From: Moniliella sp. 'wahieum'
Lineage: Eukaryota
Length of the DNA: 64,000 nt
Assembly: GCA_003971905.1 (NCBI GenBank)
Contig: RSEE01000025.1
Span: forward strand, 310,001 to 374,000
Direction: 5' to 3'
The notes under the pieces are model-generated. The model had not been told where the DNA came from. It did not search any database and was given only the letters and a program-made list of their open reading frames with translations. Positions 1-64,000 of the stretch are shown here, one piece after another (the first letter of the stretch is position 1; every line of letters begins with the position of its first letter). The translations under genes were made by a program, and so were the position numbers.

Positions 1-484
1 GCGAATGTGAGTGGTCTCCACCTCAACACCTTTGATCATCGAGATCGCATGGGCATGGGGCGCAATGTGGCCTTGGAGCTTTTTGCAGATGCCATCGATA
101 AACTGATGCGGGGTGACAAAGACAAGCAAGTTGGCGTCCTTGGCCGTCTCGACAGGGTCGGGGCACGCATGAATGTTTTGGGGAAGGGGGACACCGGGCA
201 GGTACTTGACATTCTCGTGGTCTTGGTTGATAATGTCGGTCAAGTTGCGACCTTGGATTTGCTCCTCATATACGTACATCCACACCCGCTCTTGGAACAG
301 GTGGGGGAACTTGCTCACATTCTCGCCAATGATCTTAGCAATGGCGCTGCCCCTGTAGAAAGGAGAATCAAGCAGGTGCGCGTTAGTGTCGGCAATGCTT
401 TCGCAGACAGAGAAACACGCACCAGTTGCCGGAGCCAATGATGGCAATTTTGAACTGCTTGCCGGTGGGAACGATGCCAGACAT
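1..484 (-). CDS. GPD1: NAD-dependent glycerol-3-phosphate dehydrogenase, 5' part (runs off the window start)
   Basis: The minus strand reads [22 protein letters not shown]...[38 protein letters not shown]...[10 protein letters not shown]...AISMIKG, the GPDH Rossmann N-terminus. GT-AG intron at about 353-422 with a CTAAC branch site; one apparent indel near the start. Confidence 0.95.
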
Positions 485-3031
485 GATGGGGCTGCTGAGG
501 AGGGAGGGAGATAGTGTGGGGGGGGTGAAGAGAAGGGGGTTCAGTGATGGTGGGGAGGGGGGTATTTAAATATTCTGGCAGGCTGGGAGCTTGTGAAGTT
601 ACACTGATTGGCCAACCCAATCGGGGCAAGCGGGATAGGGAGGGCAGCAGTGGGGTTGTCATTGGCCGTGTTCCACTCCCATTGGTCCCCCTGTACCGCT
701 CGGCCCACGCGATGAGCGCGATGAAATGAATGAGCGCGATGAGTCAATGGGCTGCCGGACGCAGGATACGAGATGTAAGATGCATGATGCACAATCGCTA
801 CTCGGCGGATGGGCACCTCCCAGATGCCCCCAGCGGCCGAGTGCCCGGCTGGATGTTGCGTTTGGAGTTCGAGGTGCGACGTGGCCGTCGCCGTGGTGTT
901 GGTCGCTCGTGTCCGCCGTCGTGGCAGCGCCCAGTGAGACGCGGCGGCCCACTAGCCGTCGCGCACCTGGTTTGACAAGCCCCGGCGGATCCGGCACACT
1001 GGCCATGTGCCTTCTCGTGCTGGCTCCACTGACCAAGCGTCACGCCACGCGTCATGCGTCATGCGTCGTACATCCCTTCGTCGTCACTCGCCACTCGCAG
1101 CGCGCCATTCAAGCGCCACGCTCTCAGGCTCTCAAGTTTCAAGCGTCGCTGTCGCCTGCCACCCATGGCCGCCCACCAGGGAATCAGCAGCCGCTCAGCG
1201 CGTCCGTCCAACCCGCCCTTTGCTCCGCCCCGGCGAGCGGCGGCATTATGCACACCGGCGGCTCCCACGCTCCCCAACCTTTGTTGCACCGATCCTCCCA
1301 ACTTCCGTCGGCTCCGCGCCACGCAACAGATCGCCACCAATCATTAATCAGATCCAGATTGCGCGTTGTCATCGACCATCATGCATCATGCATTGCATGC
1401 ATCCTTGATGCAGATGGACTCGAGTCCTAGCAAATGCCTCACGGTTCTCTGTTGTTCGCGATTTGCAATCCGGCCGAGAGGAGATGGTTTGGCGGCTTAA
1501 CGATTCACGATATTCACGACTATCGATTATCGACGATCAGCTAATAGTAACGTGTATCGGGTAACCTATGCATTAGATGACCTAAATGCTTAGTCGACGC
1601 AATGGTGCCAGCTCGACTCAAACGATCTTGGTGTGCCTGCCATCGCAAGTAGCCAGTTTTTCCTTCCAGCCGGTCCCATCCTGTCTTGGCTGCTGCTCTT
1701 ATTTTACTCAGTACTCATCCCAGCTCAGCGCTCATCGATCATCCCGCCTGTCGACCGACCCCACATTCGGGTCTTCTCCTATCTAATAGTACTCTCGAGA
1801 CGGTCTGGTACGTGGGCATCGATCTCTGCGATCTCCTTACCATTATTTTTGGCCATCCCACTGCTGGCAATTTTTGTATGGATCCCGAGAAACTTGACGC
1901 TTTCCTTCCCATTGTCCTTTCGGCCTCGGGTCGAACCAGCTCAATGTGCAGGGTTCTCATCGCCACACGGCCTTCGTACGCGGTACTAGTCCGCCACCAA
2001 TACACGGCCCTCGCCTTTCCCCCCCATAACATCAACGGGGGAGGAGACGCCCAGTAGATGTCATCTCACAGAGACTGTTGATAGTGCATTATATGCAGAC
2101 AGGAAAACAGGACCGAGGTGAGCGCCCGGGATACGAAACAGCCACAACAGAGGCTGTCATGTACCATTCTCGCGATAGGCTAGCCAGAGGGCACCATCCT
2201 GGGTATTACTGGTAGCACCAATAGCACTTCTTCCACCTGTAAGCAGCATCGATTGGGAAAAGCCTCGCCAAAATATGCCTGCACCACCTGTCGGTGACTG
2301 CGCCAAGCAAGTCGGAAGGGAGACAGGCAACGGCTAGCTCCATCTCATCCACTTTCGTCCTAGAGGTGCCCACTTTTTCATGCAAGTCTCGAGCTTCTAT
2401 CATGTGGCGGGGATACAAGGGGGAGGGGTGGGGAGCATGCCGTAGACATGTGTGCCCTGTGGGAAAGCGTTGTTGGCCATGCAAAGCACCCCGCTGTGTG
2501 CCCGGCTATTGGTCGCATTGCAACACGTGTGGGCAGAGATACTGGGGATCCTCCGTCGACGGTGCTACCCGCCGAGAGGTGGGATAGATGAGGACGGAAA
2601 TTCTGAAACGGAAGCTCCACGTCCTAATGCCTAATCGGCTTGGACGTTAGCACGGGGGCAGCGGTGGCGCCTGCGCGCCAGCCGGGCTGTCATGCGCCAC
2701 ATACGCACAGGGGCAGTGTGGCGTGCGTCGCGCCAGGCCCAGCCTGGCCCAGCGCAGGCGCCAGCTTCCAGCTTCCCGAGCAGGCAAGTCGGCTGGGCAT
2801 GCCATGTTGGGATGCAGGGGGCACGGCACAGGCCAAACGCCCCACTCGCCCTTCGGCTGCAGACCATCCCACCCAACGCCCCCTCCACCACCGCCGCTTC
2901 CACTTCCCCTGCCACCGCCACACCCACTCCCACCGCCACCGCCCCGTTGCGATGGTCGTACTGACGCCAGCCTGAACCGCCGCTCCCTCGCGCCGCCCAC
3001 AAAAAGTCGGTCCGCAGCCTGACGCGCGAGT

Positions 3032-5764
3032 ATGAGCAGCAGCATGGGCCCCAACCTCTGGCGCAGGACGAGGCGGCGGCCGCGCGGCACTCAATCCTCC
3101 TCAAGATCCACCGCCGCAAGCAGAGCCAGGAGAAGACCGAGCGTGAGTGGTCCGCCCAACAGCAGCTGCAGCTCTCCCCCCAAACCCCGCCCCAATGCGC
3201 CGACGACCACGAGCACCAAGACGAAGAGGGCGACCAACTATCTGACCTCCCCGGCATGACGCGCTCTGTGTCGCTCACTGTACCCGGTGTGCACGCAGCC
3301 TCTCCCGTGCTCCCTCTTCCCGCCACATCCATGACGCCCGCCGAGCGGCGTGCTCATTCCCGAATCCACTCCGTGCGCACTCGCGCAACCTCTCCGTCTT
3401 CTTTCCCCGCCCCGGATCTGAGGCCGAAGCCGAGGCCGACGCCGAGCGCGCCCGCGCTACTTATCTTGCTCCCGTTCACGCACGCACACCCTCCACAGCG
3501 CATGCGCGTACGCCAAGTATGTATCAGCCCCCGCTCGAAACGCCCTCACTTCTGGCACCCCCGCCCCGCGTTCTCAGTTGGGGCTGGGGACGGCTTCGGC
3601 GTATGGACCGTCTGGCCTGGCACGTCATTCCTCCTTGACCCTCTCCACCTCGGCCAATGCTCTAACCCCACCAGGAGGGGGCACGCATTGGAACGATCTT
3701 CCGCGTTCTGGTTCCTCAGATTCCACCACCCACACTGCTTCTTCCTCCCAGACCCGGCACAAACCTCACCCACACCGGGCTTCAGTCATGTACCAATTCG
3801 AGGCTACACCTCCATCCTCGTCACTGGGGTGCCCGGCAACAGCAATGGCGGCCAACATGCCCGGCTCATCGTATCCTACCCAAGCTCACGAGCACGACCA
3901 CCACGACCATAGCCACAGCCATGCTCATGTCCACACCCCAGAAAACGACGAGAGTCCTGCGATCCGCTTGATGCAAGCGGTCCCAACGGGTTGGTCCAAC
4001 CGCATTGTTCCCTTGCTGCGCGGGCCCGCAGGGTGGGCGGGCTGTGTTTGGTACGATTCATTTCCTTCTGGGGGGAGCGCTGTGGGTGCTGGGACAAACC
4101 CGAGACTCGCTCGCACTGGCCGGGCTGGGGTACCTGGTCGTGTTTGATGCGATGGGCATCTGGTCCGATGTGGTTGCCTACCTGTCCGAGGGACCTACCA
4201 CGCCACCTCCCGTGGTTGGAGTCGATGGTAAAGCACGAGCGAGCGCGTTGCTCCGGCCCTATGCCCGAACAAGGGACGAAACAGTGTGGCAATTTGCCCA
4301 AGTGGTTTATCTTTTGTTTGCGGGCGTGTATGTGATCAAAGAGTCGGTCGAACATGCGCTCGTGGCGGGTTCGACGGGCCACGATACCGCCGCCCTCGGT
4401 GGCGGGGAACACCATGTGACCCCCCATGCCGAGTCCGAGGTGGGTGTAGAATTGCCAACCAGTATGATTGCGCTCGCGATGGCCATGTGCAGCTTTGCGC
4501 TTTTGGTCTTGCGCAACCATGCTTCTCTCTTGGCCGCATCGGGAATGAGCACAGCTGCTGGAGGCTCCTTGACGGGGCAAGGCGCCAGTCATCGGCTCGG
4601 GCTCCGTCTTGGGCAGCGCCCCGGGCGCAGTGGTGGCTGCTCCCGTTCTAGCTTTGTTGGCCAACCCATTTGGAGCGATGGTGCTGTTCTTTTCAGCTTC
4701 GTTGTTGGTTGCTGGGCTGGCTATGCCCCAGGCGCAAGTAGCTGCGCTGGATAAGGTCCTGGCCCCTCTGGAAGCGGTGGTAATGCTCTCGATTGCCTCT
4801 CCGGCTGCCAAGCAGCTCGGGCTGGTTTTACTCCAGAGTCCGCCCCCGCCCACTGCGGGACCGTATGTGCAGCTGGTCAAGGCGCTCCAGCATCTGCAAG
4901 ACCATCCGCTTGTAGTGTCCATCCCTGCTCCCAAAGTGTGGCAGCTGAGTCCGCCGGCGGCGGGTGTGATGTCCGGGGCGGCAACGGGCAAGGGCGTGAT
5001 TGCGAGCTGGGCCGCCGCAAAGTGTACCCCCGGTCCATCCGTCGCTCGTTGCTCACGTTACTGTGTTTCTTCAGCCCGAGGCGAGCGTGAACGATGTGGC
5101 GGAAATTACCCAGTTGGCGTGGGAACGTTGTGCTCCAGCTGTGGGTGCGCTTTCGTTGCCCGGCCAGCAAGTTCCCGCTACCCCCGGCACTCGTCTTCGT
5201 GGCTCCCTCCGAGCAGGCGAGCTGCTGGTCTCTGTTTCGAGGTGGGGGGCAGTAGAGCAATTGCGAGACGAGCTGGGTGCCAGTGCGATGGATCATCATG
5301 GTAATTGCGGCCATGACCACGACCATAATCACGACCATAATCACGACCACAATCATGGCTATGATCACGGTCATGACCATGACCCTCAGTCCCACTCCCA
5401 TCCTCAATTTTGCGGGTTCGCCGGCCATGACCACGGCCATTTCCACCCCTCCCCTCGTACCAGCGGGCATGGCGCTGAGCAGGAGGTGCATGGGCATGAT
5501 CCATACACCCCCATCCCTTTGCACTCCTATACCCCTGGCACAGAACAGACTTACCACTCGCATCATGAGCCTGCTTCTGCCGCCTCGTCTGCACCTGGGC
5601 TGCACACGACCTCTCCCGCACCACACTCGCTTCAGGCTCATGCAACGCTCAGCCCTGCCTCCAATGCCCATGCTCCGGCCGGTGCGCCAAGTCCACGAAC
5701 CAGTGGGGTGGGGACCCGGAGGCACGCCCGCACCGAGACACAGATTGGAATGTCTTGGCTCTAA
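3032..5764 (+). CDS. Cation diffusion facilitator (zinc transporter), Zrg17-like; frameshifted
   Basis: TM segments FLLGGALWVLGQTRDSLALAGLGYLVVFDAMG and PYARTRDETVWQFAQVVYLLFAGVYVIKESVEHAL are typical of fungal Zrg17-type CDFs. His-rich tracts HEHDHHDHSHSHAH and HDHDHNHDHNHDHNH. Spread over several frames; start is uncertain. Confidence 0.7.
5311..5385 (+). repeat. Imperfect 6/12-bp coding repeat (GACCATAATCAC-like) encoding a His-Asp/Asn tract
   Basis: ccatgaccacgaccataatcacgaccataatcacgaccacaatcat is visible directly. Confidence 0.85.
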
Positions 5765-6602
5765 AAGCGAGGCTACCTACGTTTCATCATGCTTACTTGT
5801 GTTTCCACACAGAGCTGTTTTTATTATTGCCTTTGGGCAACGCCATCTTGATATCTATTGTAGAGACTGTCGTTTCTCCTCCTATCGGACGCTGGAGAGC
5901 TGGCAATGCACAAACAAAAACTCTGTCCTGGGGACCGTGGTAGGCCGTAGGAGGCGCAAGGCGCGGTTAGGGGGTACAGGTGATGGTATTCGTTGAGGGG
6001 CAGATTTGGGATGGCAGTGGGTGGTGGAAGAGTTAAAGCCGACGGCGATGTGGTCGATTAGTGTCCAGCGTGCCTGTCGATAGACGGTGAACCGGTCAAG
6101 CTTCAAGACCGCTTCCCACAGTCTTGTCTGGCGGAGTGGCGAGTGACGCTCTCAGGAGCTCCGATGCCACTGGGTTAGGAACGCAGGGCAAGAGAGGCTG
6201 TCGAAGCGGGGCATATTCCTATGCCTGTGGCTCTGGCTCGTCTGGCGCCTGCCTGTGCGTTGCACCGCGTGCGCCTGTGCCTGCCTGCCTTGCCCACCCC
6301 CTTGCCGCAGGCACCAGGCAGGAGACCCCGTGCAGCCACAGCGGCGAGTGGCGCAGGCCGATCATGCTGGTCACCGGCCATGCATCATGCATCCCACCAC
6401 AGGAGACGGCTGCATAGCTTTGCGCGCCCAGACACGGCGCTTGGGCCATATACCATCCGGCGCATCCACTCCGCCGGTGCTCGGCCGGCAACGCCTGCGC
6501 CGCCTGCTGCTCCACTTGCGGGTGCAGATGCGGTGCAGCACCACCCACGCGCCTGCTTTGTTTCTCCCTTTCCCTCCCGCGCCCATCCTGCCCGCCATCT
6601 GC

Positions 6603-9600
6603 ATGGCTGCCACCGCCCACGAGCCTGTGCGTCTGCGCACCCAGCTGCTCAACCTCAGCTGCGCACCCACCAGCCCGCTCCTCAGCCCCAGCCCCCCCTC
6701 CCGCCTCTGGCCCCTGCCTCTGGCCTCGCCCTCGCCCTCGCCCTCGCCCTCGCCCAGCATGCCTCCTACAACGGGCTCCAGCACCAGTCGCGAATCCTTT
6801 GCGTCTGCGCTGGCCCTCACCCCCGCCCCAAGCCCCGCATCCGCCCGCCCGTCCCACTTCTTTTCGCCCATGCCCTCGCCCTCACCCTCACCTTCGCCCG
6901 CAGCCCACACCACCCAACACCAAACCCGCCTCAACGCTCCTCGTATTTATCCTCCACAGCCCTTAGCCCGTCCCACCATCAACTGCCTCCCTCCTTTCCT
7001 TCCCCGGTCTCGGTCCCAATAGCAGCGCGTTACGCATACAACATCCCGCCGCTCTACTCTCACCCCTCGTCTTCAGCCGAGACTGGCGTTCCAGTCCCCC
7101 CGGTAGAGAATGCAGCCAAACCAGCGCCGGTCGCCCCGCTGCCCCTCCACCCCCGGTCTGGTCAGGGTTCGTGGCCTATCTTATCCTCGCAACCCCAGTC
7201 CGCTGGTGACGACAGTCTCCGCCTGGGTAGCTGCCCTGGCCAACATCGCCCGCATCGGTCCAAAACTAAAAGCCGGCGATTGAGGAAACACAAACGACAG
7301 GAGCAGGTCACCCCCCGAAAATGCCTGCGCCCACCAGCCAGCACGCCAGTGAAATACAGCCCACCGTTTTCCCATCCCTCCGCCGCCCCTCAGAAAACGC
7401 TTGCACGTATCCCACCTGCCATCCAGAACGTTCACCTGCTCGCCCAACATGCAACAGAGGCGGTGCGCGTTCTGTCTCGATGCCAAACTCGCCTACGGGC
7501 TCCACCCAGAAACTTGCCGCCGCCCATCATGAGGGGACCAAAAAGAGCACTCGTAACCTCATCCGTGCGCTTACGCGAAAAGGGAAGGCCTCATCCACCG
7601 CCACCATGGTATCTGGAAGAGTTGACAACCCAGTTCCCGGTGCGTTAAATTCTGTGGCTTTGGGGGTGATTTGACAACCCTGCTAACGCCTCTCTCACCC
7701 AGATTGTTCCCTCTTTCCTCCGAGCCTGTTACCAACCGCCGCTGGGTCCAATAGTGCAACGGAGAGTGCAACGGAGATGGTGGCCATCACGAGCAAAGAG
7801 TCCGTAAAGGACCAAACCTCTCCTCCAACAAATGCGTTGTCAAACAACGAATTAGCCACGGTCACACCCAAAAACCGTGCCCATAGAAATTCCCACGACC
7901 TCGCGCGCTGGGCCGGGTTGCGACTCATCTGATCAGACGCACCCATGTTGTCGATGCTGAACCGCATCAGCACGTCTCCTTGCCCCCTCCCCCTCTGAAG
8001 CAACTCCCACGGTAACCCCACCCAGCAGCACTGGCGCCATTCGTCGACTTCCTCCCACAGCCAGGTCTGGCCAGCGTGCCTCGCCCAAAAAACGGGGGTG
8101 TTCCAGGCGGCGTAAGAGCGTCTACTCGCTGCTGGACTTTGCCCGCCCAACCGTAGATGAATCGGGCGGGGACGGTTTGGTGGGGGGCGCAGAACCGGCG
8201 CCGTGCCGACGAAGGTCGGTCGGTGAACCTGGGACACCATCGTCCGCACGTCCGCGACCTCAGCGGAGACACACTCCCTCCAGCGGTCGCTCTCCAAGCC
8301 GAGGTGTGCAAGCACTCCATGCCTTGACTCGAGCTACCTCAACCACGCCTTCCGGCAGGCGCTCGGCAACGAGCGATAGGCAGGACGTCACCCAAAAACG
8401 CCCGTCCTCTTTTATTGTGACTTCTGCTCACCGTGTCCCTCGTCCTATGCCGATGACCGCCCCCTCAACGCCCAATCGTAATCCTAGGTTGAGTCTTCCT
8501 ACTCTTCTGAATATCTCCCCCTCAGGAGACCAGCTGAAGCGCCCCCAATCCGTCAGTGCAATCCATGCTCTGACCGGAGTAGACCCAGCTGTTAAAGCCC
8601 ATTCTACGCTTCTGCCCCCCGAGCCATCTGGCTTCCTCGTGGGTTCCTGGAAGAACTGCACCGGATACGGTCAGATGGGACAAGCGCTCTAGGTTTGACC
8701 TCGACCGAGCCGCTTCCTAGCACGCTTCCCTTGGCTGATAATAGGTCCGTATCACGGCCGTCCGGATTGGATTCATCCATCTTCTCATCCCGGTGGTATC
8801 CTGAGAACGCACAACGTGCCTCATCGGAGGCTGAAGCGCGGGACAGTAGTAGCCGGCTTCCGTCGGCGCCTGTTCCGACTGCAAAGTCTGTCCGCCCGCC
8901 TGTTCACAATCCCATTGCCAAGCCCTACACTTTCCCACTGGCCACGGTCACCTTACCCAACATGGGGAAGCATCACTCCTTGTCGGCCAGTCCGGCCACC
9001 GCTCTTCCCTTGCGGTCGCTGTCGTCCCCATTGAATGACACAAAGCCGCATCTCCAGCCCCTACAATGGCTAGTCTCGATCTCAGCCAAATATCAGACGA
9101 TCAAGCGTTTTTAGCCGTGTTGGAACGGATGAGAAGCTTGCATCGCGCCGCGGCGACGACATCAGTCTCGCCATCGGCTGTGTCGAGTGCTATGCTAGCT
9201 CGGAGCGAATCTACCAGGAGCGAATCGAGTCCCTCGCCTTCCAACACGACCGCCTCTACAGCCTGCTCTAACTTCTCCACTGCCGCCAGTCGAACTCTGT
9301 CGGACTCGATCCAGGCCATCCCCTGCTCTACGTCGATCGGCACACCGGGCGCAGCCGTTCCCATTCCTGATATTCCAACCAAGTACCTCACCGGAGGGCA
9401 CTCGCTCATGGTCCATACCGAACACCCTGCCCCAGCCACCAGGCCCGTTGGTTTGCGGCGCTCGAGCAGCATACGCGCGCCTTCCCCATCATCCTGGACC
9501 CCAGCTCCGTGTCCCATTTTGGTTCATGTAGGCCAGGCATCCGGCCAAAACCAACATGGAGGTCCGCCAGGAGGTGCGTTTGGGGACGATGGAGCGTGGC

Positions 9601-10519
9601 GCAAGGAAGTCCGGGCGCTTTTTGTGCTACGGGAGCTGGCTGTGACAGAACGGTCGTATTGTCGCCATTTGGAGGCGCTCTGGCTTGCGGTTAAGGCGAT
9701 TGAAGCCCGATCGGGGGCTACGTCCCTTCCCGTGCATCTCCGTTCTCTTTCCGATGTGCTGCCCATGTTTCTCTCCATCTCCCAAACCATCTCGGAGAAT
9801 CTGCGCGCCGACTTGACCGCCTCAGGAGTTGCTGCTGCCTTTTCGGCGGCGGCACCAGCGATGGAGGCTACCTTTGTAGCTTGGTCCTTTGCCTTGCCCG
9901 ACATTTTGACTGGCCTCCGTACCGTTGAAACAAGGATCGCCCGAACCTTACCCGTCCCCCATTCGGTCCCCGCCTATTTCGACGCGCACACTTGTTTCCC
10001 CAAAGGAAGGGAAGGAAGCGTCCGACGCACTCGACATGGGTTCCCCCCAGCGTCGCATCGCGCTGTATCGCATCGGTTTGGTCCGTCCTGCCCCACTTGC
10101 CACAGCAGAAAAAACCGATTCGTCTCAAGGCCCACAGTCACCTGCCGACGAGCCCGACCCGACCATGGGTCGGCCCTCCGGGCAGGATTTGAGCACCTCC
10201 TCCCATGGATTCCAGGAATCCAATGCCCCCGCTGCCGCTGGCTGCCCGTTGGGACCAAAGTTCCTTTCGGCCCTCGACATTGTCATCATGCCGTACGTTC
10301 ACTCCTCACCTTGTTGCGTGCCTGTTGGGACAGTGTTGGTGACTAACGCGCCGCTGTTTTCGCCCATTAGGACGCAACGGTTACCCCGCTACATTCTGCC
10401 TCCGCGACCTCCACAAAGCCACTCCGCCTGGCTCGTTGGCTTCGGAGCAGGTTGCTCACGCACTGGCCATTGTTGAGCGCCTCGCGGCGCTGAGCGACCT
10501 TGCCTCGCTCACGTATTAG
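6603..10519 (+). CDS. Rho guanine nucleotide exchange factor (C-terminal DH domain, long Ser/Pro-rich N-terminus); frameshifted
   Basis: DH motifs LFVLRELAVTERSYCRHLEAL and LSALDIVIMP|TQRLPRYIL. Introns at about 7640-7702 and 10293-10370 (GT..CTAAC..AG); stop TAG at 10517-10519. Linking the N-terminal part to the DH domain is an inference. Confidence 0.7.
6724..6754 (+). repeat. (CTCGCC)n hexamer microsatellite, about 5 units, encoding Ser-Pro
   Basis: cctcgccctcgccctcgccctcgccctcgccc. Confidence 0.85.
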
Positions 10520-12256
10520 TTCCCGCAGATTGTTGGCCGTATCACGTCCACATCTCCCTCTCACTCACCGACCAAAGACGTATATACCCCCTGTCTTCCG
10601 CTCTCTTCTTTTTGTTACCTTCTTTGCGTCCCGCCCTGGCCCCACCAACACATATACCACACATATATTGTTTCGTACCCTTCCCCTTCGCCACACGAAT
10701 CCGCTAAAAAGGAGAAGGTTCGATTCTGCCGCTTTAGGGTTCTTGGTGTGTTTGCTGGTATCTCTTTGGCCGGACCACAGTGCACCGACTGGATATAGTA
10801 GCTGGTTCTTGTAGAGGCTTCCCATTCCTTTTTCAATGCCCAATCCTCCTACTCCATTCCCTTGGGCCACATCCCCACACGACGACTTGTCAGCATGACA
10901 CGTTCACTGGGTCACTCCGAGTCTTGGTTGGGGAGGCGGGGGGTGACTGTGGCCTTATGTGGGTAGCACGACCCAGCGAATTTTCTTGCCCAGAGAGGGA
11001 GGTGCGAGATGCTGTGCCGCGGTGGCACGTGAACGGACACGACGGATGCCTGCGGCGATGCGACTGACGGGCGGGGGGATCGGAGCGCTGAGCCCGGTAG
11101 AACGCTGTGCGTAACTTATTTTACCCCAGCCTGGCCAGGCCCCCGGGCGGACCCAAGGAGGAGAGTACGTGCCTAGACTGCCGCTCCCCCATCATGCATC
11201 ATGCACCATGCACCATGCATCACACTCGTCCTGGGCGGGGGGATCGGCCGTCGGCGGTGTTGCTCCGTCGGTGTGGGATGCAGATCGGTGGTGCGATGCA
11301 TGATGTGTATGGTGATCGATGATGGATGACCGGTGGCGCTGTATCACGTGCGTGTCACATGTGATGCCATGTATGTCACACGCCACAGCAGGCACAGCGG
11401 CCGCAGCCCCGTAAGCGCGTAAGCGGAAAACGCAGCTCCTTCTATTTGTCCACCCCACAGCCCCCATCTCGACCTAAGGCCTAAGGCCGAACCACAACTT
11501 GAAGCCAGACCGAGCCTCGGCCTCAGCGCCTCAGCGTTCAACCTCAGCACAGACACCACCCCGTGACACGCTTGAAAGCAACAATTAACGGTAATGACGT
11601 TACGCGTTATGCGTATAAAAATCCTGACACTGCGCCTTCTTCGGTTCTGGCGCGTGCCGTATATACAGCTGATGCAATCCATTGATACGGGTCACCGGTC
11701 TCACCGCCCCAGCGCCCACTATATATACCTGACGGTTCGGCGTTCGGCATCATGTTTCGCCAGCTGTGCCTCTGCCGGGGAACCCCCCTCTCCACAGATA
11801 CCAAAACGCCGCCGCATCCGCTGCCCCAGCACCGTCATCGTCATCCATCTTCTCACGTCCCGCAGCCGCATCTCAGCACATTTCCTACACACTTCCGACG
11901 GGCGGCACACATCACTGCCCGCCCGCCTTTTTTTCGCCCTCGCGTCGCACCAACTGCTGCGCTCCGACGATCGAGAATGGGTGTAGTGCAATCGAGCCAC
12001 CAATAAAAGGTGGTTGACTAGTGACTCCTGTGGCTTGACGTGTCCCCCCGAGGATCTCAGGTCTCTCAGGCGAAAGCATAACATCACACACTGCGTTTAC
12101 CCTGTACGTCGCACATACGGCCCAATCCCGCTTCTCGCTGTTTTGCTATCGCCGTTCTCTTCCTCCCTCCCCCCACCACGGCCTCATCAGTCGTATATGG
12201 TATTGACAGCTACCCAACGACACGATTCCTAGCATTTTCCTATCGACATCGCGCAT

Positions 12257-14876
12257 ATGACGACGGATCTGCCGCATTCCGAAGCTCTACAGCCCCTAAT
12301 AAGCATGGCAAGTGCTTGCTCCATCACCGGCCTATCTCACTACTACCTCCATGTCCACCCAACCCGACTTGAATGATGAGAGGGATTGGGAAACGGAGCC
12401 CACCAACAGTGCCCTCCCTCGAATGGCACCTTGCCCATCCAAGCCGAATATCCCTTCCCTTGCGCTTCGTCACCCTCATCGGCCTTCTTTGGAGAGGCGG
12501 GCGACCGGGATTGGTCTCCGCCAGTGAATCTACTTCCCCCTTGGCGTCATTCAATTCAGCCATTGTGACCCAGAATGCGCTCGAAGCGGCTAGCTGGAAG
12601 CTACGATCCCTCCAGTCCTGCAGCAGCCCCAATTCCAGTTCACATGGTCTCCTCCAGATCGACACCAAGCATCTCCCCTCCTCCTTGCCCTTCGAACAAA
12701 GCAACGACCCTCGCACAAGTACCACGCACGAGGTACGGAAAAAGTCGGGGGAACTTGTCAAGCCTTCGCTCAAAATGAGGCCCAGTTCTGCTCAGACCCC
12801 GGCTGAATCGGATCCCTTATTTTCCCCCTTTGGGTTCAACTCTCCAACCCCGGCGCGTGTCTGGGCCAAGAGTTTACCTTCTACTCCTCCATGAAGGCGG
12901 TCCACTTTGACGCGAATTTGGAGCAAGTCAAACTGTTTAACTACCATTCACGTCCGTCGGCCGTCAGCAGCGACACGGCCATTGATCTGACCGAAACGGA
13001 AACCGAAAGCGACAACGACGCGTTCAGGACTCGTTCTTACTTCCCTTTCCTGAACCTAGGGAGCACACCTGTTCGCCCTTCCTCCCACCTCGGTCATTGT
13101 CCTTCCAAGGACCAACTGGGTGGCCTCCCATTTGTTCGTCGGCCAACAGAGACGGGTCAAAGTTGGTGTTGCGGATGCCCAACTTCCCTTCCTCATCCCA
13201 ACTTTCCTCCATGGCTTTCCCCCAACCCGTCTTTCTTGAGCGGATTGTTCTGTCGGAAGACTCTTTCTCCCTCAATGGAACGGTGCAAGTGGAAAACTTG
13301 GCGTATGAGAAGTGGGTTGCCGTGCGCTACACCCTCGATAACTGGAAGACAATCCGGGAGATGGGGTGCACACATCAAGAGACCATCAAGTGCGGCCGCG
13401 CGGACCGCTTTGGGTTACCATTCGTCCGCACCTGTGGCTTGACCCCACGGCTCCCGAGCTTGAGGCGGAGACCGTCGTTACTTCCATCCAACTCTGCCTC
13501 CGGTTCGCTGCTGACGGACATGAGTATTGGGACAACAATAGCGGGAAGAACTACCAACTCGACTTGATCAGTCGGTCGACCCAGCCATCTCGATCGCATT
13601 CCGTTGCGCCCAACAGCAACCTTAGGTCCACGGTGCGGGAGAGCGCAGGGCAAGAAACACGAACGGCGTGGGTCCAATCTGTCAACTCTGCCCGAACCTC
13701 GGGACTGTCCAGCCTCCGTTCCGTCGGTACAAGTTCCACACTGCGCTTCATCGTCTTTCCACTTGGGCCCCAACCCCGGTCCCGACGCAGTCGGAAACAC
13801 AAGTGAGATCGCAGAACGCCGATTCTCCTTGTTGGAGACGATCCGACCCCTTGTGCCCAGATTGTCTTTGCCAACACCTACGAGCAGCCATGGCCTGGAT
13901 TCAGTGCACTCCAAGTTGCCTCCTTCTGGGCATAATGACGTGTCCGCGCCCGCTGGACGGCTAGAACAGCACAACACCCACCTCACTTCGTTCAACAGCG
14001 TACGAAGTTGGGGCTCACGCACTTTGTACAAGTCGACAAGCACGGTACGTCATCCACTTCCAGTTTGGCCCTGTTGGAGATGATAATACTTTCCTGTCCA
14101 ACTGTCTTTTTATCATACAATGATAAGGAGCACTAACCTTCTTGACTCCTCTCTTCGCCAGTCGGACCATACTATTTTCGACGCACCACTTGCTGTAGCA
14201 GAGAGAGTACCAAACCAACCGGATCAACGCCGAGTCCTGTCACCGGTGTCGCCCACCAGAAGCACTTCTGCCGCTCTGGTCCAAACCGTCGTTGGAGAGT
14301 CATCAATGACAGCCGATCTCGAGCCCAACCCATCTGTCACTTCCGGATCGGGCGAGGCTGCTCTGAGCGAGGACGCTTCGGGTCCATTGTCTTCCACTCT
14401 TTGGACCCAGTGCCCCCAACTACCTCCTCCTCCTCACCCCCGAGCCTTGTAGCGGTTGGAAGTGTGGACTCGTCCCTGATGAGCTCCTCCCCTACCTTAT
14501 CCTCTTCGCTGGCCCCCTCATTGTGGTACGAGAGCGAGAGCTTCGTCCGTCGACTGTGGTCTGGGCACAGGGCAGGAGACCAAGAGCATAGCCCGTCTTG
14601 CCGATCCATGCTTGAGGCCACGCCATCGTGGCACTTGGTTTCCCCTTCCCCCTTCTCCCTCTCCCGCACCAGCAGCCTCGACTCGGCCGACACCATCTCC
14701 CCTCCCACTGCCCCCCCTCCCCACCCGACCAGTGCTTCCGTCCCACTCCTCTCTCCCACCGCTTGCCTCAACCGTCACCCCTATGCCCCAGCTGACCCTG
14801 AACCGCGCAACGCAGACGCCCATCAACGTCAGCCCTGTCGCACGTATATCGGACTAATCTCTGATCTGCAACGTTG
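12257..14876 (+). CDS. Protein phosphatase 1 glycogen-targeting subunit (CBM21, Gac1/Gip2-like); frameshifted
   Basis: VRKKSGELVKPSLK, the RVxF-type motif KAVHFD..LEQVKLF, and CBM21 motifs LNGTVQVENLAYEKWVAVRYTLDNW and EYWDNNSGKNYQL. Probable intron at about 14045-14161. Both ends approximate. Confidence 0.85.
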
Positions 14877-15420
14877 AATGGATACCTATGATCATGCCAC
14901 CTCCCTTTGTTCGTTGCACATGTTTTTGACCGCTTTCCTGCAGCCTTCTCCCCTCTTGCTTCATGCTCTCTCGAACAATCTACCGTGTCGGACCCGTAGA
15001 AGAGGGGTGGTTGCTTGGTGCGTGAGGACAGCGCCGCGTTGGCCTCTATTTCGCTCTCTCTGTTGGATAAAAAGAAGCGTTCCGTCGCTGCTTCCCGCTC
15101 GCTTTACGAGGGAGATGGGGGGTAAACAGTACGTGCGCGTTTTGTGGTTCTAGATGAGGCCCCTTTTACCTTGGTACTGTTCGGTGCAGCCCCGGCGTTC
15201 TCTGTAACGCGGTGGGTTCACACCCAAGCTAGCAGGGCCCGAATAAATCTAAGCAGAGTCGTGCAGGACATGTACCAGAGCATACCAATGCGCGGCGGAT
15301 TGTGGGGCAGTGAGATGGGCGGGGACAGGGAGATCGTGCGAGTAGCGTACAGGAATTAAGTTAGGGATATGATGAGGGTGAAAGAGGGAGGGTATGGCGA
15401 ACCGACGGCGCGTTCGATAT

Positions 15421-17029
15421 TCAGAAAAAGACACGCATTGCCTGACCCACCGTCGAATGTGAGGGCAGTAGTAGGGACATTTGACCCGAAGATCTAGGCT
15501 GTGCACGGGGAGAGAAGGGTTAGTTGGGCCAAGCGCACGAGGGGAAAAGAGGAGAAACCGTACGAGCCTCCGTTGGCGAGATTGATCAGGGACTCTTTGG
15601 CGAGGCGTGGCCACAGGGCATGAGCATGGGCGGATTCTTGGTCGAGCCTTGCTCTTTTGACATGGGACAGCAAAATATGGAGTGGAAGTGCAGGTGCGAG
15701 GGTAAGGGAACATCAACCGGCAGTTCATCTGCTTGGCTCCAATCAGCCCTCGATTCCTTTTCATCACGGCCCGGACGCGGAGGATGTTGTGGAGGGTGCC
15801 GTTGGCACCAATGTCGGTGACCATCTGAAGCGGAGCATAGCGCGGCATGAAGTTCACACGGGAATATGTCTCAACAAAGAGTGGGATGAGGTAGGGGGCA
15901 TGAACGCGTTGCGGATCAAAAAGATATCGGTACGGTGCGGGGAGAAGGCTTTCAGGCCCTGTGCGTCCAAGGCCCCCGCCTCGGTGGAAAACGTCTTCTT
16001 CGCCGCTGATCAGGTGGTCCGCCTGACGCGCAGGGAGGCACTCACACACAAACAGCAGCAGAGCAAACATTTTCTGGATTTCATCCAAATGCGTTTGAGC
16101 AAATTGGGCCGAGATGCTTTCGCCCATAGTGCATCGCCGGCCCTGCAATCATCGCATGTAACGAGCTGGTCAAGAATACCGGAGTGGAAGCGAGGGCCCA
16201 CCTGATGGGCTCCGACCACAGTTCGGCGGTGATTGCGCTCATCGATTCTTCGCGCACCCCCCTGCCTCCTCCAAGAGGGCGGTGGCATCGACGTTCCCGT
16301 CTCGGCTGGTTGAGGGTGATGGCGTGCCAATTCCCCATCAGGTGCAGCTGCAGTGGATGCAGACGCCTGCGCCAAGGAGAGGAAGCGACTCCGGTGCATG
16401 CGTATTCGAGCGTGCTTCCTTGCTTCTCAAGCTCTTTTCGATGGGCGCTCGCCCACGCGATGGCGGGGTCGAGTTGACCTTGCTCAAGTGACTTCTGGAT
16501 CGCGATGAGCTCGGAGTAGATGGCACAGGTTTCGTCCAGGGGGAGGCCGGCCTCCTCCGAAAATAGATGAAAAACCTGTTGATCCCCACTTCGTACAAGG
16601 TGGTCCATCACTGTGGCCTTGAGTGCATCCTGTGCCTCCCTGGGAGGAGAAGAGGTCGGGACCGACAGCATCCAAGGCGGAGATGGGGAACGTCTTTCCT
16701 ATCGCTTTGCCCAACGTGGTCAGCACACCATACACTTCTTTCTGGCGTTGGTGGATTGTGTGATGGGATGCAATAACCGCAGACTGGAGCTGGGAGGCAA
16801 TGCCAGACAGGTCCGGTGGAGGTGGCAGCCCATAGGCGGGAAGGGGGGTGTCGGGGTGCCAGGCCGCTAGCTGTGCATCTGCCTGCTCAAACTGGGCGAT
16901 GAGGATGTCGAGGGCGGGGAATACGCCGGGGCGGCTGGATGCACCAACGGGAGAAGGAGGCCGGAGGGGGGGCTGGAGGGAGGGGAGGCGCTGCTGCAGC
17001 AGGTCTAGTTCCGTCTGGATTGCGTTCAT
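15421..17029 (-). CDS. RMD5: GID/CTLH E3 ligase RING subunit Rmd5/Gid2; frameshifted
   Basis: LisH/CTLH-like VMDHLVRSG...SLEQGQLDPAIAWASAHRKELEKQGSTLEY, CRA region HLDEIQKM, and degenerate RING FHSIFCCPMSKEQ..NPPMLMPCGH...VKCPY.CP. Intron at about 15498-15562. Confidence 0.9.
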
Positions 17030-17382
17030 CCCGGGCAGCTGCCTGTGGGCGTGCCGGCGCACAGAGATGGGGCGGACGGGGCGAGAGGCGGGGGGGGTGG
17101 ATGCGCGTATAACAGCCGCCTGCGTGCTACGGAGTACCAATGCACAGCTGGACTACCGTAGTGCCCATAACGCCTCCTGGCCTGTGCTCGCCCCGCCCTG
17201 CCAGGCCAGCCGACAGGCACGACAGGCGGAATGGAGTTGCGGGGGTGCGGGGGTGTGCCCGCCACCAATGTGGGGAAGGCACATCACCCTACATCACATG
17301 CTATATCACACCCCGTGGACGGTTGGGGCCTTGCCTTACCAGTGAGGTCATCGGTCACCTATTCCCTCACGCGGTCTCACGC

Positions 17383-17424
17383 TCACATGTCACATGTCAC
17401 ATGTCACATGTCACATGTCACATG
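17383..17424. repeat. (TCACATG)x6 perfect heptamer tandem repeat
   Basis: Six exact copies counted. It lies between the divergent RMD5 and small membrane-protein genes, with further copies at about 17522-17546. Confidence 0.95.
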
Positions 17425-17790
17425 CACAGCATCACATGCACCGCATCACACCGCAAGGCGCTCGAAGAGGGGATGGGCAACACCGGCGCCACGCCGCTTG
17501 CCCCCCAGGCTGGAGGTTAGCTGTCACATGTCACAGGTCACACGTGATGCCATATTTAAGCGTTAGCACTTCATTCCGTTGCTCCGTAGTTGGTCTGGGA
17601 GAGCACAGCGCCAGTGTCCGAAAGCTGCCAAGCCGGGGATCTCCTTTGCCCGGGGCCTGTTCCTATTGAGTATTGCCTAGGCTGCATTGCAGTGCACCGA
17701 CCCGATCGCAGCAACGCTGCGCACCTCGGCCTTCATTTATATACGCCCCCCCCTCCCCATCTTCCACTTCCCCCTACCTTGTATTCTTCT

Positions 17791-18346
17791 ATGCCTTCTC
17801 TGGCCCAACGCTCCTGGTGCTACGACCGGTACGGGTATCGGTATCGGTGCGGCCTGTCCAATGGCAGCAAGTGGGGCATCGGTACGTCCCCCCAGCCCCT
17901 TCTCATCTGTGCACCTTTTCTGCACCATTCATCCTGACAAGTCTTCATCGGGTGTGCGTGATACTGCTTCATTTGGGACATGCGCTTGCGGCCGACTAGG
18001 CTGGGCAGTTGTCGCAGGGGTGGCTTTGTTGCTGGCCGTCCTCCTGTTCGGCCTGATGCGCCGTCGCCGCCGTCACAGACGCTTACCGTTCAACCGCCTC
18101 TACCTTCCCACCTTCCCAGCCTCTGCCAGCCCCATGACGGCTGCTCAACCGCCGGGATCGGGCTCCTACCCATACGGAATGATGCAATCATCTATGCCGC
18201 CTGAGATGCAGATGCCAGGGCAGGGCGAAACCCCGGCTGGACGGGCCCTGCCCATCCGTCAATGACACCCTCCGGGCAAGAGCCTTCTTTTTTCTTATCC
18301 GCCCCCTCCGGGCCCACCTCCTCCGGCATACTTTCATGAAAAGTGA
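17791..18346 (+). CDS. Small single-pass membrane protein with C-terminal PPxY motif (RCR/Rcr1-like)
   Basis: MPSLAQRSWCYDRYGYRYRCGLSNGSKWGI, then an intron at about 17882-17999, then TM WAVVAGVALLLAVLLFGLM followed by RRRRR. After one apparent frameshift it ends SYPPPPGPPPPAYFHEK*. Confidence 0.6.
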
Positions 18347-18990
18347 AGAGCCTGCATCCATTTCCAGGCTCTCTGTGGTTGTTGTTGTTGACACTGTTGT
18401 TCTGTGCTTCGATTGGCCATACATCTCGAAGACGTTTCTGGCATGTACCGCGGCCAGTCTGTTGCCTACGTATATATATACTGCGATTATATATCTTTCT
18501 TTCGTCCCGTGTGACTCCGAGGAGGATACTAGACACATGTTTTCATCTCACTGGGATTGGAGTGACCCGAGACCCGCGTGATGGTGTCAACTGTCCAACA
18601 CTGCAGTTGCCAATGAGGGTCCGGACAGTGACGCCCAGGTCCATATCACAGCAACAAACCCCAGAATCGAGGTCATGGCGGGTGCCGAAGACCCTATAAA
18701 GGGGGTTGTAGACGCTACCACGCGGCCGCGGATCCGAGGTTGCCCCCCCCCCTCTATCCCCGCGTCACTCGGGCCTTCAACGAAAGTTTCCAGGACTTCG
18801 CGTCTCCATAGGTATACTTCTTCACTTGACGCTCACTCTCAAGTTGCTCGTATGCAGCTGGGCTCTATCAACCTTCACTGCATGACAGCGGCGGGCATAT
18901 GGGTGAAGTTGTCGGTATGCATAAAGAATTGGCAGAAAAAGAGAGAGTGAGCGAAGAAACGTAGGGTCGGACGAACAAAAGGAAAAGAAG

Positions 18991-20232
18991 TTAGTCAAAA
19001 GTAATCTTGGTCCCTTGGCTACCTTCTGCAATCGCACCCGACCGCTTCGCCGCTGCAGACTCCACCTTGGGAGGGTTCGAGGGTGCCGTCGGTTGGGCCG
19101 GTGCCTCCTCTGAATCAGACTCATCGTCGTGCCATCGACACGTTGCCTTGGCTTTTCACTGGTGCCTGGTCCTCCTGTGTTGCCGCCTCCATACGTTGCC
19201 GCCGCTCCTCCACCATACGCATCCGACGATCAAACATGATCTTTCCGACGTGGTCATCTCCCGCGCTGTGCCTTCCAGAGGAGGAAGAAGAGATTCAATG
19301 TCATGTTCCTGCTCATCTGGCGGGGAACGCTGAAGGTCGAGGCAGCAGACTACCATGCAACGTAAGCATATGCTTTGCAACTGTCATGCTCACCACCGTG
19401 AACGTCAGCTTTCCGTCTGCGCCACCAAGACGCGAAAAGTCTTTCTTGTTGCGCCAATAGCCAAGGGAATGCGGCGCACCATGTCTCCTTCCCCTTCAAA
19501 AGGCAGACCCGCCTCGTCGTTTGCTTCCGCCTCGGCTTGCTCAGCCTCTTCCGTCTCGTCATGGACAAACTCCCAATGAGCGAGATCAATGTGCTGCGAA
19601 CTGATGGACGCATTGAACAGGCCATCGAGCAATAGAGATACATGGGATGGCGAGGACAAGATGATCTTCCCCTCCACCTTCATGCCTATCCTCGGGCTCC
19701 ACACCAGGCACCCGACCTGGGTGGGACCAACCCGAATGCGCCATCAGCCTCAATCCGGCCCGTTGGGCGCTGGAAGGACTTGGGGGTGACGTTGAGGGGT
19801 AACCAATACGCCCTGCAGCTAGGGGACGTATCTGGAAATCCTCTTCGTCAGTTGCACAAGATCATCACAACCCTGAAATGGACAGAGAGAAGGGAAACGT
19901 ATGCAAGAGCTTGTGTCAAACAGTTCGGCCACCGCTCGGGTTGGATCAGCAGCAAAACAGGCGGGATTGCCATGTGAAGGGTAGGATACATTTTGCGGTA
20001 GCAAGACACGGCCTCAGAATTCTCGTCCGAATCGGCACCATCAAGCAGAGATAGGTCAGAGGCGCTGGGGACGACGGCTGGTTCTTTGGACTTGTGGGTT
20101 TTGGCGCTGCTGTGCTTGTGCTGGAGCGGGGACTTGGCGTGTTTGTTGTCTTTCCCTCGCTCGTGCGCGGCTTTTGGTCTTGCGCTCGCCCGGCGAGTGG
20201 TTCTTGCGCTTGGAGGGCGTGTCGGAAGACAT
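18991..20232 (-). CDS. RPA43: RNA polymerase I subunit A43; frameshifted
   Basis: RYVP.LQGVLV...VWSPRIGMKVEGKIILSSPSHVSLLLDGLFNASI matches the Rpa43 SHS2/OB fold. Basic N-terminus; ends KITFD*. Confidence 0.8.
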
Positions 20233-20652
20233 GGCGTGGAGGCGGGGCGGGGGTGGGAGCGGAGAGAAGACGCTCAGGTTGAGAGGGGACGCAAAAGATT
20301 TTTCCCACCTGGCCGGCGTCCTGCTTGGGGGGGACGGCAGCGGAGCGAGGAAATATGGCATGTGATGCTGTTGCACCGATGCGCTCAGGCGGAGCCCTCA
20401 GCCTGCGAAGAAACAGGAAGCACAGACGTGTGGGGGTGCTGGCGCTTGCAGGGCAGCGGCGCAGCACGGCACAAGGGGGCAAACGTAAGGTTCAAACGTC
20501 GTGGCACAGGGGCGCTGTGCCCAGCTGCACGATTTTTTTTGCCAGAGGCTGCCGATGGACGCGTTTGCGTCGGGGTGCGTGCAGCAGGGCGGGCTGGCCT
20601 CGCATGCTTGGTGTCCGAGCCCCCCCTTCCCCATCCCCCTTCTGTCCCCACC

Positions 20653-21361
20653 ATGGCTGCCGAAGTCCCACGTTCAAGCTTGTGCTCGGTGCGTACCTCT
20701 CTGGAATTCTGAGCGCGCGTGCGTGCGTGCGTGATACTGACCCTGCCTCCCTCTTGCTCAGTCGGCGACGGCGGCACTGGCAAGACGACGTTCGTCAAGC
20801 GCCACTGACGGGCGAGTTTGAGAGAAGAAGTACATGCCACCCTCGGTGTCGAGGTCCACCCGCTCTCCTTCCACACCAACTTGGCAACATTGTTTTCAAC
20901 GTTTGGGACACGGCTGGCCAGGAGAAGTTCGGTGGCCTGCGCGACGGCTACTACATCCAGGGCCAGTGCGGCATCATGTTCGATGTTACTTCGCGTATTA
21001 CGTACAAGAACGTGCCCAACTGGTACCGCGACCTGGAGCGCGTGTGCGAGAACATCCCCATTGTCCTTTGCGGTAACAAGGTTGATGTTAAGGAGCGCAA
21101 GGTCAAGACGGGCGCTGTCACCTTCCACCGCAAGAAGAACCTGCAGTACTTTGAGATTTCGGCCAAGAGCAACTACAACTTTGAGAAGCCTTTCCTCTGG
21201 CTGCCCGCAAGCTCGTTGGTAACAACAACCTCGAGTTTGTCGCCGCCCCGGCTCTCGCTCCCCCGAAGTCCAGGTCGACGCGGCTCTGATGCAGAAGTAC
21301 CAGCAGGAGCTGGACACGGCCGCCGCCCCCGTTGCCCGACGAGGACGATGGCGACTTTTAA
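20653..21361 (+). CDS. RAN: Ran GTPase (Gsp1/Spi1); several apparent indels
   Basis: [61 protein letters not shown] and acidic tail DEDDGDF*. Intron at 20689-20761. Confidence 0.98.
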
Positions 21362-21705
21362 GCGGTGCACACCAGCCGCCCACACTTTCATCTTCTACCC
21401 CCTCACCTTTGTCCTGCTTGCTCCAGGGGTATTCACCCAGCCTGATGGGCTTTTCGCTCGCTTTTCGCGTCATATCCAATTCGTCCGGGTGGTGTCCATC
21501 ACGTACATGGCGACCAAGGATCCCCTGTACCCATATCTTGGTCGGCCCCTTCTGCATTATATCTTAGGATGGCAAACGTGTTATAAACCGAGTCCGACAA
21601 GAGAGCGACCCTTATACAATACATGGGACCCTAGCAGACGTGTGTCGGTCTGGGACTGGAGAGAGAATAGGAGAAAACTGCGGGGACAATGGGATAAAAT
21701 CCCTG

Positions 21706-23634
21706 TCAAGGTTCCGCGTCCGAAAGGATCGGCTCCCCGTCCCAGATTTTAGTCTGGCCCCGCCGGGAAGACCGGCGCTGAGACTTGGGTCTATCCCGTG
21801 AGGTGGTGGATGGGGAGGCCGGAGGCGGGGGTAGGGTGGGAGTAAAAGAGGGGATCGATGGTTGGATCGGGTTCAACGGACTGCCCTGAGCCGTAAAAAA
21901 GTCGGCAGCCTGCGGGCGACAGCCAAGGTTGCCAAGCGCCTTCTCGTTCTCGCAACAACTTTGTGTGCGGCCCCGCATCCGGCACGAAAAAGTACCGTTT
22001 CGGCCGCTTGCGACGCACCTTGTCCTCTCCAGCGCAGAAGAGGTGTAGGACGAAGCGAGGTCGTGGCTGAGTTTGCTGGGGTTGCCATTCGACGTGCTAG
22101 GAGTAAAAGAAGACCAGTTGAGGGCGGGAGCGGGGCGGACAGACCCGTTGCGGAGCTTCCGTCGCCGGGGCAGGTGCTAGGCAAAACTCCCCATTCCCGA
22201 CTTCAGCTGGGGGTCCTTGGCAGGGTTATCATCTGGCTTCTGCTGGGCCATCGGTATTTATCTCAGAGTCACTCAGTCGTCGCCCGCCCGAGCAAATAGC
22301 CATCGCGTAGCTTGCGGCTGATGCGGACGTCAAGATCAGAGTCTTCATCGTCAGAGTGCTCAGCCATAGCGCTGCCCGCACCTGATTCGACCATGGGTCG
22401 CGACTGAATACCGGGGGCAAAGGGCATGTCACGAGGTGTTGGAGAATTTGATTGCTGCATAGGGGAATGGTCTTTGTGGTCAGTGCTGAACAAATGGTAA
22501 CAAGGGAGCGCGAACGTACCGGATTGACTCAAGATATTGGCGAGTATTGTTGTCGGTCATGCTGTGCGTGGCACGTTGAGTTTGTATTCAGGGCCAAAAT
22601 ACTCCAGTACTGGTTGTAGGGTAAGTTCTCGTCCAGCTCCTTGTTGCAGATAATACCTGTCTCATTGGTCCAGGTGCGGTGCGACATTGCGAATCGTTGT
22701 ACCCTCCTCCTCCGACAGTCATCATGGGTATGCCAAACGATTTGACGAAGCGCACACAGTCAGAATGGCCCTGCTCGACAGGTTGAAAGAACCCAACTTG
22801 TCCCCAGCCAAGCTGTCAGTCCCGCATTGCAACACGATCGCCCCAGGCCGGAACCAGGAGATAATGTGGCCAATAATCTCACGAAATATGAATCCATAAG
22901 ACTCGTCGCTGATCCCGTCGCGCAGCGGTACATTGACGGCATATCCCTTGCCGCGACGGAACCAATCGTCGACGTGCCAGTGCCTGGGAAAAAGTCGCCG
23001 TATTTGTGGAAGGAGCAGGTCATCACGCGATTTGTCGTATAGAAAGCTTCCTCGACCCCGTCCCCATGGTGGACGTCGATGTCAATGTAGAGGACGCGAG
23101 GATGAACCTTGAGCAGCTCGAGGACAGCCAGAACAATGTCGTTGACGTAGCAAAACCACTCGCTTCGCGCTTCTTGGCGTGATGCAGACCACCGCCCCAG
23201 TTAATGCAGATGTCGGACACACCCTGGTTGAGTTTGGCGGCCGCAGAGACAGATCCACCAGCGGAGATAGTGCAGAACTCGTACAGTCCCTCGAAGCCCG
23301 GGCAGTCGTCGCATAGAGGTAACGGGTGCCACCAAAGGTCAGCTTCTCCACCGTCTCTGGGGAGCAGTGTTGGAGAAAGTCGATGTACTCGTCGGTGTGG
23401 AAGCGGGTCAAGACAGCAGGGGTGGCGCGGGTAGGACGAAGAACCTGCATATGCTGGTATAGTCCGTAGTTGAGGATGAGGTTGTTGGCCATGCGCATGC
23501 GATGGGGCTTCATGGGTGCCCATAGCCATAGGAGTAGTTGCCCACGTCGTGGTCGTAGAAGTACGTGACGCGCTGCTTGGCGCCCAGGAACGCTCGGGCG
23601 GCGGTTCTGCGGCGTCTCCATTAGCCACAGACAT
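21706..23634 (-). CDS. RPD3: Class I histone deacetylase Rpd3/Clr6; frameshifted
   Basis: [82 protein letters not shown] and DRLG.FNL. The 3' end is approximate. Confidence 0.96.
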
Positions 23635-23898
23635 GGTCTTGCTGGGAAGAGCGGGGTGGGGGTGGGGGCAGGGATGCTGGGCGAGTCGTGGTGGGTAATT
23701 TCTGCCCACAGGCTCGGTTCCCCGCCGAAGCAGGCCAGACAACCAAAGTTGAAAGTTGGATGCGTCGATCGGCTACGTAAGCGCTTCGGCCGAGCCAGCG
23801 CGGGTTGGTGTCTGCTGCACGTCCGGGCTGCACACGCCACACGCCGGTTCTTCTCGCGGGGACAGCTTCCTCCGGCAACGTCACCCAAGCACACCAGC

Positions 23899-24690
23899 AT
23901 GTGGGCCTCGCGACCAGCCGTAGTGCGTGCTCTGCGCCCCGCACAAACCTTGCTCCGTGCACGTCGCCAGCCTTCATTATTGCCCTTCCTGGCCCGAGAA
24001 AAAACCACCATCGCTCACCACCCGCCTGCCGCCACCAGCCCACGCCAAGCCCCACTCCTCTCGTGCTCATCTCAGGCCTCCAGCTGCAACAGCCTAACCC
24101 ACTTCCCGAGTCCGACGCTCTTCCTGCATCCAACGCACTATGGAAGCCGTGGCTGGATGAGTTCAACTCGAACGGATGGAGTGTGTTGACTGTGGATGTG
24201 GATCTGCCTAAACCCGCTGGTAACTACGACTCGGGCGACGCTGTAGCCCAAGCACTCGAGTCGGAGCTGGTTCAAGCCTTGGCCAATGCGCCGGGGGGCA
24301 GTGTTGCGCCCCCTGCGGTAATTTCCCGTGGTCCCGTTGCTGCGCTCGCAGCGCAGGCTTACATTGCCTCTCACCCTGCCTCCGCGCTCTTGTTGATTGA
24401 CCCGCCTTGTCATACTCCCCCTGGCCGAGTCAGACACGGGCAAGCACCTCTTCACGACTCCACCTTCGGAGCCACGCTACGAAGTTACCTTCCCCGCCCA
24501 TGTTGCTTGGTCTGAGGCGGAGGAGGCACGGCAAAAGGCGGCCGACATCCCCTGGTACGAGGCACACCATATCGAGCATGCTCTCGAAGATAAGGCCGAT
24601 GCAGCGCTGGACAAGATCGTTTGGCCCAACGTCGATTCCGACGGACCTTTCTCAGCACGCGAATGGCTAGAAGACGAAGCGGGACTCTAG
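23899..24690 (+). CDS. Hypothetical protein, possibly alpha/beta-hydrolase-like, with a mitochondrial presequence-like N-terminus
   Basis: MWASRPAVVRALRPAQTLLRARRQ is Arg-rich with no acidic residues. PPAVISRGPVAALAAQAYIASHPASALLLIDPP resembles a degenerate nucleophile-elbow region. Needs frameshifts. Confidence 0.5.
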
Positions 24691-25698
24691 ATGTGTTGGA
24701 GGTAATGCACAGAGTGTAGATGTGGGATTTTGATCATGCAAGCACCGCAATCACACTACTGCCTTCCTTGATGATGAGATCTGAAGTCCTGATGGCCCTC
24801 GGGGGTGATACAGTCACACTAGTGGTGGTGGCGGCCAACCAGCAATGCCTACAGAGGAACATCAAGCAGCCAGTCGCCGCCAGTGGCTAGGGTGTGAAAC
24901 AAGGAAACAGAAGCGAGAAAACAAAAAGGGAACTCCTAGGCCTAAGGAGGGACTGAAGGGACATTGGCCAAAACTCACGAGCCACCCGCTGGCTCAGCAC
25001 TTGAAGCCTGACCGGTGACCCCAGTCTCTCTTCAAGCTTCAAGCTTCACGAAAGAGATCACATGTTACAAGGCCTGCAGAAAGAGAGTGCTTGATATTAC
25101 TATCCTTGACCTTGATATACAAAAGCGGATCACGCTTGCGCGATGCGCACTCATCGATACGCATTCAATACGAGGAACTGCTATCGGATGATATTCTTAG
25201 TGCCGCAGGGGGCCTCGCAGACTTCGGCTGCTTTGTCTGCGTCGCCCTGTCAACATGTCAACGCGTAAGCTTAAGTTCACATTTTTATTGGCAAGTGGGA
25301 TGGGGTTTAGATCTAGACAGCATACGCATTTCGATGCGAACGATGGCCGTCTAGGCCATCATTGATCATTGCATCACGATGAATGATCGATGATCGATGA
25401 TCATAATTATGCAGGTCACGTGCCCTACGTCATTAGCGTCACTCGGTGCACAGATCAGGTTGAACGATGAACGTGAACGTCGACTTCGGCGCTTGAAGCT
25501 TGAGTGGCCAAACTAGTACGACCCCGTGGGTATACCTTGCGTCACCGCGTCACCATTACCTCGGCGATTCCCATCCCCGAACCCTCAGCTTCCCTCGGCT
25601 CAGCTTCCCTCGCCCCCATATAATCCACCTCATACTTAAGCGGGGGAAACGGCCCTTCCTGCGCCTACGCGACAATCCTGCACCTCCTTATTCTCAAC

Positions 25699-26449
25699 AT
25701 GGCCTCTCTCCCGCCACTCTTCATCGAAATCGTGAGACGTCTCCTTTTGACAAAAGGTATTCATGTCCCATTCGGATAGCTGACACTGCTTCAATACAGC
25801 CCCGCTCCCCTGTCCACGCTGTTGGTTTGCCACTGGCTCTTGGGTTTTTTACTGGTGTCCTTACGCGTGAGTCCAAGTGGGGGCCGAAGGGGGACTGGTA
25901 CCCCAAACTGAAGAAGTCCAAGGGCCAACCACCCAATTGGATGTTCCCTCTGGTTTGGACGGGTCTGTTCTCTTCAATGGGATGGTGCTCTCACTTAATC
26001 GTGCGGGCTTACGATCTTGCACCTCCTGGTTCGTTCTGACATCTGTTCTGCTGCCCCGTGCCACATGTTCTGACTGAGCCCCCTTCCTCAATGGTTCGTT
26101 TCTCCCCATCTACACGATGTTAGGGTCGGAGCTCAAATCTAAGGCCTCCCTGGCACTCAAGTTGTACTACGGCCAACTTGTCCTCAACCAGTTGTGGACG
26201 CCGCTTTCGTTCGGCTTTGGCCAGCTTGGGATTGCGTTCGCAGACTTGCTGTCGTTGACAACCACGCTGGGCGTGTCTTTGACGGTGCTAAGTGAGGTAG
26301 ACGAGACGGCAGCACTGCTGACTGTTCCCTACCTTGCTTGGTCGGCATACGCGACATATCTCTCAGGCTCACTCTGGTGGTTCAACGGGGGAAAAGACTG
26401 GGTAAAGAGCTGGTTTGGAGGGTCAAAGTCGGCACTCCCCAAGGCATGA
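25699..26449 (+). CDS. TSPO: TspO/MBR family translocator protein
   Basis: WYPKLKKSKGQPPNWMFPLVWTGLFSSMG, LYYGQLVLNQLWTPLSFG and LLTVPYLAWSAYATYL. Introns at about 25732-25799 and 26029-26123. Confidence 0.93.
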
Positions 26450-26856
26450 AGATCTGCAGCTGGGGGAAGACATGAGATCCATGAGAGCATGTTCAAGCCG
26501 AGCCGAAAATGGCATTACAACTTGTGGTCTGGACCAAGATGGTGGGGAATGCCTGAGCCAGCGGAGCTCTACGTGGAGCGAAGCAAAGCTAGTATAATTG
26601 AAACTTGAAAATAAAATGTTTACTCCTTGGTAGTAGAGTAGATTGACTGCGCCACGCGCCACACACCGAGCGCGAAGGGGCTCTGGTTAGGTGGCAAGCG
26701 TGAGATTTGACATCGGAGGTCTCGTCTGCCCCCACCATCTTCTCTCTTCAACACGAACAGTGCAGCCAGAGCAGCACTGGCGCCGCCGTGTCGAAAGCAT
26801 CATACAACGTGACGTGCAGACAGACTCTACGCACACGCATACGTGTCTCCACCCAA

Positions 26857-28736
26857 TGGCTGATGCTCGTCTTGCGGAGCGTCTCCGCTCCTTGCGCCGC
26901 GAGCTGGCCCAACCAGCGTCCGACTCCCATCCCTCCCCACCTGTCCCTCAACCTGCCGTCACCGGCGCATCCTCGACTTCACTGCTTCCATCCGAGTCCA
27001 TGTCGCCCATGTACTCTTCATGTGCCCCAGTGGCCCCACTCGAGCAGGATCTGCTCGAAGCTGATGCTGTCGCTGCTCTCATTAATCATGTGCAGAACGA
27101 ACTCGACCACCCTCCCCTTGACCACACCAGACGCCCCAACACACTCCTCAAGCACCCTCTTCCCGCCAGCTGGGAATCAGAGCTTACCACCGTGCATACA
27201 TCTCCTGCCCCGCTCCGCTTGCCCACCCGTGACCACCCATCTATTCCCTCGGACTTTGACCTAACACTGGCCACCCCCGCTGAGGCGGAGGAACCACAGG
27301 TATCTTCATCATCAAACGCACAGTCATTCCAGAATGGACCCGCTTCCTTTTCCGTGCAATCGGGCCCGCGTCTGACCCGTATCGCCAAAGAACAGCCTGT
27401 TCTGGCTGTGCCTGGATTCATCCGAGCTCGATCTGATGCATCACGAACGCCACCGCCCTCCGAGCTGGAGCGGGATGGAGCCCTGTTGCCGTATCAACCG
27501 GGTACCTACAGACGTGTTCACAGCCACCCCCCCATATCTCCCTCGATCCAACAATCTCTTGAGCAGGCGTTGGCCGAGGCCATGACCTCAGGCGCCCACC
27601 GTGACCAGGAACGCAGCCTAGCCGTGACCCAGTCTGCGGTCGAGATGGGTACACCTCGTCCTCTCCAGACCGATCTGCATCGCATGGTGGATGACCCCTC
27701 ATCCAGGACGATCAAGTGCTTGAAAACTTGGTGACGAGAATCGCTCAGATGGCCGAGGACCAACCGTCATCTGATGCCCTCAGTGTGCACTCAACCTCCC
27801 CTCCCTCTGTCGCGTCCAGGCCGACGACCGGCCCTCCCCTTCTCCATCCCGAAGAGGAAGGTCACTTTGAGGGAGAGCAGGGTGGTCACGAGTCGGACCG
27901 TCCCTTCCGATCCTTTCCCTACACACCCATCCTGACCCCAGCCAACATATTAAGACCTTCTTCAACTGGACCCGAGGCATTAAGTGACCCCGAATCCGAT
28001 TTTGCGTTGCCCAGCCGCAGTATGACACCCACAACGTCTCGCTTGCGTGCATCGGCGCTGTACGATGACGGCGATAACTCGGAAAATGGATTGAGGTCGT
28101 CTTCAAGCGCGCCACGTCATCCTCGCCGAAACATAAGGTGAGTCCGTCCTCGCCATCCAGAGCGCTACATCTTCCTACCGCACCCCACGCGCCACCGGGA
28201 GCGCGAGAGGGCGCGACGCTGGCACAGCTTGCTTCGCTCCAAGCCGTCCGCGCTGCACCTGGATCATCGCAAGCCCTCAAACAGAACATTCTAGCCCGCA
28301 TCGCAGACAAGAGGGAGCAAAGACGGGACGTAGGAGCCGTCCCAGCTCCACACGCATCCGGTCAACTTTGGCAGCCCAATTGTATGATGATTCGGATGTG
28401 GACAATAACCAGCCTCCGTCGGGCCCAACCGATCCGGATTCCAGTTCAGACTCGTCTTCGTCCTCTTCTTTGGCCCGCTCGGGTTCGAATGCGGGATCGG
28501 ACTCCGACAGGGAAGCAGATGGGGGAGACCGCCTGCGTCTGGATGCCCTGGCGCGAGCACGCGTTCCTTCCCCTCCTTCCCCGGGACCTCCCTGCCAGCA
28601 ATGCGGCAGGGAAGGCACGCTTTATTGCTCGGGTCCTGGCTGTGAGCGGGTATGGTGCCGGGATTGTTGGGCGCAAACCCACGCGATGCGCTCAGACTGG
28701 GCTGAGCATACGACAGTGGATTTGACGGAGGCCTAG
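26857..28736 (+). CDS. Hypothetical low-complexity protein with a C-terminal B-box-like zinc finger; frameshifted
   Basis: Starts MADARLAERLRSLR. The C-terminus CQQCGREGTLYCSGPGCERVWCRDCWAQTHAMRSDWAEH follows an acidic/Ser tract. Confidence 0.55.
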
Positions 28737-29231
28737 GCCGCATCCACCCCTTGTTGGTTCCAGTCAGTGTGATTTGATACCCGGTTGCCCTCCTCCCTCC
28801 CCCATCCTCACCCTCCCATCTTGATCTTCTTGAGTATGATTGGTTGCAACAACTACCATTCGCCCCTTGTAACTGCTGCTTCCAATGTCTATATCGACCA
28901 ACAAGACGAGTGATGGTTGGGAGAGTCCACGTTTGAGCAGGCGCCGCCTATTCCATGGCCTATCCAAAGGGACACTGGTCATGCGTGTAAGGCCGTGTAG
29001 CAAGCATGATCATGCAGATGCATGTCCCACGACTAGTACGACCAGCGATTTGACGATTTGAAATGTCATGTTCTACCCGTTCCGCTCTCCGCCGCTTGCG
29101 ACCGACCCAGCTGCGTTTGCGGAGTTTAGTGTGATAAATAGGTTTATTGGAGAGGGACAGCGTGGATTGGCTCCACCTGGAACGGGCAGGCCGCGCCACC
29201 GCATCCTCTCCCCCACCACCCCGCCTCTGCG

Positions 29232-31109
29232 ATGCCCGTCCACATCGTTGCCCAGGCACTGGCCGACTGGGCTCCCTCTGGCGCACTCACCAATGCTGCT
29301 GCTGCCATACTCGGTGTCACGCTGGCCAAGACCTGGTCCAATGGCACCGATTGGCTTGCCCCTCTCGACGAGGACCGCGGTGGTCCTGGCGAAAGGACCG
29401 CACGGGCGAGTGGTGATCCTTGTGGTGTGTACCCACCTCCTTTTCGCCTCCTTCCTTCTCCCTTTTCCTAACATCCCTTTCCTGTGTCACGCCCTCAGGG
29501 TGGATTCACCCCCCTGGGACTCGTCGTCCAAGCTCAACTGGCCTCACGCGGCGCCCAAATCGTTGCCCTCGTTCCAGCCCTAAGTGCGCCCGATGTCCAA
29601 GATCTCGTTTACCTTTTGCGCGAGAGCACCAACAACGAGCTTATATATGCCGAAGAGTGCGATGTGCTGAACCCGCGTTCGGTGGTTGAGTTTGCCCGGA
29701 CGTGGTATCGTGGCATGAAGCAGGGTAACAAGGCTAATCCGCTAGCTGGTGGTGGCGCCCAAGCGCCCGGCGCCCCCCCTCAGGAAGTGGCGTTCCAGGT
29801 GCGCCCACGGCGGAAGCGTTTGCCTCTTCCGGTGGCGAGACGAGTGCGATTCGTCTAGACGGCATCTCTTCTCTTTGGACGCCAACATGTACTCAGCGGG
29901 GGAAGGGATTCAGCGCGTGGGTGTTCCTATTACGCCTACTCCGGAAAGTGGACAAGCGGAGCCTTCCGGAGCCAAAGTACCCACTGGCCAGCCAAAAAAG
30001 CGGGCAAACCTGAACACCTCATCGGCTACTCCCGTAGCAGAGAAACCGTTTGAGGGCTTGGAATTGGCTCATGCCGAGGTAGCGGCCCGCTACCACTTTA
30101 TCAAGTCTATGTTGCCTTCCATTCGTCTCTTGCCTCCCGATCGGGATATTCGGATTGTGAGTGTTGTCTCGCCTTGGGCCTCCACCGGAATCGCTGCTTT
30201 CTCTGCCACCGATCCAGACTGGACTGGTGCCACGCCTAAGACCCGGCCTTCCTCCTTTCCCACGTGGCAACCATGGTGCGCAGTGGGCGCTGCTGCGCTT
30301 CGGTGGCTCGCACTCTCATCCCAATTGCAGCATCAGATTGACTTATTGCAAGTTCACGATGGTCATGCGCCCGCTCCGCCCACAACTCAGGGCGAGACGA
30401 GATTGACGTGCGGACCTCAACCCCTTTGTCCAACATCCGCTTGGTCAATGTCTCGCTCGGATTCGAGCGCAATCACGACATGTTGCGCTTCATCTTGCCT
30501 CCGCCACCTCCCCAAGCGGCCTTGGTATGGGATGAAGAACCGAAGGAGACGGGTTCAATGCCTGCCTCGGAGCCTGCGCCCAACTCGTCTTCAACATCGC
30601 CCCCTGCTTCCGAGCTCAAACCGGATACGCCTGAGGAGCTAGCCGAGCAACTCAAACGCTCAATTGACCCTCGTCGGGTAATGCCGACTTGTCTCTGGCG
30701 GGAATTCGTGCGGGGCACCCGGCGTACACACGAGGTGTCAGCACGCCGGTGGGGCATTCGTACGGTACCTACTTGCGATCCTGCTGTGGCCGTTGTGCTG
30801 GCTGATGACCAAGGCGCCTGGTCGAGCCGCGGATGGGGTGACGTGGGCGCTGACCGCGCCGGCCCAGACCAACTTTGTTCCTCCCACCACGGCGGGAAGA
30901 AGAAGGCGCGCTTTGCGCGGGTCAGGCCCGTCGTGCTCTTCCGCGAAGCCGAGGCACGCTCTGTCTCCTTCCCTCCGGGCGCTCAGACGGAAGAGGAGCG
31001 CAAGTCTCTTGCTCAGCGCGAAGAGGCCATCATTGAGCGATGGCTCCAGACAGCTAATGCTGACGCGGCCGCTGCCATCGCGCCTGTCTTGCAGCCCACT
31101 GGCAAATAG
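29232..31109 (+). CDS. Atypical short-chain dehydrogenase/reductase, Pbr1(YNL181W)-like; frameshifted
   Basis: N-terminal TM followed by KTWSNG, then GGFTPLGLVV..LASRGAQIVAL...LRESTNNELIYAEECD and DRDIRIVSVVSPW. Intron at about 29425-29498. Confidence 0.75.
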
Positions 31110-31606
31110 TCATTCGTTATTGCCCCTGCTTTTTGGTCTGGACAAGACTGAGTATAGTTGTAATGCCCACCGCATCTCCAGGCGCCTTCTTCGGTTGTAG
31201 CAACCCAGCGAGAGAGGCACAGGGGCACCTGCGGTGTTGGAGGGTGGACATGGGGCCGCAGCACAGCAGGTAGTAGGTACCTCCGTGGGCGGCGGCCCCC
31301 ACTGTATTTGGAGTACGCTGCCAGAGAATAATGTATCGGGGCGTCGTCAGGTCATGTGACCATGATGCGTGGCGCGTGCCGCTGGGCGAGTGACTAGTGA
31401 CGCGTGACGGCCATACAACTCTGGATGCATGATACGTGGCAGCTGGTGCATGATACTCGAGACCGCAGACTGCTTTTGTTAGGGTTGCTCTCGGGCATGA
31501 CGCTCATCACGTGATGCTGTTGTACCCGTGATCGGTGGCGGTGCTGGCTATCGCGCAATCCACACACCACGCCAACCACCATCGGCGCCGGCGACGGCCT
31601 GCAACC

Positions 31607-34600
31607 ATGGACCCGCGCCCGGCTGTGCGCGAGGCCGTATCCGTGGCGGCCGACCCGCTGGCGGCCGGCCCGCTGCCCCAGACAAGCCGCTCATCCCCCT
31701 CCTTGCGCCTCCTACCGCCTACGTCGCCCACTGGTGCTGAGCGCCCTTTGAGCATCATGCTCGACGCTAGTGACCCGCCCTTGAGCAGCATGGCGGGCTT
31801 GACCCTGCCTCCTTCGGCCGATACCGGTGTATCCGCTGGGGAACTTCCATCCCACCAACTTTCCAAGCTCCATGCGCTCTCTCATGACCAACTGGCCGCT
31901 CATGTTCATAGCAGCTCGGCCATCGCCCTGGTCAGCGAGCTGTCACTCGCGTTGGCTACCCAGGAGGAATTACTGGCTCAGGTTGGTAAACAGGTTGCTG
32001 ATCTGACATCACAGTTGGCTCACTTGAGCAAGAGCGCAAGTCAAATGCCCACATGGCACGTATACGAGAGGAAGCAATCAGCAGTGTCGCCCGCAGCTAT
32101 GGGGCGGGAGAGGGGGAACTGGAGCGAGCCCTGGCGCGTGTAAGCCAACAGCGATCGGCCGCTCAGCGCGTTCGTGGCCAGCAATTGCGTTTAGGAAGGA
32201 CCTGCAAGAGGCTATGGGCGCTGCATTAAGTGAATCTCATTTGGTGCCTCCTCAGATGTCGCGTACCTCGTCGGACGCGGGTTCAAGGGAATCGGCACAA
32301 TCCGCCACAACAGGTACTTACTCTGCTTCTGGGAAGAAGAGCCTGTTCAACCGGTCGTTCTGGACGCTACAACGGGCAAGCCTGTGGCGTCTCGTCCCGA
32401 AGCCGAGTTAGAAATTGCAATGGAGGAAGATGTGGCCGAGGAAGTTGCCGAGGAAGATGCAGGCGAGCCAGCGCCTCCACCGATGCGGACCACGCCGTCT
32501 CTATCCTCGCGGCGAGGAACTCGCCCATCCTCAACACATACCCGATCTGACAGCATTGCCTCCCATAACTCGGTCTCGGCCGCCTCATCCATCACAACGA
32601 CCAGTCGCAAGGACAAGGAGACCACCTCATTTACCGGCTGGTTGTTTGGCAGCCCAAACGTCCCTCGCCCCCCCGGGTGGAGGAACCGGCGATACCAAGT
32701 CCAACTGAAGATGCTTCCTCTCCTCCCTCGCCCCAACCCACCTCAGAGGTGGGCACGAGCCAGCACTCCACCTTGTCTCTCCCCCATTCCGCGTCGCAAG
32801 ACCCACCCAAGAACCTGATTCGGTGCGTCGAGCCAAGAAGGCGGGTGCTCTCAACTTTTTTGGTTCCCTACCTTGGAGAAGATCAAATGAACCCATCTCT
32901 GATCTGAATAAGGACACAGCCGTCGGCGGTGATGCGGCAACCGCTCTCTCTGAGCCACCTCCAGGCACTGCTGAACCTTCAACGGATCAGTCAGAGCCCC
33001 AAAGCTCTGATGGTCATGCTGGGGCCGTTCCCGCTCTTTCGATACCCCCCACGTCATCCAACACGACCATTTCTGCAATTGACTCCAATCTGCCTGTCTC
33101 TGACAATGAGACATCTTCACTGCATTCTGCCACGCTTCGGCCACGCAGGTCCCATGCCCCAGATGGCCAAAGACTGTTCGTCCCACTCGACGCTCCGGGT
33201 TTTGGAGATCTACTGAGGTAGGTGGAACGGAGCGCTCTTTGAGTCCGCGTACACCCCGACTGGGCCCCAACCTATCCCAACCCTCTCAACTTTACCAGAG
33301 TGTGTCGCATGCCCATTTCGATCGTATTTCTTCCCCACCTACAAGCGTACCGTTGAACTCAAACCCATGGTCCCCAAGGAGGCCCGTCCACCCACCTTGG
33401 CATCAGGTACCGTGATGCATGTGCGTCCAGACGACTACTACCTGGTCACGATCAGTTTGAAGTGTATGGGGGATCAGCAACGTCCCCGTTGCCCCCAACA
33501 TCCACAGATGCCACGCTGACTGATCGGTACGGGTTTATGTACGCTGGCACGCCTTCGGATGTCCGCCTGCTCCGGAAAGCAAAGGCAGCCAGTGTGCCTG
33601 CTCCCGCTTGTTTGGCCGGGACACGGGCGGAAATCGTGGTGGACGAGGAGGAGGATTTCCCATCTGGGTTTGACGATCGATCCTCGCTAGCCAGTGTACG
33701 GCCCGGTAGTCCGTCGAGCACGCACTCAGCAACACCCCCTCCCGTGCGAGAAGCTTCTCTGGCGACTCGGTTGTGTCCGGATCGGAATCGCACACAGCAG
33801 CTGTGGCTGGCTCGGTGCTCGTGCCGGCAAAGTCCCGGGCGCTAACCAAGTCGTCAAGTGTGGTTGTGTCTACCCGATCCGAAGGTCATGGCGTAGCGCC
33901 CCAAGACCCCGATCGGCTTGAGCCTCAGTCAACCTCACTCCCCGCTACAGCCACCGTCAAGGCTCTCTCAAGTCCTTGGATGAACTGTACGATTCGCAGC
34001 AACACGAGCTCAGCAGGCCAAATGGGACATTTTCCTTGCCGAACGGAAGGAGAAACGCGAGGTGGCGCGACGGCAAAAGAAGGCCGGTGCCGCTGACCCC
34101 AATGGGGCAACGAAACGAAGATCCGCCTACAATAATCTCCCCTCGTCCCGGCTCGCCTCGGACGAGTTGGATGAGGAAGCCGAAGATGAGGATGTGGCTC
34201 TTTTACATCACAACCTGGCCCTAGTCGGGATCGCTGCCATGGGTACCACTGCCGGAGGGGGAGGACTGGAATGCGTTCGTCACGCTTTGCCTATCCGGGA
34301 TCCCATTAAGTTATCGGAGCCAAGTGTGGGCCGAATGTTCAGGCGCCAACGACCTGGCTGAACCGGGTAGATACAAGGAGCTTCTTGCTCTCAGTGGCGT
34401 ATCATCTGACCTGGACCTAAGTGCCCAAAGCACAGCCTCGCGAGCGGTCACTTCGGCCTTGTCGGGTTCGTCCGCCGTGCTGGCCCAGATTGACCTCGAC
34501 GTTCACCGTACCCTCCCCACGAACGTCTTTTTCGGTGGCGACGGACCGGGCGTACCCAAGCTTCGACGCGTCTTGGCTGCTTTTAGTTGGTATGATGTGG

Positions 34601-35239
34601 ACATTGGCTACTGCCAAGGTATGTCCTTCTATTGCTCCCTGTCATCGTCTCTTTGTGGAGCCCAGCCTAAACTAACCTTTGCTGGACAGGGATGAATAAC
34701 TTGGCCGCCACATTACTCTTGATTGACCCGAGCGAGGAGAAGGCCTTCTGGCTTTTGGTCTGCCTCGTCGAGAAGATCCTTCCGAGGGATTACTACACCT
34801 CTTTTCTGCTTACAGCCCAAGCGGATCAGCGTGTGCTGTCCGAATACGTGGACAAACACCTTCCCAAACTCGGACGCCACCTGTCGGAGCTTGGGGTGGA
34901 TCTGCCAGTGCTAACGTTTGGTTGGTTCCTCAGTCTCTTTACTGAATGTTTACCGGTCGAGACTCTGTTCCGGGTATGGGATCTGATCTTTGTTGAAGGC
35001 ACCCTACCCTTTTCCGTGTCGCGCTTGCCGTCCTGCAACTTAATCAAACCGATCTTTCTTCGCACCTCCACCGCCGGCCACATTCACGCCCTCATGCGCC
35101 GCGCCACCACCTCCCTTTTCCACCCTGACAAATTGATCGCCTCCGCTTCCTCCTTCCGTGACAGTGTAACGACGGCGATGTGGCCCGAAGACGCTCACGG
35201 CATGTCGAGGCCCTCAGGGCTGAACTGGGCCTGGAGTAA
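31607..35239 (+). CDS. TBC-domain Rab GTPase-activating protein; frameshifted
   Basis: LTDRYGF, VWAECSGA, QIDLDVHRTLP (R-finger), KLRRVLAAFSW...IGYCQG|MNNLAATLLL (Q-finger, intron at about 34619-34690) and FGWFLSLFTECLPVETLFRVWD. Confidence 0.92.
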
Positions 35240-36431
35240 GCTCCTCTTCCGCTCTCACATTTCCCCCATTTTCTGTATTTGGCCCATCCTCTCTTTCTAG
35301 TCCCCATCTCACTTAGGGACCAATCCACTACACCGTGTAGCGCACTATAACACACCCCGGCATACCTATCCCCGATAGCGAGAAGCTTTGTGTGTGCCAT
35401 CGGGGGGGACTGAAGCGCACGTTGCAAGAAGGGGAGGGACGAGGGGGAGACAGAATGGGAACCAACGTCATGATGATAGGCTAGCGCCCGTTTGCTGCGT
35501 TCCGTGCAACGGAAAAAGTAAGTGTGCCGGTCACGACAGGGATTCCGTCCCTCGATGATTGTGGTAACAGGCGACGGAAGGGATTTGACCAAGCGCGTTG
35601 TCGCAACGCCTGACAAAAGGGTCAGGGGATGGTATACAAACCCGAAACCATATACCGCAGGGAGCAACTAACACAGCAGGGGGAGAGGAACGGGATGTAA
35701 GAAAAGCAGGACAAAAAGTGGAGTACACTTCACGCGGTGGGTGGTGAGCAGTTGCGCCTGCACAATGCCCGGACAACCTTGGCATAGCACTGCTACAGGG
35801 ATAGCCTTCGCGGATCGTCGGGATCAGTTGCAGGGCCAAGGCACCGTTGAATGATATGACGAATGCACGCTCCAGGTTTTTCAACGTCGACACCAGGCCG
35901 TGCTCAGAGGGCAGGGAGGGGCAGCAGAGACACAACGGCATTGGAAAAATACAAGGGCGAGCAGGCGGCCCGTCGAGGGAAGTCTATCTACGGTTTCTCT
36001 CGCAGTCCCACGCCTGTCGGCGGTGTTAGAGAGTTAGTGCCTTTCGGGAATGGCCGCTCGCGCGCATTCAGTCGTAAATGGGTGGGGGGGACTCCAACAT
36101 GGTCTCGACATGCACCCCTTCAACTCAACTTCGATCAAGGCTATAAACGTATGAACATTGACCACGACTCACGGATTCCGATGGAGGGTGGCAGTGTGCC
36201 GTTTTGGATTGGAGAGTGCATAGAGACAGAGGTATGCATAGCGGGGTCAACCCAAGCCATTGACGATTAGTCTGGCCAAAAGGACATCACCCCTAAGGCC
36301 TAAGCAAGCAGCGCCCACGTCCAACGACGTTGGGAGCTAGGACTCATCATAGACCAAAGCCGGTTGCACTATGGCGGCATGAGGTTCCGAGACGACAAGA
36401 TACCAAAGCGGCCGGCGTGAACGCAAGGCGC

Positions 36432-36954
36432 TTAGGCCTTCAGCACATAGGTCACCTTGCGGTAACCGTGCGCCTTCTTCTGAGCACGCACCGTGGTAGC
36501 GTTCTTCTCCTGGGGCGTGAGCGCGGCGGAGAGCACGCGTCTTCTTGGCCCGGAGGTCGAGGGGGAGGTACTTGGCGTTCTTGTAGTACTCACGCAGGTT
36601 GGCACGCTGCTTAGCGTGCATGACCGTGTGCACGCGCGCAATGTCCTTGCGCGTGCTGTTGATCTTAGCAATGCGGGACGACGAGCCACCGGCAACCTTT
36701 GCCACGCGAAGCGAGAGAAGCTCCGCCTTGAGCTCCTCGAGCTGCGTGGTCAGCTCCGCCTTGGACTTGCCCTGAAGCTCCTTTGCCGTGATCTTCGCCT
36801 GCACACGCAAAAAGATCGCCCGTTAGTTAGTTCCTCCGCTCCATCATCATTCCGATCTCATCCGAAAGCGAACGCAACCACCGAGCGCGGATTGCCAGCG
36901 CAGTCGGGATCGCAGGTCGTCCCAGGTGAGCAGGGTGGATGGTAAGCTCACCAT
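36432..36954 (-). CDS. RPL35: 60S ribosomal protein L35 (uL29)
   Basis: ATG, intron at 36799-36951, then [38 protein letters not shown]...[17 protein letters not shown]...YVLKA*. One indel. Confidence 0.97.
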
Positions 36955-37033
36955 TTTAGAGGTTGAGTATGCGTGCTGGGCTGAGGAGAACGCTGCGCTG
37001 AAGGTGCGAGGCAGGGAGCACGCGTGCGTCCAA

Positions 37034-37059
37034 TAGGGTTGGGAAAATACATAACCCTA
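37034..37059. promoter_or_regulatory. Inverted telo-box pair TAGGGTT-N12-AACCCTA upstream of RPL35
   Basis: tagggtt gggaaaatacat aacccta lies about 80-105 bp upstream of the RPL35 ATG. Function is inferred by analogy with Tbf1-type sites in fungal ribosomal-protein promoters. Confidence 0.5.
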
Positions 37060-37767
37060 GGAATATGTAAACGGGTGACCATCTAAGGCGGCCGCGAAGG
37101 GGCTGCTGCGGATTTTTCATTGCGCCCAATATCACGTTGCAGCAAGTGCGCAAGGGAAATGCAAATTGACCGGTGACGGATGATCGATGATCGTGCACTG
37201 ATTTTCATTTCAGGTCGGGTTTCAATGTTGTTGGAGTCTATTTCAACTCGCCACAGCACCTACGCTGGGTGTTAAGTGTACGCGTGGTAATCGGCGTCGA
37301 CTACAAAAGCAGCGGGACCGCGAATGTGGGATTCGTATTGGGACTCTATGCGGAGCAGATTCCCTTCTGTGATGAATGCGAGGATGCTGGCACTATGCAG
37401 CATTGCAGTCGAGATAGCCCATGGCGACTGTCCCCGGTGGTCTTAAGGGGCGAGTTGAGAGATGACAGGACGCTTAAAGCTTGAGAGCGTGAACGAAGCA
37501 GCAGTAAGAGGGGTGTGGCATGCAGCACCTGTGGCCCCACAACTGAAATTATGTGCCGTGCAGTTGCAATGTTCAGAGCGCCACCAGAAGTGCACGTCAC
37601 AGATCCACCTTCGCTCGTCTGCGCTTGCGGGGGCGAGGCGTCCCACCGCAAACCAACCTCTGTCCAACCCGGCGCACACGCCCCGCAAGCACCACAGGCG
37701 TATTTCCCCCGTCACCGACACAACCGGCGCATACAGTTTCCAGCCTCGCTTCGCCTTCGCTCTTGCC

Positions 37768-38555
37768 ATGCACCAGCCTAACGCTTCCTTTTTGACCCAA
37801 CTAGCCCAGCTGCTCGAAGCGACGCCCAGCAGCGTGTTCATCACGCAAAAGCGCATGCCCAGTGGGCACGCTGACGTAGATATGGATGAGGCTGATGCTC
37901 CATCCCCGACCGTTTCACCGCGACTGGGATGGAGGGAGGAAACTACCCCGTCCTGGTCCGTGTAACCGATGGCAAAACGGACCAGGCCAAGCGGACCAAG
38001 TTGGCCACTGTTGTTGCCGCCTCAGAACTTGCCTCCTTCACCGCCAGCTACCTGGCGCTTGTGCGCACCTGCCTCTCAATCACAGACCGGGCTCAAGCCC
38101 CGTTCCCGGTCCAAGCACCCCAAAGCTGATGCTCGCAAACGCGATGCAGTCGAAGAGGGTGCCCATAAGGCAAAGCGTACGTTGCTGTTATTCTCTGGGG
38201 AGCTGACCACTGACTTTTTGCTTGACTTGGCAGGACGCGGAGCGGGACGACGCAAGTACCAGCGGCAAGAAGCGCACAAAGCCCATCTTCGCCAACAACG
38301 TGCCCTGGTCAAGCCAACAGAGGAGGCCAAGGCGGCGGATGCCAAGGCGGCCCAGGAAGAGGCTCAAGCTCTCTTCGCTACGGGTGAGACGGTCGTACCG
38401 GGGGCCGAACCAGTGTTGGGTGCGACATCAACAGGGGGCACTGCTGGTGCAACTGGGCCAACTGTTAGGGGTGCTGCTCCTTCGGCCACTCCTGGTGCAG
38501 GTGCCGGCGGTGGGGGCAAAAAGAAGGGAAAAAGGGAAAGAAGGGAGGGCGGTAG
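37768..38555 (+). CDS. SRP14: Signal recognition particle subunit SRP14 with a basic C-terminal extension; frameshifted
   Basis: NASFLTQLAQLLE..SSVFITQKR, YPVLVRVTDGK and KLATVVAASELASFTASYLALVR. Probable intron at about 38177-38233; the end is approximate. Confidence 0.8.
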
Positions 38556-39092
38556 AGAGATCTACACCCACAATGGTCAATGTTTTCTCCCATATCCTTG
38601 CAGGAAGAGGAACGCCTACGTTTCTCATTGACTGTAATTGCTTCTGCCACCTTTGCATATAGGTTGTCCCAATGGGGGAGTGGATTCTTGTGGCCGGCCT
38701 GGGGCGCCTTCCGTGCCGGTGCAGCGATGCCGAAAGCCAAAGCGGCCTCTCGGCTGGCGCCGCTCCCAAAAAGGTTGTCCAGTTGCTCTGTTGGTTAGCA
38801 AGCCCAGACATTGGTCGGATTCACAACAGGCCCTGCGTCTGGTTGGACACGCTCAGGCGGCCTGGGCACACGAGTGGCACTGGAATGGGGAATCCGTGTT
38901 GCAAGTGACTTTGGGTACCCTGTGGAAATAGAAATAGTGTGGGGCCGCAGCGGATTACGTACACTGCGGGATTAGAAATGCTGGCTCAGGTGCACAGTGG
39001 GAGCAGCCCCCCGCAGACCGAGCGTAGCTAGCTAGCCTTCGCGCCAAGCGTAGCACAGGCAAGCGCTTGGTTGTGTACGAGCCACCATCAGG

Positions 39093-39911
39093 ATGCTCAC
39101 CTCACCCGTCCGCCTTGCGGTGCGTGCCACGCCTCGGGCGCTCAACTCGCTCCCATCCTCCGCATCGCCCCCCCTCACAGCCGACCACTGGCGTGTCAAC
39201 ACGGAGGAGACTGTCGCCATTGCCGAGAAGGCCGAGGGTCTGGTGCGCAACCGCGGTAACCATACTTCCGAGAACCCCGTGGACGGCCACGAGTACCACA
39301 CCCGGCCTGGCGGAACCTCCCCCTTCTGGCGTGCTTTCTCCGACTTCGTTATTCCTAACCCGGGCATTAGCAACGGTATTCCTCGCCATGAGCTTTGGCG
39401 CAACCCGGTACCCGGCTCGCGGCCGGAGCACCACAGCACGCCCCTAGTGTCGCCTCGGACCCTGCCGGCCACATGTACCTCAAGCGGGCTCGTCGTGTCT
39501 ACCCTCGCACCATCGCCATTACTCAGCCTATCCTAACTGGGCTTGCATTGGCTGAGCCTACGCCCGAAGGGTACAAGACCCTCGCCGAGCCTGCTTTAGC
39601 CGCCGACCCAACGCCCTTGCCAGTCGAGGCAGCGCGCCAGGCGGCGATTGATAAGTACAGTGAGCCTACCGCGTTCACTGATGCCCTTGCCACCGTGTCG
39701 AACCAGGGCGCCAAACCGCTCTACTCGCCTTCGGCCCTCCCGCCTGTGCCGCCCACGGCCTATGCCAACTACGCCAACGAAGAAGGTCGGTGATATCCCG
39801 CATGACAAGATGGACTACTTCCCAGGTGAGTTATTGCATCTTCTCTTTTTTTGTCCAAAGCTTACACATTCGCTGACTTACTAACGTGGCGCAGTCGAGA
39901 ACTACACCTAA
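39093..39911 (+). CDS. Mitochondrial complex I accessory subunit, fungal 21.3 kDa/NUZM (NDUFA7-like)
   Basis: SPFWRAFSDFVIPNPGISNGIPRHELWRNPVPGSRP...ASDPAGHMYLKR.RRVYPRTIAITQ follows the pattern of the fungal 21.3a subunit. Intron at 39826-39894; stop at 39909-39911. Confidence 0.8.
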
Positions 39912-40243
39912 ACTGCCCAACCTGAGGGGATCTGCTGAATGCAGCGTGGAAGCGATGCGCCCTCCTAACTACCCCGATGCAGTCCCACATGGAAAGAGCG
40001 GTACTTGCCGCATTTCTCGCACCAAGTAGTTGTAACGACAGTCTCAGGCTCTTTCTCAAGCAGCAACAAACCAGTGAACTGTAGAAGGAGGACTGAGTCC
40101 AGAGAGTGTGTTTTGTTTGTCTTACGTGCATTTAGGAACTTGGCCTGCCCAACTCGTCGGCATCAGCAGTGGCAGAATACTAGGGAATTCCAGTTCCACC
40201 CCTGCTTGCCCCCCCTAGGTTGGTTTGGTTTCGACCAACCGCT

Positions 40244-40860
40244 TTAGGCCTTAAGTGCAGTCTCGAGAGCAGTGAGAACCTCAATCTCAATCTCGGCCTC
40301 GGCCTTGCTGATCTCGCTGCCCGAACCCGCAGCAACCTTCTGGCCTCTGCCAGGTTGGCCTTGACAGCCTGTCATAGCAACAGAAGATGAAACGGAGAAA
40401 GTGGTCAGTGACTCCGCTCGCAAGTCCAATAGGCTCGAATAACGCACCTCGGGAGAGAACGCGTCGAGCGGGAAGGCTCGACGGCGGTGATGTCGAGGGT
40501 GTTGTTGGGGTGCACGGCCAGGAAGCCCGAAGAGACAAAGTACTTTTCGCCAGCTGCGCCTTCCTTGGTAATCACCTCCACCACACCCGGCTTGAGCTGC
40601 TCGAACGTGGGAACGTGGTTGGACAGAATACCAATATCACCCGTAGCGGTGGACGCATTGACCTGGACCACCGTCTGCTCCGGAATGGCAGCCTCGTGGG
40701 GCAGGAGGAACTTGAGCTTGAGCTGGTCCGAGACCGCGGCTGCGTCGGCGTACCCGCGCGCAGCGAGCGCGAGGCGCGGGAGCGAAGCAGCGGGCGCAAC
40801 AGGGCGCACGGCGGCCCGGGCGGCGGGGAGGGCAGTGCGACGGAGAGCAGCGCCAATCAT
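40244..40860 (-). CDS. ATP16: Mitochondrial ATP synthase F1 delta subunit
   Basis: Presequence, then RGYADAA...LKLKFLLPHE...VVQVN...GDIGILSNHVPTFEQLKPGVVEV...KYFVSSGF...LDITAVE and KAEAEIEIEVLTALETALKA*. One intron at about 40368-40450. Confidence 0.96.
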
Positions 40861-41185
40861 GTCGTCGGTGGTCGAGCAAAGGCAGGACGGCGCTTGCGCT
40901 GCTCGGGCCCCAGGACCAGGAAGCTGTGGTGGCAGCCAGCACAACACCCTCGGCACCGCGCCAGTGTCTGCCAATGCCCCGCGGGTGGCACTGCCCTCGT
41001 GCTGCCTCGCCTGCAGCAGCATTATTATGCACCCGGGACGTTCCGCGGCTGCTTGCAACATTGCAAGTTAGCATGCGCGGAATTGGAGCCGCCCGGACCC
41101 CCCCAGTCCCACCCCACCTCGTGCCAGCTCCTCCACGTGGCCGGCCCACACGCTGCCGCAACCACCTCTCCCACGACAAACGACG

Positions 41186-41522
41186 ATGCAGGACACATAT
41201 GCTGCTGCTGCTGTACGTCGCCCCCCCTCCCCGGTTTATGTCTGTTTCTGTTCTGCTTCTGTGTCCTGACATGATCATGCCCCCACAGGCCGCTCACTCT
41301 GGCGGTGGGCCGCTCCAGCCTTTCCTGCCACCCTTCCTTGCCGGCCCCGTGGCTGGAGTGAGTGGCGCAGTCGCATTCCTGTTGATCTTCTACCTGGCCA
41401 CTTCCCCTGCCGCACGCGTCAAGTCCATCGGCCTGGAGGAGGTGGTTGGTACGTTGGCTGCCTCCTTCTTTGCTGGCATCGGCGTCGTTGCTCTCTTCAC
41501 CGCCGGCGGAGTGTACGTGTAA
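41186..41522 (+). CDS. OST5: Oligosaccharyltransferase small subunit Ost5/TMEM258
   Basis: In-frame intron at 41213-41288, two TM segments, and C-terminus LAASFFAGIGVVALFTAGGVYV* typical of the family. Confidence 0.85.
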
Positions 41523-42103
41523 AACATTCTGGGGCACCCATCGCCGGACGCCTTCTCCGCCCCTTTTCCGACGGACTTGCACATGAATGATCTTACCTAA
41601 AACGATGGATGCATGCTTGGACGGGTGCGTGGCCGGATGTGAGAAGCTGGGTTGGACGGAAGGAACTGACGTGATGTTCATCTTGCCGCTGGTTGTACAC
41701 CCAACCAACCCAACCTCCCATCAGCCATGCCTTCTCCAATGGTGCCTTTGGCTGTTCCCAATTTACACCAGACGCATGCACATCCGCTACGCATATTCAC
41801 CCTTGGTTACCTCTTCAGTTGGCCCGATTTGCGCTGTAGAGGAAAGGTGGGACAGATAGGTGTTTTCTAGTTTCCGTCTGTGGCCACTAAGAGGCGTAGG
41901 GCGAACGGTCGTACTTAATCTGCCGACTGAAGAAAGCGAGTTCAGTATCATATACCACCTGCATAACCGGTAACCCAGCAACATATCATGGTTCAACGAT
42001 GAAGTTCATCTCGCTGCTGTCAATGAAGCCGAAGCGCTGGGCAATGCCACTGCAAATAACCAAGTGCGGGTTTTTCCCTCAAGACTAGTTCCTCGCCAGA
42101 AAA

Positions 42104-42175
42104 GGGCGGATAGCTCAGGGGTAGAGCGCTTGCTTAGCATGCATGAGGTCCGGGGTTCAATTCCCTGTTCGTCCA
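42104..42175 (+). tRNA. tRNA-Ala (anticodon AGC), intronless
   Basis: GGGCGGA/TTCGTCC acceptor stem with G3:U70, D-arm TAGCTCAGGGGTAGAGC, anticodon loop TTAGCAT, T-loop GGTTCAATTCC, followed by a T6 Pol III terminator at 42179-42184. Confidence 0.96.
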
Positions 42176-42661
42176 AACTTTTTTGGTGGTTGGGCACGCT
42201 CAGCCTAGAAAATAGCTACTGTTCTAGCTCTGATATTCGCCGACAGCTCCAGTTCGACTGGCCGTCCCTGTTCAGATGATGTAACAGCAGTCCATTTGAC
42301 AAAATGACGTTGAGCAAAGCCATGAACGCCGCCGTACAGATATGGGGCACCAACTGCCTCAGGGCGGAGAGGGCAGCGAGGGTGGTGAACATGAGGTGAC
42401 GCGAAAAAAGCGGAACAATAACATGATGCATGGTGCATGATGTGCGTATCCAACATAGTGCGCCAGAGGGGGGCCTCGTCTCTTTTTTCCCGGAAAAGGA
42501 ACGGCAAATGGTAGGCAAGCAAATAGAGAATCCCAAAGCCAAGGAGAAAGAAGGATCCGCACTGGCTCGAAACCAAGGAAAGGGGAGAGGGGTAACAAGA
42601 GGAGAGGGCAGAGGGAGAAAGGAGTGGAGAGGAAAGGAGATAAGGGAAATAAAGGAAAGGT

Positions 42662-43779
42662 TCATGCCACAATGCCGACGCCACTTGACCCCAGACGAAG
42701 AAATCACGTAGAGGCTTGCGCCAGTCAAGAGAGGCACCGTCAAGTTATCATCCAATCCGCCAATGTCCACAGCCTCGCTCAATGCCGCGGAGAGAGCCAG
42801 TGAGAAGCGCGAGCAAGGGTAGTGGCATTGCCGGCACCGTCGCCTTGACCGTCCACGAGCTGGCAGGGGCACCGAGTGAGGCAAAGCCCGGCTTGGTTGG
42901 TACCTCGTTCGCGGGCAAGAGCGAGTAGGGCGGAGAGAGCCACCAAGCACGACCGAAATCCCGTGCGCCCAACCCCCCCACCCAGTGCCCAGCGGCCCTG
43001 GTGCGTTGGCGGTACCCAGTACCGCAGGACGGCCCGGGGCCCAGGTCAGCCCGTCCCCACGCTCGCCTGCGGCGGCCAGGCCGGTGCCCCAAAAGCCAAG
43101 TGCAATCACGATGCCCATCACAGCAGCAGCTAGGGAGCCGGCGAGCGACTTGCGTTCGGCAAAAGGAGGCGACGGCATCTTGGGCGTGTACCGCCCCCAG
43201 AGCCGCCCGGCCACCGAGGCCGCCGTGTCACACCAGCTCAGAACAAAGATGCTGACGCCGGCCACATCGGCCGGGAGAAAGTGAAGAACGGAAAGGCAGC
43301 CAATCAGATACCACAGTACCCCATTCACTTGTTTCTTTCGCTTTCCCGCATCAGAGGACCCAGCACTGCCTCGTACGCGCGCTCAAACCAGGGGGCATTC
43401 AGACGCAGAGCGTCGGTGGAGGCCACGAGCGCAAGGAAGGCGGCGAGAGCAGCGTTGATCGCGCCGACAGGCGTGCCATGCAGATGGAGTGCCAGAACAA
43501 GAGGCGCAATGGAGCTGTGGAACAATTTGCGCGGAACCTCCCAGCTCTTGGCAGCGGGTTGAGGGGTGTGGTGGAGGTGGAGGTGGAGGTGGAGGTGGAG
43601 GTGGAGGTGGAGGTGGAGGTGGAGGTGGAGGTGGAGGTGGAGGTGGAGGTGGTGGAGGTGGAGGTGGCTCCGGTGGGAGTAACGGCAGGAACAGAGACGC
43701 GTTCCTTCGTGGGCGCAGAAGTGCCGTTGGCGTGTCGAGGCACAGCCACGCCGTTAGGCCGGATGGCAGTGGAGGACAT
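42662..43779 (-). CDS. DGK1: CTP-dependent diacylglycerol kinase; frameshifted
   Basis: EVPRKLFHSSI, LGPLMRESERNKVNGVLWYLIG, LSWCDTAASVAGRLWG, RKSLAGS and GLDDNLTVPL. The 3' end is approximate. Confidence 0.93.
43570..43667. repeat. (GGTGGA)n hexamer microsatellite, about 16 units with one interruption, inside DGK1 (poly Thr-Ser)
   Basis: Directly visible; read as TSTSTS... in the DGK1 frame. Confidence 0.95.
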
Positions 43780-44851
43780 GGCAGGCAGCGCAACGAATGG
43801 GCGGTGGGGCAAAGACAAGGATCTGCATTCCTTCGGGCTGCCGTTGTCCGCCCGGTTAAGCTTGAGGCAACGAATGAATGTGTCTGCGCGCGTGGGCGCG
43901 CCTGTGATTTGTTCTGTTCAATCGCAGCTTGAAGCGCCTCAAGCAAAATTATCGAGTAGGATTAGGATTAATGACGTGTGACTGCCCCCCCGCGCCTCGG
44001 CAGCCTCGGGCCTTGGCACTTGCCCCGCGGGCCAGACGCGCGGCGCGTGATTAACGGCTAGGGTTAGGCGCTCCGCATTTTGTGCGGGATGGAGACGCGT
44101 TGGCGGGACATGCAACCGATCATCCCGCCATAGGATCTCTCGCGGTCATCGATTATCGATTATCGTCGATGTTACCAGGTTCTGCCCAGCCCAAGGCAGC
44201 ATGGCTTTTGACCGACAGGCGGAGGCTCTGCTGGGATTTTGATCTCCGATTCCATCGTCTCTCCAATAGCTCTCTGATCTTTCCTCTTTTGTCCTTCTCT
44301 CTCCCGGACATGAGACGCAGAGCCACGCGATGCGAGAGATATCGACAGCTCCAGTTTGTCTTTGCTTCACCTTGCTGTATTGAAGGAGAAGAGAGAGGGA
44401 TTCGAAGAATCTGTGGGTCCACACTCTCGCGGACCCAACACAGTCTTTGAGGCAATACTATACAGACGAAAGATCAACGAGCATGGGGGCGGAAGCCTCA
44501 TCATATTGCCCCGCGGTGCGTAAGGAAGACAATGCATAGTAGTATAAAGTCGGTATAGAAACAGCCCCATCGAGGAGAGCATGGTAAACCGACGCAATTA
44601 AGCATATTGATTGTGGTACGCGAGGTTACAGCGAGTATACGGCATGCGTAGGGCCTCCTTTGGCCTTGCACGCGTAGCCGTGCACGGGTGGGACATGTCC
44701 CACGGGCCCAGGGGCATGACTGAAAGAACGTACAGTGGCAGGAGTAGATGCACAGCAAAAATGGCAGGTCGACACAAGGACATCTAGAGTGAGAAGCGAA
44801 AAGAGCGAGGATTGTGAAACGAAGAAGAAAAGCAAGAGGGGAAGAGAAAGA

Positions 44852-47637
44852 CTAGTGCGGAGCGTTGCAACCGGTGAGTGTGTTGCGCGGCCAAGGTTTG
44901 TTGTAGCGGGTAATGTTGGGGTTGTGATAGAGATCCAGGTGACGGGCGATGTAGGCGGCTGTGGGATGGTCGGGTGGGTCGCACGAGATGCGGGTAGGCT
45001 GGCCGTGGGGCTGATACACACGCACGTAATCGAAAAGGATTTGAGTAGGGAAAACAACCTTGTTGGGAGAGGTCCAGTCAATCCACTGGAAGCCCTCTGA
45101 GATGCTGCAAACGACCAAAGACAAGTAAGTGAGCCAGAACATGGTTAAGGAAGAGAACAGAAAAGAAAAGACATACCCCAGGTTGAGGATGATGGACATG
45201 GGTTCGGTGGGCACGAGACGTTGGCCAATGTCCATTTGCTTCTGAGGGCCAAGAGCATTGCCATTCATCCGCACGACGGCTTGCCATCAATCCACCATTG
45301 AATGTAGCCGTTTCCGGTTCCGTCCCAGTCGGCGAGTACTCCATCCCGTACCGCACAAACCGGTTTCCCGTTTCAGAAAAGTTGTCATCAGGTATGCGCG
45401 AGACAACAGAAACCGATTCTTGGTAGGGCCCACCATGGTAGGAATTTGCCGTGCTGATGCTGGTGTTGTAGATCTGGATTTGGTCCGATCCATTGCCGGA
45501 AAAATACTGCTGGTCAAAAGGTGCCACCTGGGCCGACTGAGACGCATAGGTATGGCCCTCCTGCACCTGCATCTCGAAAACGTCCATTCGGACGCGCCGC
45601 GACCGACGTGCCGGTTGGGCCGGGATGGTCCTCCCCGGGGCACGTACATGCTGATGCTCGCATCCCTGGCAGGGAACTGATCTTGCCTTTGTAGGCAAAG
45701 GGCGCATGAGAGTGGATCGCGCCTGCAGGGCCCGAGCCATTGAGGAAGGTTTGGCCTTTGAGGATGCCCGTATCACACGAGTTGTAATCGTATGGCCACA
45801 GGCCCTCGGTACTTCCCATGTACCCGGCACGACCCAGGTTGCCCATCAACCATGCCGCAGGCCAGTACCCCTTGCGTGACGGGTTCCCCCCAGGCAGCCG
45901 GGTGTTAAACTCAATGTACCCGCCTTGGAAGCAGAACTTGTTCCAGCTCTGGAGCATGCCCGACTGGAAGTTGAGATTGTGAGTCTCTTTCTGGCTCAGC
46001 GTAAGAGCGAGCGAGCCGCCGGTAGTGTTGATCGCTTCGGGAGAGTACCATTCATAGTTGCCCGTCGCCCCGTACCAAATGTTGGCGGCCTCCCAAAAGG
46101 GCTGCACACTAGGGTCAGCCATCGTTTCAACAAAGGTGCCAGATGGAAGGTAGACTCACATCGTCCCCGGGTAAAACGTGCGGCCTTCTACATTAAACTC
46201 GTCGCTAAAGACCAAGTCGAACCGGCTCCCTTCCTTGTTTTTCCACTGCAGGGCCTCTTGGGGGGTATCCTGGTCGATCAGTGCACGCATGGTGCCGGGC
46301 ATGGAGACCTGTCCTGTCCCATTGGTCCCGCCCACGCCGAGGCCATACTTGCCCCAGTCCTTCTCCTTGGAGAGAAACGTGTCCAGGATCGGATATCCGG
46401 CAAATACATGCACAGGCCAAGCATTATCAGCACCATTGTGCTCACATTGAGAACACCGCCCCACGAGATGCCATGGTTCCGGTCCGTTCGTTTCTCCACT
46501 TCGTGTAAGTAGTCATCCGGGTCCAGTTCGCCATTGGATGCGAGAAGACGAGACCGGACGGTGGCTTTCGCTGCTGCTGTTTTCTCTGTGGCGTTTGCTT
46601 GGGCACGCGGCGCGCCCATTTGCGCCGGCCTGGTGGGCAAGACTCTGACTCCATTCTCTTCCTCTTGTTTCTTGTAGAGGCATGCTGTGTTGTTTCGCAG
46701 GATGATCGACGAACGAGGCGGCCGAGTCCACCGAGTTCCGGTTCCGATGGGAAGCAAGGCCTTTTGCAAGCGCGGATCCATCTCGTCTGACTGCCTCGGT
46801 CCCAAAACAGGGGGGATGCTGACGCTCGAGCGCTTCGCGTGATGGGTGGGGTGCCACTGGTTGGGAGTACGGGAGAATGCGCCCGCCGTACCATCAAACC
46901 GATTGGGCGGGGGAAGCTTGCGTTGGCTTCCCTTGTGCGGGCTTCCCTTGCGTGGAACAGGCGGCCGGGAAGCGGCAGCCATGGTAATGTCGCCGTTGTA
47001 TCCCGAGGCAGGCGTATCGTACCACGGGTCGGTGGTCGAATGTTGTCGTGATGGGACCCATGTCGCTTGGTTGGCGATTCCGATAAAGGAATGCGCTCGG
47101 GCGAACGATCACGCACCCAGCCAGAATGATTGGGACCGGCGCCCTGGTCGTCCCTTTGCTCCCGAAGCGCCATGCTCGTGTTGCGGCCCCCGGGCGCAGC
47201 AGCTGACTGATAGGCCAAGGGATGCACAGTCTTGTTGGACGACACGACGGCCTGGATGCTCGTGCCAGGTACTGATGGGTGGGATGATGTTCCGACTTGG
47301 CCCGTAACCGAGTCGTGGGTCCTGCTCAGGCGCATCAACGCTGAAGCTCTCGTCAAAACGGATATCGTCCCACTGGTCCCGCTTGCCGGACGCAATGCGC
47401 TGGCGCACGGGCGAGATGCCTGTTTCGAGGGTGCAGCGTGGGCATGCGTGCAGCAACAGGGCTAAGCGCTGGCATTGACGGCCGCGTAGATGGGGTCAAG
47501 CGGGGCAGGGCGGACATGGGCTCGGGATAGGCACCCGCGGGGGGGCGGGTACCGCCCGAAGACGCCAGGGGACGAGCAGGTGCGGGTGGAGCTTGCGGTG
47601 CACGTTGGGGTTGGCGGGGGCGCGTGGGAGCTCCCAT
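44852..47637 (-). CDS. KRE6: Beta-1,6-glucan synthesis-associated GH16 protein Kre6/Skn1; frameshifted
   Basis: EL DPDDYLH, a TM segment followed by FAGYPI, LVFSDEFNVEGRTFYPG, WYGATGNYEWYSPEAI, FQSGMLQSWNKFCFQGGYIE, MGNLGRAGY, SACTCPGEDHPGP, EPMSIILNLG and FDYVRVYQ. Introns near 46110-46160 and 45105-45176. Confidence 0.95.
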
Positions 47638-49341
47638 GGCGCGGGAGATGCGGGGGCGGAGGGAAGCGGAGGGGGGGCGGAGGCGGAAGAGAAGCAAAGG
47701 GGGTGCAGCAAAGACGAGGGCAGGAGGGGGGTGAGGAGGTGGGAGGTGGAGGCAGGTGTGCGTGCCTGTCGCGACGGACTTGGGGTCGGGGGTGTGATCT
47801 GGATCATGTGATGCCGTGCGTAATTTGTCCCGGAGGGCTGGCATGGGGCACAGGGGGAGTGTGGGCGTGACGCGTCCAGCTAGAAGGGTATCCAATATCC
47901 ACCTGCCAACATGAGCGCCTCAGCCTCAGCGGCTCAGTACTCAGACGGAGTACTGAGACTCAGTCCTAGTAGGCTGTAGCAGGCCGTAGCAGCCACAACA
48001 CTCCCTCGCAAGCGCACACCATACCAGTCCCCATCACCCTCCTGGTCCTTCCTCGCTTGAGTAAGTCACTGGTTCCTTGTTGCTGCTTCGTCGCTGTCCT
48101 AGTCACTAGTGGCAGTACCTAGCCACACATCACCCCAGTCACCGCTGAGGTCACCATTGTCAACGTTGTCATGTTCAGTACGTTCAACGTGTTCAACACG
48201 TTCAACACGCCACCGGCAATGTATGGATCGGGGATGCCTGATGGATGATTAATGGCATGTGACATGTTTCATGCGTATGTCACCTGCCCCGTACCGAGGT
48301 CTCATCTTGGTTGCCAAGCCTGGAGTTGGCCTAGGTGGGTCTAGGTTGGCCAGGGTTGCCCTCCGCTGCAAGAACCAAGTGAGGCCCAATCTTATGTCTC
48401 CCACTGCCTCCCACTGCCTCTCAGATCTCACTGGCCTCCCGCCATCGCCATCCCTGTCCGACGCCACCCAACCAACAACGGTGCAAGGCACGCGTCGTGA
48501 AGCATCACGTGATGCTTTGAATAGGACACCCCAAGCGCGCCACCCGCGTCGCACTTCACGTGACGCGTGTTGGAGCTCGACAACCTTGTTAGAGAACGCT
48601 TCTTGGGTTCGTGTGTGCATGTTGTCAAAGAGGACAAGATCGACAGAGAGAAGAGAGAGAAAAGGTGTTGGATCGATTCCACCAGAGGAGCCCGTTAAGG
48701 GCAGAACATAGGGCAGAGCCGGTAGAACAGCACGATGCGCGATGCGCGATCAGCTGCGTGCATGATGCATGATGGCGCTGACACATGTGCTTGGTGGTTG
48801 TCTCTCTCTCGTTTTGCAGCTCCCTTTTTTGCACGTCAGTTGCTGCCACCACCAGCCAAAATCCTGTTGCGCGCCGGCCTTAGTCACTTTGTGCAGTGGA
48901 ACTAGATCCTGTAGGAAGCCAAGCCGCCCTTTCCATCGTCGGATACCGCTCATTTCCCTTGCATGTGCATGATCGGCGACCTCCAAGCCGTCTGTCTCTA
49001 TATGTCCCGATTTTGGGGTTATTCGGGTACCCAGTGTTTCTCTCTGACAGGCATCTGGTCGGCGGTTGAGATGTTGATCTAGGGCGCCACAACGCAAGCG
49101 AACGAGGGGTACGACAGTTTGCCATTTGCATTCTACAGAGCAACGCAAGTGCCGTGCGGAGCAGGGTGATTAGGGGAGCGGAGCAGTTCCAGAGGGAAGC
49201 AACGTCTCTTGGACGATCAGAGCCCAAGGGGGGAGAAAAAGAGAGAGAGGAGAAATAAAGCGGGGGAGGAGATAGCCCATCTGACAAGGGCCCCAAGCTA
49301 CGTGTCCATTGCAAGAGACAGTACTGCTGTGTCGTCTAACC

Positions 49342-51437
49342 TTACGTCCGGCGTTGCTGGACGGAAGTAAGAGTAGGCGCGACGCCGGTCGCGCCAATGG
49401 ACGAAGTCGCACCCCATTCGTCGGCAGGGTGGCAGCAACGGGCGGGGCAACGGTCTTGCCACGCACCGTCTTTTTCATGTTCTTGCCAGCTTGGCCGGAG
49501 ACGCCTTGGCGACCTTTCCGGCCAGAGTAGTAGCCCGGCCCTTCGTAGAAGATGTTTTCGGTCAACGGTTGAGCCGAGGCCAGTTGACATAATCAATCCG
49601 CGCGCCGTCATAAACTGCAGCGTTGCACCCAGCACAACGAGCCAGAGCAGCACGAACCATACGAGGGAGAGGTTGCTGTACCGCGGCAAAACGGCAGCAG
49701 CGGCCAGCATGCCAGCGGCAAAGAGGGCAATGTAGGGCACTGCCTGTTCCGTCACCGAGCGCTGGTCCAACCACGGATTGCCCCCCACCACGTCGGCCAG
49801 TCGGTCGGCCTGCCACGCGCCGGTAAACACATCAAACCCATCTTGGCGCGATCCATCATAGTAGTTGTTTTCACGTACCGAGTCAGGCTGTTGATGCCAT
49901 CCTGCAGCAATCCCTGCTTGGTGCGCTCACCGGTTCGGGTAAAGTCCGTCTTCAGCGCGCCCGTGCCCGAATAGGCCTTGGAGATCACATCCGCATGGTC
50001 CGCCCAAACTGGAGGATGAGCAAGGCAGGTCAGTTGGTACATGATCACGCGAGAGAAGAAGGCAAAGGGCAACACGTACCGTTCCGGAAGATAGACCAAA
50101 GTTGCGGGTACTCTTCAATCGACTGCCCTGGCTTGATAATGCCAATTGAGGCCAGCTGGGTCGTCAGCACCGACTTGGCGTATGCGGCCTGCACCACATT
50201 CGTCCGATCGAGGCAGTCCATGCAGTTGGTCCGCAGCGCGCCCGTCTGGACCTGCTTGGGCACTTCTGTGCCGGTGCTGGTCGCCACATCGGCAAAGTAC
50301 GATGTCGGTGGCAATCCCTTGGCGGTTAAGGTCGCGAGCAGCTTGTCAATGTTTTCGTAGTGCATCCCGCGGCATTCGTGGTGAAAGTCAAATACGTGTA
50401 GTGCACCTTCTGTCTCCGAGAGCTGCTACGGCACGCTCAAACGCCTCCTTGACCGGCATCTCGTATCCCTTTTGGTTGACCAAGTTGGCAATGTAGATGT
50501 CGCCATACAGCGCCGTTTCGTCGGTAAAGTGCTTCTGCGCCGAAGCGAGCGTGGCGGGTGTTTCCTTAACGAGCAAGTCAGGCTTGTAGCGCATGTTGTT
50601 CACCTCGGCCCAGTACACGGGCACCGAGCCACGGATCTGGAGCAGTGACAAGCGGTACTCGGCCGGACCCACCTGACCTGGCCGCTTCGCATTTTCGGTA
50701 GCACTGTCGGCCAACACAATCTGCTCCGTCTCGTTAAAGTTGGACACGTGACCGTACTCGTCGACGGCCGCGACTAAAGTACCGAGTACCCGCACGTAGC
50801 GCGAGCGACGCGCGAGAGCAGCGCAAACACAAAATCGCGCCCATGGATCTGCACCGGCTTCACCTCACAAAACCCGTAAATCAACGGCTGGATGAACCGG
50901 CCCAGTTCCGGGGTGGACGGGACCAGATCAATCAACTTGCGTGCCGCGTACTTGTTCCAGAAGAAGCGATCGTCCGCCACAGCAAAGGCGGGCTGCGCAT
51001 GCTGAGGGTCCTGGGCAGCCAGCGCGGTCTGGCGCTGAAGCGAGTTGGTCAGGTCGTAGGCATAGCTAAAGTACCATCCCCCTGAGTTGAGGTGCGCGGC
51101 CAAGAGCGACACCAGCCGCTGCTCCGTCTTGTTCGACTTGAGCGCCGCCTCGTCGCGGGCGGCAAACGGGCAGCACTGAAACTTGGTCGCGCGGAACACG
51201 TCGGCACCAAGCACGGTAGCCCCTTCTTCGACGCGGTCACAACGATCAATAGTCGTTTGCGCGGGGGCAAGAGACCGAGGGCCTGGACAGGCCACATCTC
51301 CCCGCGGCCATCGGTAGCCGGAGAGAGGGGATGGCGCGAGAGCCGCGGTCGATGGCAGGGCGTCGGACGATCCGGTGGGACGACAGCACGTACGCCGACG
51401 GGGAAATGTACAGCCGGTAGCCGCGGTGGAGGGACAT
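49342..51437 (-). CDS. SAC1: Phosphoinositide phosphatase Sac1; frameshifted
   Basis: [48 protein letters not shown], catalytic [41 protein letters not shown], two C-terminal TMs and YVNWPRL. Confidence 0.96.
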
Positions 51438-52435
51438 GGGGGCAGAGGTGGTGGAGAAGAGGCGGACGAGAACGCGGGGCGCAGGGGAACAGGCGGCGGG
51501 TGGGGCGCGCACCGAGTACTGAGTTGGTGAGGGAGGCGGAGAGGTGCTGAAAGCAAATGCTGCGTACCGCCAGCAAGGCCGGTGGACGTTGAACGATGAA
51601 CGTGCGGTGAATATTGAAAATGACCCCGAAGCAGCCCCACCGCCCACAGCGCCAGTGCCCGTGTGGCCGCCGGTTACATCATCGCGTGAATGGGGCAGGT
51701 GGGGTGGAGTCTGGCACAGCACTGCCCTGCGCCGCCACCACACCCTGAGAGTGCGGGGAGGGTCCGGATCCTTCTACTGCGCGGCACATACGACACTTCA
51801 GCTTCATGATTCACCCACAGCTAGCAACTGGCGCACTCCCCCAAGCCATGTGCGGTTGGATCGCCACGAGATGCGGACAAGTTTCTCGGCCACCTTACTT
51901 GGTACGCTGCTAGCTGTTGCAGATAATAGCTTGCGCAAAACCCCAAACGCGGGCACTGAAGAGAGGGGCACCGACATCATTGGATTTGTCGAGTGTGTCT
52001 ACAGAATACACACCAACACAGATTCACAAGGGACAGAAAGGAAAGCATCATTGTAAGAAGAAGAGCGCGGACTTGACGGCGACAGGGACAGTTGCCAGGC
52101 AGGCAACGCACACACACATTATTACTGCTGTGCGATAACATCGTAGCGAGTACAAAGAAAATGTCATGAATCGGAATTCACAAACGGGGGACGGCAAAGT
52201 ATTGTTCAGATGGTATACACGGGGGGGAACGATGGTGGAAAAACGGAGAGATGAACAACTCCGACTTCAAGATCGCTGCACACACGCTAAAAAGGGCAGA
52301 GGGTTATAAGGATGGTAAACTGTCCATGACGAATTAATGGGCGATCCTACCCATCCATCCGCATGTGTCGATATTGACTTGCAGTTGAGTACACCAACCC
52401 GCTTGCTGGGGTCAGCGATAATCGATAAGGGTCAA

Positions 52436-53555
52436 TCAGACAAGCAACGCGCCAAGAATCAGCCCTCCCACCACACCCGTGACGATGGGCAAGGCCGGGG
52501 ATTGACCGGGAGTTGAAGTCTGGACAGGGCGAGTAGTAGGGTGAGCGGTGGGGATCCGAATGCATTTCAACTGTTGATCGTAGAACAAAGATGCATAAGG
52601 ATCCCTCTTTTGGGGGGTCCAAGGGTTGGCGGGTGGAAGAGCGGGCAAGACAATCACATCGCGCCCATCCACATCCTCGTGCACATACACTGCTTTGCCT
52701 GTGTTTCGTGCATAGACAAACGCGCCGGCAGTGCGGCCTTGAATCAGAACATTTGGGTCCTTCGCTGGTTTCTTACCCTTGTCCTTCGATTTGTCCTGCT
52801 TGGGAGGCTTCGACGCTTTGGACCGTTTGAAGCGGTTGCTCAGCTTTTTAAAGCCGGACACGCGCGTGGTGGTCACAGGGGGCTCGGTCTCTGGGAGGGC
52901 GTCGGTGGGCGGAGGCTCGGGCTTGGCACCAAATCCACCTGCGAGCATCTGGCGGGCGTGGACAACCCGTGCGGGCTCCAAGGCACGCGACACATCGATC
53001 TCCCTTTGTCGTAAGCTGAATAACTTGTTCTCCCACTCGAGTAGGGTGCGCTCGTAACGATCGAGGGAGGCAAGATACTCCTCGTCAAAGAAAGGGTGGT
53101 TCCAGGTACTGCGGCCCGTCCCTTTGTTGTTTTCCGTATCGACATAATACCAGCGCGAATGGTCGGGTGAAAACTGACGAACCCAGCCAGGTGGAAGTTC
53201 TCGCTCCTCGAGCAGTTCGGCTGGACCACTTGGGAGGCCGCCATTGCGTTGCTGACGGGCACTGGAGGAGGAGGTTTCCGCCCTCGAGTTCGAGGCTGTA
53301 TGTCCTGATGGACCGTTGCCAGACCTAGGTTGGCGACCAGGCTTCTTGGCCGCGACCGACTCGCGGTACGAAGGAGGCGCCTCGTCTGTGCCGGGCGGCG
53401 GGGGGGTAAACGGGTTGAATTCCTCGGGGCCACCAGGGGCGTCCAGAGGCGGGGGCAGGGGCTCAAGCGGGGGGTGGCACGGAGGGTGGAGCTGGCAGTG
53501 GCTTTGGCCACCGGTGGCGAGGGGGGGATGGCACTGTAGGGTGTCGGGAGCCCAT
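52436..53555 (-). CDS. WW-domain protein (Wwm1-like) with a PPxY motif and hydrophobic C-terminal tail
   Basis: LPPGWVRQFSPDHSRWYYVDT...STWNHP (WW domain), APPSY, and C-terminal IVTGVVGGLILGALLV*. The start is uncertain. Confidence 0.75.
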
Positions 53556-54334
53556 GATGTGGCGATGGACCTAGGGCGCGGGGACGAGGGTGGAGGCTGG
53601 GGCGGGGGCGGGGGGAAGGGACTGCTGGTGCTGGTGCGGACGAGAGGGTGCACGAGGGGAATGGAGCGGCCAGAGCACATGTGCACGGCAGCTGCTCAAG
53701 GCCTAAATACGGCGGGGCCATCTGATCGCACCGCCCCGCTGCTGCATGGCAGCGGATGCGCACTGCAGCGCACTGCCGGGCACTGCCCCCGCAGCATGCA
53801 TCAGCAGCGTCACGCGTCACCAGCTCACCCGCCATCGAGCCATCCTGAGGCCTCCTGAGGCCCTGAGGCCTGAGGCTGAGGCCTGGGCCTGACCACTCCA
53901 GCCGTGCCCGCACAACCAGCAGGATTGCATCGGCAGGCGTCGGCCTGCGTCGGCTGTGCCCCAAGTCGGCGGGGCGTGCCGGGATGTGCGGGAGCTGCTC
54001 GGCAATCCAGGCACTCCCAGCCGCTCGCCCGACCTCTCGCTCGTCGCGGGGGTTGTGAAGGTTCGGTATCGACGTAACAACATGCTAGGGTCCTCAGGTA
54101 CTGCGTTCAGTACGTTGAGTACTTCAAGCTTCAAGCTATACTCAGTGAGCTCAACCATACCCTAGTCGGTTTCTCCAGCACGAACACACAACCTGGGCCG
54201 TTCCAGCCTGCTGGGCTGGCCTGCCGCGCCCTGAGGCCCAGGCTGGCCCCGGCTGCCCCAGGTCGCGCAGAAGGCCGAAATGACGTCACCGTGTCGCATC
54301 CCTTCAGCGTCCCACGATCTACCATACCTCAGCC

Positions 54335-54361
54335 CATGATGCATGATGCATGATGCATGAT
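54335..54361. repeat. (CATGATG) heptamer tandem repeat, about 4 copies
   Basis: catgatgcatgatgcatgatgcatgat. Confidence 0.9.
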
Positions 54362-54889
54362 TAAATGATCAAATTGATGATCGATTGTCACTGATCGCGC
54401 ATACATGATGCATGATGTCCGTCCTGGGTGCCTGTCGGTGCGGCGCCGCCTGCGCGGGATACGGCAGGCGGCGCCGCTCCGCAGCCATCGCTCCTCCACA
54501 CCGCAGCGACCATCCTCCAATCCATTCCCTCTTGCCGCGGCCCACCACAACCCGTGGAGGACAGCAGCCACCCCTCGGCTCGGGGCAGCCGCAAGCCACG
54601 TCCCTGTCCACATCGGCAACCACGGCGTAGGGGCCAAGGTCTCATAGTGCATTTGCGTAGCGGTGCCTGGATCGCAGTCAACGGCTGCGCCGAGCGTGTT
54701 GGAAGCCGACCTCGGCCGTGAGCGGCAGGATTTCGGCACGGCGTCTCGTTGGCCGTCAGCATTGCCACCATCCGGAAACACCCGCTCGTGGTCTGGCCCT
54801 TGGCGCGAGGTACTTTGATCGCGTTGCGCATTCGCGTCGCCCACCGTATTTCCCCCAGCACACATCTTGCGCGAGAACATAACGCTCCC

Positions 54890-56410
54890 ACTCGCGCGCG
54901 TTAACGCCTGTCGGGGCGGCATGTGCAACTTGGAGGCCACCGTTTTCATCTACTCCATCCGCTAGTTCGACGTCGCGCCCGGTGGGTTGGACATGGGTTT
55001 CTTTAACGCCCTGGCCTGGAATATGATACAGCTACGTTGTCTGCCCCTGCTGCACACACTTCACGCCAATACTGCTGACCGTGCTGGGTTCCAGTGTGCT
55101 ACGTCTTGGCTATGGCCCGTTTTCACTTACAATATGTGGTGTCCGTTTTCATTATGCCGACCTCCAGCCAATCGAATAAGGGTACATGCCGAACCGCCAA
55201 AGGATTTCGGAGGGGGGAGGATGGTAAGGTGTGGCTGTGCTAAAGAAGGCCTGATGTACGACCTTCTGAAGCAAAGTTCTCACGGAGATTGTTTGAGAAA
55301 CTTATGGCAGGCTACTCCAAACCGTCGGGCGCTGAGCCTATACTATGGCGGGCCCGTGCGTGTTTTTATTCGTGTACGAGTTGCAGAAGATGTGGCCATT
55401 CTCTGGATATGGGTCGATGACGCTTGCGTCGCTGCTTCACCTACAGAGATATATTACTACACAACTTCTTACGGGACCAACGTCAACATGTGGATGTCAT
55501 GGACGGCGGTCCATTATAGCATACTTCTTTGGTGTGGGATTTGTCTTCCAAACTGGAGAGTGCCATGTCTCTCAGGATGACTGTATTAAAGCGATCATGA
55601 GATGGCTTGGGCGTGAGGGTCAGCCGCCCCATCGCCAGCCCCTCTCCCTACTGGGGCTCAGCTCGGCCCCCAAGCCGCAGAGGCGAGCAAAAGTGTTTGG
55701 AAAAGGGGGTGCATCAACTTCGTCAGTGAAGTGGGAACACTGAGCTGTATGGATCGCGTCCTGCACCAGACCGGACACTGTTTTTGCTGTGCGGCCCCTC
55801 AGCCAAGAACTGCTGCGCAAACCCTGGTCCTCAAAAACATTGGACGGCTTTGATGGGGGTATGGGGCTCCTTGGATAACACTGCTGGTCTAGTAAACTCA
55901 GGCTCCATTGTACCGTTGGCCCACCGCAGGAATTGTATACTGACAGCAGTTACAACGAGCGATGGGACAGCAAGGTCACTTCTGGCCTGGCAGTCTGAGT
56001 TTTTGGAGCCTTATTGGTTGGCTGCGCAGCCAAGCAGCGCGTGGTGGGCTGCCACACGGGCAACTCGGAGAATGTGTCGCCGAGTAAGGGTGTCCCCTAA
56101 GCTACGGGGCACTGCGTGCACTGTCGGTGGGGCTTGGTTGTTTCCCGGAAGATGCACCTTTCTCGCACTTCGATGTGACTTGCCGTGGCAACAGTCGCAT
56201 GCATCAACACGAGCCGTTGGGGCTTCTCTGAAGGAACGCTCCATGTTTTTCTTGCACCTATACCACTATATAAACGTGAGAGCAATCGAGCGGGTATTGT
56301 CGTGTCCCTGTGACCATTCAAGGGTGTGGACAGGGTCTCCGACACCCACACACCAACAACCTCGGATACAAAGTCCTTTGAGCCGCGGCGCGACCGCAAG
56401 TTAGGACCTA
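54890..56410 (+). mobile_element. Highly degenerate Ty1/copia retrotransposon pol relic (RT + RNase H)
   Basis: Copia motifs occur in correct order across frames: WNMIQL, VHAEPPKDF, MYDLLKQS (YGLKQS; ~55266), ILWIWVDD (~55404), YFFGVGF..VSQDDCIKAI, WIASCTRPDTVFAV (~55765), NPGPQKHWTA, YTDSSY..TSG..FGA...KQRVV (~55936), HYINVR and PTHQQP...PLSR. Many stops and frameshifts. Confidence 0.8.
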
Positions 56411-58538
56411 TTCCTGATCTCCCACCACCTGGCCACTCCGGTACCTAGGTTTTGGTGTGGAGTGAGCTCGAAAGCTGGAAAAAAACCGTGGGTACCGTGT
56501 CCAGTTGGACGGGTGGGGAAAATGTGACGCCGTACTGTTGTGGTCTGTATAATGGTGCCGGTAGCCCAGGCCCGGCTGCGTCCTTTCGGTGCATTCCTTC
56601 CAATACTCCTTCCTGTGGAAGGCAGGCATATTCTCTAGCCTCTATAGCTCATATCAACACAATACACCATCAACTATCTGCACTCTGAATAGGGGATGAA
56701 GAGGCGTCGTGGGGCCCCAAGCGGTTACAATACTACTACTAGCACTCAGCAATATGGTGCATGCCATTAATTTTCTGTGAGAACACGAGGAGCAACAGTA
56801 TGATAGCTGAGATGGAGAGGGTCGGCTACATTGCAACCACCATGCTTGCTGCTCCGCGGGAGGTTGTTCGGAGGCAGAGCTGACATGGTCTAGGGATCAA
56901 TCAACGCCCTGGCAGGTGCCTTCACCTGAAGTAGGAAGATAGTTTGTTAAGGTCGGGCGCCGCACACTCTGTCCGTACTGATCACGGTGCATGGCAGCCC
57001 GGCTCAAACTGGTTTAGGCCCACAGAGGAGCCAACTTGTGACGGGGTTGCTGGCATCGCAGGGGGAAGACCTTCCTGACCATCGAAGGCAAGACTCTTCA
57101 CGCGTCACGGAGACTTATTTGAATGCGTTTCAGATCCAAAGTCGAAGGAACACTCTGGCTTGGACGTAGGAGGGTCGGGAACAGTAGTGTTTTTTAACAG
57201 GAGATGGAGATGGGGAAAAGGATGAGGATCATATTCATCGAGTGGAAAGAGAGCGAGGTATATATGCCTCGGAGAAGAAGAGAACATGCGAGCTAAATCA
57301 CACTGAGGGAAAGAGGGAGCACAATCCAAAAAAGGGGGAAAACAGGGTCTAGAACAAATCAAGGGGGCCAGACAACTTGGTGACGAGACGTGATCAAGTG
57401 AGTCTAATCCCGACACTTTTCTACTCAGGCAGAGCCTGGCAGCATCTCAAAAGAGGAGGTGTCCATGTTAGGGACTGGACGTGAAGGCGGGAGGCTCCGA
57501 GGAGGGGCAGGGAACAGTCTAATCCCACCCACAGGCAAAAGAACATCCCGGAATGAGTCATTTCCTTTTTTAGGAGTAGAGCCATCACACGCGTTTTGCA
57601 GCTCTCTTCTGCCATCACTGGGGACTAAGAAGAAAAAGGCTCAAAAGGAGAAGAGCAGTCAGAAGTAAGGTGTAGAGAAACATGCAATGAAGGAAGAGAG
57701 CGCTAAAGACGGCGAATGTTCCTCTCTTGTTTGTTCCCAGGCGCCTGTCTGGCCTGGGATTGTTTACGTTGTCGCGATCATTTTGAGGGATAGAATCCTG
57801 GCAACGAAGGTGATCTCGTACGCATACCATTCCAAATACAAGTCAGTCCCGTTAGACTATAGTACTAGCGAGAGGGTGTCAACAGCGCAGTAGGCCACTT
57901 ATCCTTTTGCTATAAAAGCGGATATCGTCCTGCGGCCGCCTAGGGTCGCGAAGGGTCACATCCATACGATGAGTGGTGCTCACATGTTGTGTCCAGTCCT
58001 TTTGGAAGCACTCCTCGTCCGATGATGCGTCCGTAAACGGACTATCCGTCAACCTCAGCGCCGTTATATTGAAAGCACGTCTGGGGCTTGGTTTTAGCCT
58101 TTCCTTCGCTATAAGTCCTACATCCTGTTTATATACCGCAGTCCTGATCAGCTCTTCACTAAATCACAGCAGCCACAGCAGCCCTGTGTCAAAAAGGTTT
58201 GGTATAGCTACTGTAGTCCTTATCTCGACTATTCAGTGTTATATACCTTTCGATGACCAACCTCATTTTCCCCGACCAACCGTTGTCTATTATATACACC
58301 TTTTTGGTCACCACAGGCATCCCATGCACATTCTCCCTTCACCTTTGCTGCCCTCTAGTAACGCTTACAAATTTGCGACTCACGTCGGTTACACTGCAAA
58401 AGCCGTGTGGTCTCGTCGAGGCTGCAGCAGCGCTTTTATTTTACGCTTCAATTAAGACTTCGTCATCTGAATCCGCCTAGGGCATTGGTCTAACGATAAG
58501 GCGGCGACATTTCCCCAGAGAACCTGCAAGATAACCGG

Positions 58539-58559
58539 GGTAACCGGTAACCGGTAACC
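58539..58559. repeat. (GGTAACC)x3 heptamer tandem repeat
   Basis: ggtaaccggtaaccggtaacc. Confidence 0.9.
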
Positions 58560-58925
58560 AATCAGAAGTCAGATCTCAGAGCTAGTCAGATCTAGATCTA
58601 ATATCTGAAGAGGGCGGTGGTCTGGTCGGGTGCATGTCAGGAATGCAACATGTTGATGCCGCGAATGACGTATGCGGCGCGAGTGAGGCCGGTGAGGCCT
58701 GTGACGCGCGTGACGGGTGATGTATGTGGCATGCGAACACGTGACATGCGAGACCTGGCCCTGCGCGCCCTGAGCCTGAGCGCTGAGCCGCTGAGCCTCA
58801 GGCCAGAAGCTCGATCCCTTGCAAGCCGCAGGAACAGGCTCGTACAGTGCTGGCGAACCCTGTGGCTTGTTTGAACATTGCGCTGGCGGTCATTGTGAAA
58901 CCCCGCCGAGGCCGAGAGTTTCAAC

Positions 58926-58953
58926 AGTGACTAGTGACTAGTGACTAGTGACT
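58926..58953. repeat. (AGTGACT)x4 heptamer tandem repeat
   Basis: agtgactagtgactagtgactagtgact. Confidence 0.92.
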
Positions 58954-59946
58954 CCATGCCTCGACAGCATGTGTTGCTCATTGCATGTTGCATGTGCTGC
59001 AGGGATATGTTTTTTTTTTTTAATTTTTTGCGGAAGGGTCCCGTATTAGGGTTAGACCACAGAGTCCTCCACTGGCCAACCTCAAAGTTGAGGACTACGT
59101 CACGCGTCATGCATCATGCATCATGAGAGGCACCATGCATCATGCATCGGTGCAAGCAGTCCAGTGCGAAATTCGAAGCGCTTCGAACATTTGTCTCGCC
59201 GCAGCCGCGGCCCCTCGTTGTCTCAAGTGCGGAGCTTTTGACTGGGGCAATCGTTTCACTGCAAGTGACAGCCAGCGATTAGTGACTGTGACTCTGACTA
59301 GTGACCTAGTGACCGGGGTGACCTGAGTGACCGACCGGTGGCCTGGCCAGTTTTTGATTGACTAGGCACTTGGTCATAGGCTCTGCTCAGTCACGGGCCA
59401 GTCAGGCATGATGCATGATGCATGAGCCTCAGCGAGCAGCTGAGCGCGGCTGCGCGAGCGGTGAGCCGCTGAGCCTGGCCGTCGGCACCTCTCCCGTCGG
59501 CACCTCCCCACAATCATTAATCACCCTCCGCGCGGGGCTGTATACGCCGAACACGCGATGCCAACAGAAGACAGCCTGTATGAGCATGACGAATGCATGA
59601 TGCACGATGCATGGTTGCTGTCCTGGATTCATTGGGGTGACCCTGTGACGCGTGACTGACATTCGCGCTGGCACTGACGCTGACTAGCTGGCCAGTGATT
59701 AAGTGACTCCCAGGTACCTAGCAGCAACAAACTATTGCCAACAGACAGCACAGCCACCCAATCGCCGTTGTCGTTGGGAGGAGGGCAGTGTCGGTTGCTG
59801 CGCTTGCACCTGTATCATACCGCGTACTGAACCTCCGCTATCGGCTTCATCAACACTTGGCTGCGGACCACCACCATCGGGCTCTACCATCCCCCCAGAA
59901 ACTCTCCCCACATCGATCTCCTCCGTTCTCCGTTACATTCAGCAAA

Positions 59947-61757
59947 ATGGTCCTCACCAAGTTGGCTGGCCATCCCGAATCCTACCGCAAGCGTAAGGAA
60001 TACAAGATGGGCGAAACCATCGGCGAAGGCACATTCGGCATTGTGCGCGAGCGCGCAGTGGAGGGGGCGCCAAGTTGCCGTCAAGGTCATTGCCAAGCGC
60101 CTTCTCAAAGATAACGTCGACCTTGTCAAGCAAGAGCTTCAAGTCCTGAAGCAATGCAACCATCCCAACATTATCAAGCTATTTGATGACTTCGAGAGCA
60201 AGGATAAGGTACGCATTTCCTCTTTGCTCCTTTCCTCCCTCTCCAGGAGCAGCAGCTGACTAGTTCGTTCGTTTTCTTCAGTTCTACATGGTGATGGAGG
60301 AGGCCACCGGTGGAGACATGTTTGATCGTATGATTCGCCGTGGAACCTTAACGGAGGCCCAAGCAACTCGGGCCATTCGATGCCTCGCCAGCGCTGTGGC
60401 TTACCTGCACGATCGTCATATTGTCCATCGGGATATTAAACCGGAAAACATTCTGTATCGCACCAAAGACGAGAACTCCGAAGTGGTGCTGGTTGATTTC
60501 GGCGTGGCTCAGGCTTTGTCATCCAAGGGCGAGCTCATGTCTTCCCTGGCTGGCTCATACGGATATGTGGCACCCGAGGTGCTCAGTGACCAAGAGTATG
60601 GGCAGGAGGTTGACATGTGGAGTGTAGGGGTCGTGGCATACGTTATGATTTCCGGATACACGCCTTTCAAGGGTTCCACACCGCAAGAGCTGCGTCAAGA
60701 GATTATGCAACACGCTGCCGGTTTTGACGAGAAATACTGGAGTAAAGTCAGCCCGAGGCGCGCGACTTTATCCTGTCATGCCTCACCATCGATTGGACCA
60801 AACGTTTGACTGGCCACCAAGCTCTTCAGCACCCTTGGCTCACCGCTGAGCATGACAATGAGACCAACTTGATTGCTGGTCTGAGGGAAAATTACGGGCG
60901 CGACAAGCTCAAGCGTCCTCCATGCCTCGTCGCACTACTCACCTTGTTCACGTGCAGCGCCGCGGCATCGATCGCCACGAGCTGGAGAGCTCAGATGAGG
61001 AGGACGACACTGTGGCTGAGGAGGATGAGGAAGAAGCCAATGAGGTGCCACCTGTTCCCTCGTTGCCTTCGCATAATCAAGCTGCTGCCCGCCGCGTTTC
61101 GGCAACCCCCACAGCCACGTCATCCTCTCGTCCTTCTATCACGTCCAGGGCGCCTACACCATCTATTGGAGGTAGCACAGCCCCGACTTCAACGGCTACT
61201 TCGATGGAGATTCCACGTTCGACGGGATCCCTGCCGGAGGCCAAGGTTCCATCCCCTTCACTGCCAGCGGCTCAGAGTAGTTCGTCTCCTCCGGGTATCT
61301 TGGGCGGCCTCGTTGGTCTTGTGACAGGCGACAAGAAGGAGCGTCGTGCATCGAGTCAACAAAGCACTCTACTCGGCGTAAGAGCCGCTTTAGCTTCCTT
61401 CGCATGAGCCGTTCCGGCAGCCGGAATAGCCAGAGCGGTCCGCGACCGAGCGTCGAAAATGGCATCAACTCGTCCGCTCAATTGGACGAGAATACATTTG
61501 ACGACGAAGAGGAGGGAGAAGCCCGGCCGTTCCGGGCGACAAACACCTCGAACCCGACTTCCGTTTCGGGACCCAGCCCATCAAAGTTGCACCTGCCGCT
61601 CTTGCTGCCGCCGGCCCTCAAGCGGAGCTTGCACCGGTGGAGGAGCATGCCCCCACACCATCGGCGACCTCGCCGACTCGCAGCTAGCAGTAAAACTCCC
61701 TATATGGCCAGGGAGGAGTGTAATACCCAAGTTGGTTATCCCCGGCGACACAGGTGA
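59947..61757 (+). CDS. Ca2+/calmodulin-dependent protein kinase-like (CAMK1/Cmk family) with a low-complexity C-tail; frameshifted
   Basis: HPESYRKRKEYKMGETIGEGTFGIV, VAVKVI, HPNIIKLFDDFESKDK (intron at about 60209-60282), HRDIKPENILY, DFG, GSYGYVAPE and DMWSVGV. The 3' end is approximate. Confidence 0.9.
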
Positions 61758-62410
61758 AGGTTGGCTCTGTTGCATCGTAATTCTTGCTCCTTATAGGTCA
61801 CTCGCTAAGGATGTTGGAGATGCGAGCCAGAAACTCGCCTTCCATCTGTTACGGATCATACTTGCACTTCTCTCGCAGCGGTTTGCCCCTTTTCTGTTGA
61901 TATCATGCACTATCCCTCATATGCGCACAGCGATGACGACCATAATCGATTTTGGACTGATATCTCAAAACAACTTGGACACCTTTCTCACTGAGTACTA
62001 ACCTCAGCTTCAGGCCTCACTAGTCACTGCAGCTGAATGAGGATATAGCGCAACGTTAAGGGATCGATAAATTATCACCTGTGGGAGACGTCAGAACAAA
62101 GCACTTGCACTTTTTTGGGACAGACAGAATACGTTGCTGGTGTCATTAATCATTGGCCAGCTGGGTGGGCTCCTTAGCCTTAGTACCCCGTGTATGGCAC
62201 CTAAGATGCGATAATGTAAAAGGACAAATCATGCGGACCATTATGTCTGCAATAGTAATTCACTTCCCAAAAGAACTTCCACGAGAAAATGACTTCAGCA
62301 GTGTAGACGATCATCCGCTTGCATGTGGTGGGGTGTGCAGCAGAGTGCGCGAGTGGGCTGTGCAGAAACAAGAGCACGAGATGGAAGGTTCGTGGGGTGG
62401 GATGGGCCAG

Positions 62411-63900
62411 TCAAAGTAGATTGAAAAGGGACGATTGAGCTAGTAGAATTGGATGTTGTTGTTGCCCATGCGGAAATGGCGTCGGCAGGATGCCACTCTG
62501 TTTTTGGTATCTGGAATGGGCGTACTGCTCCTTGTCAAGCCCGACTCCGACTCTGAAGCGATGGGGGGGAGATACTATGGTTTCTTCTTGGCGGTTGGGG
62601 AGAGGGAGGGGAGAGACTTGGGTGGGGGAAAGAGAACCATCATCATGGTCAAGTCTTGGGGGAAAGCCCGAGATGGATGAGGCGTCCGAGCTGTTTTGTT
62701 GCCGTTTGTGCTGGCCCTTTTTGCCCTGCGCCTCTATAGAGGCAGTCGACTTCTCATCTGAGTTTGCAGGGGAGGGTGCGAAGGCGTCCTTGTTTCCAAT
62801 TTCACTTGAGCTTGTTGGTTCATCGGGGGCCGGGAAGACACGAGCCGCAGGGGGGGTACCCCCATGCCTTCCCCAGCTTTTTCTTGGTTCCATTGGCAAA
62901 CCTTGCTTCCCAGTCCCGTCCTGGCTCACCGGGCGCCCTTGCATCATGATCGGCGACGCGCCGTTTGGCATCAGTAACGAAGTCGTCGAGTTTCCGTTGC
63001 TCGGACTCATCAGCACATCGCCGTGCTGGTGACGGCAAATTAGATCGGCCATGCCCTTGAGTTTTTCGATCCCAGCCGAGGAAGCCAAGTTCGGATGCTG
63101 GGCACGGAGAGTGCACAAGTTGCGCACATATTCGACAATGTCACTAGCTGACACGCCAGCCTTAGGTACCTGGCGTGCCTTGGCATGCCGTTCCTTACAG
63201 TCTTGCAGTAAACACCCGTGTTGGTCTATACTCGATGTTAAGGGTGGCAGGTTGCAGAGCCAAGGATGGGCCAATGCCTCGACAGCCGTCATGCGCTTGG
63301 AGCCTTTGCAGAGACACCTGCGTATGAAATCCTTGGCAGTATCGCTGATGCCCGACCAGTATTCGGGCTCGAACTCAAAATGCATCGCGACAATCTGGCG
63401 AAAGAGACCCGGCTGGTCGGGAGCATAAAACGGGGTGTAGCCAGCCAAAAGGCAGTAAGTCACCACGCCAGCGGACCAAATATCAACCTCGGGCCCATAT
63501 CCTGCACCAAGAAGCACCTCCGGTGCTACGTACTGCGGGCTGCCACATGCAGTGAGCAACAGGCCGTCACCCGGGATGAAGCGGGAAAGACCAAAGTCGC
63601 TAATAGCAATGTTGCTTGGCTCCTGGCGGGTACGAAGAAGAATGTTCTCAGGTTTAATGCGATGGATGATGCCGTGTTGGTGGAGATAGGCAATCGCTTC
63701 AAACATCTGACGAGTAATGTGTCGTGCGTCAAGCTCAGCGTAGTGGACTTTCTCCACCAGGCGGTCAAAAAGTTCTCCGCCGCGGCAGTAGTCCGTCACC
63801 AAAAATACTGCTTCCCTTGTCTCGTAAATGTCATAAAGGCGGATGATGTTGGGGTGGCAGACGCTTTGGAGGATACGGATTTCATCCATGAGCATGCGCT
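62411..63900 (-). CDS. Second CAMK1-family Ser/Thr kinase; 5' exons lie beyond the window end
   Basis: EIRILQSVCHPNIIRLYDIYET, GGELFDRL, IIHR(D)IKPENIL, SDFGLS, TACGSPQYVAPE, DIWSAGV and LLAGYTPF. Intron-like pyrimidine-rich sequence (minus strand) from about 63901. Confidence 0.92.
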
Positions 63901-64000
63901 TGCAGGAGAGAGAGGAAGGAAGAGTCAGGCGGAGGCGCCAAATGCTGGATAGAGAGTGGAGCGGGGAGATAACAGGGGGAGTCGACAGGGAAGGACATAC

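Follow-up and report, generated by a model that had tools for sequence, protein, structure and literature searches.

Heptamer repeats built on T-N-A and a 4-bp palindrome in intergenic DNA of Moniliella sp. 'wahieum', possibly excision scars formed through hairpin flanks

A pattern search of the window, as we call the whole 64-kb stretch of Moniliella sp. 'wahieum' DNA analysed here, for two T-N-A triplets with the same central base on either side of a 4-bp palindrome (same-N TNA-pal4-TNA) returned 64 occurrences at 51 loci, or about one locus per 1.25 kb (Table 1). None of the 51 loci falls in the 8.9% of the window covered by Pfam-supported coding stretches, in agreement with the intergenic confinement claimed in a sequence-only reading of this DNA; stretches assigned as coding by a codon model (36% of the window), a rough gene map with recall assessed on the very stretches used to train it, contain three. 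The loci are clustered in a few intergenic zones, with for example ~10 loci within 58.5-59.7 kb.

Table 1. Repeat loci in the window (window positions; strand unassigned for all rows)
Position	Sequence	Remark
1339..1350	AA TCA TTAA TCA	12-mer
1377..1393	CA TCA TGCA TCA TGCA T	degenerate continuation to ~1403
1705..1717	TAC TCA GTAC TCA	13-mer
1723..1743	GC TCA GCGC TCA TCGA TCA TC	putative compound scar; both palindromes built from outer flank dinucleotides; probable ancestral site GCTCATC
6096..6107	TCA AGCT TCA AG	12-mer
6379..6393	CA TGCA TCA TGCA TC	unit ATGCAT+C, single complete TNA
11190..11223	CA TCA TGCA TCA TGCA	followed by a mutated unit (CCA TGCA) twice
11313..11323	TGA TCGA TGA T	
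11473..11488	CC TAA GGCC TAA GGCC	16-mer; single event does not explain it
11598..11609	CG TTA CGCG TTA	12-mer
12015..12026	TGA CTAG TGA CT	12-mer
17383..17424	(TCA CATG) x6	longest array, 42 bp = 12 + 4x7 + 2
17522..17535	TG TCA CATG TCA CA	
24775..24784	TGA GATC TGA	bare 10-mer; could be chance
25009..25020	TGA CCGG TGA CC	12-mer
25030..25048	CT TCA AGCT TCA AGCT TCA	19 = 12 + 7
25358..25371	ATCATTG x2	unit TGATCA+T; sole palindromic period-7 array outside the A....T type
25383..25402	A TGA TCGA TGA TCGA TGA TC	
25491..25503	GCT TGA AGCT TGA	
27079..27089	TCA TTAA TCA T	predicted coding; possibly chance
31389..31409	AG TGA CTAG TGA CGCG TGA CG	putative compound scar; probable ancestral site AGTGACG
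36292..36304	CC TAA GGCC TAA G	
37167..37193	TGA CCGG TGA C, then GA TGA TCGA TGA TCG	two adjacent loci
40244..40253	TTA GGCC TTA	bare 10-mer; predicted coding
41964..41975	TAA CCGG TAA CC	12-mer
42422..42442	CATGATG x3, one mismatch	decayed array
44148..44165	ATCGA TTA TCGA TTA TCG	
47933..47944	C TCA GTAC TCA G	
48419..48430	TC TCA GATC TCA	12-mer
48759..48774	TGCA TGA TGCA TGA TG	16-mer
51608..51618	TGA ATAT TGA A	
52416..52428	CGA TAA TCGA TAA	
53807..53820	GCG TCA CGCG TCA C	
53844..53892	TGA+GGCC units, variable spacers	unit lengths 10, 8, 7, 6, 7, 6; perfect core 53862-53876
54122..54137	CT TCA AGCT TCA AGCT	16-mer
54335..54361	CA TGA TGCA TGA TGCA TGA TGCA TGA T	
54404..54417	CA TGA TGCA TGA TG	
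57098..57109	TCA CGCG TCA CG	12-mer
58539..58559	GG TAA CCGG TAA CCGG TAA CC	
58569..58580	TCA GATC TCA GA	12-mer
58776..58788	C TGA GCGC TGA GC	
58926..58953	AG TGA CTAG TGA CTAG TGA CTAG TGA CT	
59098..59125	CG TCA CGCG TCA TGCA TCA TGCA TCA TG	putative compound scar; probable ancestral site CGTCATG
59134..59148	CA TGCA TCA TGCA TC	
59282..59333	GTGAC-word run	TGA then spacers of 3, 3, 4, 5, 6, 6, 8 nt; perfect locus at 59295-59305; perhaps revisited many times and rejoined in varied ways
59406..59425	GCA TGA TGCA TGA TGCA TGA	
59512..59523	AA TCA TTAA TCA	12-mer
59645..59656	G TGA CGCG TGA C	
62010..62028	TCA GGCC TCA CTAG TCA CT	flank rule: right half fits, left half does not
62143..62154	TCA TTAA TCA TT	12-mer

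All 13 heptamer sites quoted in the sequence-only reading carry the sequences given for them, but the CCTGAGG array at 53844-53892, correct in sequence, is an irregular array of units between 6 and 10 bp long and not a run of regular heptamers. That inventory holds for the arrays; it missed many of the short loci and did not see the 12-mer unit described below. Tandem Repeats Finder gave 114 rows for the window, 31 of them of period 7, more than for any other period. Perfect arrays with two or more copies were then counted and compared with 50 dinucleotide shuffles. The excess of period-7 arrays over shuffles was borne out (36 versus 3.7, sd 1.8) but not its uniqueness, as perfect arrays were also enriched at period 6 (56 versus 13.5) and period 8 (11 versus 1.0); periods 8 and 9 show enrichment ratios similar to that of period 7, and the idea that period 7 is special per se was dropped. 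The distinguishing mark is the symmetry rule: 22 of the 36 perfect period-7 arrays have a unit made of a 6-bp palindrome plus one nucleotide, and 21 of these 22 are of the A....T type, i.e., TNA followed by a 4-bp palindrome, just as first described, a rule that 448 of the 16384 heptamers (2.7%) satisfy by chance. At period 6, TNA...TNA is in excess (69 versus 35.6) without a palindrome signal, an observation that we put down to codon periodicity as its presumed source.

The 64 occurrences compare with 2.5 expected from 30 dinucleotide shuffles, 2.2 from 40 such shuffles, 2.2 (maximum 7) when dinucleotides were shuffled inside blocks of 100, 200 or 500 bp, and 1.8 (maximum 5) in order-3 Markov simulations, which rules out chance or base composition as the source. 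The comparison of spacers proposed with the original observation gave a clear answer: against 64 versus ~2 for the palindromic 4-mer, TNA triplets separated by a non-palindromic 4-mer showed no enrichment in the window relative to shuffles (35 versus 33). Palindromic spacers of 2 bp (4 versus 7.7) or 6 bp (1 versus 0.7) between TNAs were not enriched in the window either, and the effect was absent from the other triplets and spacings tested there. On the + strand, the base adjoining the palindrome is A in 46 cases, C in 2, G in 0 and T in 1, and T-N precedes this A in 39 of the 46. Among 4-bp palindromes, of which there are 16, thirteen occur, at roughly background frequency, the usage of N is that of TNA sites in the background (chi-square p = 0.45; N is C or G at 43 of the 51 loci, which mirrors the background), and the dinucleotide 'ab' next to TNA follows the dinucleotides that flank TNA in the background. 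A target logo beyond TNA was not robust; it is unreliable because both strands of each array enter the count and ATGCAT-type arrays predominate. Within the unit, the second N is identical to the first in 64 cases, complementary in 2 and another base in 6, which argues for a duplication and against a dyad-symmetric protein site. These data demonstrate that the TNA-palindrome pattern is real and very strong. As the sequence-only reading had suggested, the shuffles and the symmetry rule support a site-directed mutational process at T-N-A, neither ordinary slippage nor chance, as the origin of the units. Our literature searches turned up no published description of the pattern.

The elementary product has the form l2l1-TNA-ab-b'a'-TNA-ab, or its mirror image, and represents a net gain of 7 bp, in which TNA and two flanking bases are copied directly (5 bp) and those two flanking bases once more in inverted orientation (2 nt). 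The strict 12-mer TNAab-b'a'-TNAab was found at 36 loci versus 0.24 expected; the excess dropped to 29 versus 7.7 with one violation of the pattern and vanished with two (86 versus 85). Run lengths peak at 12 (17 of the 51 loci), followed by 13 (7 loci) and 14 (3 loci), a fall-off that is the decay expected because chance extends the 12-mer, and the multi-unit arrays lie at 19-21, 27-28 and 42 bp, i.e., 12 + 7k plus 0-2. The two extra bases are confined to one side in 15 of the 17 12-mers, and 15 of these 17 carry an extra 'ab' that agrees with the flank; in three of the four compound arrays, each of the two differing palindromes repeats its own outer flank in inverted plus direct copy. The simple scheme does not account for eight loci of 15-18 bp, among them four 16-mers with the structure pal4-TNA-pal4-TNA-ab. 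A staggered cut with fill-in, one of the processes put forward originally, is ruled against because it yields direct copies alone and never the observed 2-nt inverted copy. Four further schemes were rejected: (i) a plain 7-bp duplication of an odd palindrome already present predicts 14-mers, whereas sharp 12-mers are seen; (ii) a 5-bp duplication at a symmetric target predicts a period of 5, which is not enriched; (iii) a 3-bp duplication with hairpins predicts TNATN'A, which is not enriched (TCATGA 11 versus 15.8, TGATCA 18 versus 15.8); and (iv) paired topoisomerase-I cuts at T|N, one on each strand, considered on paper, predict a complemented N and non-palindromic spacers, neither of which is observed.

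We consider it an even chance that the heptamers were left behind by the excision of a cut-and-paste element whose target duplications are 7 bp long and centred on TNA, with flanks passing through hairpins. One heptamer would then be the scar of one break-and-rejoin event at an nnTNAnn site. The transposon would insert with duplication of a 7-bp target centred on T-N-A and later excise, each flank, with one copy of the 7-mer at its end, being sealed as a perfect hairpin. Flank hairpins are common to hAT, Transib, MULE and RAG and are probably opened by host Artemis-like enzymes (PMC5499845). A host nuclease would open each hairpin 2 nt beyond its tip (or 3 nt, with the same product), leaving a 4-nt self-complementary 3' overhang, and end joining would retain one overhang and lose the other, so that the total length remains 2 x 7 bp and A-ab-b'a'-T arises as a new 6-bp palindrome. 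Such a scar would hold a perfect copy of the target (b'a'TNAab), and repeat visits together with ordinary slippage may extend the arrays in steps of 7. The 36 strict 12-mer loci show the combination that marks a hairpin footprint, two copies of the duplication plus P nucleotides copied from the flank. In such a footprint model the repeat period equals the length of the duplication, and the period of 7 therefore points to a 7-bp duplication. Precedents exist: Ac/Ds scars in Candida albicans and yeast consist of deletions plus palindromic P-nucleotides (PMC5873905), and among basidiomycetes 7-bp target duplications are attributed to hAT families ('hAT7', rust fungi) and to Kyakuja elements (Laccaria) (PMC12730594). 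The state of each locus before the event was inferred from the window sequence alone, and a 9-bp insertion of non-flank origin may be an alternative source of the scars. We propose that scars are lost from exons because they cause frameshifting, and therefore accumulate between genes.

Several observations weigh against excision scars. No pair of terminal inverted repeats flanked by a 7-bp T.A-centred or 3-bp TNA duplication was found in the window beyond chance, no dispersed repeats were found there, and a Pfam transposase domain was absent from all of the 277 ORFs scanned among the window's 288 of at least 100 aa; no element matching a hairpin-type footprint was seen within these 64 kb. To our knowledge, no transposon family has been documented with an nnTNAnn target. 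Among the alternative junctions in the window, the loss of both overhangs (TNATNA) was not enriched (35 versus 37.8), the retention of both was never found, and arms of 1 or 3 nt were not enriched, in a pattern search that is blind to deletion-type scars. The product thus appears too uniform for hAT-like excision: experimental hAT scars are heterogeneous, with 28 types among 128 events (PMC5873905). Variable spacers are nevertheless present at 53844-53892 and 59282-59333. A rival reading is a transposon-independent origin, in which a host-encoded (perhaps domesticated) nuclease or repair pathway cuts TNA in open promoter chromatin and produces the same hairpin-type junction, for instance via joining between sister chromatids; the highly uniform junction and the strong clustering in few intergenic zones are in its favour, as is the lack of an element in the window and of a transposase in the scanned ORFs. 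However, a single cut cannot give both ends the same 7 bp, for which the target duplication of a prior insertion is a simple known route, and literature searches turned up no known nuclease that behaves in this way. We regard this origin as rather unlikely.

Slippage is supported as a secondary process, because the mutated unit of the array at 11190-11223 occurs twice. Microsatellites born by slippage have an unconstrained unit sequence and change length by whole units; here the symmetry rule governs 21 of the 36 perfect period-7 arrays, and the seed is a 12-mer. A more elaborate version, hairpin-assisted replication slippage, in which the slipped strand folds and self-complementary heptamers preferentially expand, could draw on that duplicated unit and on the folding of single strands of the long arrays (-4 to -10.6 kcal/mol), yet the fold z-scores are modest (-2.25 to +0.79) and neither the sharp 12-mers, nor the A....T restriction (46 versus 0-2 for other outer pairs), nor the restriction to period 7 is predicted by it; we judge it improbable. 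The PIF/Harbinger footprints suggested by the sequence-only reading, or CACTA-type ones, would be made of a 3-bp TNA duplication with 2 nt of each inverted terminal repeat left behind. The odd palindrome TNA does resemble the 3-bp targets of that group, and two terminal dinucleotides would give the form TNA-ab-b'a'-TNA; however, the 13 palindromes at background dinucleotide frequency would need at least 13 families, the extra 'ab' and the palindromes of compound arrays match the adjacent flank and not fixed element termini, and the 3-bp duplication, typically TWA in PIF/Harbinger, fits neither the N observed (C or G at most loci), nor the unenriched TNATNA, nor the period of 7. This model is very improbable and largely refuted by the data. 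Arrays of dimeric transcription-factor sites maintained by selection, akin to the degenerate symmetric protein-binding grammar also offered at the outset, would suit the intergenic, partly divergent-promoter position but are refuted as the origin by the identical rather than complementary Ns and the unconstrained palindromes, and deserve hardly any credence, although secondary co-option of the arrays as binding sites is conceivable. An artefact of sequencing or assembly is the least credible of all, as it would neither depend on the flanking bases nor avoid coding DNA.

With respect to the agent, we suggest, tentatively and at well under even chances, that the scars have a source that is still undescribed, either a new cut-and-paste element or superfamily branch (nnTNAnn target, 7-bp duplications, fixed hairpin junction) or a host-kept transposase-derived nuclease that breaks promoter TNA. 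Either source, if real, would serve as an inbuilt mechanism producing 7-bp length variation in promoters and a whole class of microsatellites. A single mobile-element or nuclease activity would then leave its signature, in recognisable form, throughout the intergenic DNA of a compact fungal genome, with scars far outnumbering elements, and would be the origin of a tandem-repeat family, a concrete case of microsatellite birth. Scars in promoters would alter spacing in 7-bp steps and are a plausible source of expression variation, while the fixed junction would report how the organism opens and joins DNA hairpins. The TNA-palindrome rule is simple enough for any genome to be screened.

The closest known systems are the footprints of hairpin-forming transposons (hAT, e.g., Ac/Ds, Transib and MULE) and the coding joints of V(D)J recombination, which carry P nucleotides. 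As in these transposon footprints, the target duplication survives in two copies, the junction carries a short inverted stretch of flank sequence, and the total length is twice the duplication; end-joining repair, which we infer here, has been reported for Ac/Ds in C. albicans (PMC5873905) and, more broadly, for the whole group (PMC5499845). The loci differ from such footprints by a 7-bp TNA-centred duplication, an even palindrome and essentially one product, and by their density and tandem stacking in a window without an element. Classical hAT elements make 8-bp duplications at nTnnnnAn targets, whereas the period here is 7, with T and A at positions 3 and 5. Their scars carry an odd palindrome centred on the complement of the element-adjacent base (PMC5873905), in contrast to the even palindrome of the heptamers. 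The scar period of 7 equals the duplication length of hAT7 and Kyakuja, both basidiomycete DNA transposons, and hAT7 belongs to a hairpin-forming superfamily; these elements are not known to have been reported from Ustilaginomycotina, and the window yielded no sequence homologous to them. PIF/Harbinger and related IS5-group elements share the odd-palindrome T-N-A target, but canonical Harbinger elements make 3-bp duplications (PMC12730594), as compared with 7 bp and an unconstrained N here. With ordinary micro- and minisatellites, finally, the arrays share their head-to-tail repeats and evidence of slippage in at least one case (11190-11223), and they are set apart by a strict rule on the unit sequence and a non-integer 12-bp seed.

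At every site quoted in the sequence-only reading the stated heptamer is present, and with 31 of the 114 rows (our own count) 7 is the most frequent period listed by Tandem Repeats Finder. There are 36 perfect period-7 arrays with two or more copies, where dinucleotide shuffles give 3.7. However, period 8 (11 against 1.0) and period 9 (4 against 0.2) exceed the shuffles to a similar degree, so that period 7 is no anomaly in itself; what stands out is the symmetry. The unit is a 6-bp palindrome plus one base in 22 of the 36 arrays, and in all but one of these (21 of 36, against 2.7% of heptamers) it has the form A....T plus N, i.e., the proposed TNA plus 4-bp palindrome, or odd palindrome xyTNAy'x'. 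TNA, a 4-bp palindrome and the same TNA follow each other 64 times in the window against 2.5 expected, whereas the control with a non-palindromic 4-mer gives 35 against 33. Other triplets reach at most ∼4-fold, any above that being rotations within the same arrays, and palindromic spacers of 2 or 6 bp between TNAs are not enriched in the window. The excess over shuffled controls holds under 100–500-bp block shuffles and order-3 Markov simulation. Over the whole window, TNA...TNA with 3-nt spacing (period 6) is twofold in excess (69 against 35.6) without palindrome signal, which is probably codon periodicity.

The 64 matches group into 51 loci. The commonest length of their perfect period-7 runs is 12 bp, not 10 or 14 (3, 5, 17, 7 and 3 loci at 10, 11, 12, 13 and 14 bp, respectively). 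In 15 of the 17 12-mers both extra bases stand on the same side, so that the elementary object is TNAab·b'a'·TNAab, read on either strand (ab, the two bases after TNA; b'a', their inverted complement): a 5-bp direct repeat whose two copies enclose the inverted complement of ab. The one-sided 12-mers split into 9 and 6 loci between the two orientations. The strict pattern occurs at 36 loci against 0.24 expected; with one constraint violated there are 29 against 7.7, and with two, 86 against 85, no detectable excess. The base adjoining the palindrome is A in 46 cases (C in 2, T in 1, G in none), preceded by T-N in 39 of these. The second N is the same as the first in 64 cases, complementary in 2 and other in 6, while N at the loci (C 23, G 20, A 5, T 3) does not depart from all TNA sites of the window (p = 0.45). 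Thirteen palindromes are in use, at frequencies that track the dinucleotides flanking TNA.

The window (64 kb, ∼58% G+C, no N) carries intron-split open frames in which domain searches identified ordinary eukaryotic housekeeping domains: glycerol-3-phosphate dehydrogenase, TspO, ATP synthase delta, KRE6/SKN1, a Ran-type GTPase, histone deacetylase, TBC RabGAP, a SacI-domain phosphatase, two protein kinases, ribosomal protein L29 and RPA43. In one protein search, one kinase had its best named relatives in Tilletia (50–52% identity), with unnamed proteins up to 64–65%; on this single search the source would be a basidiomycete, probably from Ustilaginomycotina or close to it. The density of loci in coding DNA agrees with the intergenic placement first proposed: none of the 51 lies within the Pfam-matched 5,674 bp (8.9% of the window), and 3 lie within the 36% called coding by a rough codon-usage model trained on the same Pfam stretches. 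The loci cluster in intergenic gaps, several between divergently oriented genes.

Compound loci, locus clusters and neighbouring repeats (window positions)
Position	Feature	Remark
1723-1743	Compound locus	GC TCA GCGC TCA TCGA TCA TC; both sides fit flank-copy rule; points to original GCTCATC
31389-31409	Compound locus	Both sides fit
59098-59125	Compound locus	Both sides fit
62010-62028	Compound locus	One side only fits
24.8-25.5 kb	Locus cluster	Between deacetylase and TspO genes
58.5-59.7 kb	Locus cluster	Upstream of kinase gene
11190-11223	Heptamer array	Mutated unit (CCA in place of TCA) in two copies
1049-1067, 2761-2776, 58981-58995	Perfect period-7 arrays, one base off rule in every copy	TCA+TGCG, TCC+AGCT and TTG+CATG; appearance of slippage-amplified mutant units
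53844-53892, 59282-59333	TGA words, 3-8-nt spacers	Spacers may reflect varied rejoining
59240-59340, 59630-59710	GTGAC words, dense, irregularly spaced	Possibly one TGA site visited many times, or else a genuine regulatory cluster upstream of the ∼60.2-kb kinase gene
58754-58800, 59425-59475	CTGAGC/GCTCAG clusters (odd palindrome GCTGAGC), 6-, 8-, 9-bp spacing	Adjoin heptamer arrays; mirrored at 47917-47944 (inverted pair)
59010-59030	T12 AA T6	T-rich tract in G+C-rich intergenic DNA between two heptamer-array groups
43570-43667	(GGTGGA)n, 16.8 copies, 93% match	Top-scoring tandem repeat of window; long open frames of both strands contain it; no single-strand fold
5308-5384	12/24-bp repeat CACGACCATAAT	+ strand would read His-Asp-His-Asn; adjoins weak cation-efflux (CDF) match, 3972-4751; possibly histidine-rich loop of a metal transporter
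6703-6911	Hexamer repeats CCTCGC, TCGCCC	In proline/serine/alanine-rich open frame 6179-7645, which has no Pfam match

Several features mark a mutational event rather than a binding site kept by selection: the N's are identical, N and the palindromes are both free to vary, and the inverted dinucleotide derives from the flank. Our leading reading, held at about even odds, is that the heptamers are excision scars of a cut-and-paste element duplicating 7 bp at nnTNAnn. The target l2l1-T-N-A-a-b, a presumed pre-insertion state reconstructed from scar sequence in a single genome, would be duplicated by insertion. Excision would leave each flank as a perfect hairpin, and a nick two bases past the tip would generate two 4-nt self-complementary 3' overhangs, abb'a' and, on the opposite side, l1'l2'l2l1; since A pairs with T, nicking at three bases would lead to the same sequence. 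Ligation of one overhang to the recessed 5' end of the opposite flank, with the second overhang clipped, would yield l2l1-TNA-ab-b'a'-TNA-ab or its mirror image. When both ends carry a target copy and pass through hairpins, the scar period equals the duplication length, here 7. This scheme explains the sharp 12-mer, its two orientations, the compound scars, the 6-bp A....T palindromes and the identical N's. T and A may stem from the way the element chooses its target, or from a hairpin-opening nuclease that prefers to cut 5' of T two bases from the tip. Artemis usually cuts 2 nt 3' of the hairpin tip.

In the four compound loci one TNA is common to two different palindromes, and in three of them each palindrome copies the outer flank nearest to it, once inverted and once direct. 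Longer arrays (19–21, 27–28 and 42 bp) follow 12 + 7k plus slight chance extension, with eight loci of 15–18 bp as exceptions; a perfect b'a'TNAab target, restored by each scar, would account for growth in steps of 7. The duplicated mutant unit of one array indicates that plain slippage also acts on heptamer arrays.

Searches of the window found neither an element nor a dispersed repeat. They gave no pair of terminal repeats with a duplication that fits, and no transposase domain in 277 of the 288 ORFs of at least 100 aa. As each hop makes one scar, scars could greatly outnumber copies even for a few highly mobile elements. The product with both overhangs lost (TNATNA) is not enriched in the window (35 against 37.8), that with both kept is absent from it, and inverted arms of 1 or 3 nt show no enrichment there. 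A transposon-independent nuclease or repair route to the same scars is unlikely, though the most credible rival. Hairpin-assisted slippage is less probable still: the arrays do fold as single strands, modestly (−4 to −10.6 kcal/mol), but the 12-mers, the A....T restriction and the single period are left unaccounted for. Scars of a 3-bp-duplicating, PIF/Harbinger-type element, as first suggested, are very unlikely, the palindromes being too varied and flank-identical, N not fitting and TNATNA not in excess. The staggered-cut alternative fails since fill-in cannot produce an inverted copy. A symmetric binding grammar is highly improbable, being contradicted by the identical N's, and a sequencing or assembly artefact, of which neither exon avoidance nor flank copying is expected, is hardly credible.

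Neither TNA-palindrome heptamers nor a stacking of transposon scars as tandem arrays in fungal intergenic DNA are described in the full-text literature searched, which largely leaves out subscription journals, and we know of no family with an nnTNAnn target. For the proposed excision scars, PMC5499845 documents flank hairpins in hAT, Transib, MULE and RAG, probably opened by a host Artemis-like enzyme before end joining. Duplications of 7 bp are known from basidiomycete elements, namely 'hAT7' of rust fungi and Kyakuja of Laccaria (PMC12730594). Ac/Ds scars with palindromic P-nucleotides occur in haploid Candida albicans and yeast, and PMC5873905, which describes them, gives 28 types in 128 experimental hAT events; in contrast, the window junction is far more uniform. 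Classical hAT palindromes are centred on one complemented base, whereas the window scars are even palindromes, as expected from a hairpin exactly at the border. The chemistry is familiar, but neither the target nor the fixed junction is, nor are the density of the scars and their growth into arrays.
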